This document shows, in pieces, positions 1 to 64,000 of a stretch of DNA of 64,000 bases. The stretch is from Methanobacteriota archaeon. Lineage in GTDB: Archaea > Thermoplasmatota > E2 > DHVEG-1. The translations under genes were made by a program, and so were the position numbers. Position 1 is the first letter of the stretch. Every line of letters starts with the position of its first letter. Below the pieces are notes generated by a model. The model was given only the letters and a program-made list of their open reading frames with translations, was not told the origin of the DNA and did no database searches. The stretch covers positions 85,519 to 149,518 of the forward strand of contig JAFNFT010000071.1 in assembly GCA_017885605.1 (NCBI GenBank), written 5' to 3'.

Positions 1-2
1 TA

Positions 3-830
3 ACGCTGTACCCTTTCTCCTTTACAGAATGCCTTCTCTTACACAACATCCAACCAAAAAACCCCGTTCTTCTCACTAATGAAAGAGCACAACTGAAAAA
101 AGAATTCAATACCTATCTTGAAAAAGGTGGTTTCCCTGAATATAGACTTTACAACAATAATCAGATGCTTAAAGACCTGTACGAGAACATCCTCTATCGA
201 GACGTCATTGCGAGATACCATATCGCAAATGAAAAAACACTCAAAGAGCTCTCCTTTTATTTGTTTTCAAACTATGGAAAAGAAATCAGTTACAATCAAC
301 TGAAAAACCTTCTGAAAACAGGTTCCGCAAACACGATAAAAAATTATATTGAATACCTTGAAAACGCCTATCTTGTATTTTCCGTTCCAAAGTACGATCC
401 CTCTGTTAAAAAACAAATCTATTCTAAAAAGAAAATATATGCTATTGATACGGGACTCATCAATTGTATCTCCTTTCAATTTTCAAAAAATATGGGAAGA
501 ATCCTCGAAAACACGGTGTTCCTTGAATTAAAAAGAAAAAACAAGGATATCTACTATTACAAAAATAAATACGAATGCGATTTTGTCATTACGGACAATC
601 GCACGATAACACAAGCAATACAAGTTACTCAAGAAGTAAACGATACAAATAAAGAAAGAGAAACAAAAGGACTCTTTGAAGTGTTAAAAAAGTTTAACCT
701 ACCATGTGGATTGATTCTCACCTACGATCAAGAAGAAGAAATGACGTATGAAAAGAAAAAAATTTTCATACAACCGGTATGGAAATGGCTGCTTGAAAAA
801 GAGCCACAAGAGATGAAAGCCCATATCTAA
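3..830 (+). CDS. AAA+ ATPase family protein, C-terminal part (DUF4143-like); 5-prime truncated by window edge
   Basis: Open frame runs from nt 3 with no stop, so the listed M at 165 is internal. The C-terminal region looks like the archaeal DUF4143-containing ATPase family. There is no Walker A in the visible part, consistent with the N-terminus lying upstream of the window. Confidence 0.45.
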   Translation, partial: TLYPFSFTECLLLHNIQPKNPVLLTNERAQLKKEFNTYLEKGGFPEYRLYNNNQMLKDLYENILYRDVIARYHIANEKTLKELSFYLFSNYGKEISYNQLKNLLKTGSANTIKNYIEYLENAYLVFSVPKYDPSVKKQIYSKKKIYAIDTGLINCISFQFSKNMGRILENTVFLELKRKNKDIYYYKNKYECDFVITDNRTITQAIQVTQEVNDTNKERETKGLFEVLKKFNLPCGLILTYDQEEEMTYEKKKIFIQPVWKWLLEKEPQEMKAHI

Positions 831-1281
831 GCGACAACGAACTCTGCCGTATAGAGGCTTCTTTTCCAGGGGTGGATGAATCTTATTGCTTCATGTGTAA
901 TCAGCATAGAAGTCTTTGCTATCCTCTTTTCGATTGAGAAAAAAAAAGATAAAATGTACCACGTGTTTGTTGGAAAGAATGAAACAATGTTTTGTCTTCT
1001 TTTTGTTATGTTAATGTCTTTATTAGTGCTCATTTAGTGTTTCATCATCCGTGACGCTTGATAGGAGATGATTTTGGCGATAGAATTCAGAGGGAGAACA
1101 AAAAGAATGAGAAGGAATGCCGTAGCATAAACTATTATTGCGAGCGCTGGGTATTTTGTTCCGAGTTGAAAGTAGGTTCTTATCAAGATTGGAAATCGTT
1201 CGTTTTTTAGAATGGCTATACTCGATTTCTTCCGCAGATATTATATACCTAAAAAATTATTCACCTGTGGCAATTACGATA

Positions 1282-1299
1282 GTAATTGTTAACAATTAC
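1282..1299. promoter_or_regulatory. Perfect 18-bp palindrome gtaattgttaacaattac (overlapped by a caattac-N4-gtaattg inverted repeat at 1271-1289) ~55 bp upstream of the histidine kinase start
   Basis: Read directly; its own reverse complement. Lies in the 520-bp intergenic region before the 1354 gene. Candidate operator. Confidence 0.35.
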
Positions 1300-1353
1300 G
1301 TATTTACCTTACTTGGATGGGATGCTATACGAACTATAAATTAGCGACTCTAA

Positions 1354-3321
1354 TTGGCGGAGAATTTATCACTAAGATGTTTTGGATGGGGATATTTAAT
1401 GCAGAATGTTACTGACCTCGAGCAGCAGACAGAACGAACCGTTCAGGATGCTCGTGAATACGCTGGAAGCATTGTAGAGACGCTCCGAGAGCCTTTGATA
1501 GTGCTTGATGCTGACTTAAAAGTAATCTCAGCTAATCGTTCCTTTTACCAGACCTTTAAAACGAAACCCGAGGAGACTGAGGGGAAATTGGTCTACGACA
1601 TAGGTAATCAGCAATGGAATATTCCAAAGCTCCGAGAGCTTTTGGAGGAGATTTTACCCAAGAATACTTCTTTCGACAACTTTGAGGTTGAGCATGATTT
1701 TCCTCATCTTGGTAAACGAATAATGCTCTTGAATGCTCGATTGGTACCCCAGCCGCCAGCAAAACCCCGAATAATGCTTCTTGCTATTGAGGATATCACA
1801 GAACGCAAGCAGGTTGAACAAATAGCCAACGATGCTCGTGAATACGCTGAAAGCATTGTAGAGACGCTCCGAGAGCCTTTGATAGTGCTTGATGCTGACT
1901 TAAAAGTAATCTCAGCTAATCGTACTTTTTACCAGACCTTTAAAACGAAACCCGAGGAGACTGAGGGGAAATTGGTCTACGATATAGGTAACCAGCAATG
2001 GAATATTCCAAAGCTCCGAGAGCTTTTGGAGGAGATTTTACCCAAGAATACTTCTTTCGACAACTTTGAGGTTGAGCATGATTTTCCTCATCTTGGTAAA
2101 CGAATAATGCTCTTGAATGCTCGATTGTTACCCCAGCCGCCAGCAAAACCCCGAATAATGCTTCTTGCTATTGAGGATATCACAGAGCGTAAATGGGCGG
2201 AGGCGCTGAGGACTTCGGAGATCCGGTATCGTCGGCTCTTTGAGTCGGCCAAAGACGGAATTATAATCCTCGATGCTGAGACCGGGATGATTGTAGACGC
2301 GAATCCGTTCTTAATTGAGATGTTGGGTTACTCAAAAGAACAGTTCCTGGGAAAGTCAATCTGGGAAATGGGGCTTCTCAAGGGTATCGTCACCAACAAA
2401 GACAAATTCATGGAATTGCAACGACAGGAATATGTCCGCTACGAGGATTTGCCGCTGAAAACCGCCGATGGGCGCCGTATCGAGGTGGAGTTCGTCAGTA
2501 ACGTCTATGTAGTGGACCACCAGAAGGTAATCCAGTGCAACATCCGGGACATCACCGAACGTAAGCAGATGGAACATAAACTTAATGAAGCGTATCAAAA
2601 AATCAAAACACATACCAAGGAACTTGAGATGATCAACGAAAATCTGGACAGTTTTGCATATTCTGTCTCTCATGATCTTCGCACACCACTTCGGGCTATA
2701 AGTGGCTTCGCCCAAGTGTTAAAAGATACACACGGCGATAAAATCGACGAGGAGATGCGACATTATCTAAACAGAATTAGTGAAGGCGCTCAAAAAATGG
2801 GCCAATTAATCGATGATCTCCTCGGTTTCTCAAGGGCTACCCGGAGCGAGATAAAATATAAGACGATAAATGTTGAAAATATCGTTAATGATCTCGTAAA
2901 GGCATATCGTGATGTCGAACCGGATAGGGACATTGAATTTATTGTGAATCCATTAGGGGAAGTTGAAGCAGATAAAGAAATGCTAAAGGTTGTTTTTTCT
3001 AATCTTCTGCAAAATGCAGTTAAATTCACTATCGATCGGAAAAAGGCTCGTATTGAGATTGGAAGCGAGCAGAAAGAGGATCATATTCAATTTTATGTTA
3101 AAGATAACGGTATAGGTTTTGATATGAAATATAAAGATAAATTGTTCGTTGCCTTCCAGCGGATCCAAACAGATCAAAGGTTCACGGGTACTGGAATAGG
3201 TCTTACAACCGTGAAAAGGATAGTAACCAAACATGGCGGAAATATATGGGCCAATGGAGAGGTTGATAAAGGAGCAGAATTCTATTTTACTCTGCCTTCC
3301 AAGACGCATGTAAAAGATTGA
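1354..3321 (+). CDS. Cytoplasmic sensor histidine kinase with two tandem-duplicated PAS-like modules, a third PAS, HisKA and HATPase_c
   Basis: H-box VSHDLRTPLRAISGFAQVL and G-box region GTGIGLTTVKRIV...HGGNIWANGEVDKGAEFYFTLP. Three DITERK PAS linkers. No TM segment. Alternative start ATG at 1399. Confidence 0.9.
   Translation: MAENLSLRCFGWGYLMQNVTDLEQQTERTVQDAREYAGSIVETLREPLIVLDADLKVISANRSFYQTFKTKPEETEGKLVYDIGNQQWNIPKLRELLEEILPKNTSFDNFEVEHDFPHLGKRIMLLNARLVPQPPAKPRIMLLAIEDITERKQVEQIANDAREYAESIVETLREPLIVLDADLKVISANRTFYQTFKTKPEETEGKLVYDIGNQQWNIPKLRELLEEILPKNTSFDNFEVEHDFPHLGKRIMLLNARLLPQPPAKPRIMLLAIEDITERKWAEALRTSEIRYRRLFESAKDGIIILDAETGMIVDANPFLIEMLGYSKEQFLGKSIWEMGLLKGIVTNKDKFMELQRQEYVRYEDLPLKTADGRRIEVEFVSNVYVVDHQKVIQCNIRDITERKQMEHKLNEAYQKIKTHTKELEMINENLDSFAYSVSHDLRTPLRAISGFAQVLKDTHGDKIDEEMRHYLNRISEGAQKMGQLIDDLLGFSRATRSEIKYKTINVENIVNDLVKAYRDVEPDRDIEFIVNPLGEVEADKEMLKVVFSNLLQNAVKFTIDRKKARIEIGSEQKEDHIQFYVKDNGIGFDMKYKDKLFVAFQRIQTDQRFTGTGIGLTTVKRIVTKHGGNIWANGEVDKGAEFYFTLPSKTHVKD
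1447..2190 (+). repeat. Near-perfect tandem duplication, 384-bp unit x ~1.9, in frame, duplicating one 128-aa PAS-like module
   Basis: Copy 1 starts at 1447 (gatgctcgtgaatacgctggaagc) and copy 2 at 1831 (gatgctcgtgaatacgctgaaagc). I count only about six substitutions by eye over ~360 bp. The antisense ORFs 1556-1762 and 1940-2146 are near-identical shadows of it. Confidence 0.9.
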
Positions 3322-3351
3322 AAAATGATGTAAAAAAGGTTGTAATAAAGT

Positions 3352-3795
3352 GTGGTAAAAATGGACAAAGAAATAGAAATATTACTGGTAGAAGATAATG
3401 CTACTGATGAAGAATTAGCAACAATCGCATTAAAAAAACACAATATAAAAAATAAACTAAAAATAGCGAGAGATGGCGTAGAGGCCCTGGAATATCTTTT
3501 TGGCTCTGTTGATAGTGAAACGCTTAAATGTTTTGGTCCATTGGTGATTCTTCTTGATCTCAAGTTACCCCGGATAAATGGACTTGAGGTGTTAAGAAGA
3601 ATAAAGTCGCATCCAGAAGCAAAAAAAATACCTGTTGTAATATTGACATCATCCAGTGAAGAGAAAGATATATTGGAATCTTATCAACTCGGTGCAAACA
3701 GCTATATTCGTAAACCTGTGGATTTTAACCAATTTGAAGAAGCGATAAATCAGATTGGTTTGTATTGGTTGGTGCTGAATAAGCAATCTTCGTAG
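3352..3795 (+). CDS. Single-domain response regulator (CheY-like receiver)
   Basis: Matches the receiver-domain D-D-K pattern: LLVEDNATDEEL ... VILLDLKLPRINGLEV ... ILTSS...IRKPV. Probable true start is ATG at 3361. Directly downstream of the histidine kinase. Confidence 0.85.
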   Translation: MVKMDKEIEILLVEDNATDEELATIALKKHNIKNKLKIARDGVEALEYLFGSVDSETLKCFGPLVILLDLKLPRINGLEVLRRIKSHPEAKKIPVVILTSSSEEKDILESYQLGANSYIRKPVDFNQFEEAINQIGLYWLVLNKQSS

Positions 3796-3965
3796 GTACA
3801 AATCTATGAAAAATCGATTCCAAGAGCTGCTGAACTCTTCGATAAAGAAGTTGCTGGGGACGAAGTGCATTGCAAAATGCAGGGCAATGAAAAATGTCTA
3901 TTTAGAATCATGGAGCAAAAAGAATCGGAGGAAAAAACAAGAGAAAGAATCAAAAAGATGTTGAA

Positions 3966-4535
3966 ATGAAAACAGAACAAATAGAGAAGATAAAAAATGC
4001 ATTCAACGATTTACCAGAACACTGGCTATTACTATTCTTAATTAACGCCGAAGATTATCTGGAGAAAAATATAGCAATCCTAAACGAAGTATTAAAACAA
4101 GAAGACGTTGTTGGTGTTTATGTCACCTTAAACCGACCTTATTCAGTGTTAATAAAAATTTTAGAGAAAAACAACATCAATACAGACAAATTATTCTTCA
4201 TAGACTGTATAACAAAAACATTAGGACTGGAAAGAGAAGAAAAGAAATGTTTATTTTTAGAAAATCCACAGAATTTGACAAATATTGCAATAGCAATAGA
4301 TGAAATCATGAGTGCGATACCAGCAAAGAATAAATCGCTGTTTGTTGACCCTATGAGCACATTGTTGATTTATAACAGGGTTGAAACTGTTTCAAAGTTT
4401 CTACATGTTCTCACAGGAAAGATACGGGTTTTGAATTTAAACGGGGTTCTACTTTCTGCAGAGAAAGAACTTGATCCTGAATTCGCAGATCAATTGGAGC
4501 AATTTGTTGACAAAACAGTAGATTTAAGCAAATAA
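3966..4535 (+). CDS. DUF835-like protein (paralog 1 of 4 free-standing copies)
   Basis: C-terminal SLFVDPMSTLLIYNRVETVSKFLHVLTGKIRVLNLNGVLLS...EKELDPEF matches my recollection of the DUF835 consensus (…vlLDglEYLllhNgFe.vlkFlh.l.d.....n..lli.idp.al.e.e...L). FIDCIT is a Walker-B-like strand. No Walker A. Confidence 0.5.
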   Translation: MKTEQIEKIKNAFNDLPEHWLLLFLINAEDYLEKNIAILNEVLKQEDVVGVYVTLNRPYSVLIKILEKNNINTDKLFFIDCITKTLGLEREEKKCLFLENPQNLTNIAIAIDEIMSAIPAKNKSLFVDPMSTLLIYNRVETVSKFLHVLTGKIRVLNLNGVLLSAEKELDPEFADQLEQFVDKTVDLSK

Positions 4536-4586
4536 AATATGAATAAGAGAAAGATGCAAAAAAATTATTGTTGATGGTGTTGTAAG

Positions 4587-5141
4587 GTGCAGGAAGAAAT
4601 TGTAACTATTGATAAAAAAATGATTGAACTTAAAAATTATGAAAGTGTTTTAATAATTGAGAATGTGAAATCCTTACGGGCAACAGTAAATGAAATTTTA
4701 AAAACTCTTCAAGATAAACCTATTATTTACCTTAATTTAACTACTACATATAATTCATTAGTATCAAATTTAAAAAAGGATGGGCTAAAGATAGATAATA
4801 TTCTATTTATTGACTGCATTACACAGTTAGCTGGAGGTACTGTCAGTGATCAAGAGAATGTTTTATTTATTAAAGAGCCAAATGATTTAACCAGTTTAGG
4901 AATCGCGATCTCTCAATTTTTTGAAAACATACTTGGTGAGAAATGGCTTGTTTTATATGGTTTTAGTATTTTTAAAATTTACAATAAAGAAGATATTGTT
5001 TTAAGGTTCATTCAATCTATTTTTGAAAATGCCTCAATGAATAATGCAAAAATTGTTATTTTATCGACGCAAGTAAAGAATGATAGTCTAATTAAAAAAA
5101 TGGCTCATTTTTTTGAAAAAGTTGTTATGGAAATTGAGTAA
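4587..5141 (+). CDS. DUF835-like protein (paralog 2)
   Basis: Same length class and motifs as 3966 (IYLNLTTTYNSL..., ILFIDCITQLAG, LVLYGFSIF..., KIVILS). Preceded by an SD-like gtaaggtg. More divergent than the others. Confidence 0.4.
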   Translation: MQEEIVTIDKKMIELKNYESVLIIENVKSLRATVNEILKTLQDKPIIYLNLTTTYNSLVSNLKKDGLKIDNILFIDCITQLAGGTVSDQENVLFIKEPNDLTSLGIAISQFFENILGEKWLVLYGFSIFKIYNKEDIVLRFIQSIFENASMNNAKIVILSTQVKNDSLIKKMAHFFEKVVMEIE

Positions 5142-5143
5142 AA

Positions 5144-6337
5144 ATGACGCAAGAAAAGAGTGAACAAAATATTGAGCGCTTGGAATTACGGAATAAGGAG
5201 AAAGCAGAATTACTACACAAGAAGCTAGATGAAAAACAAGCAAAACAGCAAGCAAAGCAGAAAGAGCGGGACGCAAAAAGACTAGCAAAAGAACATGAAG
5301 AGAAGTTACGATTAGAGCGATTAGAATTACGCATGAATGAGAAAGCAGAATTACTACACAAGAAGCTGGATGAAAAACAAGCAAGATGGGAAGCGAAGGA
5401 GAGGGGGCGGGAGGAGGAAAGACGCGCAAAGGCGGAACTGAAATCGAAGCAGCGCATACTTGCCTTAAAAGAACTTGAATGGAGGACAAAGGAAAAAGAA
5501 GAACGTATACAAAAAAAGATTGAAGAAAAAAAAGCAAAACAGGAAGAAAAAGAAAAACAACATCGTCTCAAAGAACGTGAAGAGAAATCACGGTTAAAAC
5601 AGGTAGAAATACAAGAGGAAAAAGAGAAACAGAAAAAATTGGAAGAGAAACTTGCAAAACGAGACGCAAAGGAAAAAGAACATGAAGCAATAAGACGTGA
5701 AAAAGAAGAGGAAAGAAGAAAGCAGCAAATTCTTTCTATGAAAGAAATGGAAATAAAAGAAAACGAAAAGGAAGAACAAAAACAGAAACATGTTAAGGAA
5801 AAAAGAGAAAGACTACATTTAAGTGAACTTGATTTCGGAAAAGCAAAAGATGATGGGGCTATAGAAGAACGTAAAAAAGCGGAAAAAATAAAAAATACGA
5901 TGTCTTTAGTAAGAATTGCCGCAGAAGAAAAAGAACTCCGTAAAACCAAAGTTTTTGAACGAAAGATGAAAAAAGAGATGAAAAAAAATGAAAAAGAAGA
6001 ACAAAAATTCAAAATGAAGGAAGAGATGAATGCGAGGAAAAAAATGGCTGTACATATACAAGAAGAAATCATTAAGGGAAAAATCAGTGGTCAAAAAGAA
6101 AGGAGTGATGCATTCGTTGCATTTGATGGTATTGATGAAGAAACCGCGATTTATCTCTTCGAGAATGGATATAACACAGTAGAAAAATTGCGACAGACAA
6201 CGGTTAAAGATCTTATGAAAATTGGTTTAAGGAAAAAAATTGCCCAAAGGATAGTTGCTGAATGTGAAGAATTTGTTGAATGGGACGTGTATGACGCTGA
6301 TGAATATACTACGAGAAAATCCGATACACTACTCTGA
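5144..6337 (+). CDS. Lys/Glu-rich coiled-coil protein with a C-terminal helix-hairpin-helix (RadA/Rad51 N-terminal-like) domain
   Basis: About 300 aa of KEKxELxxKK heptad-like charged repeats, including an internal near-repeat ERLELRNKEKAELLHKKLDEKQA at aa 12 and aa 58 (nt ~5180 and ~5318). C-terminal GIDEETAIYLFENGYNTVEKLRQTTVKDLMKIGLRKKIAQRIV resembles a HhH pair. Its start is 3 nt after the 4587 gene's stop. Confidence 0.55.
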   Translation: MTQEKSEQNIERLELRNKEKAELLHKKLDEKQAKQQAKQKERDAKRLAKEHEEKLRLERLELRMNEKAELLHKKLDEKQARWEAKERGREEERRAKAELKSKQRILALKELEWRTKEKEERIQKKIEEKKAKQEEKEKQHRLKEREEKSRLKQVEIQEEKEKQKKLEEKLAKRDAKEKEHEAIRREKEEERRKQQILSMKEMEIKENEKEEQKQKHVKEKRERLHLSELDFGKAKDDGAIEERKKAEKIKNTMSLVRIAAEEKELRKTKVFERKMKKEMKKNEKEEQKFKMKEEMNARKKMAVHIQEEIIKGKISGQKERSDAFVAFDGIDEETAIYLFENGYNTVEKLRQTTVKDLMKIGLRKKIAQRIVAECEEFVEWDVYDADEYTTRKSDTLL

Positions 6338-6409
6338 ACCCATAGAGGTTTCACCCGATATAAAAAGAGGTATTTGTAAAGTAAAATTTATATGCGATCA
6401 AACTATTCG

Positions 6410-6440
6410 TAATTTATATGTAATTTATATGTAATGTGTA
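6410..6440. promoter_or_regulatory. Direct repeat cgtaatttatatgtaatttatatgtaatgtg (unit tatatgtaattta x2) ~140 bp upstream of the KaiC-histidine kinase gene; TATA-like
   Basis: Read directly. AT-rich tandem motif in the 237-bp intergenic region. Confidence 0.25.
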
Positions 6441-6574
6441 TTGTGAGCGGGTAAGATGGGATGCAAAAAAACAGTTTCAATTAAGATTAGATTAACAAGA
6501 ATGTTATATATCACTTTATTTGCAACTATAATTCCGTTAATTTCTTTCTTTAAAAAACAAATTGCTTTAGATTA

Positions 6575-9500
6575 TTGGTGAAGGAGATGCAAAACAAAAA
6601 AAATCTCAATCAATTTTCCCAACAGCATCAGAGTGTTGTTCAAGAAGTTGAACAAATATTACAGGAAAAAAAATACGTCATACCACCTGAAAAACTACTA
6701 TCGCTTGATAATAATTTCCCATCTGCATTCAATGTTTCTTTTACGGGTATAAAAGAGTTTGATCAACTTCTTGATGGCGGATTTACTAAGGGTTCAATTA
6801 TCTTGCTTGCCGGATCATCAGGAAGCGGCAAAACTATCTTTTCCTTCCAATGGCTTTTTGAAGGAATTAAAAACAATGAAAATGGAATCTATATCACTCT
6901 TACAGAACCGCTTTTCAAAACCTTAGAAAATCTTGAAAAACTAAGTTTTTACAATAAAGAAGCTATAGAAAATGAAAAATTGAGAATCGTTGATCTGCGG
7001 AAGATATATGAAAAGGAAGGTTTTGACCAGCAAAAAATCCTCGATTTTATTGAAAACGAGGTCAAACGAACAAATGCAAAACGACTATGCATTGATTCGA
7101 TTACCGCTATCGCGTATCAGCTTGATGATAGGGCCAAGATTAGAGCTTTTATATTTGCTCTAGGTACGACACTTGCAACACTCGGTTGCACAACTGTTTT
7201 AACCAGTGAAGTTTCTGAAATGAATAAATACTCTAAGTACGAAGTCGAGGAATTTATATCTGATGCAATTTTACGATTTGATCAAATTAAAGAAAAAGAC
7301 GAACCACAAAGAATAATACAGATAATCAAAGTGAGAGGGAGAAACCATAGGTCAGATGACATTTATTTCAAAATTACAAAGGATGGCATCACCGTTTTTC
7401 CTAAACTCAGGATTCCGCTTGAACATTTTTCTACGACAGAACGGATCTCGATGGGCATTTCTACGCTGGATGACATGTTAGGCGGAGGTATTTTTGTTGG
7501 TTCTTCTACACTCATAACTGGTTCGCCTGGAACCGGAAAATCTACGTTGGGTTTAAGTTTCCTTGCTGAGGGATTGAAAAATGGGGAGATGTGCCTGTAT
7601 GTTGGATTCGAAGAAAGTAAGAAACAAGTATTAAGAAACGCCAAAAATTTTGGATGGGATTTCGAGAAGTCCGAAAGAAATGGTCTTCTTGTCATGCGAT
7701 GTATTTATCCGAACGAAAAGCATCTTGAAGAACATCTAGCAGATATAAGAAAAATAGTGGAAGAAAAAAAAATTAAAAGATGTGTTGTTGACCCTCTCTC
7801 TGCCATTTCGAGTGCGTTCTCACCGGATGCATTTATAAGTTTTTCAAAACGACTTAATGGATATTTGAAAACTCGTGAGGTGACTCCTTTATTTACATCA
7901 ACCACAAACTCGCTCATAGGCAATACAAAAGATGTAGATTCGCATATTTCTACGATATCAGATAATATTATCTTGTTGCGTTATGTTGAAATGCAAGGTG
8001 ATGTACAGTTTGTAATAAACATTATCAAAATGAGAGGGAGTGAGCATAGCAAAAATCTAAGAATGTACAACATAACAGATAAGGGCTTAGTCGTCGGTAA
8101 AAGTCTCGAAGGTTATGAAGGTGTTACAACTGGTGTCAGTAAAAAAATTGCTGAACTCGAGAAAGAAGGTTTGGAACTTAAGGAAGTTATCAAGCAGAAA
8201 GAAATGGCGGAAAAGGTTCTGCGAGAGAGCGAGGAGAAATTTAGATTATTGTTTAATGACTCTCCTTTAGGTATTGCACTGGTAGATCCAGAAGGAATCA
8301 TTAAAGAAGTAAACAGCAGCTTACTTCAGCTGTTATCAATACGAAAAGAAGAATTTATCGGTAAAAACTTTGTTCAATTAATCTCAGTTTATGGTTTAGA
8401 TGTCCAAGAGCAAACCTCAGATTTCAAAAACAGAATTGCCGGAAAACCATCAAAAAGTGAAATAACATTTTTATCTAAAGACAACAAGAAAGCGACGATG
8501 ACGGTACAGAGTTCGATTATTAAAAGTAACGATGTAATAATTGGTGTTCTCTTCATTTTAGAAGACATCACCGAGCGTAAGCGGGTGGAGGGTATGCTAA
8601 GTGAGACGAATCAATACCTCGAAAACCTATTCAACTATGCAAATGCTCCTATCATCGTCTGGGATGCACAATTCGCAATCACCCGTTTCAATCATGCCTT
8701 CGAATCGTTGACCGGCCGGAGCGTGAAAGATGTTATCGGAAAAACTCTTGAAATTCTCTTTCCCCCAGACCTGGTGGAAAGTTCAATGGAACTAATTCGA
8801 AAAACGCGGGAAGGGAAACAATGGGAGGTGGTCGAGATTGATGTTCTGCATCTCGATGGATCAAGGAGGACCGTCCTCTGGAACTCAGCCAACCTTTTCG
8901 CCCCAGACAGTAAGACTCTCATCGCCACAATTGCGCAAGGTCAAGATATCACCAAACGCAAGCGAGCACTGGACGAATTGAAGGTAGCTAATGAAAAACT
9001 TAATCAAATAAAATCAGATTTTTTCGAAGTGACAACTCGCGAAATAAGATCGCCGTTAACTACAATAAAAGGATATATGGAAATGTTGTCAAATCGAACC
9101 TTTGGTGAAATAAATGATGAGCAAAAAAAATATCTTGATATAATGTTACGGAATACAAATCAGCTTGACAACCTTGTATCAGATCTTGTGGGCATTTCAA
9201 GCATTGAATCAGGGGATATGACTTTTACTTTGAAAAAAACGAGTATTAGTAAGATGGTGAATGAAGCAGTTGAAAAAATACAGTCATCTGCAGATGTAAA
9301 AAACATTGCAGTCAATGTAGAAATAGAGGATCAAATACCTGATTTAATCGTTGACCAAGATCGGATAAAACAAGTCCTTATAGATATACTCGGGTACACA
9401 ATAAAATTCTCACCAGATAAAACTACGGTTAATATGCGCGCAAAAAAACAAGAAACCGATGTTTTATTCGAGATTCAAGACCAAGGATTGAATATACCAA

Positions 9501-9769
9501 AGGATAAACAGAAAAAGATTTTTAAGGCGTTTTACCGAGCTGAAGAAGGTAAAAGTAAAGAATACTTAGGAGGCGGTATTAGACTTGCACTATCACGAGG
9601 TATTATCACCATTCATGGCGGCAAGATGTGGGTAGAAAGCGAGGATGAAAAGGGAAGTACATTTAGATTTACACTGCCAATAAAACCAGTTGATAATATT
9701 CAAACAAGATATAAAGAATCTGACATATTCGAATCAAAAAAAGATGATGAAAACATTGAAATTAATTAA
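6575..9769 (+). CDS. Fusion protein: two KaiC/RecA-like ATPase domains + coiled coil + 2 PAS + HisKA + HATPase_c (KaiC-histidine kinase)
   Basis: Walker A LLAGSSGSGKTIF (domain 1) and LITGSPGTGKSTLG (domain 2), with KaiC-like FDQLLDGGFTKGS and LDDMLGGGIFVGS leaders. EDITERK PAS linkers. H-box TTREIRSPLTTIKGYMEML. G2 region GGGIRLALSRGIITIHGGKMWVESEDEKGSTFRFTLP. Listed start is GTG; ATG at 6587 is more likely. Confidence 0.85.
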   Translation: MVKEMQNKKNLNQFSQQHQSVVQEVEQILQEKKYVIPPEKLLSLDNNFPSAFNVSFTGIKEFDQLLDGGFTKGSIILLAGSSGSGKTIFSFQWLFEGIKNNENGIYITLTEPLFKTLENLEKLSFYNKEAIENEKLRIVDLRKIYEKEGFDQQKILDFIENEVKRTNAKRLCIDSITAIAYQLDDRAKIRAFIFALGTTLATLGCTTVLTSEVSEMNKYSKYEVEEFISDAILRFDQIKEKDEPQRIIQIIKVRGRNHRSDDIYFKITKDGITVFPKLRIPLEHFSTTERISMGISTLDDMLGGGIFVGSSTLITGSPGTGKSTLGLSFLAEGLKNGEMCLYVGFEESKKQVLRNAKNFGWDFEKSERNGLLVMRCIYPNEKHLEEHLADIRKIVEEKKIKRCVVDPLSAISSAFSPDAFISFSKRLNGYLKTREVTPLFTSTTNSLIGNTKDVDSHISTISDNIILLRYVEMQGDVQFVINIIKMRGSEHSKNLRMYNITDKGLVVGKSLEGYEGVTTGVSKKIAELEKEGLELKEVIKQKEMAEKVLRESEEKFRLLFNDSPLGIALVDPEGIIKEVNSSLLQLLSIRKEEFIGKNFVQLISVYGLDVQEQTSDFKNRIAGKPSKSEITFLSKDNKKATMTVQSSIIKSNDVIIGVLFILEDITERKRVEGMLSETNQYLENLFNYANAPIIVWDAQFAITRFNHAFESLTGRSVKDVIGKTLEILFPPDLVESSMELIRKTREGKQWEVVEIDVLHLDGSRRTVLWNSANLFAPDSKTLIATIAQGQDITKRKRALDELKVANEKLNQIKSDFFEVTTREIRSPLTTIKGYMEMLSNRTFGEINDEQKKYLDIMLRNTNQLDNLVSDLVGISSIESGDMTFTLKKTSISKMVNEAVEKIQSSADVKNIAVNVEIEDQIPDLIVDQDRIKQVLIDILGYTIKFSPDKTTVNMRAKKQETDVLFEIQDQGLNIPKDKQKKIFKAFYRAEEGKSKEYLGGGIRLALSRGIITIHGGKMWVESEDEKGSTFRFTLPIKPVDNIQTRYKESDIFESKKDDENIEIN

Positions 9770-9792
9770 AAAAAATTCCAATAAGTGATACC

Positions 9793-10380
9793 ATGTTAAA
9801 AGATGAAACAAAAAAATCTATTGAACAAGCAATACAAATGGACAAACATGGCGTCATAATTATGATAGAACTTCCAATAAATGCTTATTTTGAAATGAAT
9901 TCTTCCACCATTAAAATATTGACAAACCATGGTTTTCAAGGGATATACATTAGCTTTCAGAGACCGTTTAATAACATATCTTCCTTTTTTGAATCTGAGG
10001 GAATAGACACTAATACACTATTATTTATAGATGCTGCAACAGCCCTTTCCGGTGAAAAACAACATGAAGATGCTCGTTGTATACATGTCTCCCAAGAACT
10101 CGATATTGATGAACTGGTAAAAGCCATCTATCTTTCTCTGCCAAAGCTAAAAAGCCAAAAAAAGTTTATTTTTATCGATTCATTAACTACAATATCTCTT
10201 TACAAACCATTATCTCAAATAATGAGATTTTCAGAATTCCTGATGAGGACAGTACGTAAAGAAAACGAGGAAAATGTTATACTCATTTTTAACGTGGCAA
10301 AAGATCTCGCCCAAAAAAAATTTATCAGAGAGGTAGCCTTCCATGTGGACCAAGTAATAAGTGTGGATAATAATGAATGA
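9793..10380 (+). CDS. DUF835-like protein (paralog 3)
   Basis: GIYISFQRPFNNI...LLFIDAATALSG...KFIFIDSLTTISLYKPLSQIMRFSEFLMRTV...VILIFNV: same pattern as 3966. Starts 24 nt after the KaiC-histidine kinase stop. Confidence 0.45.
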   Translation: MLKDETKKSIEQAIQMDKHGVIIMIELPINAYFEMNSSTIKILTNHGFQGIYISFQRPFNNISSFFESEGIDTNTLLFIDAATALSGEKQHEDARCIHVSQELDIDELVKAIYLSLPKLKSQKKFIFIDSLTTISLYKPLSQIMRFSEFLMRTVRKENEENVILIFNVAKDLAQKKFIREVAFHVDQVISVDNNE

Positions 10381-10930
10381 TCTAGAAAAAATTTCTCAAG
10401 AATTAAACAATCTGCCAAAAGGCTGGATTGTAATGCTGGAAACTTCTCCAGAAAAAATGTTAGAGGTTTCTTTGTCAACGATAAAATTTTTATCTGATGA
10501 AAAAAACTACATTGGAATTATCGTATCAGCAAGCAGACCTCAAAAAAATTTGATACAACTCTACCAACAAAAAAAAATCGATATTAAAAAAATTCTCATT
10601 CTCGACTGTATCTCAAAAAGCCAGAGTTTGGACCTGGAGGAAGCGAGCAATGTTATATATCTTGAATCAGTATCTTCTCTTACAAATATTTCACTTGCAA
10701 TAACAGCGAGTATTCAACGAATACCGGGAGATAAATTTGTTTTTATTGACTCTATCAACAGCATGCTTATTCATAACAAACCTGAAGTTTTTGCTCAATT
10801 CATTCATGGGATTTTAACTAAGCTGAGAATTGGCGGGATAAACGGTTTACTTATTTCTCTAGAACATGAAACGAACAAAGAGATACATGCAGAAATTGCA
10901 CAACTGTGCGATCGGATTGTGAAAATATAA
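10361..10930 (+). CDS. DUF835-like protein (paralog 4)
   Basis: KFVFIDSINSMLIHNKPEVFAQFIHGILTKLRIGGINGLLISLEHETNKEIHAEIAQL is the strongest DUF835-type match of the four. Overlaps the upstream paralog by 20 nt and the downstream kaiC by 25 nt. Confidence 0.5.
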   Translation: MWIIMNDLEKISQELNNLPKGWIVMLETSPEKMLEVSLSTIKFLSDEKNYIGIIVSASRPQKNLIQLYQQKKIDIKKILILDCISKSQSLDLEEASNVIYLESVSSLTNISLAITASIQRIPGDKFVFIDSINSMLIHNKPEVFAQFIHGILTKLRIGGINGLLISLEHETNKEIHAEIAQLCDRIVKI

Positions 10931-11853
10931 TGGATGAAAAAAAGAGTAAACAAAGTAATATCTTTGACATGGCTAAAATCAAAGCAGAGATTGAGAATAA
11001 GCTAAAGGGTACTGATGACAAAGGTTATTCCACGGGAGGAACTTTAGAACAAAAAACGCAACAGTTGCATGAAACAAAAAATGAAGCTAAAACGGGAAAA
11101 AAATTTGTTTTAACAGGCGTTTCCGGATTTGATGAACTATTTGAAAATGGCATACCAAAAGGTTCCAATATTCTCGTTGCTGGAGGTGCAGGTTCAGGAA
11201 AAACAATTTTTTGTCTACAAACACTGTGGTACCATATCTTATGTGGGGAAAAATGTTTTTACATGAGTTTTGAAGAATCTGAAAAAAGATTAATGGAACA
11301 TATGGAGGATTTTGGTTGGAATCCAGAAAAACTTCTCGCATCAGGTAACTTTAAAATCAAGAGGTATCTACCGAGCGATATTCATTATGTATCTGAAAAA
11401 GGTAACGATAATGCAATGTTTGCTAAAGAAGAGGACAGTCAACTTTTACAGTTAGAGCCAGTAACTTTGGAAGAAGGATTTAATCCTGATTTTGTTGTCA
11501 TTGATTCACTTACGGCAATTGCCTCGGCATTTATGGGAAAAGAAGGTTCGTACAGGTTTTATGCTGAGCGACTCTTCAGGTTTTTTGAAAATATGGGGAG
11601 TACAAATTATTTTATAACAGAGACCGGACAGATGCCAGAAACTTTTTCACAGACCGGTGTTGAGGAGTTCTTAGCTGATGGGGTGATTGTTTTGTATAAT
11701 ATTAAACGAGAAAATATGCGGGAACGCGCTATAGAGGTTTTGAAAATGCGTGGTACAAAACATCAAGAGAGAATAGTTGCAATGAAAATTTCCGAAAAAG
11801 GTATGGTTGTGTATCCAAAACAGGAGATTTTTGGTGAGATTCACACTAAATAA
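10906..11853 (+). CDS. Single-domain KaiC-like (RecA superfamily) ATPase
   Basis: Walker A VAGGAGSGKTIFCLQ preceded by the KaiC-like GVSGFDELFENGIPKGSNIL. Walker B DFVVIDSLTAIAS. Confidence 0.8.
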   Translation: MRSDCENIMDEKKSKQSNIFDMAKIKAEIENKLKGTDDKGYSTGGTLEQKTQQLHETKNEAKTGKKFVLTGVSGFDELFENGIPKGSNILVAGGAGSGKTIFCLQTLWYHILCGEKCFYMSFEESEKRLMEHMEDFGWNPEKLLASGNFKIKRYLPSDIHYVSEKGNDNAMFAKEEDSQLLQLEPVTLEEGFNPDFVVIDSLTAIASAFMGKEGSYRFYAERLFRFFENMGSTNYFITETGQMPETFSQTGVEEFLADGVIVLYNIKRENMRERAIEVLKMRGTKHQERIVAMKISEKGMVVYPKQEIFGEIHTK

Positions 11854-11946
11854 AATTCATATTTATAGTGGCCCTCAAACCCGATTTAAACAACCGTTGG
11901 GGAAACGTGTTTGTCTAACTTGAAAACCATGTTTTTATTAAATCCA

Positions 11947-12777
11947 TCAAGAAGCTATCCACGCATCTATTTCTATGATGTTTAGAGCGAGATTAACGGT
12001 GGTGATTCCTAAAAATTCTATAGTTATTTCGCCAGTAGTATCCGTCACTGAAAAATTGGCTCCATAGGTAAGGTTTGCTGATTGTAATGTACTTTTAAAC
12101 GCTTGATGCCAGGCATTTGGATAATTTGTGGTAATTGTAATGTTTTTTATATTGTTCATCAAAGAAGTTTTATTACTAACGAATTCTGTCCGTATCGGAT
12201 AGGTTCCATATCCGCCTGCGGATGTTCTTCCACCAACTCCTGTGATGTTTACAATATCGAGGGTTAGGTTAACAACATTTACGTTTATTATTGCGGAAAA
12301 AGGTTTTATGGACATTACATTTCCTTCAGATTGATTCAATATTACAGATCCAGCCTCATAAATGTAAGATTGATCAAGATAGTATACATTTTTCGATGAA
12401 TATTTTATGATTCCAAGTGAATACGAAGCGGAGTTTGAGATATTTGTGATTGTCACTGTACAATTATTTGATAAAATCAGAAGAGACCCAAACGCTCTAC
12501 TCGCTGAGAAATAAGGTATTTCTTTATTTCCAAGAGTAATAGATGTTGACATTGGTGTTTTTTGCCCAGTTGCAGCTTGTATGTCTATCGCAGATTTTAA
12601 CTGAGAAAACTGATCTGCTACGTCACCCATATGCTCTGCTTCTATCGACCTCATCCATTTTGGCACATACGTGGTTTGTATCAATGAAATAACAATGACA
12701 ATGAGTCCTACAAGTAATATTGCAGTAATAATGCCTGCCACTGCATTATCCGAACACCATCTCTGGTTCACTCTCAT
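11947..12777 (-). CDS. Pilin-like protein with class III signal peptide / N-terminal hydrophobic helix (putative minor pilin), rich in N-x-S/T sequons
   Basis: N-terminus DNAVAGIITAILLVGLIVIVISLIQ, about ten N-x-S/T sequons. Last gene of the minus-strand pilus operon. Confidence 0.45.
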   Translation of the reverse strand: MRVNQRWCSDNAVAGIITAILLVGLIVIVISLIQTTYVPKWMRSIEAEHMGDVADQFSQLKSAIDIQAATGQKTPMSTSITLGNKEIPYFSASRAFGSLLILSNNCTVTITNISNSASYSLGIIKYSSKNVYYLDQSYIYEAGSVILNQSEGNVMSIKPFSAIINVNVVNLTLDIVNITGVGGRTSAGGYGTYPIRTEFVSNKTSLMNNIKNITITTNYPNAWHQAFKSTLQSANLTYGANFSVTDTTGEITIEFLGITTVNLALNIIEIDAWIAS

Positions 12778-12788
12778 CTCAATTCTCC

Positions 12789-14540
12789 TTACGTATGCCT
12801 ACATCTCGAATCAGCACTCGCAGGTGCGCCCTCGACAGTACCAGCATACCTCCCTCTACTGTAAAATTCATAATACACATTCCCATTCGGAAAATCAAAA
12901 CTCCAACTCCATGGATGCGAAGTATCAGGGTTATTCGAATTATTCCAGATTATCCAATTGCTCTGTATCAAAGAATAATTATTTTCCTGCCCCCAAGTTC
13001 CATGAGATGGTTCAGGGGAGACGTGTTTACAGACACGGATATCATCATAATATGAATAACTTCCATAGTGATTCTGTAATGAAATTTCTCCTGCGTTTGA
13101 ATATGCAGAAGAAGGAGGAGTCTCACTACATGTTTTTGTCTTCCCATCACATGTTATTGTAAACGATGAGCCACTTACGGTAATATTGAATGGTTTCCAT
13201 GATCCCGTTCCAACGGCAGTTCCTGTTACTGAACAACCGGTAAAAAACGCCCAAGCGGTATAGGGTGGTCTGAGGTAAGAAAGACCTTCATTGGTTCTTG
13301 CGTCCATTCTAGATTTATACCCGGTGTTACCCGTATAATTTCCTCGCCATCCGACTTCTGCAATGGCATTTGATGAAAGGTATACTTTTCCTTCAATTGT
13401 TCCATTGATGAATCCAGTATAGGTTGCATTTGAACCCAGAACGGTGTGGCCATAAGACCCGCTCGTTGAACCTCCACCACAGACGAGATATCCATTTTCA
13501 ATTCTTGGGTAAACTCCTGAGAGTTTGTGCCTTGTCCATTTACTGAGATCCCCACTAAAATCATCAAAGAAAATGAACGTATTCGTTCCATTACTTTTGT
13601 TCGTAGCAGCACTATTTCCATAATATAACCAGATTGAGCTGCCTGTTGTATTCAAATTGTCAGGTATTTTGACCCAAAAGGTAGCATTACTGCCTGTGTT
13701 TTTCTGTTCTATCCAGTAGTCCAGTTTGGTTGTATTATCAGTATAGCTGATAAATCGTATATCGCCAAAGTCGTTTCGTGCTTTGTTATTGATATAGACA
13801 GTGTCCTCACTATCAGTCCCTGTCCCATTTTTCACAATAATTTTTACTTGGTAATTTGATCCAGCGCCACTTGCGCTTCCTATGTCATGCTTCTTACGGT
13901 ACCCCCAAGAGTTGTTCCACCAATTTTCATTCTCGCCCCATGAAGCATTATCTGCAGAATAACGATACCAGAGCGTTACAATCTCCAATCCTGAATCGCC
14001 AGTAGCATTGACAGTAAGTGGAGAAGATGTTTGATGGTAGGGACTAATTGTATCAACAGAAGTAACAAGTGACGGAATAGTCGTTGTTTCTCCCTCCTGT
14101 AGAACTCCCATCATCATTATAGAATTGCTATCCCTATCAACTACAGTAGCCTCGATTTGCAAACCTGTCATATTCCCAGATAAATTGTAGTGGTAGACGA
14201 GCTGCTCACTAATATCCCATCGATAATTTCCATTAGAATCAATCAATAAATCGTGAACAGTCTTACTAATCCTTGTTCCCCCTACGATAAATGAGACTGT
14301 TGCGTTTTGATCCAGTGAATCTCCACCACGATGTTCTAGTACTATATTACTCCCTTCAATTGATCCGACAATATCTACAGAAGGTACCGACGGAGAAAAT
14401 GGATACGACATAACAATGAAATACAATATGGAGAAAAGTGCTACACCTATCCCTACCATTAAAATAGCGCCAATGACTTCAGAGACAGCACCATCCAGTT
14501 TTTTCCATTTCATTTTCATATCCATTATACCACTCTTCAA
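12789..14540 (-). CDS. Large pilin-like surface protein A: archaeal type IV pilin N-terminal domain + LamG/DUF2341-like beta-sandwich region
   Basis: KWKKLDGAVSEVIGAILMVGIGVALFSILYFIV matches the archaeal pilin N-terminal (class III signal) pattern. IWLYYGNSAATNKSNGTNTFIFFDDFSGDLSKW is typical of DUF2341/LamG. Many N-glycosylation sequons. Paralog of 15033-17282. Confidence 0.65.
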   Translation of the reverse strand: MKSGIMDMKMKWKKLDGAVSEVIGAILMVGIGVALFSILYFIVMSYPFSPSVPSVDIVGSIEGSNIVLEHRGGDSLDQNATVSFIVGGTRISKTVHDLLIDSNGNYRWDISEQLVYHYNLSGNMTGLQIEATVVDRDSNSIMMMGVLQEGETTTIPSLVTSVDTISPYHQTSSPLTVNATGDSGLEIVTLWYRYSADNASWGENENWWNNSWGYRKKHDIGSASGAGSNYQVKIIVKNGTGTDSEDTVYINNKARNDFGDIRFISYTDNTTKLDYWIEQKNTGSNATFWVKIPDNLNTTGSSIWLYYGNSAATNKSNGTNTFIFFDDFSGDLSKWTRHKLSGVYPRIENGYLVCGGGSTSGSYGHTVLGSNATYTGFINGTIEGKVYLSSNAIAEVGWRGNYTGNTGYKSRMDARTNEGLSYLRPPYTAWAFFTGCSVTGTAVGTGSWKPFNITVSGSSFTITCDGKTKTCSETPPSSAYSNAGEISLQNHYGSYSYYDDIRVCKHVSPEPSHGTWGQENNYSLIQSNWIIWNNSNNPDTSHPWSWSFDFPNGNVYYEFYSRGRYAGTVEGAPASADSRCRHT

Positions 14541-15013
14541 AATAAAAATTTGAAAACAAAAAGTGAGATCACACCAAGAACAAAACTGTACCGAAGGCCT
14601 GAAGAAAGTTTACCATCCATCATGAACCCTCCGATCATACCTGCACCAATACCCTGTGTAAAAACAAATGAACTCAATGCGTATTTCAACGCCACGGGAT
14701 CCACTTTATTCATCATGACACCAGCCATTTCAACCGTGCTGCTCTGACTCTTGAAAAATGAGGCGAACAGCGTGTTATTAAGAATCATAATTATTCCGAG
14801 GAACACAAAAAAACTCATGATAATTACAACGGTATAGGTAGCCATTTCCGATTTTCTCTGCTCCTTAATATTATTAATTTGATTGATTTCTTTTGCCGCT
14901 GCTTTAAAAACCTTTGACGTCATCCCCCCCATTCTCAATCCTGTATTTATCGAAACAACTATTCTTTTGACAATAGGAGATCTCATCCGTTCAGCAAAAT
15001 TCTCAAACTTCAT
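13955..15013 (-). repeat. Segmental duplication copy A (pilin 5-prime ~590 bp + tadC 3-prime ~480 bp); copy B at ~16695-17745
   Basis: The pilin N-terminal ~95 codons are essentially identical between 14225-14520 and 16950-17245. The tadC 3-prime 477 bp (14537-15013) is ~90% identical to 17260-17740 by eye. Confidence 0.6.
14537..15013 (-). pseudogene. 5-prime-truncated duplicate of the tadC/flaJ-like gene (C-terminal 158 codons only); may be expressed as a small 3-4 TM protein
   Basis: MKFENFAERMRSPIVKRIVVSINTGLRMGG... aligns residue-for-residue with the last 158 aa of the 586-aa protein at 17260-19020 (KVFENFAERMRSAIIKRIVVSINTGLRMGG...). Confidence 0.5.
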
Positions 15014-15032
15014 TTTTTTTTATCTCGCCTCT

Positions 15033-17282
15033 TTACATTTTTTGGCATCTTGCATCAGCGCTCACGGGTGCGCCCTCGATAGTACCAGCATACCTTCCTA
15101 TACTGTAAAACTCATAATATCCCACCCCTTTGGGAAAGTTAAAACTCCAACTCCATGGACTATTTAAGTCAGGATTAGTATCACCTGTATAAATAATCCA
15201 GTTATGTCCTTCTCCTCCACCTATATATGTTTCTTCAGCTCCAGCTGAGCTATAAGATGGTTCTATTGCAATGCATTTTCTAACAAAAACATCATCAAAA
15301 GAAGCTGTTTCTCCCATGCTTCCTCCATTAAGAGCAAGGTAACCTGGACGACCACTTCTTGGCCATGAATTAAAGGCACCCGGCGTCCCACCAATATTCC
15401 AGACTCTTCCTCTGACATTTGTTCCATCATGATAGATTTCAAACCAATACCATGTTCCAAAAGACCATGCAGTTCGAGTATATGATGTTCCCCAGGCTAC
15501 ATGGTCATCTAAGAATTGTTCTGTCGTCTTGGTAACGAAATCATGAAACACATAATTGTAACTTTCACCATTAGCGGCACTAGTTTTAATGCTTAGACCT
15601 GCCCTTCCATCGGCATCTGTTCCAGCCTCTGGTCTCACTTTTGCTCTAATTGCATAATAATTGGATTGAGGAGCTGATGTTGCAATACATTTCTTAGGGT
15701 CGGCAGTTCCTGTGGATGTCTGTCTCATTATCCCGCCTGTTTCGCTCCAAGTGCCTTGGTATGTAGTCCATTTGCTTGCATCAATAGAATTATCGTCAAA
15801 GTTATCAAAGAAATTAAAGGTGTTAGTTCCATTACTAGCATTTGAAGCAGATGGATTGCCGTAATAGCAATAAATGCTGGTACTGCTATTCAAGCTGTCT
15901 TTTACTTCTACCCATACCTTTGCAAGTCTGTTTGGGGCTGTTCCGGATACATCTTCTACCCAGAAATCAAGCGAGGTTGTACCACTCTTATTAGTAAATC
16001 TTAAGTCTCCACCTATGTTTTTCCCGCTAGGAAAGTTTGATGAGTGTCCACCCAAATTAAAATATGCCCCTGAAACACCAGACGTTTCCCCTATCATTAA
16101 AAGCACTTGATAGTTAGGTCCAGCTCCAGCTTGACCAGTAATGTTAATCTTCTTTCTATAAATCCAATTAGCATCATACCAGTTCTCACTATCCCCCTCA
16201 CCAACTGTAGCATTTACATATATTTGATCAATGTAAACATCATTGCTATTATTTTGTGCATCACAACGGAATTTAATCTTCATATCAGATGGGAACGTAT
16301 AACTCGTTTCATTAATCCAAACAATTTCATAATAAAACTGATCGTTTACAAAATCAGTACCAGCAACAAAAGAAGCTACAGTCTGCCAAATAGCTCCATC
16401 ATAATACTCCACAAAAAAATCATGACCATCGCTCAGACCCTCAGATCGAAACCAGAAACTAATAGTAATACAAGTATAACCCGGTGAATGTACATCCACC
16501 CCATTTGTATGATAAAAAGACGATGCATTACCACCATTACCCTGTATATCTGCAGCTTTGCTTCCCTGATGAGCGTATGTACCACCTGTATAAAGAGAAC
16601 AATTCACTCCACCGTCACTGTAATTACCAAATCCTCCTTCAAAATCATCATATGTCAATGTAGTCCAATCCACGGTCCAATTATCATTACTCCAACGATA
16701 ATAAAGTGTAACGTTATTCAACCCAGGATCACCAATAGCATAAACAGTAAGTGGAGAAGATGTTTGATGGTAGGGACTAATTGTATCAACAGAAGTATCT
16801 AGTGAAGGAATAGTCGTTGTTTTTCCCTCCTGTAGAACTGTCATTATCATTATAGAATTGCTGTCTGTATCAATTACGGTAGCCTCGACTTGCAAATTTG
16901 TCATAGATGAATTGTTGTAGACAAGCTGCTCACCTATATCCCATCGATGATTTCCATTAGTATCATTTAAAAAAAATCCAACTGTATTACTAATCCTTGT
17001 TCCCCCTACGATAAATGAGACTGTTGCGTTTTGATCCAGTGAATCTCCACCACGATGTTCTAGTACTATATTACTCCCTTCAATTGATCCGACAATATCT
17101 ACAGAAGGTACCGACGGAGAAAATGGATACGACATAACAATGAAATACAATATGGAGAAAAGTGCTACACCTATCCCTACCATTAAAATAGCGCCAATGA
17201 CCTCAGAGACAGCACCATCCAGTTTTTTCCACTTTATTTTCACAGCCATCAACCACCCTTCAAAATACAAACTTAAAAACAA
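15033..17282 (-). CDS. Large pilin-like surface protein B (749 aa): type IV pilin N-terminal domain + LamG/DUF2341-like domains with an extra ~170-aa insert
   Basis: N-terminal 180 aa nearly identical to protein A. YCYYGNPSASNASNGTNTFNFFDNFDDNSIDASKWT is DUF2341/LamG-like. Conserved C-terminus YYEFYSIGRYAGTIEGAPVSADARC. Likely true start is MAVKIKWKK (~17249). Confidence 0.65.
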   Translation of the reverse strand: MFLSLYFEGWLMAVKIKWKKLDGAVSEVIGAILMVGIGVALFSILYFIVMSYPFSPSVPSVDIVGSIEGSNIVLEHRGGDSLDQNATVSFIVGGTRISNTVGFFLNDTNGNHRWDIGEQLVYNNSSMTNLQVEATVIDTDSNSIMIMTVLQEGKTTTIPSLDTSVDTISPYHQTSSPLTVYAIGDPGLNNVTLYYRWSNDNWTVDWTTLTYDDFEGGFGNYSDGGVNCSLYTGGTYAHQGSKAADIQGNGGNASSFYHTNGVDVHSPGYTCITISFWFRSEGLSDGHDFFVEYYDGAIWQTVASFVAGTDFVNDQFYYEIVWINETSYTFPSDMKIKFRCDAQNNSNDVYIDQIYVNATVGEGDSENWYDANWIYRKKINITGQAGAGPNYQVLLMIGETSGVSGAYFNLGGHSSNFPSGKNIGGDLRFTNKSGTTSLDFWVEDVSGTAPNRLAKVWVEVKDSLNSSTSIYCYYGNPSASNASNGTNTFNFFDNFDDNSIDASKWTTYQGTWSETGGIMRQTSTGTADPKKCIATSAPQSNYYAIRAKVRPEAGTDADGRAGLSIKTSAANGESYNYVFHDFVTKTTEQFLDDHVAWGTSYTRTAWSFGTWYWFEIYHDGTNVRGRVWNIGGTPGAFNSWPRSGRPGYLALNGGSMGETASFDDVFVRKCIAIEPSYSSAGAEETYIGGGEGHNWIIYTGDTNPDLNSPWSWSFNFPKGVGYYEFYSIGRYAGTIEGAPVSADARCQKM

Positions 17283-19020
17283 AAAGTGAAATCACACCAA
17301 GAACAAAACTGTACCGAAGCCCTGAAGAAAGTTTACCATCCATCATGAACCCCCCAATCATACCGGCACCAATACCTTGAGTAAAAACAAATGAACACAA
17401 CGCGTATTTCAATGCCACCGGATCGACCTTATTCATCATGGCACCAGCCATTTTCACGGTACTACTCTGACTCTTGAAAAATGAGGCGAACAGTGTATTA
17501 TTAAGTATCATAATTATTCCGAGGAACACAAAAAAACTCATGATAATTACAGTGGTATACGTAGACATCTCCGATTTTCTCTGCTCTTCAATATTATTAA
17601 TTTGATTGATTTCTTTTGCTGCTGCGATAAAAACCTTTGATGTCATCCCCCCCATCCTCAATCCGGTATTTATCGAGACAACTATTCTTTTGATGATGGC
17701 GGATCTCATTCGTTCAGCGAAATTCTCAAACACCTTTGTTACGGGAATACTCCAAGATAGCTCAGATTTCATTTTTTGTATTTCAGGGGTCAATCTTCCA
17801 TAACGGCCTTTTGATGAAATTTTTATTGCATCAAAAATGGTCATCCCTGAGGAGATACAGTTTCCCATTTCGACCACAAAATCTGGTAATCTTCGCTCAA
17901 TCTCACGCTGTTTTTGCGCTTGCTTATGACAATAAAAGGTAATAGGCCCTATGAAAACCAGGACGGACAGGAAAAAAACATCAAAAAAGAAGTAGGTGGT
18001 GAAATTCATATATTTGTAATAACTTAATACATAAATAATGCAGTAAAAAGAAAGCAATAAACCTGTTGAAAGAAGCAGAATTAAAATAAATGGTCTGTTT
18101 TTTTTATAAAAATCTTTCACTGAAGGTCTCTTCTTCGAATGAGGGTTTCTTATCTCTTCTATACTTGTTGATCGTATGAGAGCGTAATATCCACCATATG
18201 CTATGGGTAGAACAACGAACGAAAAAATAAACAAAATCTCTATAGTGAAACTTGAGGAACCACCAAAAAAACCCATCACAGAGATAATGATCACAAGAAA
18301 AATCGGAAACGCGACAAGCGTGGTGACAAATGTTTCTGCAAGAACCCCAAGAGTATCCAAGTTTTTCTTCCTTGCTAAAAATTCATCGGCCATGTACTGA
18401 TCTACAATGGTTGAAAGGTAAATATGAAGGTCACTACCTGATTGAATAGTACCGATTATCCCTTGGAGAAACGATTTGAATTTTTTTGAAGGAGTGTTTT
18501 CAAGGGCGTGTTTTAGCGCAGTAATCGTATCAATCCCCATGACATCGAGTTCTATGATGATTTTCTTTGCTTCTTGTTGTACTTCACCATAGATATCGAT
18601 TGTTGCAAAAGATCGAAAGATATCTGCGGGTGAAACACCCGCAATTGCCATGGTGCTGATAAAATTCACCGCATAAGGTAAGAATCTATCGATATTCGCG
18701 GCTCTTTTTTTGATATGAGAGTGCGGGATGTATTGACACATCACCCAGATGCTAAACGGCACAAGTGCAGGCAAAAGAATCGCAAGTAAGAGAGTATTTA
18801 ATGAAGGGAAAAAGAGATACAGGAGTAAAGATGGGATGATGGTGAGTATAAACCCCAGGAGCATTGTCATCAAAAACATCGAGAAGTACTCCTGGTATAA
18901 CATATTGATATCGGCTTGTTTTAATAGTATGTTTTTCTCTTGGAGCCGCTGTTTTGTTTTTATTGAAAAAAATCTATCAAATTTCCAGAGGCAGAAGTTC
19001 GAATATTTTGAGGATTTCAT
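17260..19020 (-). CDS. Type IV pilus / archaellum assembly membrane platform protein (FlaJ/TadC/PilC-like)
   Basis: 586-aa polytopic membrane protein with the typical FlaJ/TadC topology, immediately downstream of the secretion ATPase and overlapping it by 4 nt (ATGA). Confidence 0.7.
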   Translation of the reverse strand: MKSSKYSNFCLWKFDRFFSIKTKQRLQEKNILLKQADINMLYQEYFSMFLMTMLLGFILTIIPSLLLYLFFPSLNTLLLAILLPALVPFSIWVMCQYIPHSHIKKRAANIDRFLPYAVNFISTMAIAGVSPADIFRSFATIDIYGEVQQEAKKIIIELDVMGIDTITALKHALENTPSKKFKSFLQGIIGTIQSGSDLHIYLSTIVDQYMADEFLARKKNLDTLGVLAETFVTTLVAFPIFLVIIISVMGFFGGSSSFTIEILFIFSFVVLPIAYGGYYALIRSTSIEEIRNPHSKKRPSVKDFYKKNRPFILILLLSTGLLLSFYCIIYVLSYYKYMNFTTYFFFDVFFLSVLVFIGPITFYCHKQAQKQREIERRLPDFVVEMGNCISSGMTIFDAIKISSKGRYGRLTPEIQKMKSELSWSIPVTKVFENFAERMRSAIIKRIVVSINTGLRMGGMTSKVFIAAAKEINQINNIEEQRKSEMSTYTTVIIMSFFVFLGIIMILNNTLFASFFKSQSSTVKMAGAMMNKVDPVALKYALCSFVFTQGIGAGMIGGFMMDGKLSSGLRYSFVLGVISLFVFKFVF

Positions 19021-21029
19021 TTAGAACCGCCTTTTGCCTTTTCCAATACAACCTCTGGCTCTCGGCTATAGTCTGCTACAACCTTTCCGACTTCCTTATA
19101 CGAGCGCAGATTATTTTTTCTCATCCATTCCAATACAATAATTCTATTTTTAACCTCTGAAATGAGCTGCGCATCGCTCCATCCTTTCTTACTTTGAGTT
19201 CTATCAAGTAAGATGCTTTTTGCTTCTTTCTTAAAATGATCCTCTGATTCGGAAACCCATGAAAAAGGGATTGAAAAAATTAGTTTGTTCGTACTAGGCT
19301 CCATTTTTATTATTTCGATAACATTGGTGATTCTTCGAGCAGGTTTCCCATTTATCACAGTAGCTTTTAAAAACACGACAAGATTAAGGGAGATAAGAAG
19401 TGCTTTCGGCAAAGAAATAGGGGGATTCTCCAGCCTCTGAACCAACGTATGAATATCACTTGCATGAATTGTTGAATATGAAATATGACCAGTAGCCATC
19501 GCTTGGAAAAGAGCATAGGCTTCTTGCCCACGTATCTCACCTACGATTACAACTTGTGGCCGCTGACGCAGTGCAGCCCTAGTAAGATCAAACATATCAA
19601 TATCTTTACTAGTTTTATGTTCTGCAGATTGAGAAAAACCAGTTCTCGTAGTACTCGCTATCCAGTTCTCATGGGGGAGCATCAGTTCTCTGGTATCCTC
19701 TATGGAAAAAATCTTATATGCAGCAGGTAAAAAAAGTGCAAAAGCATTCAATGTGGATGTCTTCCCAGAAGCAGTACCCCCACAGAAGAGAATAGATGCA
19801 CCATTTTCAATGGCAAGCCAGAAATATGCCGCCATCTCCAATGACATCGTGCCGGTATTAATCAAATCAATTGGAGTGAAGGGATCCTCTCGAAATCTCC
19901 TAATGGTAAATGTTGAAAATGGCGTCACGGTTTTCGCCAACATTACCGATAGCCGAGACCCATCCGCAAGTTTCCCATCGATAATCGGTTCATAAATTGA
20001 GATTTGTTTACCGCAAATCTGAGCCAATTTCACCGCAAAAGAATCCAATTCATCAGGATTTTCAAAGACGATGTTGCTCTTTATCGATTCATATGTTTTA
20101 TGATAAATAAAAATAGGGATATTAGGACCGTCACAAGAAATATCCTCAATACCTTCGTCATGCATCAATATATCGATTTTACCATATCCTGTGAACTCTT
20201 GAAAAATATAGTAAAAGATTTTATCCTTGGAGATTTCGCTGAGTTTAATATGGCCATCAACAATAATTTTTTGTAATGATTCATCCAGCTTTATTGATTT
20301 TTCAACGGTGTTACTTTCGAAAACATCAATAGTGGAACGTAATTCAAACAACTCAAGGAGTTTGTTTTTTATTTCTTGTTCCTCTTTTTCCAGCGAAGGC
20401 TCATGTACCTCATAGACGTAGGTCTTACTATTTTTATCAAACTTGATTACCCGACTTCCAAGACCTTTCCATCCAAAACCTGTTCGTTCGTCGTCTGCCT
20501 TCTCGCTGCTTTTTTTCTGTAACCCTTGTTGATCGTTTGATACAAAATCTTCTGATGCATTTAGAGTTTTTCCCCTTTGTGGTATTGGTAATTCTTTGGT
20601 TTTTTCAGGTGGTTTCATTACTTGTTGTAATTTTTGTGGTGCCATTGATTCTTTTTGAACCCCTGCGTCATCGTTTTCTCCTATCAACCTCGTGCGGAAC
20701 TCTGAGTCATCCGTCTGGTCTATATTTGCATCTCTTGTTTTTATCCCAAGAATATTTTTTAGTTGTCGTTCCACAGAGGCCATAAATTTAAAATTAGGGT
20801 TGTCGGTGGTGGGAATATCTGAAATAACGTTTCCTGATTCAACGGTTTTTTCATTAAAAATATCCTTTGAACATGTAACAAGCTCAAATTCCTGAGGTTT
20901 TTCCTCTATTTTTCCCAGCATTTCCTCTTTTCGAAGTATTTTTATTATCTCAGGTTCGTCCTTCATTGAAACCTCCAAAAAACAACTTTTTGTATTTGGA
21001 GAAAACAGAAATCTTCTTGACAGTATCAA
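19017..21029 (-). CDS. Type IV pilus assembly ATPase (FlaI/TadA/GspE-VirB11 family) with a long acidic N-terminal extension
   Basis: Walker A FCGGTASGKTSTLNAF, Asp box/Walker B RPQVVIVGEIRGQEA, His box ATGHISYSTIHASD. The ~190 aa before the conserved core are low-complexity and acidic. Confidence 0.85.
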   Translation of the reverse strand: MILSRRFLFSPNTKSCFLEVSMKDEPEIIKILRKEEMLGKIEEKPQEFELVTCSKDIFNEKTVESGNVISDIPTTDNPNFKFMASVERQLKNILGIKTRDANIDQTDDSEFRTRLIGENDDAGVQKESMAPQKLQQVMKPPEKTKELPIPQRGKTLNASEDFVSNDQQGLQKKSSEKADDERTGFGWKGLGSRVIKFDKNSKTYVYEVHEPSLEKEEQEIKNKLLELFELRSTIDVFESNTVEKSIKLDESLQKIIVDGHIKLSEISKDKIFYYIFQEFTGYGKIDILMHDEGIEDISCDGPNIPIFIYHKTYESIKSNIVFENPDELDSFAVKLAQICGKQISIYEPIIDGKLADGSRLSVMLAKTVTPFSTFTIRRFREDPFTPIDLINTGTMSLEMAAYFWLAIENGASILFCGGTASGKTSTLNAFALFLPAAYKIFSIEDTRELMLPHENWIASTTRTGFSQSAEHKTSKDIDMFDLTRAALRQRPQVVIVGEIRGQEAYALFQAMATGHISYSTIHASDIHTLVQRLENPPISLPKALLISLNLVVFLKATVINGKPARRITNVIEIIKMEPSTNKLIFSIPFSWVSESEDHFKKEAKSILLDRTQSKKGWSDAQLISEVKNRIIVLEWMRKNNLRSYKEVGKVVADYSREPEVVLEKAKGGSK

Positions 21030-21111
21030 TTATTAATACTCTATCCATCTGATGAATCCCATCCTCTATCAGTCCCTGTTTTTTTTTATGTAACCATCTG
21101 TAATGCTAGAA

Positions 21112-21127
21112 CATTACAATTGTAATG
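21112..21127. promoter_or_regulatory. Perfect 16-bp palindrome cattacaattgtaatg ~85 bp upstream of the pilus-operon ATPase gene
   Basis: Read directly; self-complementary. Embedded in tgtaaccatctgtaatgctagaacattacaattgtaatg, which has further GTAAT/ATTAC half-sites. Confidence 0.35.
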
Positions 21128-21311
21128 AATATCTTACCAATATAAAATATTAACGGATGAAAAATTACGAGCATATTTTTGAACGATAAAACTGAAACGG
21201 ATACATACCTCCAAAGAACAATGGTAGAACAGATTGAAGCTTAGAATATCTTTGGTATTATATGTTTTACCTCAAAATTACCTCAAAATATTTTTTTGTT
21301 ACAAGAATGTT

Positions 21312-22616
21312 TTAAGCATATTTTCTAATTACCAAAATGATAATAACAATTGCTATCCCCAAAAATGTGAAAATAAGGTAATCAAATAAAGGAGATCTCT
21401 GTAAATCTTTACCGGGCGAGGTTGAAATAAAGATGGTGACATATTCTGTCGCTGTATCACTAACACCATCGTTATCAATAACCCTTAGAGATATCTGATA
21501 TGTTCCTCCATGAGAATAATTATGACCAGGATTCCTCACATTCGAAGTTACTCCATCCCCAAAATCCCAACTCCAAGAAACCACTACTCCGTCAGCATCT
21601 AATGATGTATCGGTGAACAATATCGTATCATTAATCTTTGGAAGAAACGGTGAAAAAAACGTAAACATAGCGGTAGGCCCCACATTTAACGCGGATATCT
21701 TCCGAGAAACCTGATTTACTGCTTGATCATCATCAACAATACTCAAAGTCACAATATACGATCCATTATCAACATACTGATGTGTCACATTCTGCAATGT
21801 AGACGTATTTCCATCACCGAAATCCCAAAACCATGAAACAATATGGCCATCGAAATCTGTCGACGTATCATTAAAAGTCACGATTTGTAGATCAGTAGGA
21901 ATAAGGGGAGAAAAACTAAAATGAGCAACAGGCGGTACCGTAAACGGTTTCATCAACGGATGCATATCAAAACTACCAGCACCAGCAATACGATAGGAGG
22001 TATCACCAAATCCATCCCTATCACCATCCACACCGGTATAATCATCCCAATAGTTTCCACCGTGGAGATAACCAGCATCCCAGGAGTTCCTCCCCAGATC
22101 ATACGCATTCTGCGTATTATTCAAAAAATTATTATTATAGATAACGTTGTTAAAAACACTTCCTAAAAACATACCGTACTCTGCATCTCGAAAAGTGTTT
22201 TCCGTAATAATACTACCAGACGAATTATATATTCTAATACCACAGGTACCATTTTTGATTGTACAACCACATATCGTCACATTATCAGCAGAAATATTTA
22301 CAACATCTTTAGTTCCACAGCCATCAATAATCACATTTCCTTTACCAGTACGATTTACATTGATAGTTTTATTGATAACTATATTTCCACGATAGATCCC
22401 TGCAAAAACATATACAGTACCGTTTTCCGTTACCGCATCAATACCATCTTGAATAAACTGAAATGGATGACCAGATGAACCATCCCAAGGACCCACAGTA
22501 TTGTTACCATTAACAAAAATAGGAGACCCCGCGGCATGTACCGTATCAAATAGAAAAACAAATACAAATGAAAATACCATTAAAAAAACTACGAAGTATA
22601 CCAACTTTTTTTGCAT
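21312..22616 (-). CDS. Cell-surface protein: signal peptide, right-handed parallel beta-helix region, two PKD domains, C-terminal TM anchor
   Basis: N-terminal MQKKLVYFVVFLMVFSFVFVFLF...VHAAG. Beta-helix-like repeats NVTICGCTIKNGTCGIRIYNSSGSIITENTF. Two WxWDFGDG PKD motifs (SWFWDFGDGNTS, SWSWDFGDGVTS). C-terminal LIFTFLGIAIVIIILVIRKYA. Confidence 0.75.
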   Translation of the reverse strand: MQKKLVYFVVFLMVFSFVFVFLFDTVHAAGSPIFVNGNNTVGPWDGSSGHPFQFIQDGIDAVTENGTVYVFAGIYRGNIVINKTINVNRTGKGNVIIDGCGTKDVVNISADNVTICGCTIKNGTCGIRIYNSSGSIITENTFRDAEYGMFLGSVFNNVIYNNNFLNNTQNAYDLGRNSWDAGYLHGGNYWDDYTGVDGDRDGFGDTSYRIAGAGSFDMHPLMKPFTVPPVAHFSFSPLIPTDLQIVTFNDTSTDFDGHIVSWFWDFGDGNTSTLQNVTHQYVDNGSYIVTLSIVDDDQAVNQVSRKISALNVGPTAMFTFFSPFLPKINDTILFTDTSLDADGVVVSWSWDFGDGVTSNVRNPGHNYSHGGTYQISLRVIDNDGVSDTATEYVTIFISTSPGKDLQRSPLFDYLIFTFLGIAIVIIILVIRKYA

Positions 22617-22974
22617 GTTTCTCCGCGCAACAATAAAATCATACTGTCTTTATATAATATGATTTAAAAAAATATAGAGTGATATACTTTTTGTTCATTT
22701 TATATTTGCAATGAAATGAGTCTAACATAAATAAGGGATGTGAGAAATACTTAGATATTGTTAAACTCATATCATTGCTTATCCGTATGGGTTCAATCCA
22801 ATTGTTATTGCAACAATTAATACCATAGGTATAACAACAGAAATTCCTCTATTATCATCTTTCACAAGTTTTCTATGTGCTTTTATCCTCATCACCACCT
22901 ATCAAATTAAAATTACGATAAAATTACAGAAGCATTACATAATATAAATATTTTTTGGTAGGCAGTTGAAAAAT

Positions 22975-22998
22975 TCGTGAGAACTAAATAGTTCACGA
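22975..22998 (-). terminator. Imperfect inverted repeat cgtgagaacta-aa-tagttcacg followed on the minus strand by a T-run, just 3-prime of the histidine kinase at 23006
   Basis: Read directly. Archaeal intrinsic terminators are oligo-T tracts, sometimes with hairpins. Confidence 0.25.
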
Positions 22999-23005
22999 TT
23001 TCGTC

Positions 23006-24706
23006 TCATTCTTTTTCCAAACCAAACACATCTGCTCCTTTAAAACGCTCCTCGATATTAACAACAGATTCAACCGGTAAGGTAAACCGAAACGTACTTC
23101 CTTCTCCAGGTTTCCCTGTACTTTCAACCCAAATACGACCACCATGAGCAAGAATAATACCATAACAAATCGCAAGACCTAGGCCGGCTCCACCAAATTT
23201 TGTATCTGCATCAGAATCTACTTGATAGAAAGTCTGGAAGATTTTCTTATGATGTTCTTCTGGTATGCCTCTGCCGTAATCCTGCACCTCAAACAAAACA
23301 TCTTCCTTTTCTTTCCTTACTTTGATATGTATCATTGAACTATCCGGTGAGAACTTTATAGCGTTGTTTAAAAGATTGATGATAACTTGCGAAATCCGGT
23401 CTTTATCGATAGTTAATTCAGGGACATCTATTCCCATTTCTGCTATAATTTTTATTCTTTTTAAATCTGCGGATGCCTGCATAGTTTCCGCGACTTCTTT
23501 TACCATTTTTGTTACATCTGTTTTTTCAGTAACAAATTTCATCGTCCCAGATTCCAGTCGTGAAATATCGAGAATGTCTTGGATGAGACGATTCAGACGA
23601 TTTGTATTCCGTAAGATAACCTCCAAGGAATGTTTTTGTTCATCATTGATCGTTCCCAGATTACCTTTTAAAATCATTTGAATGTGGCCTTTGATCGCTG
23701 ACATCGGTGTACGTAGTTCGTGAGATGTGATATTTAAAAAAGCTGATTTTATTTGACTTAGCCGTCTTAGTTTATTAGTGGTTTCATCCAAATCCTTCAT
23801 GATGTTAAGAGTTGCGATCTCACTTTCTTTCAATTCAACAATTTTTTTATCGAGTTCTTTTGTTCGTCCTTCAATTTTTTCCTCAAGATTCTTTTGTGCA
23901 TCTAATAATTTTTTGCGCGCAACATTTAAAGATTGTCTCATTACTTCAAATGACTGACTCAATTCGCCTATTTCATCTTTTCTTTTAACATCCACTGTGA
24001 TATTAGTATTACCTATACTGATTTCTTTGGTGGTCTTGTTCAGTTTCTTAATATCTTTAATAAGTGTCAGAGAGAATAATCCAATGATACTTGCAGCAAT
24101 AAGAATCGCCACCCCGAGGATCCCATAAATCGTATTACCAATAAAATTCTGTTTTTCGATTACTTTCGTAATTGATATATCAAATCCAACGATCGCTACC
24201 ACAGTACCACTCGAAGTTTTTACCGGAGCATACCCTGAAAGAAGAGTCCCCCACCGGTCCGTAGAAAAATCTGTTTCTGCGATAGGGTGATCAAAACCTT
24301 GTAAGAGTACCGGGGTGGCGTTATAGATTTCGCCGATTGCAGCTCCGGGATCTTTAGGGTTACCATAATCTGCATCGACAATAAATTGAATTTGATTCGC
24401 AACTTTTCTCATTGTATAGACATATTTTATATCTGGATGAGAATCTCGTATATTCTTTAATTGGTCGCGAATTGATAGGAATTGAGTGGTATTTTCATTA
24501 CCAGGTTTCAATAAGGCAAGCGTGTCCCCATCTATCTGCGTTGCTGTTGTCGATGCCAGTGCGGTCAGTTCATCTCGTATTATTTCATTTAATGCTCTTT
24601 TTGCTTCAGTATATGTATATGTGAAGGTCAAGCCAGAAATGACTATTATTAAAACAATAAAACTTAGAATTAACTTTATTTGTAAGCTATGTATCATTTT
24701 GACCAT
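23006..24706 (-). CDS. Membrane sensor histidine kinase with extracellular Cache-like domain, HAMP/coiled coil, HisKA and HATPase_c
   Basis: TM1 ILSFIVLIIVISGLTF. A ~170-aa periplasmic domain. TM2 IYGILGVAILIAASIIGLFSLTLI. H-box TSHELRTPMSAIKGHIQMI. G-box GGAGLGLAICYGIILAHGGRIWVES. Confidence 0.85.
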   Translation of the reverse strand: MVKMIHSLQIKLILSFIVLIIVISGLTFTYTYTEAKRALNEIIRDELTALASTTATQIDGDTLALLKPGNENTTQFLSIRDQLKNIRDSHPDIKYVYTMRKVANQIQFIVDADYGNPKDPGAAIGEIYNATPVLLQGFDHPIAETDFSTDRWGTLLSGYAPVKTSSGTVVAIVGFDISITKVIEKQNFIGNTIYGILGVAILIAASIIGLFSLTLIKDIKKLNKTTKEISIGNTNITVDVKRKDEIGELSQSFEVMRQSLNVARKKLLDAQKNLEEKIEGRTKELDKKIVELKESEIATLNIMKDLDETTNKLRRLSQIKSAFLNITSHELRTPMSAIKGHIQMILKGNLGTINDEQKHSLEVILRNTNRLNRLIQDILDISRLESGTMKFVTEKTDVTKMVKEVAETMQASADLKRIKIIAEMGIDVPELTIDKDRISQVIINLLNNAIKFSPDSSMIHIKVRKEKEDVLFEVQDYGRGIPEEHHKKIFQTFYQVDSDADTKFGGAGLGLAICYGIILAHGGRIWVESTGKPGEGSTFRFTLPVESVVNIEERFKGADVFGLEKE

Positions 24707-24758
24707 ATTACCACCATATTCGTGAGTATTTTTTCTCTAAAGTATGAAGAATGGACTC

Positions 24759-27700
24759 CTACATTTCTCCTTTCAATTTTTCCTCCAATTCCGCTATTCT
24801 TTTTTTCAATTCAATCATTTTTAGTTCTCTATTTACTGTTAATTTTTTATATAGTTCAAGGGCATCAATTTCCTCCTTTAACTTTTTTTCAAGTTGTTTT
24901 TGCATGGTGATATCTCTGACAGTTGCCTGGAGAAATACCTTTCCACCCTGCACGACCCTTGATAAGAGCACCGTTGCGAAAAAATCCTCGCCATTGATTC
25001 GTTTGTGTGTCCACTCGAAGAATTTGGATCCATTGCGCATTGCTGTTTCAATCATCTCTTTAGCCTTCTCTGCTGAAGAACGTCCGTCTGGTTGGCGTTC
25101 GGGAGATAAATTCTCAGGTCCTTTGGAAGTGAATTCCTCTTCGTTCTTAACCTTGAACATTTCTAGTGTTGCCGGGTTTCCAGTTGTGAAATTCCAGGTC
25201 GGAGGCTCAAGGGTCATGATAGCGTCACGGGAGCTTTCAAAAAGAACCCGATGCCGTTCTTCACTATCCAGTAGCGCTTCCTCCGACCGCTTACGTTCGG
25301 TGATGTCTTTTGTTATAGCTACGAATGATAGTGGATTGCCAGAGGCATCTCTGATTAGGCACGCTGAAAGTTCTGCTGGAAACTCCTGACCGTCTTTCGT
25401 CAATAGGGTGTATTCTAAATTCTTTACCGATTCCGACTCAAGGGTTTCCTTTAAACTTTCTTTTGCCCTTTCGAGGTCTTTCGGTGAAAATAATTCTAAG
25501 GCATTTTTACCGATTAATTCCTTTTTATTAAAGCCATGCAACATTGATGTTGCTTGGTTACATTCGATAATGTTTCCATTTAGATCCGTGACGGTGATTG
25601 CGTCAGGAGATGAATCAAGTATTCGCCTTAGTTTTTCTGCGCTTTCAATGACTTCTTTTTCTGCCTTCTTGCGTTCGGTGATATCGGTGACCGTCCCAAT
25701 CCATCTGATGGGATGTCCGTCCGGCGTCCTTGCTACGGCGCCCCGCGCTGTCCACCACCGGCAGGTCCCATCTTTCGTTCGAACACGATATTCGATAGCA
25801 TAGGGCATGCGTTCGTCCAGATACGCCTGAACTGCAGCCGCAACGCGCTTCTTGTCCTCCGGATGGATCAAGTCCGTCCAAGCGTCAAATGTTCTCGGGA
25901 ACTCGCCTGGACCATAACCGAGCATCTCATCAATTTTTCCAAACCACTGAACGCTGTGTTGCAGGTCCCATTCGTACACCGCATCGTTTGAGGTCTCGGC
26001 GGCAATGCGAAAGCGTTCTTCTGTCTCGTGCAGTCTCTCCTCCATCCGCTTGCGCTCGGTGATATCTGCAAACGATGCCTCCATGCAGACTGGCTTACCA
26101 GCAGCATCCACTGTCATGCTTGCCGAAACCTGAACCTCAAAGAGAGCGCCATTCTTTCTATGAGCTACCAATTCCCCGATCCAACCTCCGCGAGTGCGCA
26201 ACGCATCTATGACTTCTGCTGCTTTTTCGCCCATCTGCCAGAATTCCGTAGCCGATTTCCTCAGTATTTCTGCTGAGGAACTATATCCCCACAACTTGAG
26301 AAATGCGGGATTCACATAGTTCAGGTTTCCCTGTAAGTCGGAGATTGCAATGGCGTTTATCGCCGATTCGATGACCCAATCCTTTACCCGCAGCGCCTCC
26401 TCCGCCTGCTTGCGCTCGGTGATGTCTCTTAGAATGCCCATCGTCCCTATTGGGTTACCCTTATCATCCTTGATAATAAAAGCAGATAAAATGGCAGGAA
26501 ATTTTTCCTTATTTTTTCTGATGTTTATTACGTCACCACTCCATCTCTCTTTCACAGCTATATCCTGCATAACTTTTTTGGCAACCATTGGATCGGCATC
26601 GAGTTCAGCTATGTTTAGCTTCAAGAATTCCTCAGAGGTATATCCAAATGCGCTGATAGCGGATTCATTTGCGTAAGTAATATTTCCCTTCACGTCAGTA
26701 AGCATAAAGCAATCAAAGGCGCTAGCGATAGCATCGGAAAATATCTTAATTTTCTCCTCTGCTTTCTTGCGCTCGGTGATGTCACGAGATATTGAAAGGA
26801 TCACGTGTTTCCCTGAAGCATCCTTCACAAGTTTCGCTGCGGTATCATAGATATGATACACACCTGATTTATCCCTTAGATGATATTCAAAACGAGAGCT
26901 CGTTCCTGGTTTATACATTCCAATGACTAATTGTTTTAACATGGAGGTAATACTTATCTTATCTTCAGGATGTAGTACGAAGAAACTATCTTGTCCAACC
27001 AGTTCATCAGGAGTATAACCTAACGATTTAATCGAGGGGCTCACATAACGAAAAGTTTTATCAATATTAGTGATAATTATCAGATCATTTGTATTTTCTG
27101 TAATCAACCGATACTTTTCTTGGCTCTCTATCAACGCTCCTTCTGCTTTCTTGCGCTCGGTGATGTCCCTTCCATATAAATTCACATATCCTTCGTCTGC
27201 TACGGGTGAAACGACAAATGAAAAGATTTTATCATTAATTTCTTCTTCTTCTTCTTCTGCTTTCAAATTCTTAGATACAAACTTTTTTCTGATTATGTTA
27301 CGCCATCGCTCTGGGACATCTTCTCCGATATTCGTTTTCCAAAAATCGAGTATCTGAAAACCCGCTTTATTACTATATACAACCTCACCATCCTTTTTAA
27401 TACGCAACACTGGATTAGGGTTCTCCGCTGGGAACTTTGCTAACCTTTTAATTTCTTCCTCTGCTTTCTTGCGCTCGGTGATATCCTGAAATACTATTCC
27501 TTGACTCCCTTCTTCTTCTGCTACTGTTTTTTTCACAACGAAGGAGCGAACATTAAAATCTTTTCCTCTAAATTTCAATTCCTTAGACCTACCATCTACT
27601 TGTAAAAGGTTTTCAAAAACAGCGAAAATCTCCGATGGTACCACATCTTTTAGATTCCTCGTGATATACTCATTTTTCGTTTCTCCAAACGCAGAAATAA

Positions 27701-29906
27701 AAGATTTGTTTACATACTCAATATGTTTTCCTTTCACAATCAATATCGGATTTGGATTACTTTCAAGAATATTCTCATTATAGTCTTTTAAATATCTAAT
27801 TTCTTCTTCTGCTATCTTCTGTACTGTAATATCTCTTGCAATTAATTGGATAGTTCTCTTCCCGCCAGGATGGATGATGGGGACATAAATATTTTGAAAA
27901 TATCGTCCTGCTCTTTCGTCCTCGTATTCTTGATTTTTCATTTCTTTAAGTGCCGTTCTGGCGATTTTTGCGCGTTCTTCAGCTATTTCTCTTGGAAGGA
28001 TATCAAAAATATTTTTACCAATTAACTTATCAGCTGGAACACCTATACTTTTTACCATCATTGGATTCATAGCTAGGATATTCCCTTTTTCATCAGTTTC
28101 AATGATTAAATCAGGAGACGAATCAAATAATCTTCTGAATTTTTCCTCAGATTCTTTTAATATTTGTTTCGCTTGCTTTTGTTCAGTAATGTTGTGCGCT
28201 ATCCCTTGAATAGCGTAGGGTTTTCCATCGCGATACACTTTCTCTGCAGTTGTTTCTATGTCGATAATCGTACCATTCTTTGTCTTCAGTCTGTATTCGG
28301 TCGATTCTTTTTGATGGCCATATTTTTTGATCTCGTTCAGCGCTTTCATTGCTTTCCATATTTGCCCGCCATCAAGTATTGAAGAAAAATTAAGCGAACC
28401 CAATTCTTCCTTACTGTAACCCAATAGTTTTAATGCCGTAGGATTCGCATCAATGAAATTTCCTTTGAGATCATGAAGATATACTAATTCAAATGAACTA
28501 TTAAATAACGCTTGATAACGTTCCTCGTTCTCCTTTGGGGTCGCGGTGATTTTTTCATGTTCTGTTATAGAACCAGATGCGTCTTCATCCGTTGTATCCG
28601 TTGTTACAGAATTCACAGCTAAGCCAACACTTTCCGCAGACGTATTCTCCGATGGCATCTCCTCCTTTAAATCTGTGTTATCCATATCGGAAATTGACTG
28701 AATGGGGAGCGTAAACAGAAATGTGCTACCGATGCCTTCTGTGCTCTCGAACCATATATTTCCACCGTGTAATCCTACAATACCTTTGGAGAGAGCAAGA
28801 CTAAGACCTACTCCACCAAACAGTCTATCATCACCAGAATCAGCCTGATAAAACGCATCAAAAATCATTCCCTGTTTATCCTTTGGTATGCCTTGTCCGA
28901 AATCCTGCACTTCAAACAAAACATCTTCCTTTTCTTTTCTTGTTTTTATATTTATTGTTGAACCATCTGGCGAGAACTTTATGGCATTGTCTACAAGGTT
29001 CAACAAAACTTGTTTAATCCGCTCACCATCAATCATCAAATCTGGAAGATCTTTTTCTAGATTAACATTAATTGTCATCTCTTTTTTATTCGCAAATGGT
29101 TCCATCGTTTTGGTTATTTCTTCCACGAGTGCTCTTGGATTTACTTTTCGTGGAATGAATTTCATACTCCCTGACTCCAAACTCGAAGCATCAAGGATAT
29201 TCTGGATTATCTGATCAAGACGATTTGTGTTACGCAAGATTACCTCAAGACCTTTCATCTGTCCTTCGTTAATTTCACCTAGAGTCTTTTTCATCAACAT
29301 CTGTACATATCCTTTTATGGACGTTATTGGAGTGCGTAATTCGTGGGACGTGGTTTTGAGAAAAGTTTTCTTGGTTTCATTTAGTTTTTGCAATTTTACA
29401 TTCTGCGACCAAAGATTTTTATTTAATTCATCATACATTTTATTAATTTCGGTAACATCCTTTAGTATAGATATGGAGTACAGAATCGCTCCATCAGCAC
29501 CTCTTACAGCACTTGCACTGAGCAACACTCTCCGTTTCTCCCCCTGTTTTGTCTCAATAACCATTTCTTCGTTATCTATTTCGCCGGTTTCTTTCCATTT
29601 GGAGAAGAGGATCTTCATCTTTTCATGGGATTCAGGAGCATAAATAGTGGTGAGATTTTTTCCTAGTAATTCCTCTTTTTTATAACCTAGATTCGTAAGC
29701 GCTGTTTTGTTTATTTCAAGAATTGTTCCTTCAGGCGAAACCATGTATTCATATAGCGGCGCGTTTTCAAAGAATTTTTTAAAACATGTATGTTCAAGGT
29801 TTTGATCAGAGGTATTATTTTTAGAGGATTCTTTTGATGAAGAAAAAAGTCTCCCATGTTTTTCTTCTTCTTTCAGTTCTTGAACAATTTCATAGTTATT
29901 CTTCAT
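24759..29906 (-). CDS. Giant cytoplasmic multi-PAS sensor histidine kinase (1715 aa): PAS1-HisKA-HATPase_c-acidic linker-10 further PAS domains-C-terminal coiled coil
   Basis: H-box TSHELRTPITSIKGYVQML and G-box GGVGLSLALSKGIVGLHGGNIWFEST lie at aa ~180-400. Eleven (D/N)IT(E/Q)(R/Q)K PAS junctions are counted along the protein. Confidence 0.9.
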   Translation of the reverse strand: MKNNYEIVQELKEEEKHGRLFSSSKESSKNNTSDQNLEHTCFKKFFENAPLYEYMVSPEGTILEINKTALTNLGYKKEELLGKNLTTIYAPESHEKMKILFSKWKETGEIDNEEMVIETKQGEKRRVLLSASAVRGADGAILYSISILKDVTEINKMYDELNKNLWSQNVKLQKLNETKKTFLKTTSHELRTPITSIKGYVQMLMKKTLGEINEGQMKGLEVILRNTNRLDQIIQNILDASSLESGSMKFIPRKVNPRALVEEITKTMEPFANKKEMTINVNLEKDLPDLMIDGERIKQVLLNLVDNAIKFSPDGSTINIKTRKEKEDVLFEVQDFGQGIPKDKQGMIFDAFYQADSGDDRLFGGVGLSLALSKGIVGLHGGNIWFESTEGIGSTFLFTLPIQSISDMDNTDLKEEMPSENTSAESVGLAVNSVTTDTTDEDASGSITEHEKITATPKENEERYQALFNSSFELVYLHDLKGNFIDANPTALKLLGYSKEELGSLNFSSILDGGQIWKAMKALNEIKKYGHQKESTEYRLKTKNGTIIDIETTAEKVYRDGKPYAIQGIAHNITEQKQAKQILKESEEKFRRLFDSSPDLIIETDEKGNILAMNPMMVKSIGVPADKLIGKNIFDILPREIAEERAKIARTALKEMKNQEYEDERAGRYFQNIYVPIIHPGGKRTIQLIARDITVQKIAEEEIRYLKDYNENILESNPNPILIVKGKHIEYVNKSFISAFGETKNEYITRNLKDVVPSEIFAVFENLLQVDGRSKELKFRGKDFNVRSFVVKKTVAEEEGSQGIVFQDITERKKAEEEIKRLAKFPAENPNPVLRIKKDGEVVYSNKAGFQILDFWKTNIGEDVPERWRNIIRKKFVSKNLKAEEEEEEINDKIFSFVVSPVADEGYVNLYGRDITERKKAEGALIESQEKYRLITENTNDLIIITNIDKTFRYVSPSIKSLGYTPDELVGQDSFFVLHPEDKISITSMLKQLVIGMYKPGTSSRFEYHLRDKSGVYHIYDTAAKLVKDASGKHVILSISRDITERKKAEEKIKIFSDAIASAFDCFMLTDVKGNITYANESAISAFGYTSEEFLKLNIAELDADPMVAKKVMQDIAVKERWSGDVINIRKNKEKFPAILSAFIIKDDKGNPIGTMGILRDITERKQAEEALRVKDWVIESAINAIAISDLQGNLNYVNPAFLKLWGYSSSAEILRKSATEFWQMGEKAAEVIDALRTRGGWIGELVAHRKNGALFEVQVSASMTVDAAGKPVCMEASFADITERKRMEERLHETEERFRIAAETSNDAVYEWDLQHSVQWFGKIDEMLGYGPGEFPRTFDAWTDLIHPEDKKRVAAAVQAYLDERMPYAIEYRVRTKDGTCRWWTARGAVARTPDGHPIRWIGTVTDITERKKAEKEVIESAEKLRRILDSSPDAITVTDLNGNIIECNQATSMLHGFNKKELIGKNALELFSPKDLERAKESLKETLESESVKNLEYTLLTKDGQEFPAELSACLIRDASGNPLSFVAITKDITERKRSEEALLDSEERHRVLFESSRDAIMTLEPPTWNFTTGNPATLEMFKVKNEEEFTSKGPENLSPERQPDGRSSAEKAKEMIETAMRNGSKFFEWTHKRINGEDFFATVLLSRVVQGGKVFLQATVRDITMQKQLEKKLKEEIDALELYKKLTVNRELKMIELKKRIAELEEKLKGEM

Positions 29907-30175
29907 AAAAAACCTCTCTAATATTTTAAAGGGTTTTCTCCTAAAATTGTAGCATCCACCTCAACGTCACAAAACAGCATCATTTCGTAACCCCTCATTT
30001 CCTTTTTCCCGCCACAATTAAATTACGCAAACATTACAATATAATACTTCTTTCTTATTTAACTTTAATGGACGAATCAAAAAAGTAAAAACAAAAAAAT
30101 CATCAGATGATCCTTATCTGATATGCAACAAAGTTGAATCAGGACGATATTTGGAGGAAGCAGCAATGTCTGGAC

Positions 30176-30232
30176 TGAATCATAAAACGATATTTTCAAT
30201 CAATCTCTTTCACCTTAGAGATGATTCGATAC
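30176..30232 (+). repeat. Copy A of a ~57-bp imperfect direct repeat flanking the MEDS-histidine kinase gene
   Basis: atcataaaacgatattttcaatcaatctctttcaccttagagatgattcgatac versus 31936-31995 atcataaaaacgatattttcaaaccatccttttcaccctagagatggtatctggtatc. The atctct/agagat inverted repeat is internal. About 45 of 55 positions match. Confidence 0.45.
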
Positions 30233-30456
30233 GAAGTTAAAAAAAAATTAACTATTGGGCAAAAATAAAATATATTTACTCGTTCTCGAAGAATGGGTTT
30301 ATTTTCAATATGTAAGATAATAGAGTTATTGTAGCGTGGGAATGAAATTAATGTAACAATTTGTAATAAATTTTTATTAAAAGTAAAAAACGTTGCAAAA
30401 CGAAACATTTAAGATTTGCTACAATATTGTAGTTTTATATTTTTATAGAGAAAAAA

Positions 30457-31848
30457 ATGAAAAACCCAGCAATAAGAAAACTAGGTCTCGATGTAATCAA
30501 GGAAGCCCCTTGGGGGACACATCTCTGTTTTTTTTACGACTCTATCAATGACTACTTAGATATTATAAAACCATATATCAAAGCAGGTTTAGAAAATAAT
30601 GAATTTTGCGTGTGGATTATTTCTAAAGACCTCGAGAAGGAAAAGGCATTTGAGATTTTACAAACAGCGATTCCTACCCTTGATTGTTATCAACGAAAGA
30701 AACAAATCGAGATTCTTTCACATTCTGAATATTATTTAAATAATGGAAGATTCGATGGAGAAGCAGTTATCACGAATTGGGAAAACAAACTTGACAACGC
30801 TCGATCCGCAGGATTTGATGGATTACGAGTAGAAGGTGACATTTCATGGGTTGGAACGAATCGGTGGAAACTCTTTAAGGATTATGAATTTGAACTTGGA
30901 AATGTAATTTTCAATAACAAGATTTTAGCTATTTGTTCGTACCCTCTTAAAAAGATTGGAGCAAGAGAAATTATTGATGTTATAGAAAATCATCATTTTG
31001 CTCTAATCAGGCGTAATGAGAAATGGATATATGCAAAGAGTTTTGTAGATATGATGGATAAATTACTCGACATCCAAAATCACATTAAAGGAGAAAATAT
31101 TGAATTAATAAAACAGGGAATAGTACAGAATACCCTTTTTAACGTATCATCCCATGAGATAAAAACACCTTTAAGTTCAATTAAAGGCTATACTCAAATG
31201 TTGATAAAAGAACAATTCGGTACAATTAATGAGCAACAAAAGGAGGTTCTCGAGATCCTGAAACGAAATACTGATTATTTGAACCACTTAATTAATAATT
31301 ATCTTAATTTAGTTCAACTACAAACAGGCACAATGAAATTCATAGTGGAGAAGATTCCTATAAAGAGTCTAATCAAAGATACTATGGATATTATGTCCCC
31401 GTTGGCAGATTCTAAAAAAGTTAAAATAGATGTCCGATTGGCAGACGGATTACCACCGCTTAGCATTGATGTTGATAAGATAAACCAAGTTCTAATAAAT
31501 ATCATTGGTAACGCTATTAAATTTTCACCTGAGGGGGCATCAATCAATATTAATGTGAAGAAAAAAAACGAGTATATCCTTTTTGAAATTCAGGATTTCG
31601 GATTGGGTATACCAAAGAATGAGCATGAAAAAATCTTTGGCATGTTTTTCCAATCTGAATCAATTCGGGATAAAAATATAAAGGGCTCTGGGCTGGGGCT
31701 TCCCATTTCAAAGGCTATCGTTGAAGCGCATGGGGGACAGATATGGGTTGATAGTAAAATAGGCAAAGGAAGCAAGTTTAGTTTTACACTGCCCATCAAG
31801 TCTGTGAAAGCACGTAAGATTAATCTCATAAAGGGCCTACTTGAGTAA
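30457..31848 (+). CDS. Cytoplasmic histidine kinase with N-terminal MEDS-like sensory domain
   Basis: [35 protein letters not shown]...[14 protein letters not shown] fits the MEDS pattern (conserved His and FY near the N-terminus, GLRV...W at the end). H-box [20 protein letters not shown]-box [24 protein letters not shown]. Confidence 0.75.
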
Positions 31849-31935
31849 TCGAACTTTTAGATGTGACCTGAACTTTGTTTGGTCGTTTATTCCATACTCA
31901 AGCTCCTTATCGTGCAGGTAGTATCTTCTTATTCA

Positions 31936-31995
31936 TCGATCATAAAAACGATATTTTCAAACCATCCTTTTCACCCTAGAGATGGTATCTGGTAT
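31936..31995 (+). repeat. Copy B of the ~57-bp direct repeat (see 30176-30232), 90 bp downstream of the MEDS-histidine kinase stop
   Basis: See copy A. Confidence 0.45.
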
Positions 31996-32115
31996 CAATC
32001 AGATATTGATAGTGGTATTTGCGAGATTTAAGTATTACTCGGACAAGTTCAAATCATACGAATGAAAGATTACAGGAACACAAAATCAATATTCTGAACG
32101 GAGGAAAAAATCGTT

Positions 32116-32505
32116 CTACTGTTCCAACATAGTACGTACTCTGTTCAACAAATCATCCACATCAAAGGGTTTGGTGATATAATCGATAACCTTCAAATCA
32201 TTTAAAATCTGTTTTCCCTGTTCCTTAAAATTTGCAACGGTAAAAAACGCAATCTTGATATCCTTCAAACCAGGATCTTTCTCGGCTCTGATCGTTTTGC
32301 ATACTTCCCTTCCGCTCATCCCTGGCATAAACATGTCAAGCAATATAAGATCGGGTCTCTCGTCATCTTTCACGCTCCGTAATTTATCCAGTGCTTCTTT
32401 CCCATTAAAAGCGATGATGGTAGTATACCCTTCAGATTTCAGAAGTTTTTCAACCAGCTCCACGGTATCCCTTGTATCATCAACAATCATAATTTTTTTT
32501 ACCAT
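32116..32505 (-). CDS. Single-domain response regulator (CheY-like receiver)
   Basis: IMIVDDTRDTVEL...LILLDMFMPGMSGREV...FTVANFKEQ...YITKPF. Receiver-domain pattern with D-D-K residues. Confidence 0.85.
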   Translation of the reverse strand: MVKKIMIVDDTRDTVELVEKLLKSEGYTTIIAFNGKEALDKLRSVKDDERPDLILLDMFMPGMSGREVCKTIRAEKDPGLKDIKIAFFTVANFKEQGKQILNDLKVIDYITKPFDVDDLLNRVRTMLEQ

Positions 32506-33275
32506 TTTTCCTCACCCAGCACTCTATCCACAAGCATTGAAATGTCGTTTATGGTTTGTTTATCAAGAGATTCTATTTTTCCAATAAAAAAACCCTGGGC
32601 TCCATTTGATTTAATCAGGGAAGCAGTATCTTGGACAAAGAGCGGCATCTCAAATTTTTCAATATTCTTTACCGCAGAAACGTTATCCACAATAACGCAT
32701 TTTATATCTTTTTCCTTAAGTATCCTATCCAATGAGCTTTTGATATCACTTGGATTATTTTTTACCGTTACACAGTTTTTGGCGTTGCAATCTCCACCTG
32801 ATGCATCTAAAAATTGAAAGCCGGACGTATCTATTCCATACAAATCGAAAACATCAACTATCTTTTCGTACGGTACTTCCAGCGTCAAATAACAGATGCC
32901 CCGTATATTTTTAACAAGATCCACGAGCTTGCCTTCATATTTGTCCTTGGATGTGATTAAAAATGCTTGGCCAAAATCTGAAAGATTTTTGATAAGCGTT
33001 TTCAGTTTGTACAGTCCGATCACGAGGAAGAAAATAAAGACAATGGTGAATAACTCAGGAGCAATCGTTTGAGGTAAAATTAAAAATAATTCAAATATCT
33101 TAAACGTTTCTAACAAGACAAACGCTATCATGCCTATGAGAAGAAAAACAAAGCCTTGTCGTATCGCAGATTTGGTCCTTTTCATTATGGCAAACACTAT
33201 TCCAATGGTAAAGAGACCAAAACAGAATCCTATTATACTTAGGAGTCCTGATGCGGTCAACAGATCCATGTTCAC
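32499..33275 (-). CDS. Membrane protein (4 TM) with C-terminal cytoplasmic DUF835-like domain
   Basis: Four N-terminal hydrophobic helices. Then ICYLTLEVPYEKIVDVFDLYGIDTSGFQFLDAS...KCVIVDNVSAVKNIEKFEMPLFVQDTASLIKSNGAQGFFIGKIESLDKQTINDISMLVDRV, matching the DUF835-like pattern of the small paralogs. Overlaps the receiver gene by 7 nt. Confidence 0.45.
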   Translation of the reverse strand: MNMDLLTASGLLSIIGFCFGLFTIGIVFAIMKRTKSAIRQGFVFLLIGMIAFVLLETFKIFELFLILPQTIAPELFTIVFIFFLVIGLYKLKTLIKNLSDFGQAFLITSKDKYEGKLVDLVKNIRGICYLTLEVPYEKIVDVFDLYGIDTSGFQFLDASGGDCNAKNCVTVKNNPSDIKSSLDRILKEKDIKCVIVDNVSAVKNIEKFEMPLFVQDTASLIKSNGAQGFFIGKIESLDKQTINDISMLVDRVLGEEKW

Positions 33276-33475
33276 TGTCTACCCGCAGTTTTTATGAATT
33301 TTTGGAGATCTTTCACAGAAACAGTGAGAACCTCGCTCGTAGCAGGTTTACGATCCAACATTTTTCTCACGCTATCTCGGACCGCTTCAGATCTATTTGG
33401 ATAGGTGCCCTGTTGTATCAAAACATCAATTCTCTCCAACATATTTTTTGTCAATCTTATTTGAAGTGTTTCCAT
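33272..33475 (-). CDS. Ribbon-helix-helix (CopG/Arc/MetJ-like) transcriptional regulator
   Basis: IRLTKNMLERIDVLIQQGTYPNRSEAVRDSVRKMLD is a textbook beta-alpha-alpha RHH. The 4-nt ATGA overlap with the downstream membrane-DUF835 gene implies an RHH / DUF835 / receiver operon. Confidence 0.6.
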   Translation of the reverse strand: METLQIRLTKNMLERIDVLIQQGTYPNRSEAVRDSVRKMLDRKPATSEVLTVSVKDLQKFIKTAGRQ

Positions 33476-33599
33476 TTTTTATCACGTCCATTTTTCTTTT
33501 TTTGATATTATTTTTGTGCTGCTTATACCATTACAACACAATTACGTATAAGCGTGCATGTTTTATAAAATTATCTCTTTCGAAAAATCAGGATTTTTT

Positions 33600-34199
33600 T
33601 CATTTAAAAAATTTCTCCAATTCAATAAACTTCTTCAAATCATCCTCGGAAACCTTCAATTTTGATATCCGCCTGTGCTCATGAAACAATCCACCGACCG
33701 TAATAATCAATGCCCCGCCCATGACATACTCGATCAATAGTTGCTGATTCGCTGACACCTCAACGACACTAAAGGATTTACTCGCTTCCACATATTTCGT
33801 CCCATCAAGCGAGGTAACATTTGCTTTCACGAGATAGACCCCACCTTTAATGGTTTCTGGTAATTGTATCTCCTCGGAAAAAGAACTTAACGTTTCTATT
33901 GCCACGGTTGTACTTTCAACCAAAATACTGTTGTCTTTTAAATCAGTTACCTCGTAGGTAACCTTCACATCAACCCTGCCCGATGATTTTGAGTTTCTGA
34001 TCTCCGTAATAATGTGGAACGATTGACCTGGTCGAAATGTATCGCCCTCTACGACCGACACGGAGATCGCTAGCGATGCAGTAGATTCTGAAATGACCGT
34101 TGCCCCACACAGGAGTGAAAAAAGAAAATATGCGACGAACAAGAGTATGCAAATCTTTCCCAAGCTACTTTTGAACCCATGGTGCAATCCCATAGCCAC
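33600..34199 (-). CDS. Hypothetical secreted/membrane-anchored protein (N-terminal TM or signal, beta-rich ectodomain, C-terminal TM)
   Basis: N-terminal ICILLFVAYFLFSLLCGATV and C-terminal GGALIITVGGLF followed by a basic tail. No recognisable motifs. Confidence 0.4.
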   Translation of the reverse strand: MAMGLHHGFKSSLGKICILLFVAYFLFSLLCGATVISESTASLAISVSVVEGDTFRPGQSFHIITEIRNSKSSGRVDVKVTYEVTDLKDNSILVESTTVAIETLSSFSEEIQLPETIKGGVYLVKANVTSLDGTKYVEASKSFSVVEVSANQQLLIEYVMGGALIITVGGLFHEHRRISKLKVSEDDLKKFIELEKFFK

Positions 34200-34346
34200 G
34201 CTCCGATATACAAAAATGAAATAGGAAGATATTGTTTAAATTTTTTGATTGATAGTTTCTTTCGAACGAGGGCGTAAAAAGAGAATGACAAGTTTTTCCA
34301 GTAGCGTGGTCGCTTTCCCGTCTCACGGATCTTTCTTCCTTGTCAA

Positions 34347-35327
34347 TTACGATACGGTGACGAAGAGATGTGTTTCTCGGTACGCATCCGTGATCTTTTC
34401 TGCGATACTATCTTTGTAGTCTATAGTATAATTCGAGGCGTCTTTTGGGGTGGTAAATAAGAGGAACTCAAGTTTGAGGTCTTTTCCTTTCTGGCTGATG
34501 TTGAAGGTATAGTTGTATTCCCATTGCGGCTCCCATGCTGCTTCGATATCAACAGAGGTATGATTGAGCATGACCGTAACGCTGTTCATGAACCATGCAT
34601 GGTTGTACAAGGTTTCGTTATTTTGTGTTGAGTTGCTGTACACTATAGTTTGATTGATGAGCCATACCTCAACTGTGTAAGTAATTGGTCGGTATTCATG
34701 GTTGACGATGCCAATGATGACCGATGCTTCTTCACCCACGGTAAGATTCGTTGGGTAGTCATCTGCTCGTCGTTCGGTGCTCAGCAGGTAGAACTCAGTG
34801 AATTTCTCACCTGTTTTTGGGACCACGATAACATAGGTTAAGGAGGTAATTGCAATAATGATGGCAGCACCCAGCATTAGAGTCAATGCTTTATCTATTC
34901 TCTGTTCAGCTTTTGGTAATGCTACATCAAGAGCTATGGTAAATCTTTCGCTGGTGTCGGTTTTCGTCCATCGGTAGATTGCAATGGATCCGACACCTAT
35001 GATAAAAATGAATACTGAGAGGAGAATAGGTTGTAGTCGTATGCCCCATGGCGTGTAATTTAATCCTAGCCCTATCAGGGGTACAATTGCTATTGACAGG
35101 CCGAAGCTGAGGGCAATTCTTTCTATGGAATCTATTCCTTTGTCTGTTATTCTAGTGGGGAATAGTGCAAAGATGAGTACGTATCCTGGTATGAAGAGGA
35201 TGAACGGTAAACCCAGTATGATCCTTACGGTTCCTTCTATGTTTAGTGTTGCTATTGGTAAAATAATCATGCTCCATGTTATACTTAGAAGTATGTCGAT
35301 TGGATATTTTTCGAATCGTATCCTCAT
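34347..35327 (-). CDS. Polytopic membrane protein with C-terminal extracytoplasmic N-x-S/T-rich domain (possibly the archaeal DUF1616 family)
   Basis: 4-5 N-terminal TM helices, then a ~170-aa region with many sequons (NLTV, NQTI, NSTQ, NETL, NHTS, NYTF, NISQ, NYTI). Family assignment is from memory of the architecture only. Confidence 0.4.
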   Translation of the reverse strand: MRIRFEKYPIDILLSITWSMIILPIATLNIEGTVRIILGLPFILFIPGYVLIFALFPTRITDKGIDSIERIALSFGLSIAIVPLIGLGLNYTPWGIRLQPILLSVFIFIIGVGSIAIYRWTKTDTSERFTIALDVALPKAEQRIDKALTLMLGAAIIIAITSLTYVIVVPKTGEKFTEFYLLSTERRADDYPTNLTVGEEASVIIGIVNHEYRPITYTVEVWLINQTIVYSNSTQNNETLYNHAWFMNSVTVMLNHTSVDIEAAWEPQWEYNYTFNISQKGKDLKLEFLLFTTPKDASNYTIDYKDSIAEKITDAYRETHLFVTVS

Positions 35328-35456
35328 CTTTCCCCGGCATTTAGATGATGTAACAGTTTAATTACCTTTTTCTTTTAAAAAAGGAAGAGTATAAATATAA
35401 CTTTACATATACAGTACATAAGTGATGTTTAAAAATCACAACGTGAGGGTGATGAG

Positions 35457-35720
35457 ATGATAACAACTGTAACAACTACGACAACCACTGTCGTTGCGAC
35501 AACTACCACGACAACGGCAGCAATATCGATAACTGCCTCCTTGGCAATAATAGGCACAATTGTTTTAATATCACTCCTCATAGCAAAGGAGCTTTTATCA
35601 TCACATGAGGCAGAACGAACACAGTTTTTATCGGACAGACTCAGCATCGCCATCGTACCACTATTGATGATGTTTGCGATGATTGTCATAACAAAAATAG
35701 TGGATGTTCTTCATTTTTAA
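35457..35720 (+). CDS. Small Thr-rich membrane protein (poly-Thr N-terminus, 2 predicted TM helices)
   Basis: SD-like gagggtgatgag 7 nt before the ATG. TTVTTTTTTVVATTTTTT, then AAISITASLAIIGTIVLISLLIA and LSIAIVPLLMMFAMIVITKIV. The antisense ORF 35429-35689 is its Val-rich mirror; which strand is real is uncertain. Confidence 0.25.
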   Translation: MITTVTTTTTTVVATTTTTTAAISITASLAIIGTIVLISLLIAKELLSSHEAERTQFLSDRLSIAIVPLLMMFAMIVITKIVDVLHF

Positions 35721-36577
35721 ATCAGAACGAGCGGGCAGATTATAAAAAGAAATACGTTCACTACTGTGTGTGATATACTTACTCCTATAACTGTTTTGGT
35801 TGTTTTTACGACGACGGCGTATAATCCACCGATAGAAAAAACAAGCAGCACGTCCAGCAAAGAGAGATTTCCAATGTGAAGCACCGCGAAAATAAGGGTG
35901 ATAAAAAATATGCCCGGCCATACTCCAAGGATGTCTGTAGATTTTTTTTGAAGAAGTCCTCTGAAGATTAATTCCTCCATGAGTCCCGTTGCTATGAACA
36001 AGATCAGAACAGCTACGATGATGTTTTCTATGGAAAATGAGTCAATAAAAGGGGTAGGCCTTAGTATATAATACTCTGCGAATCCTAAAGGTATTCCAAG
36101 CAGTATGATGCCAACCTCTATGGGAATGTGTTTTTTGGTTGGAAGCCGTAGGCCGCATTCCTTGATATTGATTTTTTGCTGAAATAATAAGACGAAAAAT
36201 GCAAGATAGACTGCAACGCCGATGATGATAAACCATTGTATGCGTGGAAAATGAGAGAGCGGCATGACCAGGCTTAAGATGCGTATGAGCGGGACAAGGG
36301 TGAGAGCAAGGAGTATTGAGGTAAGTTTTACCCTGTTGTCTATAAGTTTCTGTACTAGGCTTGAAGGTTTTTTCTTCTCTTTGATCATGAGCCATTGTAA
36401 TTTGTTTATTGACATTTTTTCTTTATTTATGAATCCCGAATGAATGAAGAGCAGACAGAGAATGATGATGTGGAAGAATATCCCTGCCTGTGGACTGACA
36501 TATGCGACAGTAATTTCTGCGAGAGTTATGAGAATGAGATACAGTAAGAGGTACTGTCCGTCCGATATTTTGTTCAT
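35717..36577 (-). CDS. CPBP family intramembrane glutamic endopeptidase (CAAX protease / Abi domain)
   Basis: Motif 1 GLMEELIFRG and motif 2 FAVLHIGN. Multi-TM. Confidence 0.8.
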   Translation of the reverse strand: MNKISDGQYLLLYLILITLAEITVAYVSPQAGIFFHIIILCLLFIHSGFINKEKMSINKLQWLMIKEKKKPSSLVQKLIDNRVKLTSILLALTLVPLIRILSLVMPLSHFPRIQWFIIIGVAVYLAFFVLLFQQKINIKECGLRLPTKKHIPIEVGIILLGIPLGFAEYYILRPTPFIDSFSIENIIVAVLILFIATGLMEELIFRGLLQKKSTDILGVWPGIFFITLIFAVLHIGNLSLLDVLLVFSIGGLYAVVVKTTKTVIGVSISHTVVNVFLFIICPLVLI

Positions 36578-36793
36578 TCAGACAAGGAATCGATATAGTG
36601 CATATAAAAATTACGGGGAAATTACGCATGGTGGACAATTTTAGTCTTTTAAAACCACTATCTTTATAAATAAAAAAAATATTACATTAGTAATTGTATC
36701 GTAATGTATTTGTGTTGCTCTCTTGCAGCACAAGTGGGGGTGATGTAATCGATCACATACTACCCGAAATACACTAGGATGGATAATCAAACT

Positions 36794-36813
36794 GAGATGA
36801 GATGAGATGAGAT
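36794..36813 (+). repeat. Pentanucleotide microsatellite (gagat)4 immediately 5-prime of, and overlapping, the ATG of the 36812 gene
   Basis: ctgagatgagatgagatgagatgagtgg read directly. Contains four ATGs spaced 5 nt apart. Confidence 0.6.
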
Positions 36814-37228
36814 GAGTGGTGAGGAAGCCTGGCACAGGGGAAAATGTTCTCATGTAGATTGTGGTAGAGAACACAGGATATGGCTCCCTGAAACCATCGC
36901 TTCTTCAGATGATACGAGAACTCCTAGTAGTACTGGAAAATCAGACGTCTCGTTACACCACTGGTGCGTGCTTTGCGGATGCATACAAAATATCTCTGAT
37001 GATCGCCCTAAAAAAATGGGTTATTGGATAAATGTTCTTTCGAAGATGGCGCGAGAATATCATCTCACAGACTGCCAGAAACGACTTGTTATTAAAGCAT
37101 TGGAAACCAATGAATTCTTTGAGGACCTGTACGGAACCACAGGTTCTGCACAACAGGGGGTATTTGTTAAGGTAGTACAAAACTATAGTAATCTAGGTGA
37201 AAACACGATTGATTCATTTATCTTTTAG
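36812..37228 (+). CDS. Hypothetical protein with Cys/His cluster (possible zinc ribbon)
   Basis: CSHVDCGREH and HHWCVLCGC. No further similarity recognised. Confidence 0.35.
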   Translation: MSGEEAWHRGKCSHVDCGREHRIWLPETIASSDDTRTPSSTGKSDVSLHHWCVLCGCIQNISDDRPKKMGYWINVLSKMAREYHLTDCQKRLVIKALETNEFFEDLYGTTGSAQQGVFVKVVQNYSNLGENTIDSFIF

Positions 37229-37315
37229 ACTGAATTGACAACCTCTATGGTTGAGTGATACGAGGCTAAAGGATGGGTAGTCTGAGGAAGGATAAGGTTG
37301 AGGAGCAGAGAATAA

Positions 37316-38215
37316 ATGGTTAATGGAATTAAACGTACGCTTGTCGTTATCCCCTGTTTTAATGAAGAGGCAACGATCGGCAGCGTTGTCCTAAAGGCGA
37401 AACAATATGTTGACGAGGTTGTTGTCATCGATGATGGGAGCACAGACAAAACAGCAAAGATAGCGGAATACGCGGGTGCAACAGTCCTCAGACATGATGA
37501 AAACAAAGGATATGGGGCTGCACTGAAAAGCGGTTTTGAATATGCACGTGAGAAAGACTTTGATGTCATGACAATCCTTGATGGAGACGGGCAGCATGAC
37601 GCGGATCAAATTCAAACGGTTATGATGCCTGTTTCAGATGGGAAGGCAGATATCTGTGTTGGTTCTCGTTTCCTTGACAGCACCGGCAACATGGTTCCGA
37701 TGTATCGTCATTTTGGTATTGCGGTGTTAACCAAGTTTACCAATGCAGGCTCAGAGAAGGAAAATAAAGTGACCGATGGCCAGAGTGGTTTTCGCTCGTA
37801 TTCGCGAAAAGCCATCGAAAATATTGATCTGAAAGATACTCAGATGGGGGCGTCAGCCGAAATCCTTATGCAAGGTCGAAGGATGCATCTCAACTGCGAG
37901 GAGGTCCCCATCACGTGTAGTTATGAAGGAGATTGCTCGACAGAACGACCAGTTGATCACGGTCTCGGGGTTCTTATTTCCATCTTGAAATATTTTGAAG
38001 TAGAGCATTCTTTGTTGTTCTTTGGCGTCCCTGGTCTTATCATGTTTGTTGCAGGGCTTGCCTTGGGCACCTGGGTATATTTTGATTTCATGGCAAACAA
38101 CGTTCTTGCACTTGGTAATGCGTTAATTACCGTGATACTCCTTGTTCTTGGGACGCTTGCAGGTATCACAGGGTTGATCTTACATGCTGTGATCAACGCA
38201 AATCAACGAAGATAG
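37316..38215 (+). CDS. GT2 family dolichyl-phosphate sugar synthase-like glycosyltransferase (Dpm1/AglJ-like) with C-terminal TM helices
   Basis: VVIPCFNEEATI, VIDDGSTD and DGDGQHD motifs (GT-A DXD). Two C-terminal TM segments. Confidence 0.85.
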   Translation: MVNGIKRTLVVIPCFNEEATIGSVVLKAKQYVDEVVVIDDGSTDKTAKIAEYAGATVLRHDENKGYGAALKSGFEYAREKDFDVMTILDGDGQHDADQIQTVMMPVSDGKADICVGSRFLDSTGNMVPMYRHFGIAVLTKFTNAGSEKENKVTDGQSGFRSYSRKAIENIDLKDTQMGASAEILMQGRRMHLNCEEVPITCSYEGDCSTERPVDHGLGVLISILKYFEVEHSLLFFGVPGLIMFVAGLALGTWVYFDFMANNVLALGNALITVILLVLGTLAGITGLILHAVINANQRR

Positions 38216-38422
38216 AACCAAGGTTTTTCCAAATGGTAGGTGCTCTTCCTATGTTTATTGATTTTCTTCTCAATTCGTTTCCTCGTATTATACAACGGAC
38301 GATACGTGAGGTTCGGTGGGAGCAGTAAGATGGATATTTCTATTTGCAGACCTTGAAAACCATATACCATAGGTGGAACCGCTATTTTAAATGTAAAAAA
38401 GGAAGACGGATAAAGGGTTGTA

Positions 38423-40216
38423 ATGCCAGTCGAATTTGTTGAACTAGCAAAGTTAATAGGTGGCGTTATTCTCCTCATTGTTCCAGGTTATCTCTGGAGT
38501 TTTATTTTATTTCCAAAAATCATGCATCTCGAAAGAATCGTGTTTGGGTTTGTATTGGACCTATGCGTACTTTCCTGTGGAATGTTTATTTTGAATGTCG
38601 TATTTGGGATAACCCTAACATATACAGTTATATGGGTGCTCCTTGCGTTTTACACCATTCCTGTTCTGATTATAATTATATATTGTTTATTAGTATTCAA
38701 ATTTGATTTTAAAAAACCAAGTTTTAAAGATTTTAAAAACCCCAAATTATTGTTACTTGTATTTGTCTTAGGGTTTACAGTGTTAATGATCTTTTTACCT
38801 CATCTTAAAGAAGGTTATTTTCTCCCGTTTCATGTTGATGAATGGGAGCACTGGAGTTATTCAAGAGCTGTGGCAGAATCTGGTTCTACTTCATTTGTTA
38901 ATCCTTACTTAGGGCAAGGAATTCTTCAGCCTCTTGAAATAGGATTTAACCTTGTCGTCTTAGGTGTTTCTTGGAGTTCTGGAAGTAATCTTGTCACTAT
39001 CTTTGTGTTTATGCCATCTCTTATTGCAATATTTACAAGCCTTGCAGCATTTAACATAGGCGAAAGAACAGAACGGAAATTTGGTCTTGAGGCAGCATTT
39101 TTTGTGGCATTGATTCCAACCACCTGCCGGATGATGGGGCCGTCTTTCTTTGTGCCGGTGGCGTTAGGATTGTTATTCATCGTACTTATCATCTGGATTT
39201 TACAGCAGAAAACATATCGAGCAATGCTGCTTATTCCTTTCATTATTTGGTGTATGTTTCTTATTCATCCACCCACCGCACTCGCTGGATTCATGGTGTG
39301 CATAATTTTTACCGTACTGTTTCTGTTTGAAAAGAAATATAAATTATCCCTGCTCGCTGCCGGATTATCTCTAATCCCCATAGGATTTGTGTTACTTCTT
39401 TCAACAAGATGGAATATGTCCATTCAAGATGTAGTCAAGGCGTTTCTTGGAGAAGGAAGATTTATGGATCTAGACCTTCCAAAAATCTGGATCTCCTTTG
39501 AACATATGGGCATAGTCATTTGGGTATTTTTTATCATTGGGGCATACTTTGCATTCAGTAAAGGAAAAACAACGGTGCGTGCCATAGGTCTTTTGGCTAT
39601 CGCATTTATTACACTCATTGGACTATATGACAAATTCAATTATGGCATACCAATCATGTATGAACGCTCGTTTTTGTATCTTTTTTTGATGGTGGCATTG
39701 ATGGCGGGTTGGGGATTGAGTGAACTGAAAAGAACCTTGGCTGAGAACTCAGAAAAATTTGTGCCAAAACGATATGGGGAGCTTTTGAAACACAACAATA
39801 TCATTATCTCTCTTGTAGTATGTCTCATCTTGGTGGCAACAACGGTTCCTGCTCATCTCAATATCCCCTATTACCATATGATAAATGAAGATGAATATGA
39901 AGCTTTCTCCTGGATTCATGATAATATCAAATCCTTTAGAGACGAAAATCATTCATACGATAGATGTGCCGTTGATCCATTTAAAGCATCACCATTTGTT
40001 GCAATATCGGGATTGTATATTGTCTCCTCTACGATGAGTCCACTTTATGGATATAGTTCGCACGCTGAGGTAGAACAGTTTCTGAATGGTAAATGCACTG
40101 ATACAAATTTTTTGTATAAATACCAAATTTCTGTGATTTATTCTCCAAGTTGTAACAATAAAAATTTCACTATCATATATCCAAATGTTTACCTGTATCC
40201 TGGATTGAATAAATAA
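38423..40216 (+). CDS. Polytopic membrane protein, putative GT-C-type glycosyltransferase (PMT/ArnT-like)
   Basis: 12+ hydrophobic helices. LPFHVDEWEHWSY sits in the first extracytoplasmic loop, as does the acidic DE motif of GT-C enzymes. No STT3 WWDYG motif seen, so probably not AglB. Confidence 0.4.
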   Translation: MPVEFVELAKLIGGVILLIVPGYLWSFILFPKIMHLERIVFGFVLDLCVLSCGMFILNVVFGITLTYTVIWVLLAFYTIPVLIIIIYCLLVFKFDFKKPSFKDFKNPKLLLLVFVLGFTVLMIFLPHLKEGYFLPFHVDEWEHWSYSRAVAESGSTSFVNPYLGQGILQPLEIGFNLVVLGVSWSSGSNLVTIFVFMPSLIAIFTSLAAFNIGERTERKFGLEAAFFVALIPTTCRMMGPSFFVPVALGLLFIVLIIWILQQKTYRAMLLIPFIIWCMFLIHPPTALAGFMVCIIFTVLFLFEKKYKLSLLAAGLSLIPIGFVLLLSTRWNMSIQDVVKAFLGEGRFMDLDLPKIWISFEHMGIVIWVFFIIGAYFAFSKGKTTVRAIGLLAIAFITLIGLYDKFNYGIPIMYERSFLYLFLMVALMAGWGLSELKRTLAENSEKFVPKRYGELLKHNNIIISLVVCLILVATTVPAHLNIPYYHMINEDEYEAFSWIHDNIKSFRDENHSYDRCAVDPFKASPFVAISGLYIVSSTMSPLYGYSSHAEVEQFLNGKCTDTNFLYKYQISVIYSPSCNNKNFTIIYPNVYLYPGLNK

Positions 40217-40235
40217 AAATGAGCAAGGTTTTTTT

Positions 40236-41330
40236 ATGAAGGATCATACATTAAGAATAGCAATAGTTGTCGGTACTCGCCCTGAAATAATCAAGATGTC
40301 TCCGATAATCCGTGAATGCAAAAGAAGAAAACAAGATTATTTTATCTTGCATACAGGGCAACATTATTCCTATAATATGGATCAGGTTTTTTTTGAACAA
40401 CTTGAGCTACCAAAACCAAAATACAATCTTGATGTCGGCTCTGGTACGCAAGCAGAGCAAACCGGAAGAGCCCTTATCGGAATTGAGCAAGTGTTACTAA
40501 AGGAAAAGCCAGATGTTGTATTGGTTGAAGGCGACACAAATACGGTTCTTGCAGGAGCTCTTGCAGCAACAAAGTTACACATAAAAGTTGGACATGTTGA
40601 GGCAGGTCTGAGATCCTATGACCGAACCATGCCTGAGGAGATCAATAGGGTTTTGACCGATCATATCTCAGATTTTTGTTTTGCACCAACGGAACAATCC
40701 CGACAAACGCTTCTCAGAGAAGGTATTGAAGAAAACAAGATTTTTGTCACGGGAAATACGATTGTCGATGCAGTGTATCAAAATCTTGAACTTGCACGTA
40801 AAAAGGCAAATATATTGGAACGACTTGGTCTCAAAGAAAAGGAATATTTTCTTGTTACTGTACATAGGCCGGAAAATGTCGATAACAAAGACCGCTTTCA
40901 AGGAATTCTTTCTGGTTTGCAGCAATTAGAAAAGGAATATAATATACCGGTCGTCTATCCTATTCATCCTCGTTCTCGCAAGAAGATGGATGAGTTTGGG
41001 CTGTTCGCAGACAACATTAATCTTGTTGATCCTCAAGATTTATTTGGTTTTTTACAACTTGAGCAAAATGCAAAAGTGGTTCTCACAGATTCCGGGGGTG
41101 TCCAGGAGGAGACGTGCATTCTAGGAAATCCCTGTGTAACCCTAAGAGATAATACTGAGAGACCAGAAACCATAGACGTAGGATCCAATGTTTTGGCAGG
41201 TACACATCCGGAGGATATTGTTAACGCGGTTTCAATGATGCTTCATAAAGAAAGAGAGGGAAGCAATCCGTTTGGTGATGGTCAATCTGGTAAAAAAATT
41301 GTTGATATATTGGAGAAAGAAATTACATGA
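40236..41330 (+). CDS. wecB: UDP-N-acetylglucosamine 2-epimerase (non-hydrolysing)
   Basis: IVVGTRPEIIKMSPI, HTGQH and HVEAGLRS with typical length. Canonical WecB/MnaA motifs. Confidence 0.9.
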   Translation: MKDHTLRIAIVVGTRPEIIKMSPIIRECKRRKQDYFILHTGQHYSYNMDQVFFEQLELPKPKYNLDVGSGTQAEQTGRALIGIEQVLLKEKPDVVLVEGDTNTVLAGALAATKLHIKVGHVEAGLRSYDRTMPEEINRVLTDHISDFCFAPTEQSRQTLLREGIEENKIFVTGNTIVDAVYQNLELARKKANILERLGLKEKEYFLVTVHRPENVDNKDRFQGILSGLQQLEKEYNIPVVYPIHPRSRKKMDEFGLFADNINLVDPQDLFGFLQLEQNAKVVLTDSGGVQEETCILGNPCVTLRDNTERPETIDVGSNVLAGTHPEDIVNAVSMMLHKEREGSNPFGDGQSGKKIVDILEKEIT

Positions 41331-42304
41331 ATAAAGAGAAAAAGATACTTGTTACTGGTGGAAGTGGTTTTATTGGTACGAATCTTGTGAATGAATTACG
41401 TAAACGTGGTCACAAGGTAATAGCGTGTGATTTATTGAATCACGAACTTCCGGATTATATCCGTTGTGATGTTCGAAATTTTCGTCAGTTGGAGCGGGTG
41501 TTTGATCGATTCGGATCTTTTGAATATTTGTACCATCTTGCTGCGGAGTACGGACGGTGGAACGGGGAGGATTACTATGAGAATTTGTGGGAAACGAACG
41601 TGATCGGGACGAAACACATGATTCGGCTGCAGGAGAAGCATAAATTCCAGATGATTTTCTTCTCGAGCGCAGAAGTATATGGAGATTTCATGGGAACGAT
41701 GAGAGAGAACGTCATGGAGGATGCCCTGATTAAAGAAGTGTATCAAATGAATGATTATGCGATTACGAAATGGGCTGGGGAGCTGATGTGTTTGAATTCC
41801 GCGAAGATGTTTGGAGCGGAGACCGTGCGAGTGCGACCCGTGAACTGTTATGGTCCGCATGAGCAGTATAATCCGTATCGTGGGTTCATTCCGAAATTCA
41901 TCTATCACGCGTTGCATGATAAATCGTATACGGTGTATTGTGGCCATACGCGCATTATTGATTATGTGGAGGACACGTGTCGTACGTTTGCGAACATTGT
42001 TGACAACTTTATTCCTGGTGAGGTGTACAATGTTGGTGGCCGCGAAGAATGGGAGCGAGATATCAAGGAATACTCTGATTTAGTACTCAAAGCGTGTGGG
42101 AAGGATGATTCGCTCGTAACGTACAAAGATGCGGAGCCGCATACTACAAAAGTGAAACATATGGATTTTTCAAAAGCAGAACACGATTTACATCATAACC
42201 CAAAGATAACTCCTGACGAAGGAATTCAAAGAACAGTGGATTGGATGAAATGGTTTTATCGATTTGATAGAAAAGAAAAGCCGGATCTTGAAACAATTGC
42301 CTAA
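41327..42304 (+). CDS. NAD-dependent nucleotide-sugar epimerase/dehydratase (extended SDR)
   Basis: VTGGSGFIGTNL Rossmann motif and catalytic YAITK. Visibly GC-richer than its neighbours. Confidence 0.8.
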   Translation: MNKEKKILVTGGSGFIGTNLVNELRKRGHKVIACDLLNHELPDYIRCDVRNFRQLERVFDRFGSFEYLYHLAAEYGRWNGEDYYENLWETNVIGTKHMIRLQEKHKFQMIFFSSAEVYGDFMGTMRENVMEDALIKEVYQMNDYAITKWAGELMCLNSAKMFGAETVRVRPVNCYGPHEQYNPYRGFIPKFIYHALHDKSYTVYCGHTRIIDYVEDTCRTFANIVDNFIPGEVYNVGGREEWERDIKEYSDLVLKACGKDDSLVTYKDAEPHTTKVKHMDFSKAEHDLHHNPKITPDEGIQRTVDWMKWFYRFDRKEKPDLETIA

Positions 42305-42330
42305 AAAAAATAATTGGGGGTGAAGAAAAA

Positions 42331-43389
42331 ATGGGAAGATTTAATGAATACAATGGTAAAACTATTTTAGTCACCGGTGGCGCAGGTTGCATTGGTGGCA
42401 ACCTGTGTAAAAAGCTATCAGAGCTCCATGCTCGCAACATCATCATTCTTGATAATTTATCATCAGCCTATGAATGGAATATACCTCAAGCAGACAACAT
42501 TTCTTTTGTCAAAGGAGATGTACTTTCTGATGAAGATCTCAAACGAGTGTTCAAAGAAAAACCAGACCATGTGTTTCATTTGGCCGCGCATTTCGCTAAT
42601 CAAAACAGTGTTGATAGCCCGGAAACAAATCTTCTTGTCAACGGCCTCGGCATCCTAAAGACACTGGAACATGCACAGCTCACCGGAGTAAAACGATTTG
42701 TGTACTCATCCTCAGGCTGTGGCGTGTATGGACTAGATTCACAGATGCCCTTTAAAGAACATGACATATCAATACACCTTCATACACCCTATCAAGTAAC
42801 AAAACTTCTTGGCGAACTCTACACAAATTATTTCCACAACCTCTACAACCTCCCCATCGTCAACGCACGGTTCTTCAACGTCTTTGGACCAGGTGAAGTC
42901 CCAGGGAAATATCGAAACGTGATTCCTAATTTTATGTACTGGGCAATGCATCATCAACCATTACCAATCACAGGAGATGGCAGCGAAACAAGGGATTGGA
43001 CCTATGTTAGTGACATCGTCAACGGACTTCTTGCAATGGGTGTGGTCGATGAAGCAATTGGTGAAGCAATAAATCTAGGATCAGCTACGGAAACTAAGGT
43101 TATCGATATGGCTCATCTGATCAATGATCTCACAGGAAACCCTAATGGCATCAAATACATTGAAAGACGGAACTGGGATGTAAAGACACGACTTCTTTCA
43201 TCAGTTGACAAAGCCAAAGATATCTTGGATTACAAGCCGCAAACATCCTTTGAAGCTGGTGCTGAACAACTGTATCAGTGGTTTGTTGAAAACTGGACGC
43301 TTATTCAAAAAAGTGCAGAGTTTGCAGGGTATAAGAAACAACAATGGGAACACACTACGCCTCAAAAAACCCAAGAGGCTATCGCATAG
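42331..43389 (+). CDS. NAD-dependent nucleotide-sugar epimerase/dehydratase (extended SDR)
   Basis: VTGGAGCIGGNL and catalytic YQVTK. Confidence 0.8.
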   Translation: MGRFNEYNGKTILVTGGAGCIGGNLCKKLSELHARNIIILDNLSSAYEWNIPQADNISFVKGDVLSDEDLKRVFKEKPDHVFHLAAHFANQNSVDSPETNLLVNGLGILKTLEHAQLTGVKRFVYSSSGCGVYGLDSQMPFKEHDISIHLHTPYQVTKLLGELYTNYFHNLYNLPIVNARFFNVFGPGEVPGKYRNVIPNFMYWAMHHQPLPITGDGSETRDWTYVSDIVNGLLAMGVVDEAIGEAINLGSATETKVIDMAHLINDLTGNPNGIKYIERRNWDVKTRLLSSVDKAKDILDYKPQTSFEAGAEQLYQWFVENWTLIQKSAEFAGYKKQQWEHTTPQKTQEAIA

Positions 43390-43466
43390 ATGAATATATG
43401 TTACAAGTTGAACATCGTAATACCTATTGATTTAAGTTTCAATGGTTCAAAGTCTACTTAGATTGG

Positions 43467-43486
43467 AGTGGCAAATTTTTGCCACT
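43467..43486 (+). terminator. Inverted repeat agtggcaaa-tt-tttgccact 78 bp after the epimerase stop
   Basis: Read directly. Lies at the left boundary of the AT-rich methyltransferase insert. Confidence 0.3.
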
Positions 43487-43568
43487 TCCATTATTTAAAT
43501 TTATACAAAGATTTAAAAATGGAAATTATGCTAGAATGATAAATATTTTTTTTAAATACAATGGTTGA

Positions 43569-44528
43569 ATGGTCGATTTTATGAACAAAGTTGCTAGAAA
43601 TTTGCAAAAAAGCTTTTTATTATTTCATAAAATTGGGCTTAAGGTTGGATTGCAATTACTTCCCAATCATTACTATTCATCATATGCTGATATAAATTAC
43701 CTAGAAAGAAACAAGGAACTCTGGGCAAAAAGATCAGATTTGCCAGGCATTAAAATAAATCTCAAAAATCAAGTGAAAAACTTAAAAAAGATTTGTTTAC
43801 CTTTTAAAGAAGAGTATATCGGTAACAAAGTGTTTCTAGGCGCGGTAAAAGGTGATTGCGGTTCGGGTTTTGGATATATCGAAGCGCAAGTATTGCATTC
43901 GATTATTCGATATTACAAACCAAAAAAAATCATTGAAATTGGTAGTGGTGTTTCTACATATTGTTCATTAAATGCAATTCACTTAAATAAATGTGATACT
44001 GATTATAAATTTAATATGACTTGTATAGAGCCCAATCCTAGTAAAAAGTTACAATTAGAAAAAAAAGTCGAACTTATTAAAAATGATGTTCAAAAAGTAC
44101 CATTGGATTTATTCGAGAATTTGCAGGAAGACGATCTATTATTCATTGATTCTACTCATACCGTAAAACCTGGATCTGATGTAAACTATTTGATTCTTGA
44201 AGTTCTACCAAGACTTCAACATGGTGTAATTATCCATTTTCATGACATATTTTTTCCTTACGATTATCAAAGAGATGTACTCCAAACTTTTTTTCAATGG
44301 AATGAAAATTCACTACTTAGATCTTACCTAACATATAATAATACTATTGAGATTTTATTTTGTTTATCTATGTTACATTATGAAGCTAGAGATGCTCTAA
44401 AAGAAGTGTTCCCAGAATACGTCCCACAAAAGGATAAAAACGGACTGGTGGATGATTATTATAAACCTTTTCAGAAAATCAAAGAACATTTTCCTTCATC
44501 AATTTATTTGAAAGTAAATAAGACATAG
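43569..44528 (+). CDS. Class I SAM-dependent methyltransferase (TylF/CmcI-like O-methyltransferase fold)
   Basis: Motif I IIEIGSGVSTY and acidic motif LLFIDSTHT. Very AT-rich relative to the upstream genes. Confidence 0.6.
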   Translation: MVDFMNKVARNLQKSFLLFHKIGLKVGLQLLPNHYYSSYADINYLERNKELWAKRSDLPGIKINLKNQVKNLKKICLPFKEEYIGNKVFLGAVKGDCGSGFGYIEAQVLHSIIRYYKPKKIIEIGSGVSTYCSLNAIHLNKCDTDYKFNMTCIEPNPSKKLQLEKKVELIKNDVQKVPLDLFENLQEDDLLFIDSTHTVKPGSDVNYLILEVLPRLQHGVIIHFHDIFFPYDYQRDVLQTFFQWNENSLLRSYLTYNNTIEILFCLSMLHYEARDALKEVFPEYVPQKDKNGLVDDYYKPFQKIKEHFPSSIYLKVNKT

Positions 44529-44529
44529 A

Positions 44530-44815
44530 GATTTGCCAGCGCAACAGATGCAAGAGTCATCGGCATGGCAAATAGAGTCAATGAGCTCATCGCAAATCAA
44601 ACAAGCATCATCTACACTAAAAGACGTAACTGGGATGTGAAAAAACGACTTATTTCATCAGTTGACAAAGTCAAAGACATCTTGAATTACAAGTCACAAA
44701 CATCATTTGAAGATGGTGTTTAACAACTGTATCCGTGGTTTACAAACAACTGGAATAATATTGAGGAATCTGCTGAGTTTCTCAAGTATCTGAAAAATCA
44801 ATGGGAAAAGAATAT
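44530..44815 (+). pseudogene. Decayed 3-prime remnant of an NAD-dependent epimerase/dehydratase gene, homologous to the C-terminus of 42331-43389, with an in-frame stop
   Basis: ...ELIANQTSIIYTKRRNWDVKKRLISSVDKVKDILNYKSQTSFEDGV*QLYPWFTNNWNNIEESAEFLKYLKNQWEK aligns with ...AHLINDLTGNPNGIKYIERRNWDVKTRLLSSVDKAKDILDYKPQTSFEAGAEQLYQWFVENWTLIQKSAEFAGYKKQQWEH. TAA at ~44720. No start or N-terminal part. Confidence 0.6.
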
Positions 44816-45999
44816 TGATAGAGGTGAGATGGTTGACATCAAAAAAAGATGTTGATGTATTTTCAGATGTAAAACGTTGCAGTAAATGTATTTTACCCCA
44901 AACTTTTCCAGGTATATCCTTTGACAAGAACGGTGTGTGTAAGTATTGTCATGACTGGGAACCTGTAAAAGTATTAGGTGAAAAAGAACTTGAAAAGAAA
45001 CTTCAGGAATATAAAAACAAAGGAGTAGAGTATGATGTTTTGGTCCCGTTTAGCGGTGGTAGGGATAGCTCATTTGTGTTGCATCAAATGGTTAAAAAAT
45101 ATCATATGAGAACTTTAGCAATTACTGTTGATAGTGGTTTTTTAACAAAAGAAGGTTTTCAGAACATAGAAACGGTTACCAAAGCATTACATGTTGATCA
45201 TGTATGGTTAAAAAATGAAGGAAAAATTGATACTTCGAAGCAGAACTGTAAAATTAAATTTCATGGCTGGCTAAAAAAACCATCGATTAACACTATTGTT
45301 CCTGTGTTGAACTCTGGTGATAAAACGATGAATCTTCAGATGTTTCAGTATGCTCATGATCATAATATTCCTGTGGTCATGGGTGGAAACAACATCGGGA
45401 ACAGTATTTTTGAGCAGGAGCATTGGAAGACCGGTTTTCTCGGTGTTTTCCCCAATGAACGAGGATACTACGGACCATCTGATCGGTTGAAGTTATCGTT
45501 TCTTTTTGGAGTCGAATATCTCCGAAATCCTGCGAACTTTAGTTTTCCTATTTTTAAAGAGTATTTCAAAGGAGCAAGTGTATATTTCTTTGAATCGTTT
45601 CTCAAACCAAACGATGTTGACACGCTAGGGTTCTACGACTATATCTACTGGGATGAAAAAAAGATACTGTCTACCATTCTGAAGGAAGCCGGTTGGAAAG
45701 GGGCGGCGGATACAACCGCAACTTGGCGGGTTGATGATTCCGCATATCCGTTAATTAACTACATGTATCATACACTCGTAGGTTTTACAGAGCATGATGA
45801 ATTCTATAGTAAGATGATTCGTGAGGGTCAGCTAACACGTAAAGAAGCATTGGAGCGATGTCTCTCAGATCAGAAACCCCGGTTGCCATCGCTTCATAGA
45901 ACGTTTGGGGAGTTGGACGTCACGAAAGAGCAGGTGGATGACTTACTCGAAAAATATAGGACGAAATTGCTAGGGCAGATCAAGGGAGATTACCGATGA
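44815..45999 (+). CDS. N-acetyl sugar amidotransferase (PP-loop ATP pyrophosphatase, WbuX/WbpG-like)
   Basis: N-terminal CxxC...CxxC (CSKCILP...CKYCHDW). PP-loop VPFSGGRDSSFVL. Matches the architecture of the LPS N-acetyl sugar amidotransferase family. Confidence 0.6.
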   Translation: MIEVRWLTSKKDVDVFSDVKRCSKCILPQTFPGISFDKNGVCKYCHDWEPVKVLGEKELEKKLQEYKNKGVEYDVLVPFSGGRDSSFVLHQMVKKYHMRTLAITVDSGFLTKEGFQNIETVTKALHVDHVWLKNEGKIDTSKQNCKIKFHGWLKKPSINTIVPVLNSGDKTMNLQMFQYAHDHNIPVVMGGNNIGNSIFEQEHWKTGFLGVFPNERGYYGPSDRLKLSFLFGVEYLRNPANFSFPIFKEYFKGASVYFFESFLKPNDVDTLGFYDYIYWDEKKILSTILKEAGWKGAADTTATWRVDDSAYPLINYMYHTLVGFTEHDEFYSKMIREGQLTRKEALERCLSDQKPRLPSLHRTFGELDVTKEQVDDLLEKYRTKLLGQIKGDYR

Positions 46000-46907
46000 A
46001 AATCGTCATACCAGGTGGTGCTGGGTTTGTTGGGCGAAATCTTGTCAGAATGCTCTATTCGACGAATCAAACCATGTCTGAAGTTATTATCTTCGATATC
46101 AACCAGATTAATTTAGAGTATGTCAAAAAGTATGGTGTTCACGCAGTCAATGCAGATCTCTCAAAACAAGGAGATTGGAATCATGAATTTGAGAATGCAG
46201 ACATGGTCATTAATCTTGCAGCTCAATTGTCTTCATCCAACCATGAACCATTCCATAGGAACAACGTATTGACTACGAAAAATATCATAGACGCAATGAA
46301 AAAAGCAAATGTTCAAAGAATCATTCATTTTAGTTCAGCAGCAGTTCTCTCTCTCTGGCAAGATGACTATGCTCGTACGAAAAATGAAGGGGAAAATCTC
46401 GTAAAGTCAAGTGATCTTGACTACTGTATTCTCCAACCCTCGATTATGTACGGACCAACCGATGAAACAAATATCGGCTATCTGATCAATTTTGCAAAAA
46501 AGATACCGGTTTTTCCCATACCCGGACAAGGAAAGTGGCCCAGACAACCTCTCTATATTGATGATGTATGTCGTTTGATTTTGAGAATTATTGAGGATTT
46601 CCCTCATAACGAGACTCTGAGTATCAATGGACAAGAGGTCATTTATTTCAAGGATATGGTCAAAATCGTCCTTCAAGAACTTGGAGGAATCAAATTTCGG
46701 GTTTTTTTGCCGATACGTCTTTTTACGGTCCTCATGATGATCTACCAGAAGGTAAAAGGGGTCACCGAATTTACCCCTGATCAAGTACGAGCTCTTACGA
46801 CCGTCGAGACCTTTCCAGAATACCCCTGGTGGGATACATTTGATATCCCAGTCACATCATTTGAGCAAGGTGTCAGAACAATGCTAACTCACAAGGAGAT
46901 GATATAA
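45996..46907 (+). CDS. NAD-dependent epimerase/dehydratase family protein (short form)
   Basis: IPGGAGFVGRNL and YARTK. Overlaps the upstream gene by 4 nt. Confidence 0.7.
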   Translation: MKIVIPGGAGFVGRNLVRMLYSTNQTMSEVIIFDINQINLEYVKKYGVHAVNADLSKQGDWNHEFENADMVINLAAQLSSSNHEPFHRNNVLTTKNIIDAMKKANVQRIIHFSSAAVLSLWQDDYARTKNEGENLVKSSDLDYCILQPSIMYGPTDETNIGYLINFAKKIPVFPIPGQGKWPRQPLYIDDVCRLILRIIEDFPHNETLSINGQEVIYFKDMVKIVLQELGGIKFRVFLPIRLFTVLMMIYQKVKGVTEFTPDQVRALTTVETFPEYPWWDTFDIPVTSFEQGVRTMLTHKEMI

Positions 46908-47020
46908 GGGGGGATTTGGGCTATTTCAAAGATTCCAAGCAATATCTATCTCGAATTCAAAGAATAATACTCAACTATGAAAAGAATATCTATGACTAAA
47001 TATTTTAGGAAACGAGTCGA

Positions 47021-48199
47021 ATGAAAATTCTATTCTTACAGGATACTGATTGGATTAAGCGTAATCCTCATCAACAAGTTCATTTAGCAGAACGTATGGT
47101 ACAAAGGGACCACGAGGTTCGTGTCATCGACTACGAAATCCTCTGGCATGATGAGAAGAAACGGGAGTTATTATCGAAAAAAAAGATTCATACCGTTAGT
47201 AAAGTCTTTCCTGACGTAAAAATCACCGTCATCCGCCCCCCGATTCTCAAAATACTCCTTCTTGATTATATCTCGATGCTTTTTACGTATTCGCGAGAAA
47301 TCAAACATCAGATCAAGGAGTTCAAACCCGATGTCATCTTCTCCATGGACATCCTTATTGCATTTCTCGCATATCCTCTTGCAAAGCGTCATGGTATCCG
47401 AGTCGTTTACTATACAATCGATATCGATTATCGCCTTATTCCCTATCAATTCCTTCAACCCCTTGGGAAATGGTTAGAGAGTTGGAATATCCGGCGTGCG
47501 GACCTGGTTCTCTCCATCAACGAAGGATTACGAGAATATACTATTCGAATGGGTGCCGATCCAAAGAAGACAATGGTGATTCGTGCTGGTGTCGATTTTC
47601 AGAGATTTCACTCGGGAGTTAACGGTGATGAGATACGGAAAAAATACGGTATTGGGCAGGATGATACTCTATTGTTTTTTGTCGGCTGGTTGTATCATTT
47701 CTCAGGATTAAAAGAAGTTGTAGTTGAGCTATCAAAAATAAAAAGAGACGACATTAAACTTTTAATCGTCGGCGATGGAGATGGTTATGATGATCTCAAA
47801 CAAATGATGTCAGACTATCATCTTGAAAATAAAATGATTATGACCGGTAAGCAACCATACGATTTACTTCCACAATATCTTGCTGCAGCAGATATCTGCT
47901 TACTTCCAGCATATAACAATGAGATTATGAGGGATATTGTACCTATAAAAATGTATGAATACATGGCAATGGGAAATCCTGTTATTGCTACAAGACTACC
48001 AGGTATTGAAAAAGAATTTGGTGATGATAATGGCATTATTTTTATTAATAATTCGAATGAAACAGTAAACAGATCATTAGAATTAATCGAAAAGGGAGTA
48101 ATAATCAGTGAAGGAAAAAAAGCGAGGAAGTTTATTGAAAAAAACGATTGGAACAAAATTACAGATGATTTTGAAAAGGTTTTAAAGGAATTAATATGA
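47021..48199 (+). CDS. Glycosyltransferase family 4 (GT-B)
   Basis: C-terminal GT4 pattern LLFFVGWLYHFSGLKEVV...IVGDGDGYDDLKQ...EYMAMGNPVIAT. Confidence 0.8.
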   Translation: MKILFLQDTDWIKRNPHQQVHLAERMVQRDHEVRVIDYEILWHDEKKRELLSKKKIHTVSKVFPDVKITVIRPPILKILLLDYISMLFTYSREIKHQIKEFKPDVIFSMDILIAFLAYPLAKRHGIRVVYYTIDIDYRLIPYQFLQPLGKWLESWNIRRADLVLSINEGLREYTIRMGADPKKTMVIRAGVDFQRFHSGVNGDEIRKKYGIGQDDTLLFFVGWLYHFSGLKEVVVELSKIKRDDIKLLIVGDGDGYDDLKQMMSDYHLENKMIMTGKQPYDLLPQYLAAADICLLPAYNNEIMRDIVPIKMYEYMAMGNPVIATRLPGIEKEFGDDNGIIFINNSNETVNRSLELIEKGVIISEGKKARKFIEKNDWNKITDDFEKVLKELI

Positions 48200-49335
48200 A
48201 AATTCTGCATGTTATTCCTTATTTCAATCCGAAGCGCGGCGGAGATGTGAATGTGTGTTATCACATTGCAAAACATCTCGCTAAGCGAGGATATGATGTA
48301 ACGATATTTACTACGGATTTTGAATTCGATGAGAAGTTTGCTCGTACTCTTAATGGTGTTCGTGTCGTTCCGTTTCATTGTTGTCTCAATATTCAATTAT
48401 TTCTTTATTCACCTCAGATGAAAAAGGAGTTGAAAAAAGAAATTAAAAATTTTGATATTATTCACGTACATGATTTTCGAACGTATCAGAATGTCGTAGG
48501 GCATCACTATGCAATGAACTATCACGTCCCTATTGTATTACAGGCTCATGGAGATATTCCGTTCTTTGAAAAAAGCAGATTAAAAACTCTTTATGATTTT
48601 GTTTGGGGAAAACGGATTTTAAATAATACGACAAAAGTTATTGCTCTTACTAAGGTGGAAGCAGAACAGTACAAGAAGATGGGTGTGAATCCAAATAAAA
48701 TTGAGATTATACCGAATGGAGTGGATCTCTCTGAATATGAGAACCTGCCTGAAAGAGGAATCTTTAGGAAAAAATATGGAATAAACAACGATGAAAAAAT
48801 TGTTTTGTATCTAGGTAGGATTCATAGGATTAAAGGTATTGATCTACTGGTCGAGGCATTCGCAGATCTGGAAAAAGAAATGGATGATGTGAAGCTTGTA
48901 ATTGCTGGGCCTGACGACGGATTTTTATCAATTTTGGAAAGGAAAATAAACGATTTGAAGATTGGTAGAAAAATTTTGTTTACAGGTCCACTTTATGAAC
49001 GGGATAAATTCGGAGCGTATGTGGATGCCGATGTCTATGTTCTTCCCTCCGTCTATGATGCATTTCCAAATACCGTTCTTGAAGCATGGGCTTGTGGCAC
49101 GCCTGTAATCGTTACGGATCGCTGTGGGATTGCCAACCTTGTGGACGATAAAGTCGGATGTGTAGTTGAATTTGATAAAAGTCAATTAAGGAATACAATG
49201 TTCAAGGTTTTGAGTAATGAAAAATTGAGGAGGAAATTTGGGGAAAATGGCAGGAAATTAGTTGATGAACGATTCGATTGGGGTAAAATTATTGATAGGG
49301 TAGAAAAAGTGTATTCTGCATTGAAGAACCGGTAA
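48196..49335 (+). CDS. Glycosyltransferase family 4 (GT-B)
   Basis: ILHVIPYFNPKRGGD...YLGRIHRIKGIDLLVEAF...IAGPDDG...EAWACGTPVIVTD. Overlaps the upstream gene by 4 nt. Confidence 0.85.
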   Translation: MKILHVIPYFNPKRGGDVNVCYHIAKHLAKRGYDVTIFTTDFEFDEKFARTLNGVRVVPFHCCLNIQLFLYSPQMKKELKKEIKNFDIIHVHDFRTYQNVVGHHYAMNYHVPIVLQAHGDIPFFEKSRLKTLYDFVWGKRILNNTTKVIALTKVEAEQYKKMGVNPNKIEIIPNGVDLSEYENLPERGIFRKKYGINNDEKIVLYLGRIHRIKGIDLLVEAFADLEKEMDDVKLVIAGPDDGFLSILERKINDLKIGRKILFTGPLYERDKFGAYVDADVYVLPSVYDAFPNTVLEAWACGTPVIVTDRCGIANLVDDKVGCVVEFDKSQLRNTMFKVLSNEKLRRKFGENGRKLVDERFDWGKIIDRVEKVYSALKNR

Positions 49336-49363
49336 AGATAGCTTTACAAGGAGTTGATTAATT

Positions 49364-50725
49364 TTGACAAGTGTAAATTCTGATGTATGCAATGTTGAAA
49401 AAAAGAAACGAATTCTCTTCATCGGTTATAACCTACCTCCACTGGGAGGTCCCCACAGTAACAGACTCATTAATTTTGTTAATTATCTTGATAAATTAGG
49501 TTGGAAGGTTGATGTATTGACAATTTCACCTCCTCCAAGTTTTCCTCTTTATGACAATAATTCAGGTAACTGTTTTCGAGAATCTATTAGGTTTTTCAGA
49601 ACTTCTCATGGATTTATAAATAGAACTTACTATGATATGATGAAAACTGCTAACGATAAAATAAAACATGCATACACATCCGATAGTAAAATAAATGCCA
49701 AAAAATTACGAACTTACCTCTTGAAAATTCTTAGACATATTGCAAATTCTGTATTGGTACCGGATAGCACGATTGAGTGGTTTCCTTTTGGAGTTTATCA
49801 AGGGCTCAAGCTAACAAAAAAATACAAATATGATCTTTTGATTTCTTCAGCATTTCCCGCTACTTGTCACTTTATTGCCTACATCATTAAGAAACGAAGA
49901 GGTCTGCCATGGATTGCTGATTACGGAGACCCATGGGTTTTTAATCCCACGTTCAATCCCAAAAGAATTAAGTTTCCTATTGAATATAAAGTAGAATCGA
50001 GTATTTTAAAAGCAGCTGATGCTATAATTGTGACAGCTGATGAAACTAAGCAGAATTATTTAAAAAACTATCCTGTGCTTAAGGAAGAAAAAATAATTGT
50101 TATACCGATGGGTACAGATTATAATTTGTTTAAAAGAATGCAAATTGAAAGATCAAAAAAATTTAGAATATTATATGCTGGTACGTTGTATGCTGGTACA
50201 AAATATGGATCTAAAAATCTAGAGCCGTTTTTAGATGCAGTTGAATTACTTTTTGAACAGGAGAAATTTAGGAAGGACATTGAAATCATTTTCATTGGTA
50301 ATATTCTAGATGATGCTATTGAAGTTATAGAAAACAAACAACTTCAGGATAAAGTAATACTTAAAGGGTATCTTCCACATGATAAAATCCCCTCTTTACT
50401 TATGGGTTCGGATATACTTCTTTTATTTGGCGGGGAGGGCGAAATTCAAGTTGCCAGTAAAATATTTGAGTACATCGCCGCACGGAGACCCATTTTATGT
50501 GTAAAAGGAAGTGAAAAGGATCCAACATTAAAATTACTTCAAGGATTGAATAGGGGAATTATTGTGGATAATAAAAAGGAGAATATTTATTCAGAAATAA
50601 TTGGGCTATACAATCTTTATCAAAAACAAGAACTTGAGGGGACATTCGATTTAAGAGCGAGACTGGATTGTTCATGGGAAAATAGGGTAAGGGTTTTAGA
50701 TAAAATATGTGGTGAATTAATATGA
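49364..50725 (+). CDS. GT-B fold glycosyltransferase (GT4-like, divergent)
   Basis: ILFIGYNLPPLGGPHSNRL N-terminal donor-site-like motif and C-terminal FEYIAARRPILC. Weaker match. Confidence 0.5.
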   Translation: MTSVNSDVCNVEKKKRILFIGYNLPPLGGPHSNRLINFVNYLDKLGWKVDVLTISPPPSFPLYDNNSGNCFRESIRFFRTSHGFINRTYYDMMKTANDKIKHAYTSDSKINAKKLRTYLLKILRHIANSVLVPDSTIEWFPFGVYQGLKLTKKYKYDLLISSAFPATCHFIAYIIKKRRGLPWIADYGDPWVFNPTFNPKRIKFPIEYKVESSILKAADAIIVTADETKQNYLKNYPVLKEEKIIVIPMGTDYNLFKRMQIERSKKFRILYAGTLYAGTKYGSKNLEPFLDAVELLFEQEKFRKDIEIIFIGNILDDAIEVIENKQLQDKVILKGYLPHDKIPSLLMGSDILLLFGGEGEIQVASKIFEYIAARRPILCVKGSEKDPTLKLLQGLNRGIIVDNKKENIYSEIIGLYNLYQKQELEGTFDLRARLDCSWENRVRVLDKICGELI

Positions 50726-50821
50726 TGGCCAAAAAATATCTTAAAACCCAAACTTTGGATTGTTAAAATATGAAGTTTAGATATTGTTTTAGATATATCT
50801 TTTTTTGGCACTAATAGGGGA

Positions 50822-51589
50822 ATGTTATATATGGTAATGAAGAACATGAGATTTAAAAATAGATCTGTAATTGTAACAGGTAGCTCAAGGGGTTTAGGAA
50901 AGGTAATGGCTTTGGCCTTCGCAAGGGAAGGGGCCAATATTGTAGTTAATTATGTAAAAAATGTCAAAGCAGCAAAGGAGGTTGCAAATTCAATTGGGAA
51001 AATTGGCAGTCGCTTCTTAGTGATTAAAGCCGACGTTGCAGAGTATAAGCAAGTAGAGAAATTAGTGGAACAAACTTTAGATGAGTTTGGAAAGATAGAT
51101 GTATTGATCAATAATACCGGCGTTCATAATGACAGTGTTGTTTGGAAGATGGATAATGAACAATGGAATGACATTATAGATGTTAATCTTACAGGTGTTT
51201 TTCATTGTACAAGGGCTGTAATAGGACATATGATAAAACAAGAATATGGGCGGATTATAAATATGTCCTCGGTTGTTGGACAAATTGGTGCATTTGGCAC
51301 ATCAAACTACTCTGCTTCAAAAGCAGGTATAATTGGGTTTACCAAAGCAGTAGCAAAAGAGGTTGCAAAAAAAGGAGTAACAGTAAATGCTATTGCAGTA
51401 GGTTACATTGATGTAGGCATGGGCCGGAGACTTCCACAAGAACTGAAAAATACTTTAATTCAACAGACGCCCATTGGAAGATTTGGGAAGCCAAAAGAAG
51501 TTGCACAAACAGTTATGTTTTTAGCTTCAAAGGATGCTAGTTTTATCACAGGCCAAGTGATTAATGTAAATGGAGGCTATTATTTATGA
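50822..51589 (+). CDS. SDR family oxidoreductase (3-oxoacyl-ACP reductase FabG-like)
   Basis: VTGSSRGLGKVMA, NNTGV and catalytic SNYSASKAG. Confidence 0.85.
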   Translation: MLYMVMKNMRFKNRSVIVTGSSRGLGKVMALAFAREGANIVVNYVKNVKAAKEVANSIGKIGSRFLVIKADVAEYKQVEKLVEQTLDEFGKIDVLINNTGVHNDSVVWKMDNEQWNDIIDVNLTGVFHCTRAVIGHMIKQEYGRIINMSSVVGQIGAFGTSNYSASKAGIIGFTKAVAKEVAKKGVTVNAIAVGYIDVGMGRRLPQELKNTLIQQTPIGRFGKPKEVAQTVMFLASKDASFITGQVINVNGGYYL

Positions 51590-52455
51590 TTCTATGTAAT
51601 AAAAAGAAAGTTGGATACAAATTCAAAGTTGGTAAGAATGTCAAGATAGTATGTGATACAATGATAGTGGGCGATGAAACAATAATAGAAGATGGTACAG
51701 ATATTTATTTACATGGTAAATTGGAAATCGGTAATTTAAGTAATATCGGCCCAAATACTACTATTAGAGGAAATAATGTATCCATTGGCTCTGAGTTTTT
51801 TAGTGATGGAGGCTTAGAAATTGGTGGAGGGGGTTGGCACAATCCAATTGCAAATCTAATTATAGGTGATAGATGTGTTATGCATAACAATCATATCAAT
51901 ATCAACAGTCCAATTACTATATGTAATCATGTTGGTTTGAGCCCCAATGTAGATTTAATAACACACGGGTACTGGCTTTCAATATTGAAAGGATTCCCTT
52001 TTAGAGAAGGGCCAATTACTATAAAAGATAATGTGATCGTTGGAAGAAATAGTATTATTTTAGCTAATGTTTTAATAGGTGAAAATGCCGTTATTGGTGC
52101 TGGTTCCATCGTTACAAAAAATGTTGATGCTTATCATGTAGTTGGAGGTGTCCCGGCCAAAACAATTTACATCATCAAACCAAATAAATTAACAATGACG
52201 GAAAAGGAAAAAATAGCCAAAAATATCATAAATGAGTATAAAAAATCATTAGCGTTTAGAAAAATCACCGATGTTAAAATAAACTTAGAATATCCAAAAG
52301 TTTATGTAAACAACGCAGTTTTTAATTTAGAAAAAGAGACTTTTGATGTAAAAGATCATACAGATATTACTGATGATTTTAGGGATTTTATGCGAAGAAA
52401 GGGCATATGGTTTTATGGTAGAAGGTTTAAATCTATTAGAAAAGTGATATTATGA
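51586..52455 (+). CDS. Hexapeptide-repeat (left-handed beta-helix) acyl/acetyltransferase
   Basis: Runs of [LIV]-G-x-x-x-x hexads (IGNLSNIGPNTTIRGNNVSIGSE...IGDRCVMHNNHININ...IGENAVIGAGSIVT). Confidence 0.65.
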   Translation: MILCNKKKVGYKFKVGKNVKIVCDTMIVGDETIIEDGTDIYLHGKLEIGNLSNIGPNTTIRGNNVSIGSEFFSDGGLEIGGGGWHNPIANLIIGDRCVMHNNHININSPITICNHVGLSPNVDLITHGYWLSILKGFPFREGPITIKDNVIVGRNSIILANVLIGENAVIGAGSIVTKNVDAYHVVGGVPAKTIYIIKPNKLTMTEKEKIAKNIINEYKKSLAFRKITDVKINLEYPKVYVNNAVFNLEKETFDVKDHTDITDDFRDFMRRKGIWFYGRRFKSIRKVIL

Positions 52456-53057
52456 AAATATTAGTAATAGGAGCACATCCTGATGATATCGAACTGGGAT
52501 GTGGCGGAACTATCAATTTATATAATTCGAATAACCACCCGGTTTATGGTCTAATATTAAGTAATGGAGAAAGATCAGGTGACCCGGTAATCAGGAAACA
52601 AGAGACTGTAGATTCATTGAACGCATTAGGTGTTAAAAGGTTGTTCTTTGGAGAATTACCTGATACTAAAATAGGAAATGATATATCTACAATTAGTGTA
52701 ATAGAAAATATTGTTAACAAATTAAAACCGGATATTATTTTTACTCATTCTATAAACGAGATACATCAAGATCATCGGAATACTGCATTATCTACATTTT
52801 CAGCAGCGAGAAATGTTCCCACAATACTATGTTATGAAAGCCCATCATTGATGTTAGATTTTAAACCTCAATGCTACTACGATATAATAAAAACCATTGA
52901 TCAAAAAATTGAGGCTTTAAAACTCCATAAATCCCAAATTGATAAACGATATTTTAAAATCGATGCTATTTTTGGTCTTGCTAAGTATAGGGGAAATCAA
53001 ATGAATCTAAAATATGCAGAATCATTTGAAGTATTTAAAATGCTAAATTTTGTTTAA
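52452..53057 (+). CDS. PIG-L/LmbE family N-acetyl-sugar deacetylase (copy 1)
   Basis: GAHPDDIELGCGGT plus a downstream HQDH metal-binding motif. Confidence 0.8.
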   Translation: MKILVIGAHPDDIELGCGGTINLYNSNNHPVYGLILSNGERSGDPVIRKQETVDSLNALGVKRLFFGELPDTKIGNDISTISVIENIVNKLKPDIIFTHSINEIHQDHRNTALSTFSAARNVPTILCYESPSLMLDFKPQCYYDIIKTIDQKIEALKLHKSQIDKRYFKIDAIFGLAKYRGNQMNLKYAESFEVFKMLNFV

Positions 53058-53125
53058 TATATTTTAAAGCAGAACATATAATGATGATGGATGAAAAAGA
53101 AAATCTAGAGGATCGATAAGTTAAA

Positions 53126-54313
53126 ATGAAAATCTGTCACATAACTTATGATTTTCCACCCACCAAGGGTGGAGTTGAAACGCATAATTATTCATTAGTT
53201 AAGTATTTACTTAAAAAAGGCTATGATGTGGATGTAATAGTTCTAAGATCTTCTTTACCAAAGGCGCAAATTGCAAAAGCATCTGCCACTGTTAATAAAG
53301 GTATAAAAGTACACGACATTTCTCCTAAGCCCTTTCCATTCTGGATTTTTCAGGTAAGAAAAAAGATTAAAAAAATAGAGGAAGAAGGAAAAATAGACGT
53401 TTTTGACATTCATTCAATAAATCATGCGTTCCCATTTGTATTTCAGAAGAGAAAAATTGTTTTTTCTTTACATTACTTTGAACTAAATTGTCCAGGTCCG
53501 CGAGTAAATCCTTTTCCTCAACCATGTATCAGTTCTTTTACGAAATGTTGGCGATGTTGCGGTATCAAGCGCTATTTCGAATGGAAGTTGACAAGATGTC
53601 TCGCCATAAAAAAGACAACAAAATTTATGGCTAAATATGATCATATGAAAAAATTAATAGTTAAAAGCGGAGTCGGAGAAGACAGAATCAAAGTGGTTCC
53701 GCACTGGATAGATGTAGATAAAAATAGAAAAATAATGGAAAATTCTAAATTAACAATTGTCGGTGTCGATGAACATAACAATATTTTTGTTCATGTAGGT
53801 AGACTATCGCCAGAAAAGGGAGTTATGGAATTGTTAAAAGCATTTAATATTCTAATTAAAAAATATAAAAATGCAAAATTAATTTTTGTAGGTGATGGTG
53901 TTCTTAAGACCAAAATGGAAGATTTTTGTAGTAAGAACAATATCGATAATAATGTTATTTTCGTTGGAGCAGTGAAACATGATGCTATTTTTAAATATCT
54001 TTCTATAACTAATTATATTGTATCTTGTCAACTTTACGATAACTATGGATGGGCTTTACTCGAATATATGTGTGCAGTAAAGCCAATTATTGCAACAAAT
54101 GTGGGGGCAACATCAGACATTCTTGAAGATGGTTATAATGCTCTATTCGCAGAGCCAACTATAGAATCTTTAAGTATGAAAATGCAGGAAATATTAGAGA
54201 ATCCAAAGTTAGCGAAAAAGATAGCGAAAAACGCATTAGAAACAGTAAGAGCGAAACATGGATATGGAAATTTGAGGAAATATGAAGAGCTTGTCAAAGA
54301 GGTGGTTGAATGA
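53126..54313 (+). CDS. Glycosyltransferase family 4 (GT-B)
   Basis: HVGRLSPEKGVMELLKAF...FVGDG...EYMCAVKPIIATNVG. Confidence 0.8.
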   Translation: MKICHITYDFPPTKGGVETHNYSLVKYLLKKGYDVDVIVLRSSLPKAQIAKASATVNKGIKVHDISPKPFPFWIFQVRKKIKKIEEEGKIDVFDIHSINHAFPFVFQKRKIVFSLHYFELNCPGPRVNPFPQPCISSFTKCWRCCGIKRYFEWKLTRCLAIKKTTKFMAKYDHMKKLIVKSGVGEDRIKVVPHWIDVDKNRKIMENSKLTIVGVDEHNNIFVHVGRLSPEKGVMELLKAFNILIKKYKNAKLIFVGDGVLKTKMEDFCSKNNIDNNVIFVGAVKHDAIFKYLSITNYIVSCQLYDNYGWALLEYMCAVKPIIATNVGATSDILEDGYNALFAEPTIESLSMKMQEILENPKLAKKIAKNALETVRAKHGYGNLRKYEELVKEVVE

Positions 54314-55464
54314 ATATTTGTGTAATTGCTTCGGGGTATCCTTCTCGATCTAATCCTGTTTTAGATATTTTTATCCATGAACAAGCGAGAGAGATGGTCA
54401 GACAAGGATTGAACATTCATGTGATTACGATCGGCACTAGTGAAGATTTTTGTGAGGAGATAATGGATGGAGTCTATGTCCATAGAGTAATTCGTGATGA
54501 TTTTAAACCATCGTATTTGCTATTTCTTGCATTCTCCTTAAAGGCCTTAAGGGCTGCGATTCAATTAAATCGTAAATTGAGATTTGACATAATCCATTCT
54601 CATTTTGCAGATCATGCTGGGTTTGCCGGAGCAGTCATATCAAAATTGTTAGGAAAACCCTTTGTGCTAACATCACATGGTTATGATATATATTATAACA
54701 AAAAGTTAGGTTATGGGCTAGGTTCCCATTTGCCCTCACGACTTTTAATATGGTTTATTCTTAAAATGCCAAGCAAAATAACAGTAGCAAGTAAGGCATT
54801 AAAGAATCAGCTAAAAACTTGGAATGTTGATTCCAAGAAAATCGAGATTATAAATAATGGGATAAATTTGGATTTCATAAAGAGCGATATTACTCCAAAA
54901 ATAATTAAAAATTCTCAAGTTATATTAACAGTAGCCAATCTTTTACCAATTAAAAACATTGGATATATGCTGGAAGCAATGCCTTATGTGCTTGAAAAAT
55001 TTACAGATGTTCGATATATAGTTGTGGGCGATGGCCCCGAGAGAGAAAAATTGGAGAGAATCGCAGACAAAAGAGAATTGACCAATAATGTTGATTTTGT
55101 CGGCGAACTTAGAAATAATGAATTGCCACGATATTATTCAATGGCTGATGTATTTGTGTTGCCATCGGTTCATGAAGGTTTTGGGATTGTAAAGTTAGAA
55201 GCATTTGCTTTTGGAGTGCCTGTTATTGTTACAAATGGCGGAGGAGCTGTTGAAGGGGTAAACCATGGGGAAAACGGATTTGTGGTGCCGCTTAACCAGC
55301 CGAAAAAATTAGCAGAAGCAATTATCACAATACTAGCTAACCCTGAGTTAAAAGAGAGTATGGGTCGAAGAGGAAAAGAAATCGTGATGAAAAACTATCT
55401 ATGGAAACATAATGTCAAAAAAGTTATCAAAGTCTACAGTGGGTTGATGAGTAATCACACGTGA
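54310..55464 (+). CDS. Glycosyltransferase family 4 (GT-B)
   Basis: LTSHGYD..., VVGDGPEREKLE and LEAFAFGVPVIVTNGGG. Confidence 0.85.
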   Translation: MNICVIASGYPSRSNPVLDIFIHEQAREMVRQGLNIHVITIGTSEDFCEEIMDGVYVHRVIRDDFKPSYLLFLAFSLKALRAAIQLNRKLRFDIIHSHFADHAGFAGAVISKLLGKPFVLTSHGYDIYYNKKLGYGLGSHLPSRLLIWFILKMPSKITVASKALKNQLKTWNVDSKKIEIINNGINLDFIKSDITPKIIKNSQVILTVANLLPIKNIGYMLEAMPYVLEKFTDVRYIVVGDGPEREKLERIADKRELTNNVDFVGELRNNELPRYYSMADVFVLPSVHEGFGIVKLEAFAFGVPVIVTNGGGAVEGVNHGENGFVVPLNQPKKLAEAIITILANPELKESMGRRGKEIVMKNYLWKHNVKKVIKVYSGLMSNHT

Positions 55465-55467
55465 TAT

Positions 55468-56598
55468 ATGATGGAAAAAATAAAAATTTTCGCATTGGTT
55501 GAGGGGAAAATCATAGATGAACTTAGCGATAGGGTTAGCGGGACTTTTATACGGATTCACTATATATTAAAACATTTACAACAGCATAAAGACATTAAGT
55601 TAATCTACATTCCTTTTGAATATAAGCAGAAATATTCAGATACATATTCCAGAATCAGCTGGTGTATTGATACATTTTACCATTTTGCAATTCCCTTTTT
55701 TTCCTTGCTAATCATTATTTTCAAGCGTCCTCATTTCATTTATTTTTCATATCCGAACGTTGTTTATAATGATAAGTTCAATATCCCTTTGCTGAAATTT
55801 GCCAAAAAAATCGGGACAAAGCTATTGATGTATTCACATGATTGGACGGAGCAGAGCGAGGTTTCAGGGCAGGGCAAAAACAAGTTTTTATCAGAAAAGC
55901 TAGAAGACGAGTTGGTAAAGCTTTCTGATGTTTTGGTGGTAGTATTGAGTAAATATCCAGAGCATGAAACGGCGATACTTCCTGGTGGTTTGGAAGAAAA
56001 CGAATTTGAAAGCTTGAAATATGAAATCCATGATGGAAGGTTTAACATTGCGTATACAGGTGCTATGGTGATAGATACCGGAGTTAACCTACTTGTGGAT
56101 GCGGCTGTTATGCTTCATAAAAAATATCCCTACATAAAACTTTATCTTTTTGGAAGAATCTTTGCATTAGATGATGAAACAAAGAAAAAGATAGAAGAAA
56201 CAAGTTTCATCATACAAAAAGTAGTACCAAGAACGAAATTAATTAGTTATTTCTCTGAGATTGATGTATTTGCTTATGCATATAACCCAAATATTCCTTA
56301 TTATAACAATACTAGACCAACAAAATTTTTTGAATACATTGGTTCTGAGATACCATTTATAGCAACGAAGTGCGATGGATTAAAGATGATTAGTGATGGA
56401 AAGGGATTTTTGTGGGTTAATTATTCAGTGAAGGGTTTTTGTGAAAAATTAGAATATTTATTAAAAAACCCACAAAAGAGGATGAGATTGAGTAAAGAAT
56501 TGCATGAATTGAAAAAGGATAACACCTGGGAAAAAAGAGCTGATACGTTACATGAGATACTATTACAAAATTTAATAAAGGAAGAACTGTCAAAATGA
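55468..56598 (+). CDS. GT-B-like glycosyltransferase (divergent)
   Basis: Position, size and weak GT4-like C-terminal pattern only (IAYTGAMVIDTGVNLLVDAA...FEYIGSEIPFIATKCDG). Confidence 0.4.
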   Translation: MMEKIKIFALVEGKIIDELSDRVSGTFIRIHYILKHLQQHKDIKLIYIPFEYKQKYSDTYSRISWCIDTFYHFAIPFFSLLIIIFKRPHFIYFSYPNVVYNDKFNIPLLKFAKKIGTKLLMYSHDWTEQSEVSGQGKNKFLSEKLEDELVKLSDVLVVVLSKYPEHETAILPGGLEENEFESLKYEIHDGRFNIAYTGAMVIDTGVNLLVDAAVMLHKKYPYIKLYLFGRIFALDDETKKKIEETSFIIQKVVPRTKLISYFSEIDVFAYAYNPNIPYYNNTRPTKFFEYIGSEIPFIATKCDGLKMISDGKGFLWVNYSVKGFCEKLEYLLKNPQKRMRLSKELHELKKDNTWEKRADTLHEILLQNLIKEELSK

Positions 56599-56675
56599 TA
56601 CATTCTGTGAAAAAACAGAAGGAGTGGCATATGCAATATTTGGATAAAATATCTCTTTCAAATAAATTATAGGAC

Positions 56676-58070
56676 TTGTTTATAATGAGCAAATTAGATT
56701 GTGTATTAGTTTATCCTGAACCAAGTTTAGAAAGTCCAGCTAAAGGTCCAGCTTTAAGTATTTTTTATCCAGGCGCTATGTTAGAATATAAGGGTTATAA
56801 AGTTGAATATATAGATCTCAGATTTGACAAGCAAAAAGTTTTGGAGAATATCATCTCTGAATGTCCATTGGCCGTAGGTATTAGTTCTATGACAGGTTAT
56901 CAGTTAGTCGGTGCTAAAAAAGTAATTGAGTTTGTTAAGGAATATGATAAAAATATTAAAACGATTTTGGGTGGACCCCATGTTACTATTCAAAAAGAAA
57001 AGGTATTGAAAGAACAAAAAGGAATTGATTATTACATCGTGGGGGAAGGTGAAATTCAATTATGTAATCTCATGCATTGCATTAAGAATAACAAGAAATT
57101 TGATCCTAAACGGTATGAGAATAGTCATGTTAATTTAGATACAATTCCATCACCTTTAACTGAAAAAACTAAACCTTATTATAAAATAGCAAATAATGCC
57201 AACTCGATCAGAGTTCTAACGACAAGAGGTTGTATGTATTCCTGTAATTTCTGTTATAATCAAGCAGTATATAATGGTAAATGGGAAAAAATGGGCATTC
57301 ACATTTTTGAGAAAGAGATTGAGAATTTAAACAAAGAATTTGACATTAAACATATTATCCTAGGTGATGATAACATAGGAAATAATAAGAAAAGAATAAA
57401 GAATATTGGGGATATAATGAAGCGTTATGATATCAAATGGCATTCATCTATTAGGCCTGAGTGGGTTAAACCCGATATGATCAATATCTTGGAGAAAGGT
57501 GGTTGTGACTCTCTATTTCTTGGAATCGAGTCCGGGTCTGAAAGAATTTTAACTGAAGTTATCAATAAGAGGTTGCCTCGCGGTTTGCTAGATATAAGAG
57601 ATTGCACTAAAAATCTAGGTAAATCAACTATTAGCGGTATGTATTCTTTTATGTGTGCTATTCCAACAGAAACAAATGAAGAACTGTTAGAGTCAATGAA
57701 TTTGGCTGATTGGATATGTAAAACTGATCCAAATGCTCGATTAGGATTCTATGTTTATGCGCCGTATCCGGGAACTAAAATGTATGAAATGGCTTTGGCA
57801 ACAGGATTTAATGAACCAAGAAATTGGGACGAGTGGAGCAAAGTCAGTCTTTCAGAATCTTGGGGGGATGAGTGGGAAAATTTTTACTACATGACGGGAT
57901 TGCATTTTAGAAAGGATAAAACGGAACAGAATTTTCCAGGTATCCGAAGAGATATTATTAAACTATACGAAGACTTGGCGAACTTGCACTGGCGAAACAG
58001 AACCTGGAAGAACTTCCCAGGGAAAAATGTTAAACATCTTATTATAAAAGAACGGCATAGATTGAACTAG
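56676..58070 (+). CDS. B12-binding domain radical SAM protein (class B rSAM, putative methyltransferase)
   Basis: N-terminal cobalamin-binding-like region and CxxxCxxC cluster TTRGCMYSCNFCYN. Confidence 0.8.
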   Translation: MFIMSKLDCVLVYPEPSLESPAKGPALSIFYPGAMLEYKGYKVEYIDLRFDKQKVLENIISECPLAVGISSMTGYQLVGAKKVIEFVKEYDKNIKTILGGPHVTIQKEKVLKEQKGIDYYIVGEGEIQLCNLMHCIKNNKKFDPKRYENSHVNLDTIPSPLTEKTKPYYKIANNANSIRVLTTRGCMYSCNFCYNQAVYNGKWEKMGIHIFEKEIENLNKEFDIKHIILGDDNIGNNKKRIKNIGDIMKRYDIKWHSSIRPEWVKPDMINILEKGGCDSLFLGIESGSERILTEVINKRLPRGLLDIRDCTKNLGKSTISGMYSFMCAIPTETNEELLESMNLADWICKTDPNARLGFYVYAPYPGTKMYEMALATGFNEPRNWDEWSKVSLSESWGDEWENFYYMTGLHFRKDKTEQNFPGIRRDIIKLYEDLANLHWRNRTWKNFPGKNVKHLIIKERHRLN

Positions 58071-58266
58071 AGGATTTGAGCCTTTGAGAAAGTGCATTAT
58101 CATGAACGTCCCATCTTGTCTTTAAATTTTAATTTAAAGCTATATTCGGTCTAATGATTCTAGTTTTTAAATTTTTTTATTTACTTATTTGAAATAAAAA
58201 ATTTCAACCCATTTTATTTTTCATTACATATACTTTTCTATTTTTAAAAAATAATGGAGACAGATT

Positions 58267-58905
58267 ATGAGATCATTCGATAAAATTTTGGTTTTATCTC
58301 CACACGCAGATGATGGAGAGGTTGGTGCAGGAGCTACAATTGCAAGATTTATTGAAGAAGATAAAGAGGTTCATTATGTGGCATTTTCAAGCTGCGAATT
58401 ATCAGTACCAAATGGATTTCCAAAAGATATTTTGAAGAAGGAATGTAAAAAGGCAACTAAAATGTTAGGAATTTTTCAAGAAAATTTATATATGTTGAAT
58501 TATGAAGTCAGGAAATTTCCTACATTTAGGCAAGAAATTTTAGAGGATATAGTACAACTCAATAAAAAAATCAGGCCAGATTTAATTTTGACTCCTTCAT
58601 CAAATGATACTCATCAAGACCATCAGACAATTTTTAAAGAAACATTAAGGACATTCAAAAAAACATCATCTATATGGGGTTATGAACATCCCTGGAACAA
58701 TTTTACATTCACTACAGACGTTTTTGTTAAATTGGAAGAAAAACACATTCAAAAGAAGATCAATGCTTTAAAACAATACAAATCTCAAGAGTTCCGTACT
58801 TATTTTGATGAGCGTTATATTAAATCATTAGGTTTTACAAGAGGGACACAAGTAAACTTTAATTATGCGGAATGTTTTGAGTTATTAAGAATGTTAGTGA
58901 AATAG
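58267..58905 (+). CDS. PIG-L/LmbE family N-acetyl-sugar deacetylase (copy 2)
   Basis: LSPHADDGEVGAGAT and THQDHQ. First gene after a 200-bp AT-rich promoter-like gap. Confidence 0.8.
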   Translation: MRSFDKILVLSPHADDGEVGAGATIARFIEEDKEVHYVAFSSCELSVPNGFPKDILKKECKKATKMLGIFQENLYMLNYEVRKFPTFRQEILEDIVQLNKKIRPDLILTPSSNDTHQDHQTIFKETLRTFKKTSSIWGYEHPWNNFTFTTDVFVKLEEKHIQKKINALKQYKSQEFRTYFDERYIKSLGFTRGTQVNFNYAECFELLRMLVK

Positions 58906-58925
58906 GAAGGATACGAGGAAGTTCC

Positions 58926-59675
58926 ATGATTTTCACTACTCTTGAAGATAAAATGAGTCCAATATTAGCTAAACAAACAGATTTGAACGCCGTCAGAGTC
59001 GCCATTCATCAACCTAACTACTTGCCATATATTGGATTTTTTCAAAAGATGGCTTTAGTAGATGTTTTTGTTATTTTGGATGTGGTACAATTTTCCAAAG
59101 ACAGTTATACACAAAGAACGAAAATAAGAACAAAAGATGGATGGATGTGGCTAACAATACCTATAGAAAAAAAATATTATTTTAAACCCATTAAAGATAT
59201 TTATTTACCACAAGATAAAAAATGGTTTAAAAAACATAAACTATCAATTATCTCAAACTATTCAAAATATAAATTTATTGATGATAAATTTATTGATGAA
59301 TATTATTCTTGTCAAGGAAATTTTAAGAAATTGCATGAATTCAATGAATATGGGATTTTTTATTTAAAAGATAAATTCAGAATAAAAACTAGAATTGTTA
59401 GAGCAAGTGAGTTGAATATCGATGAGAAGTTAAAATCTTCAGATTTGCTGGTGGACATTGTAAAAAAAGTCGAAGGGGATATTTATATTTCTGGTTCGGG
59501 AGGCAAAAACTACATGGATACTAAGAAGTTTTTGATAAATAAAATAAAGCTAAAGTATTTTGAATTTAAACCGATGGAGTATCCTCAAAGATGGAATGGC
59601 TTTGAACCTTATATGAGTGCGATTGATTTGTTATTTAATGTTGGGGAACCAAATGAGAATATGTTTTTTTGGTAA
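58926..59675 (+). CDS. WbqC-like family protein
   Basis: VAIHQPNYLPYIGFFQKMALVDVFVILDVVQFSKDSYTQRTKIRTKDGWMWLTIP fits my recollection of the WbqC consensus (IHQPnYlPw.GyF.K...aD.FV.lDdVQf......NRN.I......wLTvP). Confidence 0.65.
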   Translation: MIFTTLEDKMSPILAKQTDLNAVRVAIHQPNYLPYIGFFQKMALVDVFVILDVVQFSKDSYTQRTKIRTKDGWMWLTIPIEKKYYFKPIKDIYLPQDKKWFKKHKLSIISNYSKYKFIDDKFIDEYYSCQGNFKKLHEFNEYGIFYLKDKFRIKTRIVRASELNIDEKLKSSDLLVDIVKKVEGDIYISGSGGKNYMDTKKFLINKIKLKYFEFKPMEYPQRWNGFEPYMSAIDLLFNVGEPNENMFFW

Positions 59676-60789
59676 TTTACAGAGCATCCATCTTCAAAGA
59701 TGGGTGAGATATTTTGTGGAGAAGGGACACGAGGTTCATATAATTACACGGGAACCATCTGAGATTTCTGATGTACACATTCATGTTTTTGTTAGTCATT
59801 CGATATTATCATTCTTTTATAAAATTCCTATTATCGCTCGCCTCTTCTACTCTTTACATAAATATTTTGAAATAAACAGATTAAAAAAACTTATAAACAA
59901 AATTAAACCTGATTTAATAAACGCCCATTATTTAACTGATTACGGAATTTTAGCATCTAAGTTAAATTTTCATCCATTAGTAATAACCTGTTGGGGAAGC
60001 GATATATTAATTGCACCAGCTAAATTTGGAGAAAAACATGTTAAAGAAATGAGGGGAAGTCTCAGTAGTGCAGATAGGATACTAGTTGAGTCTAATTATA
60101 TGAAAAAGGAAATCGAAAAATTCGGTATTAATGAGGAAAAGATAATCTTAAACCCTTGTGGCGTTGACACAAATATGTTTAATCCCAAAGCCAAATCAAT
60201 TGATCTCAGGAAGTTACACGATCTATGTGATGGACCAATATTTATCACTACAAGGAATTTGGAAGATATATACAATCAAAGCTGTCTTTTAAAGGCAATT
60301 CCAATTGTTAAGAAGAGGCATCCAAAGGTAAATCTTTTAGTTGCAGGGAAAGGGAGTAAAAAGGATGAATTGGAAAAAATTGTAAAAGAATTAAAAATTG
60401 GTGAAAATGTACGGTTCTTGGGTTTTATTGACCATCATAAACTTCCCAGCTATCTAGTCAGCTCGAACATCTATATCTCAACAGCCCTTAGCGAAGGAAT
60501 GGGTAAATCTAACTTAGAAGCTTTATCTTGTGGGATAATTACGATTGTTACGGATGTTCCTGTTGTACACGAATACATTAACCCGGGTGTTACTGGTTTT
60601 ATTGTAAAGGATGATCCTAGTGAGTTGGCAGAACAAATAAAAAACTGCATTGATAATTATGCAGAATATAAGCGGTTACTATCAAAAAATAGTATAAAGC
60701 TGATTAATGAACGATATAATTGGAATAAAAATATGGATGAGATTGAAGAATTATATTGTGAATTAGCTAAAAATTCTCATTCACTATGA
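59653..60789 (+). CDS. Glycosyltransferase family 4 (GT-B)
   Basis: The listed ORF starts at 59617; ATG at 59653 (MRICFFGN...) is the more likely start. ...LVAGKGSKKDELE...EGMGKSNLEALSCGIITIVTD. Confidence 0.8.
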   Translation: MRICFFGNLQSIHLQRWVRYFVEKGHEVHIITREPSEISDVHIHVFVSHSILSFFYKIPIIARLFYSLHKYFEINRLKKLINKIKPDLINAHYLTDYGILASKLNFHPLVITCWGSDILIAPAKFGEKHVKEMRGSLSSADRILVESNYMKKEIEKFGINEEKIILNPCGVDTNMFNPKAKSIDLRKLHDLCDGPIFITTRNLEDIYNQSCLLKAIPIVKKRHPKVNLLVAGKGSKKDELEKIVKELKIGENVRFLGFIDHHKLPSYLVSSNIYISTALSEGMGKSNLEALSCGIITIVTDVPVVHEYINPGVTGFIVKDDPSELAEQIKNCIDNYAEYKRLLSKNSIKLINERYNWNKNMDEIEELYCELAKNSHSL

Positions 60790-60814
60790 TGTTGGCAATA
60801 TCATATAACTAAGG

Positions 60815-61669
60815 GTGAAACATACGACTGAAAAAATAACGACATACGAACCGGATAACTCGCTGAGAAAAGGATATCGATTTATCTTTGGTGAGATATT
60901 CAACGAACTTAAAAAAAATCGATGGCTAATCTTTCAATTATTCAAAAGAGATTTTTTTACTATATATAAACAATCATTTATTGGGGTTTTATGGGCGGTT
61001 GTTATACCGATTGTCAGCGTTGGCACATTTATTGTGTTGAACCAATCTGGTGTGTTTGCTATCGGCGATATTGATGTCCCGTATCCGATTTATGCAGTAC
61101 TTGGTATGGCATTCTGGCAGTTGTTCTCAACCGGTTTGATTGCAAGTTCGAATTCATTGGTATCTGCGGGTTCAATGATAACCAAAATTAACTTTTCTAA
61201 GAAATCTTTAGTAATTGCTTCCACTGGCCAGGCAATTGTATCATTTCTGATTCAAATTTTTTTGATAGTTATATTATTTGTTTACTATGGACTCAAACCA
61301 AACATAGCAATTTTATTGATTCCAATAACTATGATTCCGATGATGCTACTTACACTTGGACTGGGTTTTATTTTATCGATTCTAAATGGAATTATGCGGG
61401 ATATTGGAAAAATAATCGTAGTGCTTATGACATTTTTAATGTTCTTGACTCCTGTTTTGTATGCAAAGCCGACCACAGGAATCCTTGCAACTGTTACAAA
61501 ATATAATCCACTATATTATTTAGTTTCAGTACCAAGAGAACTTGTACTGAAGGGGACGATTTCCGAATGGAAAGGATTTTTAATCGCCAGTATCGCATCA
61601 TTTATCATTTTTATAATATGTTTAATTGTTTTCCATCTGACTGAAACGAGGGTTGCGGAGAGAATTTAA
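60815..61669 (+). CDS. wzm: ABC-2 type polysaccharide exporter permease (Wzm/TagG/KpsM-like)
   Basis: Six TM helices and ABC-2 family topology. Immediately upstream of the ATPase, overlapping it by 17 nt. Confidence 0.8.
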   Translation: MKHTTEKITTYEPDNSLRKGYRFIFGEIFNELKKNRWLIFQLFKRDFFTIYKQSFIGVLWAVVIPIVSVGTFIVLNQSGVFAIGDIDVPYPIYAVLGMAFWQLFSTGLIASSNSLVSAGSMITKINFSKKSLVIASTGQAIVSFLIQIFLIVILFVYYGLKPNIAILLIPITMIPMMLLTLGLGFILSILNGIMRDIGKIIVVLMTFLMFLTPVLYAKPTTGILATVTKYNPLYYLVSVPRELVLKGTISEWKGFLIASIASFIIFIICLIVFHLTETRVAERI

Positions 61670-62954
61670 TATGGATGACGGAACAGCTATAAAAGTCGAA
61701 AACGTGTCCAAGAAATATTGTAAGTCATTAAAGAGATCTATGCTTTATGGTGTGAAGGATATTGGACGAAATACATTTGGATTGAGTTCTCATTCTGATC
61801 GATTGAGAAATGGTGAGTTTTGGGCGGTTGATGATATTTCTTTTGAAGTGAAAAAAGGAGAAACGCTTGGAATTATTGGTCCTAATGGTTCAGGTAAAAC
61901 TACCCTTTTAAAAATGCTCAATGGTATTTTTTGGCCAGATAAAGGCAAAATCACAATGAAAGGTGAGGTTGGCGCACTTATTGAGATAGGGGCTGGTTTT
62001 CACCCACTGCTCACGGGAAGAGAAAATATTTACATTAATGCAGCGATATTAGGTATGAACAAAAAATATGTAGATGAAAAATTTGAGGATATTATAAAAT
62101 TTGCAGATATCGGTGATTTTATTGACACACCAGTTAAATTTTATTCATCAGGAATGTTTGTAAGACTTGGATTTGCTGTTGCTGTGCACTGTGAACCAGA
62201 TATATTGCTTGTGGATGAGGTTTTAGCGGTTGGAGATACATCGTTTATAAATAAATGTTATAAAAGATTACATGAAATTAAAAGTGATAAAAATGCAGCT
62301 ATACTCATTGTGTCACATAATTTATATATTTTAGAAAGGTTTTGTGATAAAGGAATATTTATTAACCATGGAAAAAACACAAGTTATGGCGAAATTCACA
62401 AAGTTATTGGGGATTATCAGGTTGTAATTCACCAATTAATGAAAAATCAGGAAAGTATTGCTGCCCCCCTCCTTGAGGAAAGTTGCACTAAGGACGTTAA
62501 AATAACGAATGTGAAATTATTGACTCAAGATGGCATAGAAAAAAAAGTATTTAATTTTAGGGATACGTTAAGAATAAAGATAGAATATGAATCTAAAGAT
62601 ATAATTCACAATCCTCAATTTCAGATACTTTTATGGAGTTACGATGGAAAACTTATTTCTGCATTTGGGCCCCATCTAGATAATCTTAAAATCTCAAACA
62701 TCGATAAAGGACAAGGGGTAGCAGAGTGCTGTATCGAAAAACTTCCTCTTCTGGCAAATAGGTATTATATAACGGTTGGAATGTATGATAAAACTCGTAC
62801 AATTACTTTAGATTATTGGGCGGCTGATACACATCCGGAACTTTCTTTTGGTATATTGCCAAATTTAGTTAGCACAACAATGGGGCAAATGGCATCTATT
62901 TGTCATTTTGATAGTAGATGGTTAATAGATGGAAAACAATTAGATCGAACTTAA
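61653..62954 (+). CDS. wzt: ABC transporter ATP-binding protein for polysaccharide export (Wzt/TagH-like) with extra C-terminal ~170-aa domain
   Basis: Walker A GPNGSGKTTLLK, signature YSSGMFVRLGFA, Walker B ILLVDEVLAVGD and H-loop VSHN. C-terminal extension beyond the nucleotide-binding domain, as in Wzt carbohydrate-binding domains. Confidence 0.85.
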   Translation: MRREFNMDDGTAIKVENVSKKYCKSLKRSMLYGVKDIGRNTFGLSSHSDRLRNGEFWAVDDISFEVKKGETLGIIGPNGSGKTTLLKMLNGIFWPDKGKITMKGEVGALIEIGAGFHPLLTGRENIYINAAILGMNKKYVDEKFEDIIKFADIGDFIDTPVKFYSSGMFVRLGFAVAVHCEPDILLVDEVLAVGDTSFINKCYKRLHEIKSDKNAAILIVSHNLYILERFCDKGIFINHGKNTSYGEIHKVIGDYQVVIHQLMKNQESIAAPLLEESCTKDVKITNVKLLTQDGIEKKVFNFRDTLRIKIEYESKDIIHNPQFQILLWSYDGKLISAFGPHLDNLKISNIDKGQGVAECCIEKLPLLANRYYITVGMYDKTRTITLDYWAADTHPELSFGILPNLVSTTMGQMASICHFDSRWLIDGKQLDRT

Positions 62955-63047
62955 AAAAAGAAAACCAGCCATCTGATGAATCATTCTTTGATAAAACAAT
63001 TATGACTAAAGTATTGTTGGAAATGATACGTCGTAAAGAGGTAATAA

Positions 63048-63950
63048 ATGAAAATTAAATCCGTAGTAAGTAGGTTCCTTGGAAAAATTATTAGAATTGA
63101 AATATTAAATACTTCATTGAGACGATTAATAAAACTATTTTTGCCAATAATGCCAAAGAATGTTATAAGCAGCATACCTGTAGTTGGAATAATTTGTTTA
63201 AAATTAACTGATTCAAAGAAAATTTATCTTAAATCAGACGAAGATCCTATAGCACAACTCTTATACTGGCATGGTATAGACGGCTTTGAACATAATTCGA
63301 TTCAACTTTTCATCAAATTATTGAAATATTCAGATACTGTTTTTGACATTGGTGCTAATACAGGGATATATGCCTTAATTGCAGCAATTGATAATTCTCA
63401 TAGAATGGTGTATGCTTTTGAGCCAGTTCCAAGAATTGTTGATTACTTGAAGGAGAATGTCAAAATTAACAAACTGCACAACTTACAAATCAATTCCAGT
63501 GCAATCACTAACTATGACGGAAAAATTACATTATATGTCCCTTCTTTTACTATTCCCTCGAGTGCTTCAACGTTACAGGGGTTTAGAGATGTTTCTGAAA
63601 CAATTTCTGTTCCTGCATTAACAATAGATTCTTTTGTTGCTATGAACAGTATACCAAAAGTTGATTTAATAAAAATAGATACAGAGGCGACTGAGCATAT
63701 GGTTTTGGAAGGTGCAAAGAACTTATTAAAACGGGATGAACCCATAATAATTTGTGAAGTTTTAAAAGGAAGAACAGAAAAATATTTACATTCTATTTTG
63801 GATAACTTACAGTACAAGTATTATTGGATATCTGATGAAGGCCTGATTGAAAAGGAACAGATTGAGGGGGATGGGACATATAAAAACAGTAATTATCTTT
63901 TCATCACGAAAAAGAAAATACGAGTGGTCATGAAAGAAATAACTGTGTAA
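63048..63950 (+). CDS. FkbM family SAM-dependent methyltransferase
   Basis: VFDIGANTGIYAL, YAFEP and DLIKIDTEATE are FkbM (Methyltransf_21) hallmarks. Confidence 0.8.
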   Translation: MKIKSVVSRFLGKIIRIEILNTSLRRLIKLFLPIMPKNVISSIPVVGIICLKLTDSKKIYLKSDEDPIAQLLYWHGIDGFEHNSIQLFIKLLKYSDTVFDIGANTGIYALIAAIDNSHRMVYAFEPVPRIVDYLKENVKINKLHNLQINSSAITNYDGKITLYVPSFTIPSSASTLQGFRDVSETISVPALTIDSFVAMNSIPKVDLIKIDTEATEHMVLEGAKNLLKRDEPIIICEVLKGRTEKYLHSILDNLQYKYYWISDEGLIEKEQIEGDGTYKNSNYLFITKKKIRVVMKEITV

Positions 63951-64000
63951 GTTTTTCAGCACGTTTAAACATGTTCGCCCCTAGAAACCTTTTTTTACCT

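Follow-up and report, generated by a model that had tools for sequence, protein, structure and literature searches.

Probable foreign origin of GC-rich PAS modules bounded by a conserved DITERK junction in an archaeal multi-PAS histidine kinase

Background

The toxin tips of CdiA (VENN motif) and Rhs (PxxxxDPxGL motif) and the target-recognition domains of hsdS are exchanged as cassettes at conserved junctions. In these systems a constant region is parted from interchangeable modules by a short junction whose DNA sequence is conserved, and modules are replaced in frame by homologous recombination, some of them being horizontally acquired. The multi-PAS kinase gene described here is similar in that its array has a short DNA-level junction allowing in-frame swaps. 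It differs in that the modules are sensor domains, standing in tandem with many equivalent joints, so that modules can be inserted, deleted or put in a new order. PAS sensor modules can be exchanged at the DIT(E)RK boundary with signal transmission kept, and in 2009 Moglich, Ayers and Moffat reportedly built PAS/LOV-kinase chimeras with the fusion point at the DIT motif and the J-alpha linker. Whereas those chimeras are laboratory designs, the swap described here appears to be natural and repeated, with a joint conserved in its DNA.

In the histidine kinase expansions analyzed by Alm, Huang and Arkin (2006; PMC1630713), domains were shuffled, with PAS domains reshuffled faster than the core, and the rearranged domains may have distant sources. 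Here too PAS modules turn over faster than the kinase core. In contrast to the kinases of that study, the unit, the breakpoints, the joint and the foreign composition can be followed at base level among near-identical orthologs, and the PAS array lies C-terminal and not N-terminal to the kinase core. Sub-genic lateral transfer and the resulting mosaic genes were described by Chan, Darling, Beiko and Ragan (2009; PMC2639706, PMC2817436), whose survey (PMC2639706) concluded that lateral transfer shows no preference for keeping domain-coding regions together as modules. As in their mosaic genes, a lateral gene fragment, and not a whole gene, has been recombined into a resident gene; unlike in their survey, what is transferred here is whole domains, and the breakpoints lie at a boundary motif. 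The gene is thus a mosaic of a known kind, and its cassette mechanism is unusually clean.

The diversity of sensor kinases is attributed to domain shuffling, a process whose molecular course can seldom be observed. In the closely related natural populations compared below, whole PAS modules are inserted, deleted or replaced at one DNA-level joint. If this joint is a substrate for crossover, it would explain how multi-PAS proteins gain new inputs quickly, it would make domains and not genes the unit of transfer for this protein class (the opposite of PMC2639706), and it would offer a natural rule for engineering chimeric sensors. As a practical warning, taxonomic binning and whole-gene detection of horizontal transfer will misread such genes.

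Results and discussion

Organization of the kinase gene

We analyzed a stretch of 64,000 nucleotides, hereafter the window. Its GC-rich segment lies, as initially annotated, inside a giant histidine kinase gene. The gene and its modules, in protein order, are as follows (GC3, GC at third codon positions).

24759..29906, minus strand: multi-PAS sensor histidine kinase gene, a single intact ORF of 1715 aa
28176..29906, minus strand: native core NK (aa 1-577), with the N-terminal PAS, HisKA, HATPase_c and the first C-terminal PAS
26409..28175, minus strand: modules m2-m6 (aa 578-1166), AT-rich, GC 0.33-0.40
26049..26408, minus strand: PAS A cassette, PAS_9/PAS type (aa 1167-1286), GC 0.517, GC3 0.558
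25668..26048, minus strand: PAS B cassette, PAS_3 type (aa 1287-1413), GC 0.564, GC3 0.614
25290..25667, minus strand: module m10 (aa 1414-1539), host-like, GC 0.397, GC3 0.357
24897..25289, minus strand: module m11 (aa 1540-1670), third atypical cassette, GC 0.476, GC3 0.473

The domain order is PAS, HisKA, HATPase_c, a low-complexity linker, about ten PAS modules and a C-terminal coiled coil. The two-component sensor histidine kinase assignment follows from Pfam matches to HisKA (aa 179-246, 61 bits), which carries the H-box HELRTP, and to HATPase_c (aa 293-403, 97 bits). Membership in the PAS superfamily was assigned where a Pfam profile scored above its curated gathering score over the segment, as did PAS_9 (PF13426; 396.6 bits over nine stretches), PAS (PF00989; 320 bits) and PAS_3 (PF08447; 264.7 bits). 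The best PAS_3 stretch (aa 1320-1406) is PAS B, whereas PAS A is matched by the PAS_7 profile at aa 1183-1290. The solved structure nearest to PAS B by sequence is 3mr0 (E 5.7e-21). No LOV or other known cofactor motif was seen in A, in B or in a further module of the window at 2194-2565.

We consider it likely that this is a native kinase with a mosaic PAS array, in which A and B, and less markedly m11, are foreign modules that entered separately and were exchanged at the DITERK joint. This reading draws on observed composition, breakpoints, ortholog polymorphism, cross-domain similarity and direction of substitution. The kinase would be a native, soluble protein whose C-terminal PAS array consists of exchangeable modules, and its host an uncultured, AT-rich euryarchaeote (36% GC).

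Composition of the GC-rich island

The sliding-window analysis bore out the striking GC content attributed to positions 25690-26430, which reaches 0.541 against a background mean of 0.361 (sd 0.040, maximum 0.464; z = 4.6) in 1148 windows of 741 nt, all taken outside the gene; the GC-rich 53-mer quoted as an example is located at 25717. A maximum-likelihood change-point scan placed the edges of the best GC-elevated segment at 25671-26447 (aa 1154-1412), 1 and 7 codons from two DITERK junctions, in agreement with the proposed coincidence of island edges and junctions. The native modules have GC of 0.33-0.40 and GC3 of 0.25-0.42. In A and B, GC3 is 0.56-0.61, compared with 0.34-0.35 expected from host codon usage and a host value of 0.33; the native core is host-like (GC 0.373, GC3 0.338).

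Amino-acid composition and foreign codon usage each account for roughly half of the GC excess. The composition of A and B is foreign at synonymous sites, beyond any amino-acid effect, and both the z value and GC3 are of the kind that marks horizontally acquired DNA. The amino-acid bias described earlier holds for Ala (12.1 vs 6.6%), Trp (4.0 vs 0.4%) and Lys (4.9 vs 10.6%), while Arg, Gly, Asn and Ile deviate in the described direction without significance. The description of the flanks as AT-rich fits m10 but overlooked the elevated m11. It also implied that the flanks are purely native, which m6 contradicts: this AT-rich module (26409-26765) is common to bacterial contigs at 82-86% nucleotide identity, with dS of about 0.4 to Omnitrophica and one other bacterium (dS values here and below are NG86 estimates from alignments of about 120 codons and are imprecise).

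Three plus-strand ORFs (24751-25389, 25408-25803 and 26350-26676) were considered as antisense genes that could be the source of the GC content. They have no Pfam match and are a chance product of the GC-rich antisense strand.

The DITERK junction

The modules are separated by in-frame copies of one short motif. On the plus strand, CTTGCGCTCGGTGAT occurs at 26049, 26409, 26766, 27150 and 27468, and a form with one mismatch occurs at 25668. The junctions are listed here.

26409..26426, minus strand: junction m6/A, GAC ATC ACC GAG CGC AAG; upstream island edge and breakpoint
26049..26066, minus strand: junction A/B, GAT ATC ACC GAG CGC AAG; second breakpoint of the A polymorphism
25668..25685, minus strand: junction B/m10, GAT ATC ACC GAA CGC AAG; downstream island edge and breakpoint in L002
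25290..25307, minus strand: junction m10/m11, GAC ATC ACC GAA CGT AAG; breakpoint in L002
26766-26780, 27150-27164 and 27468-27482, minus strand: further exact copies of ATCACCGAGCGCAAG, between AT-rich modules

In related archaeal contigs that lack PAS A or neighboring modules, the breakpoints fall within GAYATCACCGARCGCAAG. For example, L015 (loci compared are given as L numbers) equals the window through m6 and the 18-mer and then equals B, as does L005, and in L002 module B is joined to m11 within the 18-mer. Identity thus switches inside the 18-mer in three independent cases, and the BLAST tilings at each module gain or loss overlap by just 26-39 nt. The suggestion that recombination took place at the junction motif is in this respect upheld, the breakpoints of gain and loss among orthologs lying inside the DITERK-coding 18-mer.

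The protein motif and host codon usage do not suffice to explain how well the junction is conserved in its nucleotides. In the window, ATCACCGAGCGCAAG has 11 matches with up to two mismatches where 0.02 are expected, and the junction codons have a joint probability of 2.7e-4 under host usage (a synonymous recoding of them would be ATAACAGAAAGAAAA). The host encodes 49% of its Arg with AGR; at the junction an AGR codon is present in 1 of 118 non-redundant ITERK motifs and in none of 40 in AT-rich context, counts that are not independent because the loci were recovered by similarity to the kinase gene. The GC-rich codons are retained even between AT-rich modules. Codon-level selection at invariant residues could be an alternative cause, and the invariant Arg of the H-box is encoded by CGY in 11 of 16 AT-rich contexts. 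A literature search on the DITERK motif found nothing relevant, and neither a dedicated recombinase nor orphan cassette arrays were seen.

In the proposed mechanism, every module would be bounded by an in-frame DITERK joint placed where the PAS fold ends and the linker helix starts, its DNA (GAY ATC ACC GAR CGY AAG) being near-identical from module to module and from taxon to taxon. Recombination at a pair of joints could then delete, insert or replace a whole module with frame and fold undisturbed. Since selection for an intact fold enriches breakpoints at domain boundaries, breakpoints exactly at the junction are no proof that it serves as crossover substrate; the joint may nonetheless be a real crossover site, beyond being the sole site that selection tolerates. 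The gain and loss of modules exactly at the conserved joint suggests that sensor proteins can be remodeled one module at a time, even between bacteria and archaea.

We hold only tentatively a wider version, by which the 15-18 nt (D)ITERK joint, present in both domains of life, makes PAS modules in-frame cassettes drawn from a shared sediment pool, and recombination or selection for recombinability renews its codons. In such a pool modules would fit any multi-PAS protein, and a GC island would be the most visible trace of exchange.

Distribution of modules and separate entry of A and B

The content of the PAS array varies among orthologs. Every ortholog variant that the nucleotide scans recovered as a locus carries PAS B; a partial protein hit, P0188 (m2-m6-m10), has neither A nor B. 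Patchy presence among close relatives is seen for A and m11. Five variants carry B without A (L005/L016, L015, L017 and L018/L019), and m11 is missing in L005, L015, L018 and L014. In L017, which lacks A, an m11-type module is present but diverged, and in L003 and L021 m11 is joined directly to an A-type module. Module m10 is always linked to B in orthologs and is missing in variant L002. All orthologs examined lack m3 and m4; for L014 the breakpoint of this deletion comes from BLAST tiling only, and the upstream junction of the window at that point is DITVQK. The kinase core of the short contig L041 differs from that of the window by 4.5%, yet the PAS array of this contig is completely different. 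The trees of NK and of B plus m10 disagree. Turnover of the PAS array outpaces divergence of the core.

Relatives of the two cassettes outside the ortholog group are at different distances. Copies of PAS A in bacterial-type contigs have 79-87% nucleotide identity and unsaturated dS of 0.31 (Zixibacteria-like contig L003) to 0.64, with 0.45-0.64 for five contigs of GC 0.41-0.64; the record of one of these names Rikenellaceae, whereas most of the metagenome contigs compared bear no taxonomic label. For comparison, dS of the native core between archaeal orthologs is 0.24-0.34. At least one module type has been swapped recently between archaea and bacteria. The outside relatives of B are saturated (dS 1.1-2.4), and no close donor was found for it in the protein database, the genome collection or the metagenome collection, where the best matches have 66-76% amino-acid identity. 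Because of this saturation, the case for a foreign origin of B is one of composition and substitution bias. The proposed import from a GC-richer source is accordingly backed by codon usage and by an excess of GC>AT substitutions for both cassettes, and by close outside relatives for A.

The initial annotation had treated the two cassettes as one acquisition. A single transfer of an A+B block from one GC-rich donor, followed by repeated loss of A through the junction repeats, would explain why A adjoins B and why both are GC-rich; 18-nt direct repeats 360 nt apart make for easy deletion, of which L015 would be a clean product, and dS between the window and L014 is alike for A (0.146) and B (0.162). 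This scenario would require at least three independent losses of A on the kinase-core tree, and it does not sit well with the difference in saturation between the outside relatives of A and B. Moreover, the close A-types outside the orthologs are partnered with m11-type or unrelated modules, and no non-orthologous protein with a close A adjoining a close B was found. We therefore regard a single transfer as unlikely. If the foreign modules entered separately, as we prefer, B would have arrived before the split of the sampled ortholog lineages, and the arrival of A, or its re-spread, would have been later.

Source of the cassettes

A and B, and less markedly m11, would come from a GC-richer gene pool to which bacteria also have access, and their families are mostly bacterial; a GC-rich bacterial origin of the modules appears plausible. 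No donor lineage for the imported modules was identified, and plasmid or phage sequences gave no match to the cassette except a 43-nt junction hit.

The Zixibacteria-like contig L003 was rejected as the donor of PAS A. Its gene lies 180 nt from the contig end at a strain-variable spot, beyond the point where synteny with the sister strain L063 breaks; it is lower in GC than its host, and it has an AT-rich archaeal-type tail, QKPRYEEV, that is identical in the archaeal L015. In the PAS A tree the L003 copy nests among the AT-host copies with 97% support. Taken together, these features make it look more like a recipient (or a contig-end join) than a donor.

The same features of L003 favor a reverse direction of transfer, in which the modules are native to the archaeal group and the bacterial copies are recipients, and the m6-type modules of the bacterial L060, more AT-rich than their host, point the same way. 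Such flow would account for individual bacterial copies but not for the source of the GC-rich state: the modules are far from the composition of the archaeal host and are moving towards it, and the copies that make up the sister clade of A have GC3 of 0.57-0.74 in hosts of GC 0.41-0.64. An archaeal source of the modules seems to us quite unlikely, and import into the native kinase remains the preferred direction.

Direction of substitution and selection

The cassettes are losing GC. In PAS B, 22 GC>AT substitutions were counted against 7 AT>GC (p = 0.008). For PAS A in AT-rich hosts, the corresponding ratios are 11:1 in L041, 8:0 in L021 and 8:2 in L014 (28:4 for A in AT-rich hosts taken together), whereas the Zixibacteria-like copy is balanced (9:7). 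Fixed differences between A and its bacterial sister clade have GC outside and AT inside in 15 cases, against 4 of the opposite kind. By comparison, the native core is at equilibrium, with 119 GC>AT and 111 AT>GC polarised substitutions. A and B are thus moving towards host composition, as expected for acquired DNA under amelioration, and the bias in AT-rich hosts means that the GC content of the island is decaying and is not maintained. After import, the AT-biased mutation pressure of the host would wear down the GC content of each module. The dN/dS ratio in A and B is 0.15-0.33 (0.33 for A against L014), and this purifying selection suggests that both are working sensor domains.

These counts bear on the possibility that no transfer took place and that high GC is intrinsic to these PAS subtypes, through an Ala/Trp/Arg-rich sequence together with codon-level selection, e.g. 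for translational accuracy or mRNA structure. Host codons alone predict GC of 0.44-0.47 for the A and B proteins, and CGY is preferred at the invariant Arg of both junction and H-box. In all hosts examined the GC of B-type modules is near 0.5, and in several AT-rich hosts it is 0.50-0.55. However, GC3 in A and B is almost twice the host expectation, GC>AT substitutions prevail by at least 3:1 in AT-rich hosts, and the GC3 of B-type modules is already down to 0.37-0.47 in other AT-rich hosts. Intrinsic GC also cannot account for the nucleotide identity of A between the archaeon and bacterial-type contigs. Such an origin is in our judgment decidedly improbable.

GC-biased gene conversion, by which the most recombining modules would turn GC-rich in place, agrees with GC being best conserved at the junction, the presumed crossover point, also where AT-rich modules flank it. 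It predicts the opposite of the recent GC>AT substitutions in A and B, which rules it out for the module bodies, and m6 and m10 also recombine yet are AT-rich; we give it very little credence. Assembly of reads from a GC-rich organism into the archaeal contig can practically be dismissed: although PAS junction repeats are prone to assembler mis-joins and several related contigs end close to such genes, the reading frame is unbroken through four composition switches, an identical protein is encoded by JGI contig Ga0494791_000089, and the same arrangement recurs in independent contigs, with L014 and L020, from two other samples, carrying m6-A-B-m10 in that order (92.6% nucleotide identity) and six more contigs, of different sample origin and each set apart by substitutions of its own, carrying the B-m10 pair.

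GC-rich PAS cassettes in other genes

Islands of the same type are not confined to this gene. Two other kinase genes of the window hold GC-island PAS cassettes with the same joint, at 2194-2565 and 8582-8962, and further examples occur in unrelated AT-rich contigs (e.g. L025 and L023). The genes beside the kinase encode kinases and surface proteins.

Architecture of the multi-PAS kinase gene

The minus-strand ORF at 24759-29906 encodes a soluble protein of 1715 aa, in which an N-terminal PAS domain, HisKA (aa 179-246) and HATPase_c (aa 293-403) precede a low-complexity linker, an array of about ten PAS modules and, at the end, a short coiled-coil tail. This arrangement is unusual in that HisKA and HATPase_c lie close to the N-terminus, with the ten PAS modules behind them; a transmembrane segment is not evident in this gene, and the linker is rich in Ser/Thr/Asp/Glu at about aa 404-455. 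Ten DIT(E/V/M)(R/Q)K motifs part the modules (aa 572, 692, 808, 914, 1042, 1161, 1281, 1408, 1534 and 1665); we refer to the 18-mer coding for this motif as the joint. Its neighbours in the window comprise, among others, archaeal pilus genes of the FlaI and FlaJ types and a fusion of KaiC with a kinase. The label 'Euryarchaeota archaeon' is attached to cluster mates of proteins from the window; the syntenic relative L005 (87-93% nucleotide identity), a GTDB representative, is labelled 'uncultured Thermoplasmatales archaeon' by its own record. The gene was divided as follows.

28176-29906, minus strand: native kinase core (NK)
26409-28175, minus strand: PAS modules m2-m6
26049-26408, minus strand: PAS A
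25668-26048, minus strand: PAS B
25290-25667, minus strand: PAS module m10
24897-25289, minus strand: PAS module m11
24762-24896, minus strand: C-terminal tail (Ct)

No cofactor motif is recognisable in PAS A or PAS B; among solved structures, the one nearest to PAS B is the structural-genomics PAS domain 3mr0.

The GC-rich segment

The mean GC of the window is 36.3%. At 25690-26430 it reaches 0.541, compared with a mean of 0.361 (sd 0.040, maximum 0.464) for 741-nt windows lying outside the kinase gene (z = 4.6). A likelihood scan placed the best single GC-elevated segment of the gene at 25671-26447; its edges are one codon (B|m10) and seven codons (m6|A) away from the junctions. The initial annotation of a GC-rich segment within an AT-rich kinase gene is thus confirmed, and the string and plus-strand motif positions that it quoted are correct. 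It missed two points: m11 is raised as well (GC 0.476, GC3 0.473), and m10, the module separating B from m11, is host-like in composition.

Recoding every module with codon frequencies from the window's other long ORFs gave an expected GC of 0.442 (A) and 0.466 (B), versus 0.35-0.38 for native modules, and therefore about half of the GC excess is due to the amino-acid sequence, which is Ala- and Trp-rich and Lys-poor. The remainder is codon usage: GC3 is 0.558 in A and 0.614 in B versus an expected 0.34-0.35 (host GC3, 0.326). Overlapping antisense genes are unsupported as a cause of the high GC, since the three plus-strand ORFs over GC-rich modules (24751-25389, 25408-25803 and 26350-26676) match no Pfam family; they probably result from the GC-rich composition, and annotation could mistake them for genes.

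Module turnover and breakpoints

Many related loci came out of the genome and metagenome scans. Orthologs were cut at the junction motifs, and the segments were matched to the window modules. All loci were found by similarity to the query gene, and most metagenome contigs have no taxonomic label.

Table. Module order in the window gene and its orthologs (x, y: modules without a close window counterpart)
Window: NK-m2-m3-m4-m5-m6-A-B-m10-m11-Ct
L014/L020: NK-m2-m5-m6-A-B-m10-x-x-Ct'
L005/L016: NK-m2-m5-m6-B-m10-Ct'
L015: ..m2-x-m6-B-m10-Ct'
L018/L019: NK-m2-m5-x-B-m10-Ct'
L017: ..x-B-m10-x-m11'-..
L002: ..B-m11-Ct
L041: NK-x-m10'-m3'-y-A'-Ct''

The B-m10 pair is found in all tabulated orthologs but two: m10 is missing from L002, and L041 lacks B, its only m10 counterpart being a diverged m10' at another array position. 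The presence of A, m11, m3 and m4 varies, and neither A nor B occurs in a partial protein match (P0188, m2-m6-m10). The kinase core of L041 differs from that of the window by 4.5%, whereas its PAS array is wholly different. The NK tree conflicts with that of B+m10; the dS of B among orthologs (0.09-0.21) is similar to that of neighbouring modules. Since independent contigs carry the arrangement, an assembly chimera is excluded.

The breakpoints of module gain and loss fall inside the junction motif, as the initial annotation had proposed. L015 is identical to the window base for base across m6 and GACATCACCGAGCGCAAG, and then base for base to PAS B; L005 makes the same switch, and in L002 the change from B to m11 likewise falls within this motif. 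BLAST tilings at every gained or lost module overlap by only 26-39 nt, at the junction. These exact joins and short overlaps define PAS A, flanked by two direct junction repeats, as a clean cassette of 360 nt (120 codons), and we infer that the joint is the physical site of crossover.

In L018 (8481-10012) and also L019, about 1.45 kb of extra DNA follows the ortholog stop codon, succeeded by what is left of the former C-terminal tail (a stretch that matches aa 6-32 of the window Ct) and the syntenic downstream kinase gene, which suggests that the 3' end was replaced via insertion.

Conservation of the joint as DNA

Five junctions of the kinase gene are exactly ATCACCGAGCGCAAG, two others are off by one or two bases, and a further four near-matches come from two of the window's other kinase genes. 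This makes 11 matches with at most two mismatches in the window versus 0.02 in shuffles (ITERK motif copies at 1795, 2551, 8567, 8948, 25290, 25668, 26049, 26409, 26766, 27150 and 27468). The codon string has a probability of 2.7e-4 under host usage (host codon fractions: ATC 0.24, ACC 0.20, GAG 0.33, CGC 0.06, AAG 0.26). ITERK is nearly always written ATC ACC GAR CGY AAG, regardless of nearby GC. Its Arg is AGR in one of 118 non-redundant motifs from all loci and in none of 40 in AT-rich surroundings, while AGR makes up 49% of host Arg codons. In addition, 43 nt comprising the junction and linker start match Sinorhizobium pSymB at 91%. The number of matches, the codon skew and the pSymB match together indicate that the joint is conserved as DNA, even between fully AT-equilibrated modules.

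This conservation may stem from recombination or conversion recurring at the joint. It may instead stem from codon-level selection at invariant residues: the invariant H-box Arg also favours CGY (11 of 16 in AT-rich contexts), although the H-box Thr codons are host-like.

Relatives of PAS A and PAS B outside the ortholog group

Relatives of PAS A with 79-87% nucleotide identity occur in very different backgrounds.

Table. PAS A relatives: contig GC, background, and dS of A to the window (as with all dS values given, from about 120 codons each)
L003: 0.55; DivIVA, YggS and M3-peptidase neighbours, cluster mate labelled candidate division Zixibacteria; 0.31
L021: 0.375; unlabelled; 0.38
L031: 0.48; unlabelled; 0.45
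L009: 0.41; labelled Rikenellaceae; 0.48
L004: 0.54; unlabelled; 0.57
L047: 0.62; unlabelled; 0.58
L034: 0.64; unlabelled; 0.64

The native-core dS between archaeal orthologs is 0.24-0.34. The dS of A between bacterium and archaeon is thus about that between two species of the archaeal group, which requires recent transfer. Outside relatives of PAS B, several of them in Ignavibacteria-labelled or GC-rich contigs, have 66-76% protein identity and saturated synonymous sites (dS 1.1-2.4). No protein outside the ortholog group has a close A adjoining a close B, and the B relatives are saturated while those of A are not; the histories of A and B therefore differ. With dN/dS of 0.15-0.33, A and B are maintained as proteins. 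No plasmid or phage was found to carry the cassette.

Direction of transfer

In the A tree, the copies from AT-rich hosts (window+L014, L041+L043, L021) and L003 form one clade, within which L003 groups with L021 (97% support); the sister clade comprises L047, L034, L009, L031 and L004 (cassette GC3 0.57-0.74). Singleton substitutions were polarised by majority rule.

Table. Polarised singleton substitutions (GC>AT; AT>GC)
Native core NK: 119; 111 (balanced)
PAS B: 22; 7 (p = 0.008; p = 0.017 against NK)
PAS A, L041 (AT-rich host): 11; 1
PAS A, L021 (AT-rich host): 8; 0
PAS A, L014 (AT-rich host): 8; 2
PAS A, L003 (GC-rich host): 9; 7

Where the A clade and its sister clade show fixed differences, 15 sites have GC outside and AT inside, and 4 have the reverse. 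A and B are losing GC in AT-rich hosts, which fits their import out of a GC-richer pool and counts against selection or GC-biased conversion keeping their GC high. Of the initial proposal that two cassettes came from a GC-richer donor, the GC-richer pool is thereby supported, but not a shared history of A and B.

L003 is probably not the donor of PAS A, as the GC of its gene is below that of its host, falling to 0.35 at the 3' end. The gene ends in QKPRYEEV, exactly as in archaeal L015, and is 180 nt away from the end of the contig, just beyond the end of synteny with the sister strain L063 (92% identical, 7.7 kb), which carries a different gene at that spot (a 1172-aa multi-PAS kinase, 8057-11575). 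These features make L003 the likelier recipient, or a contig-end join. The gene itself (10001-11209) is small and stands alone, with the order A-m11-Ct; it is richer in AT than its host and may reflect archaeon-to-bacterium transfer or a contig-end mis-join.

Probable cassette exchange in this and other kinase genes

The kinase gene is a mosaic formed via sub-genic transfer; its equivalent joints, conserved as DNA and arranged in tandem, let whole sensor modules be inserted, deleted and exchanged between domains of life. Toxin tips of CdiA and Rhs are exchanged at VENN and DPxGL junctions, and target-recognition domains of hsdS are swapped; these are the closest mechanistic analogues. The DIT motif has served as the fusion point in engineered LOV-kinase chimeras. 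That PAS modules are shuffled as kinase families expand is established (PMC1630713), as is sub-genic lateral transfer (PMC2817436, PMC2639706). One survey concluded that transfer does not preserve domain-coding regions as units (PMC2639706); in this gene, by contrast, whole domains are such units.

Exchange is not confined to GC-rich modules. Relatives of the AT-rich m6 (26409-26765) with 82-86% nucleotide identity (dS about 0.39-0.40) occur in L059, an Omnitrophica-labelled MAG contig (GC 0.415), and in L060/L061; L060 is a bacterial contig (GC 0.47; leuB, asd and truA neighbours) whose m6-type module has an AT content above its host's. As m6 is shared with bacteria, cross-domain exchange of PAS cassettes reaches beyond the GC-rich modules, which are simply those that composition reveals; the flanks of A and B are thus not purely native either.

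Two further kinase genes of the window contain one GC-island PAS module each, bounded by the same joint.

2194-2565, plus strand: PAS module inside kinase gene 1354-3321; GC 0.51, GC3 0.67; DITERK junctions
8582-8962, plus strand: PAS module inside KaiC-kinase gene 6575-9769; GC 0.48, GC3 0.52, flanks 0.34-0.36; bounded by DITERK and DITKRK

The first belongs to a very widespread, highly conserved PAS subtype (1113 matches, 55-83% identity, many bacterial phyla); its closest copies (83% nucleotide identity, dS 0.67) are in contigs of GC 0.475-0.524, one adjoining CheB/CheR genes. The gene that holds the second is a fusion of a double KaiC domain with PAS, HisKA and HATPase_c. Unrelated AT-rich contigs present the same picture: L025 and L028 (host GC 0.34, B-type module 0.55, GC3 0.62), L023 (host 0.38, module 0.52), L006 and L049. 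In L025 (5953-8427 of a 437-kb contig) and L028, a multi-PAS protein has a single B-type module between DITERK junctions, with flanks of GC 0.33.

Follow-up and report, generated by a model that had tools for sequence, protein, structure and literature searches.

Four adjacent minus-strand genes of this archaeon form a conserved unit, previously undescribed, in uncultured Thermoplasmatota. Through a dead KaiC-like scaffold anchored in the membrane, the module probably links a phosphorylated receiver to a small repressor that binds DNA. Its genes, numbered 0 to 3 in reading order, encode a beta-sandwich membrane protein, a ribbon-helix-helix (RHH) protein, a membrane protein with an inactivated KaiC-like (iKaiC) domain and a receiver. 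They lie in a window of 64,000 nucleotides, the whole stretch of DNA that was analysed, and are listed with the other features in Table 1. Genes 1 and 2 overlap by 4 nt (GTGA) and genes 2 and 3 by 7 nt (ATGGTAA); an alternative start of gene 2, an in-frame ATG two codons downstream (33267-33269), would replace the 4-nt overlap with a 2-nt gap. The original prediction, made for genes 1 to 3 (the triad), had described three minus-strand genes with overlaps of 4 and 7 nt, and the open reading frames and junction sequences agree with it.

Archaea contain many stand-alone receivers and almost no DNA-binding response regulators. According to a census of archaeal two-component systems, signalling must go mostly through protein-protein contacts, and most REC-only regulators lie outside conserved neighbourhoods, so that the function of most of them is not inferable (PMC5847659). 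The present module is a conserved neighbourhood that sets a REC-only receiver beside an iKaiC domain, an RHH repressor whose operator can be recognised and a peptide that is a candidate for docking. Because all four proteins are small and could suit heterologous expression, an archaeal route from receiver to promoter becomes directly testable. The module also allows a regulon to be predicted, made up of kinases and surface proteins, in a lineage that is known from metagenomes only.

Table 1. Positions of the module genes, their domains and peptides, the predicted promoter elements and the candidate kinases in the window.
Feature	Position	Strand	Basis or remark
Gene 0, 199-aa beta-sandwich membrane protein	33600..34199	-	upstream of triad
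Gene 0 cytoplasmic tail peptide VSEDDLKKFI	33624..33653	-	regular expression [VI]S..D[LF]..[FY][IVL]
Gene 1, 67-aa ribbon-helix-helix (RHH) DNA-binding protein	33272..33475	-	ORF
RHH C-terminal tail peptide VSVKDLQKFI	33293..33322	-	same regular expression as gene 0 tail
Gene 2, 258-aa membrane protein, GTG start	32499..33275	-	ORF
Gene 2 N-terminal part, three transmembrane helices	32979..33275	-	AF2 helices, hydropathy
Gene 2 cytoplasmic part, inactivated KaiC/RecA-like domain (iKaiC), no P-loop	32514..32969	-	
Gene 3, 129-aa stand-alone CheY-like receiver	32116..32505	-	ORF, Response_reg
Predicted archaeal TATA box TTTTATAAAA of RHH operon	33561..33570	-	invariant, flanks vary; alignment of 8 upstream regions
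GTAAT-N6-GTAAT box GTAATTGTGTTGTAAT, predicted RHH operator	33530..33545	-	invariant next to TATA box
GTAAT-N6-GTAAT box at PAS kinase promoter region	30022..30037	-	box and flanks conserved in L001, L003
Three GTAAT repeats, 11-bp phase	6409..6435	+	upstream of KaiC-KaiC-PAS-histidine kinase gene 6575-9769; candidate regulon site
Three GTAAT repeats, 11-bp phase, beside TATA-like box	22912..22938	-	candidate regulon site
Two GTAAT-N6-GTAAT boxes, 36610-36625 minus and 36690-36705 plus	36610..36705	.	divergent promoter region
1715-aa PAS-rich histidine kinase	24759..29906	-	HisKA, HATPase_c, 9 PAS stretches (Pfam)
MEDS-HisKA-HATPase histidine kinase, convergent with operon	30457..31848	+	Pfam MEDS 131.7 bits

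The order of the triad, with junctions that overlap or almost abut, was found again in 13 genome loci and in L017 at gene 2 protein identities down to 47%. Thus, the arrangement is not due to chance, and the claim that the triad is a conserved operon holds when other genomes are considered. The full order gene 0-RHH-iKaiC-receiver is kept in L001-L014 and L017; of 15 Thermoplasmatota loci, 14 have gene 0 in front of the triad, and the fifteenth begins within the membrane-protein gene. A receiver gene stands behind gene 2 in every locus, the divergent L019-L022 included. In this divergent branch the constant partner is gene 0 and not the RHH gene: no RHH gene belongs to the module in L021 and L022, where the tail of gene 0 also lacks the K-F-I part of the peptide described below. 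Hence, transcriptional output is no inherent part of the core. L015 and L016 retain the RHH gene with its upstream box, the remainder of the module being gone.

The gene 1 protein matches RHH_1 (PF01402) over residues 4-42 with 29.7 bits (cut-off 20.5), as expected from the earlier assignment of the first triad gene to the RHH proteins, and its beta-strand METxQIRLT is identical in all orthologues. Among solved structures, the RHH domain of NikR is closest to it in sequence (E 6.6e-4). The best NCBIfam match is CdrS (NF058555; 45.9 bits over residues 1-46 of 67, cut-off 100), and the aCcr1 family (NF053762) gave 15.2 bits (E 0.015), below the cut-off of 60. Membership in either family was rejected, as the scores lie under the cut-offs and ftsZ2 synteny is lacking: FtsZ or tubulin matches were absent from all window ORFs scanned, and the genes after the RHH gene encode the iKaiC membrane protein and the receiver.

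Gene 0 encodes a protein with an N-terminal transmembrane helix or signal anchor, an extracellular beta-sandwich of seven strands, a C-terminal transmembrane helix and a short cytoplasmic tail, which is its best conserved stretch across orthologues. The C-terminal tail of the RHH protein carries the same peptide, L-x-V-S/T-x-x-D-L-x-K/R-F-I, outside both the RHH fold and the CdrS-aligned region (residues 1-46). Among 199,039 six-frame residues the regular expression for this peptide matches these two tails only, with 0.52 matches expected. Of 120 RHH family members, 119 carry the peptide, 4-6 residues before the C-terminus; gene 0 homologues have it as well, with Ser or, in the tails of many, with Thr in its place. 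The RHH protein of L015 retains the tail though the iKaiC gene is not adjacent.

The gene 2 protein had been predicted to span the membrane four times; however, the AlphaFold model (pLDDT 84) places transmembrane helices at about residues 2-33, 36-63 and 72-99, and Kyte-Doolittle hydropathy agrees on three. This number of helices indicates that the N-terminus is outside and the C-terminus inside. The N-terminal part includes a conserved KRTK loop on the cytoplasmic side and, next to the membrane, the motif LSDFGQAF; R33, T34 and S99-F105 are invariant.

The cytoplasmic domain of this protein has the RecA/KaiC alpha-beta fold. The DUF835-like domain proposed earlier thus stands as to its fold but not as to its family: DUF835 (PF05763, cut-off 33.1 bits) gave no match at E<=1 in any of 28 family members, and membership was rejected. 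P0323, a remote relative found with the family profile, passes the DUF835 cut-off at 36.8 bits whereas the gene 2 family fails, which places the relation to DUF835 at superfamily level only. The KaiC profile (PF06745) gave 18.7 bits for the gene 2 protein, below the cut-off of 26.6, and matches 27 of 28 relatives at E<=1 (best 4.5e-7). The Walker A P-loop [AG]xxxxGK[ST] was found in none of 84 relatives, the equivalent position reading CYVTLExPY; hence the name 'inactivated KaiC'. A KaiC-like fold without a P-loop suggests a scaffold or switch, not an ATPase.

The nearest named relatives of this domain are DUF7504/KaiC-like. Matches to the family profile are mostly DUF7504 proteins, and the DUF7504 HMM (cut-off 27 bits) has no direct match to the gene 2 protein. 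The domain aligns by hhalign with the soluble protein encoded at 3966-4535 (probability 93.8%, E 1.7e-7), which matches DUF7504 above threshold and DUF835 weakly. Through this homology, gene 2 retains the link to the other modules of the window that had been proposed when it was described as a membrane version of their DUF835 signalling module, although the DUF835 HMM does not support that name. The hhalign comparison of the family with the active KaiC at 10906-11853 yielded only a 32-column match (probability 1.7%), and the superfamily tie therefore rests on the fold and on the iKaiC relatives. A PDB sequence search with the family profile gave no meaningful match. The original prediction was to be abandoned if the fold failed and the triad was not conserved; the RecA/KaiC-like fold is present and the triad is conserved.

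The gene 3 protein matches Response_reg (PF00072) with 81.8 bits (cut-off 30.2; E 5e-23). Alignment with E. coli CheY identified residues matching D12, D13, D57, T87, Y106 and K109 in all 15 receiver orthologues; the codon of the phospho-acceptor Asp57 is at 32335-32337. Judged from this alignment, gene 3 encodes a canonical receiver, as first described, with every residue needed for phosphorylation. Five histidine kinases are encoded within the window, at 1354-3321, 6575-9769, 23006-24706, 24759-29906 and 30457-31848. In most loci a PAS kinase gene follows on the strand of the receiver gene; it has its own promoter and, by its position, encodes the likeliest cognate kinase. The MEDS kinase gene is adjacent only in the window, L001 and L002, the two loci with full-length orthologues; its product is a possible second candidate and not a conserved neighbour. 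Histidine kinases thus adjoin the triad as had been claimed: the MEDS kinase is adjacent, and the conserved neighbour is the PAS kinase.

Two GTAAT repeats with a spacing of 11 bp make up the predicted operator at the RHH gene. This box follows the TATA box at a distance of about 18 nt and should cover the predicted transcription start. GTAATTG...TGTAATG is invariant, with fixed TATA spacing, in the window and in L002, L004, L005, L006, L008, L009 and L015. GTAAT-N6-GTAAT occurs nine times in the window (0.22 expected; none of 100 shuffles reaches nine) and 33 times in 185 kb of the loci (0.63 expected). Eight of the nine window boxes are intergenic though intergenic DNA makes up 7% of the window (binomial P 4e-9); the ninth, at 12714-12729, falls within coding sequence and is probably a chance occurrence. 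The repeats at 22912-22938 are upstream of a PKD/NosD surface protein gene (21312-22616). The paired boxes at 36610-36705 lie between a CAAX-protease gene and the gene for a 138-aa Cys-rich protein, an arrangement kept in L004 and L008. No box was found in the glycan cluster at 37-64 kb, and most window promoters are without one. In L019-L022, where the RHH gene is absent, none was found in only about 11 kb.

Upstream of the RHH gene in L011-L014 the exact GTAAT-N6-GTAAT is absent and the residues of the RHH beta-strand are unchanged; either the operator has changed in these loci, or a factor other than RHH uses the box. An RNA hairpin at the box was considered and rejected: GCTTATAC...GTATAAGC pairs in the window and L001, and the stem is gone in L002-L009 while the GTAAT repeats persist, so the element is read as a DNA site. 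Rfam recognised no known RNA element across the whole window at gathering thresholds. Scans with sigma-70 promoter and terminator models, which are not relevant to archaea, gave matches no commoner than in shuffles.

The reading preferred here, tentatively and at somewhat less than an even chance, is that the four-gene module ties a two-component phosphorelay to the RHH repressor by protein-protein contacts and not through a DNA-binding response regulator. RHH dimers would line up next to each other on the phased GTAAT repeats that cover the transcription start, and repression would reach both the RHH operon itself and a small regulon made up of signalling and cell-surface genes. The receiver would obtain its phosphate from the neighbouring PAS kinase, and possibly from the MEDS kinase too, and would dock on the iKaiC domain, a pairing also seen in REC-iKaiC fusions of other archaea. 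The iKaiC domain, or the iKaiC-receiver complex, may bind the shared tail peptide; the tail of the beta-sandwich protein would compete there with the RHH repressor, which would either stay at the membrane or be set free. Through its extracellular domain, the beta-sandwich protein could add a second, outside input. The outcome would be a level of repression at GTAAT-box promoters that is set by the binding or release of RHH by the scaffold. Either phosphorylation state of the receiver could be the releasing one. The partner of the tails could also be the receiver or another protein, or the tails could pair with each other.

Peptide mimicry as a partner switch is a possible but doubtful form of this mechanism: the RHH protein would copy the cytoplasmic tail of the beta-sandwich protein, here a surface receptor, and both would compete for a single site on the nucleotide-free KaiC-like scaffold in the membrane, with an affinity tuned by the phosphorylated receiver. 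If true, it would give the first fully traced route by which a REC-only archaeal response regulator reaches transcription and the first defined role of an inactivated KaiC domain as a peptide-binding switch.

Many RHH proteins encoded by the first gene of an operon repress their own promoter, and the present one may do this only, without contacting what the other genes encode. Those proteins, with the iKaiC domain, the beta-sandwich and the receiver, would then have a target outside transcription, such as pili, the archaellum or envelope processes, and the shared tail would serve an unrelated common function such as oligomerisation or turnover. Such plain autoregulation is on the unlikely side. 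The box is found at no fewer than five other promoter regions of the window and at several of the loci, which indicates a regulon; moreover, a rare C-terminal peptide on two adjacent products in every locus is hard to explain without a common partner, and the gene junctions overlap. A direct route, in which the phosphorylated receiver binds RHH as its DNA-binding output, beside a membrane-anchored DUF835 protein and under the control of nearby orphan kinases, was the original prediction. The conservation of the triad, the intact receiver, the five kinases and the relationship of the iKaiC domain to the DUF7504/DUF835-type proteins at 3966-4535 are consistent with it. It is nevertheless improbable, as it leaves out the conserved fourth gene and the shared tail and presumes a DUF835 domain that none of 28 members matches and four helices where there are three. 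Known fusions pair REC with iKaiC, which points to a REC-iKaiC contact, and the sole RHH-REC fusion that the census reports, RHH-HisKA-REC of Lokiarchaeum, is of another type (PMC5847659).

The box might also be bound by some other transcription factor, or be a promoter element common to the lineage, with the RHH gene a mere member of that other regulon. Its frequency, and L011-L014 with their retained recognition strand and no exact box, fit this explanation, which is unlikely all the same: the box stays with the RHH gene where the neighbours changed (L015 and L016), most window promoters, those of the glycan cluster included, do not carry it, and the related aCcr1 box shares its core at the equivalent promoter position. 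Its direct repeats in 11-bp phase also fit tandem RHH dimers, a mode of binding established for Arc, MetJ and omega. A type II toxin-antitoxin or addiction module, with RHH as antitoxin and the overlapping membrane protein as toxin, is very improbable and was rejected together with other defence systems. It is suggested by the small RHH gene in first position with its 4-nt overlap, by the label 'antitoxin ParD1/3/4' that some sources give to homologues and by a weak ParD-family match (TIGR02606, 28.5 bits). However, this match is under the threshold of 46.2 and the CdrS and NikR RHH domains score higher, the dead-KaiC fold of the partner is unlike known toxins, and PADLOC returned nothing for the first three proteins and only weak receiver-domain matches for the fourth. 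Furthermore, the same neighbourhood with receiver and kinase occurs in all recovered loci at protein identities down to 47%, and mobile-element genes were not found among the annotated neighbours.

CdrS of Halobacteria and aCcr1 of Sulfolobales are small stand-alone RHH regulators of the cell cycle (PMC8406309, PMC9976878) and, like the gene 1 protein, have about 55-70 aa. CdrS is a global regulator that binds 18 sites (PMC8406309), and its gene lies directly upstream of ftsZ2, with which it is co-transcribed (PMC7439475). In contrast, the present RHH gene is not beside ftsZ2 and is co-transcribed with signalling genes; its product has a conserved C-terminal tail beyond the CdrS-matching region, and no link to cell division was seen. 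The aCcr1 motif resembles that of CdrS, and the aCcr1 box AGTAATACN, as read here, contains GTAAT (PMC9976878). Only this operator core resembles the present box.

KaiC-superfamily proteins that modulate a transcription factor post-translationally are known from haloarchaea, where GvpD acts on the activator GvpE in gas-vesicle regulation. CirA, with CsmR, is a KaiC-like protein acting on a transcription factor in Haloferax volcanii (PMC13286277). A similar role is proposed here, likewise with cell-surface or motility genes under control; however, GvpD and CirA are soluble and have P-loops, whereas the gene 2 protein is membrane-bound, lacks a P-loop and would act on the RHH protein of its own operon. 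The Mlc repressor held by PtsG in E. coli and the anti-sigma/anti-anti-sigma switches are examples of membrane sequestration and partner switching. The proposed logic is alike, with phosphorylation-dependent titration by a membrane protein and a competing partner that shares the docking determinant; there is no homology, and the present mechanism is deduced from the shared peptide and gene order only. The single-domain archaeal KaiC/RecA-like proteins PH0284, SSO2452 and FlaH/ArlH are soluble, are 8-14% identical to the gene 2 domain and bind nucleotide through the Walker A motif that this domain lacks.

REC-DUF835, iKaiC-REC and MEDS-REC regulators occur in Methanomicrobia, Thermoplasmata and Thaumarchaeota (Galperin et al. 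2018, PMC5847659). As in the REC-iKaiC regulators, the present receiver is paired with an inactivated KaiC-superfamily domain in a related lineage (Thermoplasmata). Unlike these fusions, the two are separate proteins from overlapping genes, the iKaiC domain is tethered to the membrane by three helices and matches neither the DUF835 nor the MEDS HMM of the other two types, and the unit adds an RHH protein and a beta-sandwich membrane protein. A second adjacency of a REC gene (3352-3795) followed by an iKaiC gene (3966-4535) is present in the window.

The RHH, iKaiC-TM and receiver genes lie on the minus strand and overlap by 4 and 7 nt, as originally read: in the ORF calls and the junction sequence, CAG TGA of the RHH gene runs over GTG AAC ATG of the iKaiC-TM gene, and TGG TAA of the latter over ATG GTA of the receiver gene. 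An in-frame ATG two codons downstream (33267-33269) is an alternative iKaiC-TM start that leaves a 2-nt gap at the first junction; the three genes are tightly coupled under either choice. SD-like motifs precede the first gene (GGACGTGAT) and the third (GGTGA). Pfam confirmed the assignments of the RHH protein (RHH_1, 29.7 bits) and the receiver (Response_reg, 81.8 bits).

The middle product had been described as a 4-TM protein with a DUF835-like domain. Its AlphaFold model (pLDDT 84) places an alpha-beta domain after three long helices (residues 2-33, 36-63 and 72-99), and hydropathy also gives three segments; thus, the protein has three TM helices, not four, with the C-terminus inside. In Pfam, the window protein has no DUF835 match and a sub-threshold KaiC match (18.7 bits versus a cut-off of 26.6). 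A database search identified 84 relatives of about 255 aa (43-97% identity), none of them named and none with a Walker A motif. Their membrane part is variable, but its KRTK loop is conserved, and the cytoplasmic part is highly conserved (LSDFGQAF, CYVTLExPY, DASG, KNNPxDIK, VIxDN, QGFFIGK and INDIxMLVDK). When 28 family members were scanned singly, 27 matched KaiC and none matched DUF835. The protein at 3966-4535, which is soluble and 189 aa long, aligned with the family profile at an hhalign probability of 93.8%; it belongs to DUF7504 and scores weakly for KaiC and DUF835. Among 1.8 billion representatives, a profile search found about 25 full-length clusters and, beyond these, hundreds of soluble 170-190 aa proteins with DUF7504, KaiC, DUF835 or DUF7090. 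The absence of Walker A, the KaiC matches and the DUF7504-type relatives identify the cytoplasmic domain as iKaiC (inactivated KaiC), as Galperin et al. 2018 (PMC5847659) use the term. The DUF835 likeness therefore survives as kinship at the superfamily level, not as family membership.

A scan of species-representative genomes found 14 loci, all in Thermoplasmatota MAGs, with some titled Thermoplasmata or Thermoplasmatales and one Methanobacteriota. The triad is conserved as part of a four-gene unit: tblastn recovered the order beta-sandwich, RHH, iKaiC-TM, receiver at all 13 loci not cut off, and at the related locus L017. In the model of the beta-sandwich protein, an N-terminal and a C-terminal TM helix flank a seven-strand beta-sandwich, and a short tail helix comes last; the structural matches are generic Ig-like domains. 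In the divergent loci L019-L022 the receiver gene again follows the iKaiC-TM gene, and in L021 and L022 the beta-sandwich gene overlaps the iKaiC-TM gene by 4 nt, with no RHH gene between. The oldest core was therefore beta-sandwich, iKaiC-TM and receiver. The RHH gene is an addition within the main clade.

Coordinates of the module, predicted operators and other loci (window positions unless a related locus is named)
Feature	Coordinates	Strand	Context
Beta-sandwich membrane protein gene	33600-34199	minus	fourth gene of conserved unit
RHH gene	33272-33475	minus	67 aa ORF
iKaiC-TM gene	32499-33275	minus	258 aa ORF, middle gene
Receiver gene	32116-32505	minus	129 aa ORF
Tail peptide V-S/T-x-x-D-L-x-K/R-F-I	33293-33322 (RHH), 33624-33653 (beta-sandwich)	minus	
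Beta-sandwich and iKaiC-TM genes, without RHH	L021 4143-5793, L022 216-1513		divergent, higher-GC branch
GTAAT box, three phased copies	6409-6435		upstream of KaiC-KaiC-PAS kinase
GTAAT box, three phased copies	22912-22938		upstream of PKD/NosD surface protein
GTAAT box	30022-30037		upstream of PAS kinase
GTAAT box	33530-33545		upstream of RHH operon itself
GTAAT boxes	36610-36625, 36690-36705		between CAAX protease gene and 138-aa Cys-rich protein gene
GTAAT site, one mismatch	21266-21281		upstream of pilus ATPase operon
Soluble iKaiC	3966-4535		DUF7504, weak DUF835
Soluble iKaiC	4587-5141		weak DUF7090
Helix-hairpin-helix protein	5144-6337		after the two soluble iKaiC genes
Fusion of two KaiC domains, PAS domains and HisKA-HATPase core			1064 aa, first gene of 6575-11853 cluster
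Small iKaiC proteins	9793-10380, 10361-10930		after KaiC-kinase fusion
Single-domain KaiC	10906-11853		intact family score
Type IV pilus-like locus	12789-21029	minus	two large proteins with archaeal pilin N-terminus and DUF2341, T2SSF membrane proteins, T2SSE ATPase
Surface glycan synthesis cluster	37316-64000	plus	many GT4 and GT2 glycosyltransferases, epimerases, dehydratases, PIG-L, WbqC, B12-radical SAM enzyme, Wzt-type ABC ATPase

Past its fold, the RHH protein continues for about 20 residues and ends in ...LTVSVKDLQKFIKTAGRQ, and the beta-sandwich protein ends, right after its last TM helix, in ...KLKVSEDDLKKFIELEKFFK. The pattern [VI]S..D[LF]..[FY][IVL], run against six-frame segments of at least 40 residues from the window and 18 loci (199,039 residues), matched RHH and beta-sandwich tails only, with 0.52 matches expected by chance. 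The peptide occurs in 119 of 120 RHH homologues. The tail is the best-conserved part of the beta-sandwich protein. In homologues, its Ser is often replaced by Thr (Thr or an altered residue in L001, L003 and L005); in L021 and L022 it reads ...LFKLSEESLRRRAEK, without the K-F-I part. The conserved Ser/Thr is a possible phosphorylation site. That two neighbouring products carry one rare peptide at the C-terminus is most simply explained by a common binding partner.

The best family match of the RHH protein is haloarchaeal CdrS, followed by NikR N-terminal RHH domains. Orthology to CdrS was rejected because the score (45.9 bits) lies below the cut-off of 100 and ftsZ2 was found neither adjacent to the RHH gene nor elsewhere among the ORFs scanned in the window. 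Regions upstream of RHH genes are highly divergent, yet retain two invariant blocks at fixed spacing, a TATA box and, about 18 nt downstream, GTAATTG-N3-TGTAATG. GTAAT-N6-GTAAT occurs nine times in the window versus 0.22 expected (none of 100 shuffles reached nine), and 33 times versus 0.63 expected in 185 kb of related loci. Eight of the nine boxes are intergenic, in 7% of the window (binomial P 4e-9). The boxes adjoin TATA-like sequences and share the orientation of the downstream gene, except at 36610-36625: this box comes before its TATA-like sequence. Repeats at promoter regions keep an 11-bp phase; direct repeats spaced by one helical turn are well suited to tandem RHH dimers, as in the repressors Arc, MetJ and omega. 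The box is flanked by the arms of an 8-bp inverted repeat, GCTTATAC...GTATAAGC, in the window (33522-33553, minus strand) and in L001; this inverted repeat is probably not a functional RNA hairpin, since it is lost in more distant loci.

Together, the marked promoters suggest that signalling and surface genes form a regulon; no box was found in the glycan cluster. The CAAX-protease and Cys-rich genes (35717-37228; the latter product without a family match) are divergent, with one box per strand between them, an arrangement kept in L004 (11279-11933) and partly in L008 (12669-12684). In L006 (3928-4088), L017 (4626-4786) and L018 (2504-2664), three phased repeats and a further box separate an archaellin gene from an additional receiver gene that lies upstream of the beta-sandwich gene, a hint that in those genomes the regulon extends to motility genes.

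The receiver retains the acidic pair, Asp57 and the switch Thr/Tyr/Lys of E. coli CheY in all 15 orthologues, and looks like a functional stand-alone receiver. Most loci have a PAS-rich histidine kinase downstream, encoded on the same strand. In the window this kinase (24759-29906, minus, 1715 aa) carries its HisKA-HATPase core close to the N-terminal end (roughly residues 179-403), with some nine PAS domains after it, reversing the usual sensor-then-kinase order. The MEDS kinase (30457-31848, plus) is convergent with the operon and has adjacent full-length orthologues only in L001 and L002, the loci most closely related to the window, whereas in L003 the PAS kinase directly follows the receiver; it thus looks like a recent insertion. 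Elsewhere, a second stand-alone receiver (3352-3795) precedes two soluble iKaiC proteins in the stretch 3352-6337, and a dense KaiC-based signalling cluster occupies 6575-11853.

The computations show the gene order, the folds, the loss of the P-loop, an intact receiver, a conserved box and a peptide shared by two tails. We infer a mechanism in which the RHH protein would bind GTAAT repeats over the transcription start and repress a small regulon as well as its own operon. The receiver would be phosphorylated by the PAS kinase and may dock on the iKaiC domain; docking is suggested by the second REC-then-iKaiC adjacency (3352-4535) and by the REC fusions of other archaea, in which the partner is an iKaiC, DUF835 or MEDS domain (PMC5847659). 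The iKaiC domain would in turn bind the shared tail, so that, in competition with the tail of the beta-sandwich protein, the repressor might be retained at the membrane or set free. A KaiC-like protein acts on a transcription factor in GvpD-GvpE and CirA-CsmR, as proposed here for iKaiC and RHH. GvpD-GvpE is one precedent. CirA-CsmR is the other (PMC13286277).

This full chain, from kinase through receiver and iKaiC to a tail-bound repressor at GTAAT promoters, has a little under an even chance of being right; a two-component-linked membrane module whose autoregulating RHH protein recognises the GTAAT box is the probable reading. The box could instead be the site of another factor, an account that overlaps with the other alternatives: exact boxes are absent upstream of RHH in L011-L014 despite the same recognition strand, METVQIRLT. 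However, the box appears tied to the RHH gene, because it persists in L015 and L016 and was not found in the RHH-less L019-L022 (a sample of only about 11 kb), and we regard another factor as unlikely. The RHH protein might also be a plain autoregulator, the rest of the module having a non-transcriptional output; the shared tail fits a common partner more simply, and this account is somewhat improbable. That the receiver acts directly on the RHH protein, as first proposed, is decidedly improbable beside the REC-iKaiC associations, and a toxin-antitoxin pair is scarcely credible.

In L015 (5998-6360) and L016 (22-410), the RHH homologue is 68% identical and has the same tail and upstream box, while the downstream genes are replaced by a 42-aa ORF, a remnant similar to the C-terminus of a histidine kinase ATPase domain, followed by a cupin gene. 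This arrangement appears to be a module copy that has decayed.

A full-text search, with the Makarova 2017 KaiC-hub paper outside its scope, found no description of this gene combination, and only the 2018 census (PMC5847659) mentions DUF835, or KaiC with RHH and receiver. Each component is of a known kind; the membrane anchoring of iKaiC, its linkage to an RHH gene in one operon, the shared tail and the predicted operator appear to be new.

Follow-up and report, generated by a model that had tools for sequence, protein, structure and literature searches.

A Wzm/Wzt exporter with a putative cap-binding domain between two predicted STT3-fold proteins in an archaeal glycan island

Results

Here, we propose that a glycan island in an archaeal genome segment of 64,000 nucleotides (64 kb; the window) encodes an archaeal counterpart of the ABC-transporter-dependent route to glycoconjugates. 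Wzm/Wzt would most likely act as translocase for a dolichol-linked hetero-oligosaccharide, with GT-C enzymes handling the glycan outside the cell. The proposal draws on the C-terminal domain of Wzt, on a sister island with a Wzx-type flippase in the same slot, and on two STT3-fold transferases that bracket the island. Reading from the genes, we hold the model as a whole with slightly better than even confidence. The island and its conserved flank comprise the following features (L042 is the sister island).

34347..35327, minus strand: DUF1616 membrane protein (PF07760, 293 bits), part of a conserved flank module travelling with GT-C genes
35717..36577, minus strand: Rce1-like (CAAX protease family) membrane protein, conserved flank (PF02517, 54 bits)
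36812..37228, plus strand: 138-aa Cys-rich protein opening the plus-strand run (71% identity in L035, where it adjoins a GT2 gene)
37316..38215, plus strand: GT2 with two C-terminal TM helices (233-251, 270-288; PF00535, 99 bits)
38423..40216, plus strand: 597-aa GT-C, predicted STT3/AglB/PglB-like fold with an AglB-like C-terminal globular domain
40236..41330, plus strand: WecB, non-hydrolysing UDP-GlcNAc 2-epimerase making UDP-ManNAc (TIGR00236, 449 bits, cutoff 210; PF02350, 409 bits)
41327-42304 and 42331-43389, plus strand: two NAD-dependent sugar epimerase/dehydratases (PF01370, 139 and 176 bits; equivalog matches all sub-threshold)
43569..44528, plus strand: Methyltransf_24 (TylF-like) O-methyltransferase (PF13578, 50 bits)
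44815..45999, plus strand: WbuX-like N-acetyl sugar amidotransferase, acetamidino group formation (TIGR03573, 154 bits, cutoff 203; PP-loop SGGRDS read in the sequence)
45996..46907, plus strand: NAD-dependent epimerase/reductase (PF01370, 92 bits)
47021-48199, 48196-49335 and 49364-50725, plus strand: three GT4 glycosyltransferases (PF00534, PF13439 and related GT4 families)
50822..53057, plus strand: FabG-like SDR (TIGR01830, 290 bits, cutoff 298), hexapeptide acyltransferase (PF00132) and PIG-L deacetylase (PF02585)
53126-54313, 54310-55464 and 55468-56598, plus strand: three GT4 glycosyltransferases (PF00534; 95%, 95% and 70% aa identity to L042)
56676..58070, plus strand: B12-binding radical SAM enzyme, methyltransferase-type (PF02310 and PF04055; PhpK-family, 127 bits, sub-threshold)
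58267-58905, plus strand: second PIG-L deacetylase (PF02585, 74 bits)
58926-59675, plus strand: WbqC-family protein (PF08889, 207 bits)
59617..60789, likely start 59657 or 59704, plus strand: GT4 directly 5' of wzm (PF00534, 119 bits)
60815..61669, plus strand: Wzm, ABC-2 type permease of a type V glycolipid exporter (PF01061 ABC2_membrane, 43 bits)
61653-62954 (ORF; likely start 61671, 427 aa), plus strand: Wzt, NBD plus C-terminal Wzt_C cap-binding domain (PF00005, PF14524)
63048..63950, plus strand: FkbM-family SAM methyltransferase, candidate cap-forming (terminating) enzyme (PF05050, 79 bits; TIGR01444, 100 bits)
about 64060 (equivalent position, some 60 bp past the window end, after a 109-bp spacer beginning at 63951), plus strand: start of a 628-aa STT3-fold GT-C gene

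The ORF listing holds 25 co-directional plus-strand ORFs of at least 138 aa within 36812-63950, mostly with short gaps or overlaps between neighbours. The initial annotation had described a co-directional cluster of about 27 genes; the common direction stands, the count being slightly lower. All of its listed features were recovered in place: the predicted fold of the 597-aa protein at 38423 is that of a GT-C, and Wzm is identified by PF01061, Wzt by ABC_tran and Wzt_C, and FkbM by its two family models. The end that it set at 63950 has to move outward, as two contigs that match the window end (L002, 100% identity; L001, 99.76%) show the 628-aa GT-C gene following 109 bp 3' of the FkbM gene.

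The island is composite, with a conserved block and a variable part. The block at 32.5-42.3 kb is conserved and higher in GC; from 43.5 kb to past 64 kb the content is variable and GC is low (0.28-0.40 per gene, and 0.33 or lower in most genes from 49.4 kb onward), which, together with a transposase at the 3' border of the island in some strains, fits a horizontally exchanged surface-glycan locus. In the flank, the DUF1616 protein shares 68% aa identity with its counterpart in L035, which there adjoins a homologue of the 597-aa protein, and in L039 the DUF1616 gene adjoins a member of the 628-aa family. The Rce1-like protein has counterparts in L035 (62% identity) and L039; the 138-aa Cys-rich protein had no match in Pfam or NCBIfam. 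That the host is an archaeon, as first supposed, agrees with two archaeal pilins (PF07790), DUF7289, DUF1616, an archaeal-type pilus locus at 11.9-21 kb of the window, and named archaeal MAG homologues.

The PDB matches of Wzm (E 1e-15 to 1e-9) are TarG/TagG (1e-15), Aquifex Wzm (9e-10) and mycobacterial Wzm, and it is 74% identical to the Wzm of Ca. Methanoperedens and 78% to an Atribacterota MAG fragment. For Wzt, the likely start is that of the gene call on other assemblies. Its C-terminal extension matches Wzt_C at 48.1 bits (residues 276-387; gathering cutoff 30.4), and its best PDB match is full-length Aquifex aeolicus Wzt (8dku/7k2t, E 1.5e-63), aligned through the CBD; a profile alignment to the same protein covers NBD and CBD (E 2.7e-92, query 47-412). 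At the sequence level the extension reads as a cap-binding domain, and the Wzm/Wzt route of this archaeal island includes a genuine cap-recognition-type C-terminal domain. At gene level, Wzm, Wzt, Wzt_C and the Aquifex alignment lend good support to the ABC-exported, capped route suggested earlier, in which a terminal modification gates export.

The Aquifex CBD complex with 3-O-methyl-mannose served as reference for mapping the pocket (PMC9445017). Within the methyl pocket, L300 and T346 are kept as L and T, A348 is replaced by G, and W362 aligns with an adjacent Y388-W389 pair; at the ring-contacting positions N313 and H350 the residues here are G and Y, in an alignment whose last third is of low confidence. 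The hydrophobic methyl pocket thus appears to be retained in a pocket that overall is only partly conserved, and the changes would fit a methylated but different terminal sugar.

What the exporter may carry is suggested by L042. Over 5.9 kb (window 50663-56555) this island is 91.5% identical in nucleotide sequence, and the encoded proteins, the SDR/acyltransferase/PIG-L trio among them, are 93-97% identical, with the last GT4 at 70%. L042 next carries a GT4, PS_pyruv_trans and Polysacc_synt, then the orthologue of the 628-aa GT-C (69% identity); its GT4 is only 43% identical to the GT4 at 59617 in the same position. Between otherwise orthologous genes, and in both cases upstream of the orthologous GT-C, GT4-pyruvyltransferase-Wzx (L042) replaces rSAM-PIG-L-WbqC-GT4-Wzm-Wzt-FkbM. 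The radical SAM gene that opens this strain-specific cassette lacks a counterpart in L042, WbqC has no match there, and the PIG-L at 58267 has no ortholog in the L042 cassette, its sole L042 match being a paralogous deacetylase (34% identity). This natural cassette swap shows Wzm/Wzt in what appears to be the functional slot of a flippase, and with the Wzx-type flippase of the sister island it makes Wzm/Wzt most likely the translocase for a dolichol-linked hetero-oligosaccharide.

Neither a Wzx/MurJ/MATE-type flippase nor PF02516 STT3 was matched among 45 window ORFs scanned (every ORF of at least 400 aa except one overlapping shadow ORF), and AglB was absent from the 64 kb and the next 6 kb. 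The earlier statement that the island has only a GT-C-like protein and no STT3/AglB is correct as to PF02516 in the window and needs amending as to fold, with one STT3/AglB-fold protein at each island end. The spot just beyond the window edge, set beforehand as the place to look for AglB/AglR, holds the non-canonical 628-aa protein. The 597-aa protein has an invariant HVDEW loop motif and no match in Pfam or NCBIfam. The 628-aa protein, whose gene is unannotated, is its remote paralogue, from a family of about 3,000 sequence clusters without a Pfam model; top Foldseek matches of its model (pLDDT 70, moderate confidence, C-terminal 100 residues unmodelled) are all STT3, AglB, PglB, AftA or ArnT. 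The two families are homologous by hhalign (probability 97.6%, GVDPW aligned to HVDEW). Since neither carries the STT3 Pfam signature or WWDxG, they are not canonical AglB. A homologue of the 628-aa protein (28% identical over 537 aa) adjoins Wzm in L033 of Ca. Methanoperedens, and others adjoin Wzx-type flippases in L039, L041 and L042. In a single 1122-aa protein an N-terminal Polysacc_synt domain is fused to a GT-C of this family, although the Pfam match is borderline (28.9 vs 28.2) and the fusion may stem from faulty gene calling.

Besides one GT2, the island carries seven GT4 genes, all single-domain. The GT2 at 37316 looks like an initiating enzyme or a synthase of dolichyl-phosphate sugars (AglJ/PpgS/DPM-like), to judge from its top NCBIfam matches, AglJ TIGR04182 (146.8 bits, far below the cutoff of 325) and PpgS (125 bits). 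No initiating phosphoglycosyltransferase (WecA/AglH or PglC type) was found in the window, so initiation by this GT2 is a guess. The trio at 50822..53057 is a probable de-N-acetylation and re-acylation module, and the GT4 at 59617 probably adds the distal sugar. In one strain (L001), a UDP-GlcNAc 3-dehydrogenase/aminotransferase/acetyltransferase/dehydrogenase set lies just downstream.

The gene order Wzm-Wzt-FkbM is also that of a Helarchaeota contig (L034), and in L033, L037 and L038 a class I methyltransferase, a pyruvyltransferase or both are encoded a few genes 3' of Wzt. Among nine bacterial loci with a CBD-bearing Wzt, the gene 3' of it encodes a methyltransferase in four (one with an FkbM domain), a sulfotransferase in two and a GT4 in two, and in another locus an FkbM homologue lies between wzm and wzt. 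The island FkbM protein scores 27.7 bits with the V. cholerae RfbT model, just below its cutoff. Of the earlier claim that FkbM is the capping enzyme, the terminator-type position is upheld by L034 and the bacterial loci; the cap role is plausible, judged by gene position and synteny.

Two other enzymes of the island could methylate a glycan, the TylF-like Methyltransf_24 (43569) and the B12-radical SAM enzyme (56676). The former is a second candidate for glycan methylation, and a TylF/Methyltransf_24 gene lies directly 3' of Wzt in bacterial locus L015.

Discussion

What might the pathway look like? Supply would involve WecB, three SDR epimerase/dehydratases, the WbuX-like amidotransferase, two PIG-L, the FabG-like reductase, the acyltransferase and WbqC, and the likely sugars would be of ManNAc-type, 2,3-diamino-uronic, acetamidino and N-acyl kinds. 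The AglJ-like GT2 and/or the seven GT4 enzymes would assemble a hetero-oligosaccharide on polyprenyl (dolichyl) phosphate at the cytoplasmic face. Its non-reducing end would be methylated, most likely by the FkbM enzyme; the Wzt C-terminal domain would recognise the terminal modification and Wzm/Wzt translocate the lipid-linked glycan. Outside the cell, the two remotely homologous GT-Cs may use polyprenyl-linked substrates. For en bloc transfer to the final acceptor, possibly a surface protein or lipid, the strongest candidate is the 628-aa enzyme; its 69% identity in L042, against 93-97% in its neighbours, would also fit a glycan-specific polymerase. The 597-aa enzyme, whose gene neighbours that of the Dol-P-sugar-synthase-like GT2, may take a sugar from a Dol-P-monosaccharide donor or serve as a second transferase. 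Carrier lipid, acceptor and chain length are likewise inferred.

One option, otherwise compatible with our model, is that the Wzt CBD reads another terminal feature, made by Methyltransf_24, the B12-rSAM enzyme, WbqC or PIG-L, and that FkbM acts on something unrelated or methylates an internal residue. The modifiers near homologous Wzt do vary, from methyltransferases of class I or TylF type to sulfotransferases and pyruvyltransferases. In addition, rSAM, PIG-L and WbqC share the strain-specific cassette with FkbM, and the ring-contacting residues are unlike those of Aquifex. We regard this option as possible but doubtful, given that the FkbM gene lies immediately 3' of wzt inside the swapped cassette, that the order is the same in the Asgard contig, that in the bacterial loci L022 and L025, too, CBD-Wzt genes have FkbM domains beside them, and that the hydrophobic methyl pocket is kept.

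Another option is an ordinary archaeal N-glycan precursor, with Wzm/Wzt in place of AglR/Wzx, a canonical AglB that may lie elsewhere in the genome as the real transferase to Asn, and GT-Cs adding Dol-P-monosaccharide side branches (AglS/Gtr-like three-component modification). The GT2 at 37316 does adjoin the 597-aa GT-C, and GT2 and GT-C side by side are the layout of three-component systems (PMC11127046; arCOG00563/AglD neighbourhoods, PMC5898192). WecB, the WbuX-like amidotransferase and the L001 gene set match Methanococcus sugars, whose N-glycans contain acetamidino diamino-uronic acids (PMC11407970), and the lack of WWDxG in both GT-Cs points the same way. Across lineages, however, the 628-aa GT-C goes with the translocase slot, once in fusion with a Wzx domain, as expected of an enzyme taking the flipped glycan and not of a side-branch enzyme. 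The island also lacks a small flippase for Dol-P-sugars (GtrA, MATE or MprF-like), and AglB is missing from the stretch covered. On balance, we think this reading unlikely.

The initial annotation favoured a polymer (exopolysaccharide or envelope heteropolysaccharide) over a glycoprotein-type glycan. Such a product would be long, chain-length-controlled and methyl-capped, without OST-like attachment, and its export would resemble that of E. coli O8/O9a or Aquifex O-antigen; the latter, cargo of the solved homologue nearest to this Wzt, is about 60 sugars long (PMC9445017). A CBD-bearing Wzt with an adjacent methyltransferase is indeed the hallmark of capped polymer export in bacteria. Yet the island devotes seven separate genes to single-domain GT4 enzymes and many to sugar tailoring, neither a multidomain polymerising GT nor a WbdD-like ruler or coiled-coil terminator is found among its genes, and two STT3-fold transferases bracket it. 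The sister island, with near-identical assembly enzymes, has a Wzx-type flippase in the same slot. Wzx-type flippases handle oligosaccharide units. The preference for a polymer thus lacks support and we judge it quite improbable; the GT content and the Wzx of the sister island point to a defined oligosaccharide on a lipid carrier.

A TagGH-type exporter of a teichoic-acid-like polyol-phosphate polymer, suggested by the top NCBIfam NBD matches (TagH models, 213 and 191 bits, both under their cutoffs) and by the TagG/TarG matches of Wzm, is very hard to sustain with no glycerol- or ribitol-phosphate transferase or CDP-polyol genes in the island and an ATPase whose Wzt_C aligns through to Aquifex Wzt, whereas TagH/TarH PDB chains (264-280 aa) align through the NBD only. 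Barely credible is an artefact in which bacterial DNA was joined to archaeal by misassembly or mis-binning: bacterial MAGs hold Wzm/Wzt homologues (50-78% identical), the reference-genome scan gave bacteria only, and GC in this part is below that of the rest of the window, but at least six independent assemblies, from Logan and JGI, share these junctions with 99.8-100% identity, the cassette is flanked by genes orthologous and syntenic in L042, and among named homologues of Wzt and Wzm those of Ca. Methanoperedens are closest, with other named ones in Asgard archaea.

An ABC exporter within an archaeal glycan island

At the gene level, there is clear evidence that this archaeal glycan island contains an ABC exporter of the bacterial O-antigen type, gated by a cap. 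The island (36812-63950) comprises 25 ORFs of at least 138 aa, all on the + strand and mostly separated by short gaps or overlaps, which confirms the co-directional run described in the initial annotation while lowering its count of about 27 genes.

Features of the glycan island, assigned by Pfam and NCBIfam scans
+ strand, 138-aa Cys-rich protein, no family
37316, + strand, GT2 with two C-terminal TM helices; best matches AglJ, PpgS and Dol-P-hexose transferase, all sub-threshold
38423, + strand, 597-aa polytopic protein (597-aa GT-C), no family
+ strand, WecB (449 bits, above the equivalog cutoff)
+ strand, three SDR sugar epimerase/dehydratases
+ strand, Methyltransf_24 O-methyltransferase
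+ strand, WbuX-like N-acetyl-sugar amidotransferase
+ strand, seven single-domain GT4 glycosyltransferases
+ strand, FabG-like reductase and hexapeptide acyltransferase
+ strand, two PIG-L deacetylases
+ strand, B12-radical-SAM enzyme and WbqC-family protein
60815-61669, + strand, Wzm (PF01061 at 43 bits)
61671-62954, + strand, Wzt (ATPase domain, NBD, and PF14524)
63048-63950, + strand, FkbM methyltransferase

The PDB matches of Wzm are TarG/TagG and the Aquifex and mycobacterial Wzm proteins (1e-15 to 1e-9), and there is a single base between the stop of wzm and the start of wzt. In Wzt, PF14524 (Wzt_C) scores 48.1 bits, where the gathering threshold is 30.4. The closest solved structure is full-length Aquifex aeolicus Wzt (8dku/7k2t), to which a profile of 40 Wzt homologues aligns over residues 32-386, from the NBD into the carbohydrate-binding domain (CBD), at E 2.7e-92. 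With the CBD alone as query, phmmer recovered no solved Wzt CBD structure, the domain being reached only by the full-length and profile alignments. The C-terminal carbohydrate-binding domain that had been ascribed to Wzt is thus borne out at the sequence level, and the exporter appears to be a real cap-type Wzm/Wzt. A TagGH wall-teichoic-acid exporter was rejected, as the island has no TagF/TarL, CDP-glycerol or CDP-ribitol genes and the ATPase carries Wzt_C.

What might this domain recognise? The contacts between the Aquifex CBD and 3-O-methyl-mannose have been published (PMC9445017). The hydrophobic methyl pocket is partly conserved here, in a region of weak alignment: L300 corresponds to L, T346 to T, A348 to G and W362 to an adjacent Y388-W389 pair, of which W389 is kept in 26 of the 40 homologues. 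In Aquifex, N313 and H350 form hydrogen bonds with the mannose ring; here they align (again weakly) with G and Y. This is suggestive of a CBD that recognises a methylated but different sugar.

Scanning reference genomes with Wzt returned bacterial MAGs only, at 61% identity or less; homologues of the wzm-wzt pair reach 74% identity in Methanoperedens, 78% in an Atribacterota MAG fragment and 64% in Asgard archaea. As judged from these identities, the locus documents an inter-domain exchange of wzm-wzt. A text search of the open-access literature found no description of an archaeal Wzm/Wzt.

Composite structure and sugar genes

The island is not a single horizontally acquired unit of 27 kb. That reading was rejected because its 5' third is syntenic in a related archaeal MAG contig (L035), without Wzm/Wzt there. 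This conserved third has a GC content of 0.37-0.45; window positions 32499-42304 are syntenic with L035 1-13300 at 43-87% amino acid identity, and the retrieved 17.8 kb of L035 contain no Wzm/Wzt gene. The rest of the island has a GC content of 0.28-0.40 per gene, at or below 0.33 for most genes from 49.4 kb on. A misassembly of the locus was likewise rejected. The 3' border varies by strain: an rve-family transposase follows the gene for a 628-aa GT-C protein, just beyond the window end, in two assemblies (L003 7856-8857 and L004 5045-6046), and in contig L001, which is 99.76% identical to the window end and runs past it, the same gene is followed by a divergent four-gene diamino-sugar operon.

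Gene blocks at the two borders
Window 32499-42304, conserved block: 258-aa protein, MG2-like, Rce1-like, DUF1616, 597-aa GT-C, 138-aa Cys-rich protein, GT2, WecB, SDR
L001 12929-16678, diamino-sugar operon: nucleotide-sugar dehydrogenase, NeuD-type acetyltransferase, archaeal-type UDP-GlcNAc 3-dehydrogenase-like enzyme, DegT aminotransferase

Taken together, WecB, the WbuX-like amidotransferase and the L001 operon lead us to predict 2,3-diamino-uronic and acetamidino types among the island sugars. Such sugars occur in Methanococcus N-glycans (PMC11407970).

The DUF1616/Rce1-like pair also accompanies a GT-C of the 628-aa family in another locus (L039). Literature text searches on WbqC and DUF1616 yielded nothing assigning a function. 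A 46-aa ORF called at window 62918-63058 (L001 9871-10011), overlapping both the 3' end of wzt and the 5' end of the FkbM gene, is probably spurious. No tRNA or Rfam match was found in the window.

An exchange of export cassettes

The nature of the exported glycan is informed by a sister island on a 50-kb contig from another sample (L042), which has homologues of both GT-C proteins. Over window 50663-56555 the two islands share 91.5% nucleotide identity, the SDR, acyltransferase, PIG-L and two GT4 proteins being 93-97% identical and a third GT4 70%. Past this stretch, the window continues with rSAM - PIG-L - WbqC - GT4 - Wzm - Wzt - FkbM, whereas L042 continues with a GT4 (43% identity), a polysaccharide pyruvyltransferase and, on the opposite strand, a Wzx-like flippase; in both, the orthologous GT-C comes next (69% identity). 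The distal glycosyltransferase, the terminal modifier and the exporter have therefore been exchanged together, and the comparison implies that the Wzm/Wzt/FkbM and Wzx/pyruvyltransferase cassettes are alternatives for the same slot of one assembly line.

Within the window itself, 45 ORFs were scanned, including every ORF of at least 400 aa except one overlapping shadow ORF, and gave no Wzx/MurJ-type flippase and no STT3 Pfam match; the earlier statement that no Wzx-like flippase is recognisable thus holds there. Nor is there a PF00953, PF02397 or PF04932 protein in the window or the 6 kb downstream. The assembly glycosyltransferases of the island are of the GT4 and GT2 families only, all single-domain.

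These data bear on the earlier proposal that the island makes a polymer. Wzx enzymes move oligosaccharide units. Hence a Wzx-type flippase in the same slot of L042, along with seven single GT4 genes suggestive of a defined chain, argues against a long polymer. The comparison instead favours a lipid-linked hetero-oligosaccharide, translocated by Wzm/Wzt, with a distal end that would differ between strains.

Two STT3-like GT-C proteins bracket the island

The initial annotation had seen only a GT-C-like protein and no STT3/AglB. This stands as far as PF02516 and the WWDxG motif are concerned, both being absent, but two proteins with a predicted STT3 fold bracket the island, one of them just past the window. 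The 597-aa model is strong (pLDDT 90, pTM 0.92), and Foldseek matches it to STT3 from human and yeast and to PglB and AglB (E 1e-8 to 1e-5). The second gene, encoding a 628-aa polytopic protein, begins 109 bp past FkbM on both L001 and L002, a contig 100% identical to the window end. The model of this protein is less confident (pLDDT 70), and all its significant Foldseek matches are STT3, AglB, PglB, AftA or ArnT. An STT3-type GT-C fold is thus predicted for both, with a C-terminal globular domain in the 597-aa model. BLAST detected no similarity between the two proteins, while hhalign of their family profiles gave a probability of 97.6% (E 3e-12, 411 columns) with HVDEW over GVDPW. Neither has a Pfam or NCBIfam match, neither contains WW[DE] or W[WYF]D[YWF]G, and neither matched a PDB sequence, whether as a single sequence or as a family profile. 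We conclude from the models that both are STT3-like in fold and outside the AglB family as defined.

The 628-aa family is large, an exhaustive profile search yielding 2,957 clusters at 50% identity, 1,004 of them with E 1e-30 or lower. D157, Y180, H297, W347, R447 and W448 are invariant in a sample of 30 relatives, four of which have weak PMT_2 matches and none a match of another kind. A homologue adjoins Wzm-Wzt in Ca. Methanoperedens (L033), others lie beside Wzx-type Polysacc_synt genes (L039) or share a cluster with them (L041), and a 1122-aa protein has a Polysacc_synt domain followed by a GT-C of this family, at a borderline score and in a single case. By gene neighbourhood, the family appears tied to the translocation step. 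Could the 628-aa protein be a Wzy-like polymerase? This fits less well than a ligase or oligosaccharyltransferase taking the translocated glycan, as the GT-C is kept with either exporter.

Some members of the 597-aa family carry additional C-terminal PKD and LamG-like (PF13385) domains (P0218, P0228, P0230, P0234, P0235, P0237, P0292 and P0294). Such an extension would suit an enzyme with a module that binds carbohydrate or protein outside the cell.

A candidate terminator

The FkbM gene starts 93 bp past wzt, and the order Wzm-Wzt-FkbM recurs in a Helarchaeota contig (L034). The Methanoperedens contig and two other loci with close Wzt homologues (L037 and L038) encode class I methyltransferases and/or pyruvyltransferases no more than a few genes past Wzt. 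The gene after a CBD-bearing Wzt in nine bacterial loci encodes a methyltransferase in four (including one that carries an FkbM domain), a sulfotransferase in two, a GT4 in two and an unknown protein in one; in one more bacterial locus, wzm and wzt are separated by an FkbM homologue. Modifier genes thus adjoin Wzt in most homologous loci, and the gene order around Wzt matches the bacterial "transport-elongation-termination" (TET) operon logic (PMC7820976). The assignment of FkbM as the capping enzyme, made in the initial annotation, gains from its position after wzt and from the order kept in Helarchaeota; it is weakened by two other methylating enzymes in the island. FkbM is therefore a candidate terminator by gene position, a reasonable but unproven assignment.

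A few genes past Wzt there also recurs a class I methyltransferase some 500 aa in length, which carries an extended non-catalytic region (L033 9135-10619, L034 14285-15874, L037 12706-14199, L038 9141-10655 and L008 11927-13564), in several of these loci without an FkbM adjoining Wzt. This enzyme might serve as a terminator or ruler in the manner of WbdD. Two bacterial loci encode distant homologues (23% identity) of the island B12-radical SAM enzyme 2-4 kb past Wzt (L010 12354-13424 and L012 14038-15081), which hints that radical-SAM sugar modification is recurrent in ABC-dependent glycan clusters.

Proposed pathway

How might these components act together? The host being an archaeon, the carrier is presumably dolichyl phosphate, unlike in the bacterial O-antigen pathway. 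The glycan would be assembled on it in the cytoplasm, FkbM would methylate its terminus, the Wzt CBD would recognise this cap, and Wzm/Wzt, by its predicted function, would export the capped glycan, which the 628-aa STT3-like GT-C may then transfer extracellularly. The GT2/597-aa GT-C pair may add a Dol-P-derived sugar, or the GT-C may be a second transferase. Acceptor, carrier and glycan length are those that we infer for this pathway.

More broadly, and only tentatively, we raise the possibility of a modular archaeal surface-glycosylation route independent of canonical AglB, in which a WWDxG-less STT3-fold family (about 3,000 clusters at 50% identity, with no Pfam model) would act as oligosaccharyltransferase (OST) or ligase together with an interchangeable Wzx or a cap-gated Wzm/Wzt with its own terminator methyltransferase. 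To our knowledge, translocation of the lipid-linked glycan is the least understood step in archaeal surface glycosylation. If the proposal is true, Wzm/Wzt would be a genuine lipid-linked-oligosaccharide translocase for archaeal glycoconjugates and the cassette swap a natural experiment on how either of the two great strategies of glycan export can stand in for the other; the exchange between near-identical islands makes it testable whether one assembly line can be served by both. The locus also places two unannotated STT3-like GT-C families as putative acceptor-side extracellular enzymes, candidate new OSTs or ligases of interest to glycoengineering and OST evolution. The genes carry generic annotation in public MAGs, and every component comes from a known superfamily.

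Comparison with known systems

With bacterial ABC-dependent O-antigen systems (E. coli O8/O9a; A. aeolicus WzmWzt, 7k2t/8dku) the island has in common the adjacent Wzm/Wzt and a Wzt_C on the NBD, and with the P. syringae TET operon (wzm-wzt-methyltransferase-GT) a methyltransferase beside wzt; here a glycosyltransferase lies directly upstream of wzm, TET-like. Unlike bacterial O-antigen loci, the island has no WecA, WaaL (Wzy_C) ligase, multidomain polymerase glycosyltransferase or WbdD-type ruler, having instead many single GT4 enzymes, predicted STT3-fold GT-C proteins and a terminator candidate of FkbM rather than WbdD type.

The best functional analogy for the proposed model is the S-layer pathway of Geobacillus stearothermophilus NRS 2004/3a, whose lipid-linked O-glycan bears a 2-O-methyl cap, with recognition by Wzt, export by Wzm/Wzt and en bloc transfer to a surface protein by a membrane transferase predicted to follow, and whose wzm-wzt-wsaE cluster is low in GC with tightly packed genes (PMC2943079). 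It differs in being bacterial, with an undecaprenyl carrier and a rhamnan repeat polymer made by the multidomain WsaE, and in its transferase WsaB, of the Wzy_C/O-antigen-ligase family, for which the proposed counterpart here is an STT3-fold GT-C.

With the archaeal Agl pathway (AglJ/AglD, AglR, AglB, AglS) the island would share a Dol-P-sugar-type GT2, assembly at the cytoplasmic face and STT3-fold transferases, the 597-aa model including an AglB-like C-terminal domain. Among the island genes, those for sugar tailoring are similar to the ones behind Methanococcus N-glycans, and L042 has a Wzx-like flippase, as Agl does. Unlike Agl, the island has no PF02516, no WWDxG or DK/MI motifs and no sequence similarity to solved OSTs even with family profiles, and its translocase is Wzm/Wzt with a cap-binding domain rather than a Wzx-like AglR.

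Three-component systems (GtrA/GtrB/Gtr*; GT136; mycobacterial PpgS/Rv3779) likewise pair a polyprenyl-P-sugar synthase-like GT2 with a GT-C, and are known to decorate ABC-exported O-polysaccharides (PMC11127046). Here the GT2 at 37316, whose second-best NCBIfam match is PpgS, precedes the GT-C at 38423 by 207 bp, a pair kept in L035. No small dedicated flippase (GtrA, MATE, SMR or MprF-like) was found among the ORFs of the window or L035. Unlike in these systems, the modelled GT-C has an AglB-type C-terminal domain, and its fold appears nearer to OSTs than to GtrC/ArnT.

Flanking features

The first 36 kb of the window are archaeal in character, with two PF07790 pilins, DUF7289, T2SSE/F pilus genes, KaiC-histidine kinase fusions, a MEDS kinase and DUF1616.

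Features flanking the island
6575-11853, + strand, KaiC locus: 1064-aa fusion of two KaiC with PAS, HisKA and HATPase domains, then KaiC-like 9793-10380 and 10906-11853
11947-21029, - strand, archaeal type IV pilus locus: DUF7289, two large pilins, T2SSF-like membrane proteins, 670-aa T2SSE ATPase
23006-24706 and 30457-31848, HAMP and MEDS kinases beside the 1715-aa kinase
24759-29906, - strand, 1715-aa histidine kinase with at least nine PAS domains

The large pilins, of 583 and 749 aa, combine an archaeal pilin N-terminus with DUF2341 and could be acceptors of the island glycan. The KaiC-core kinase of the 1064-aa fusion is unusual.
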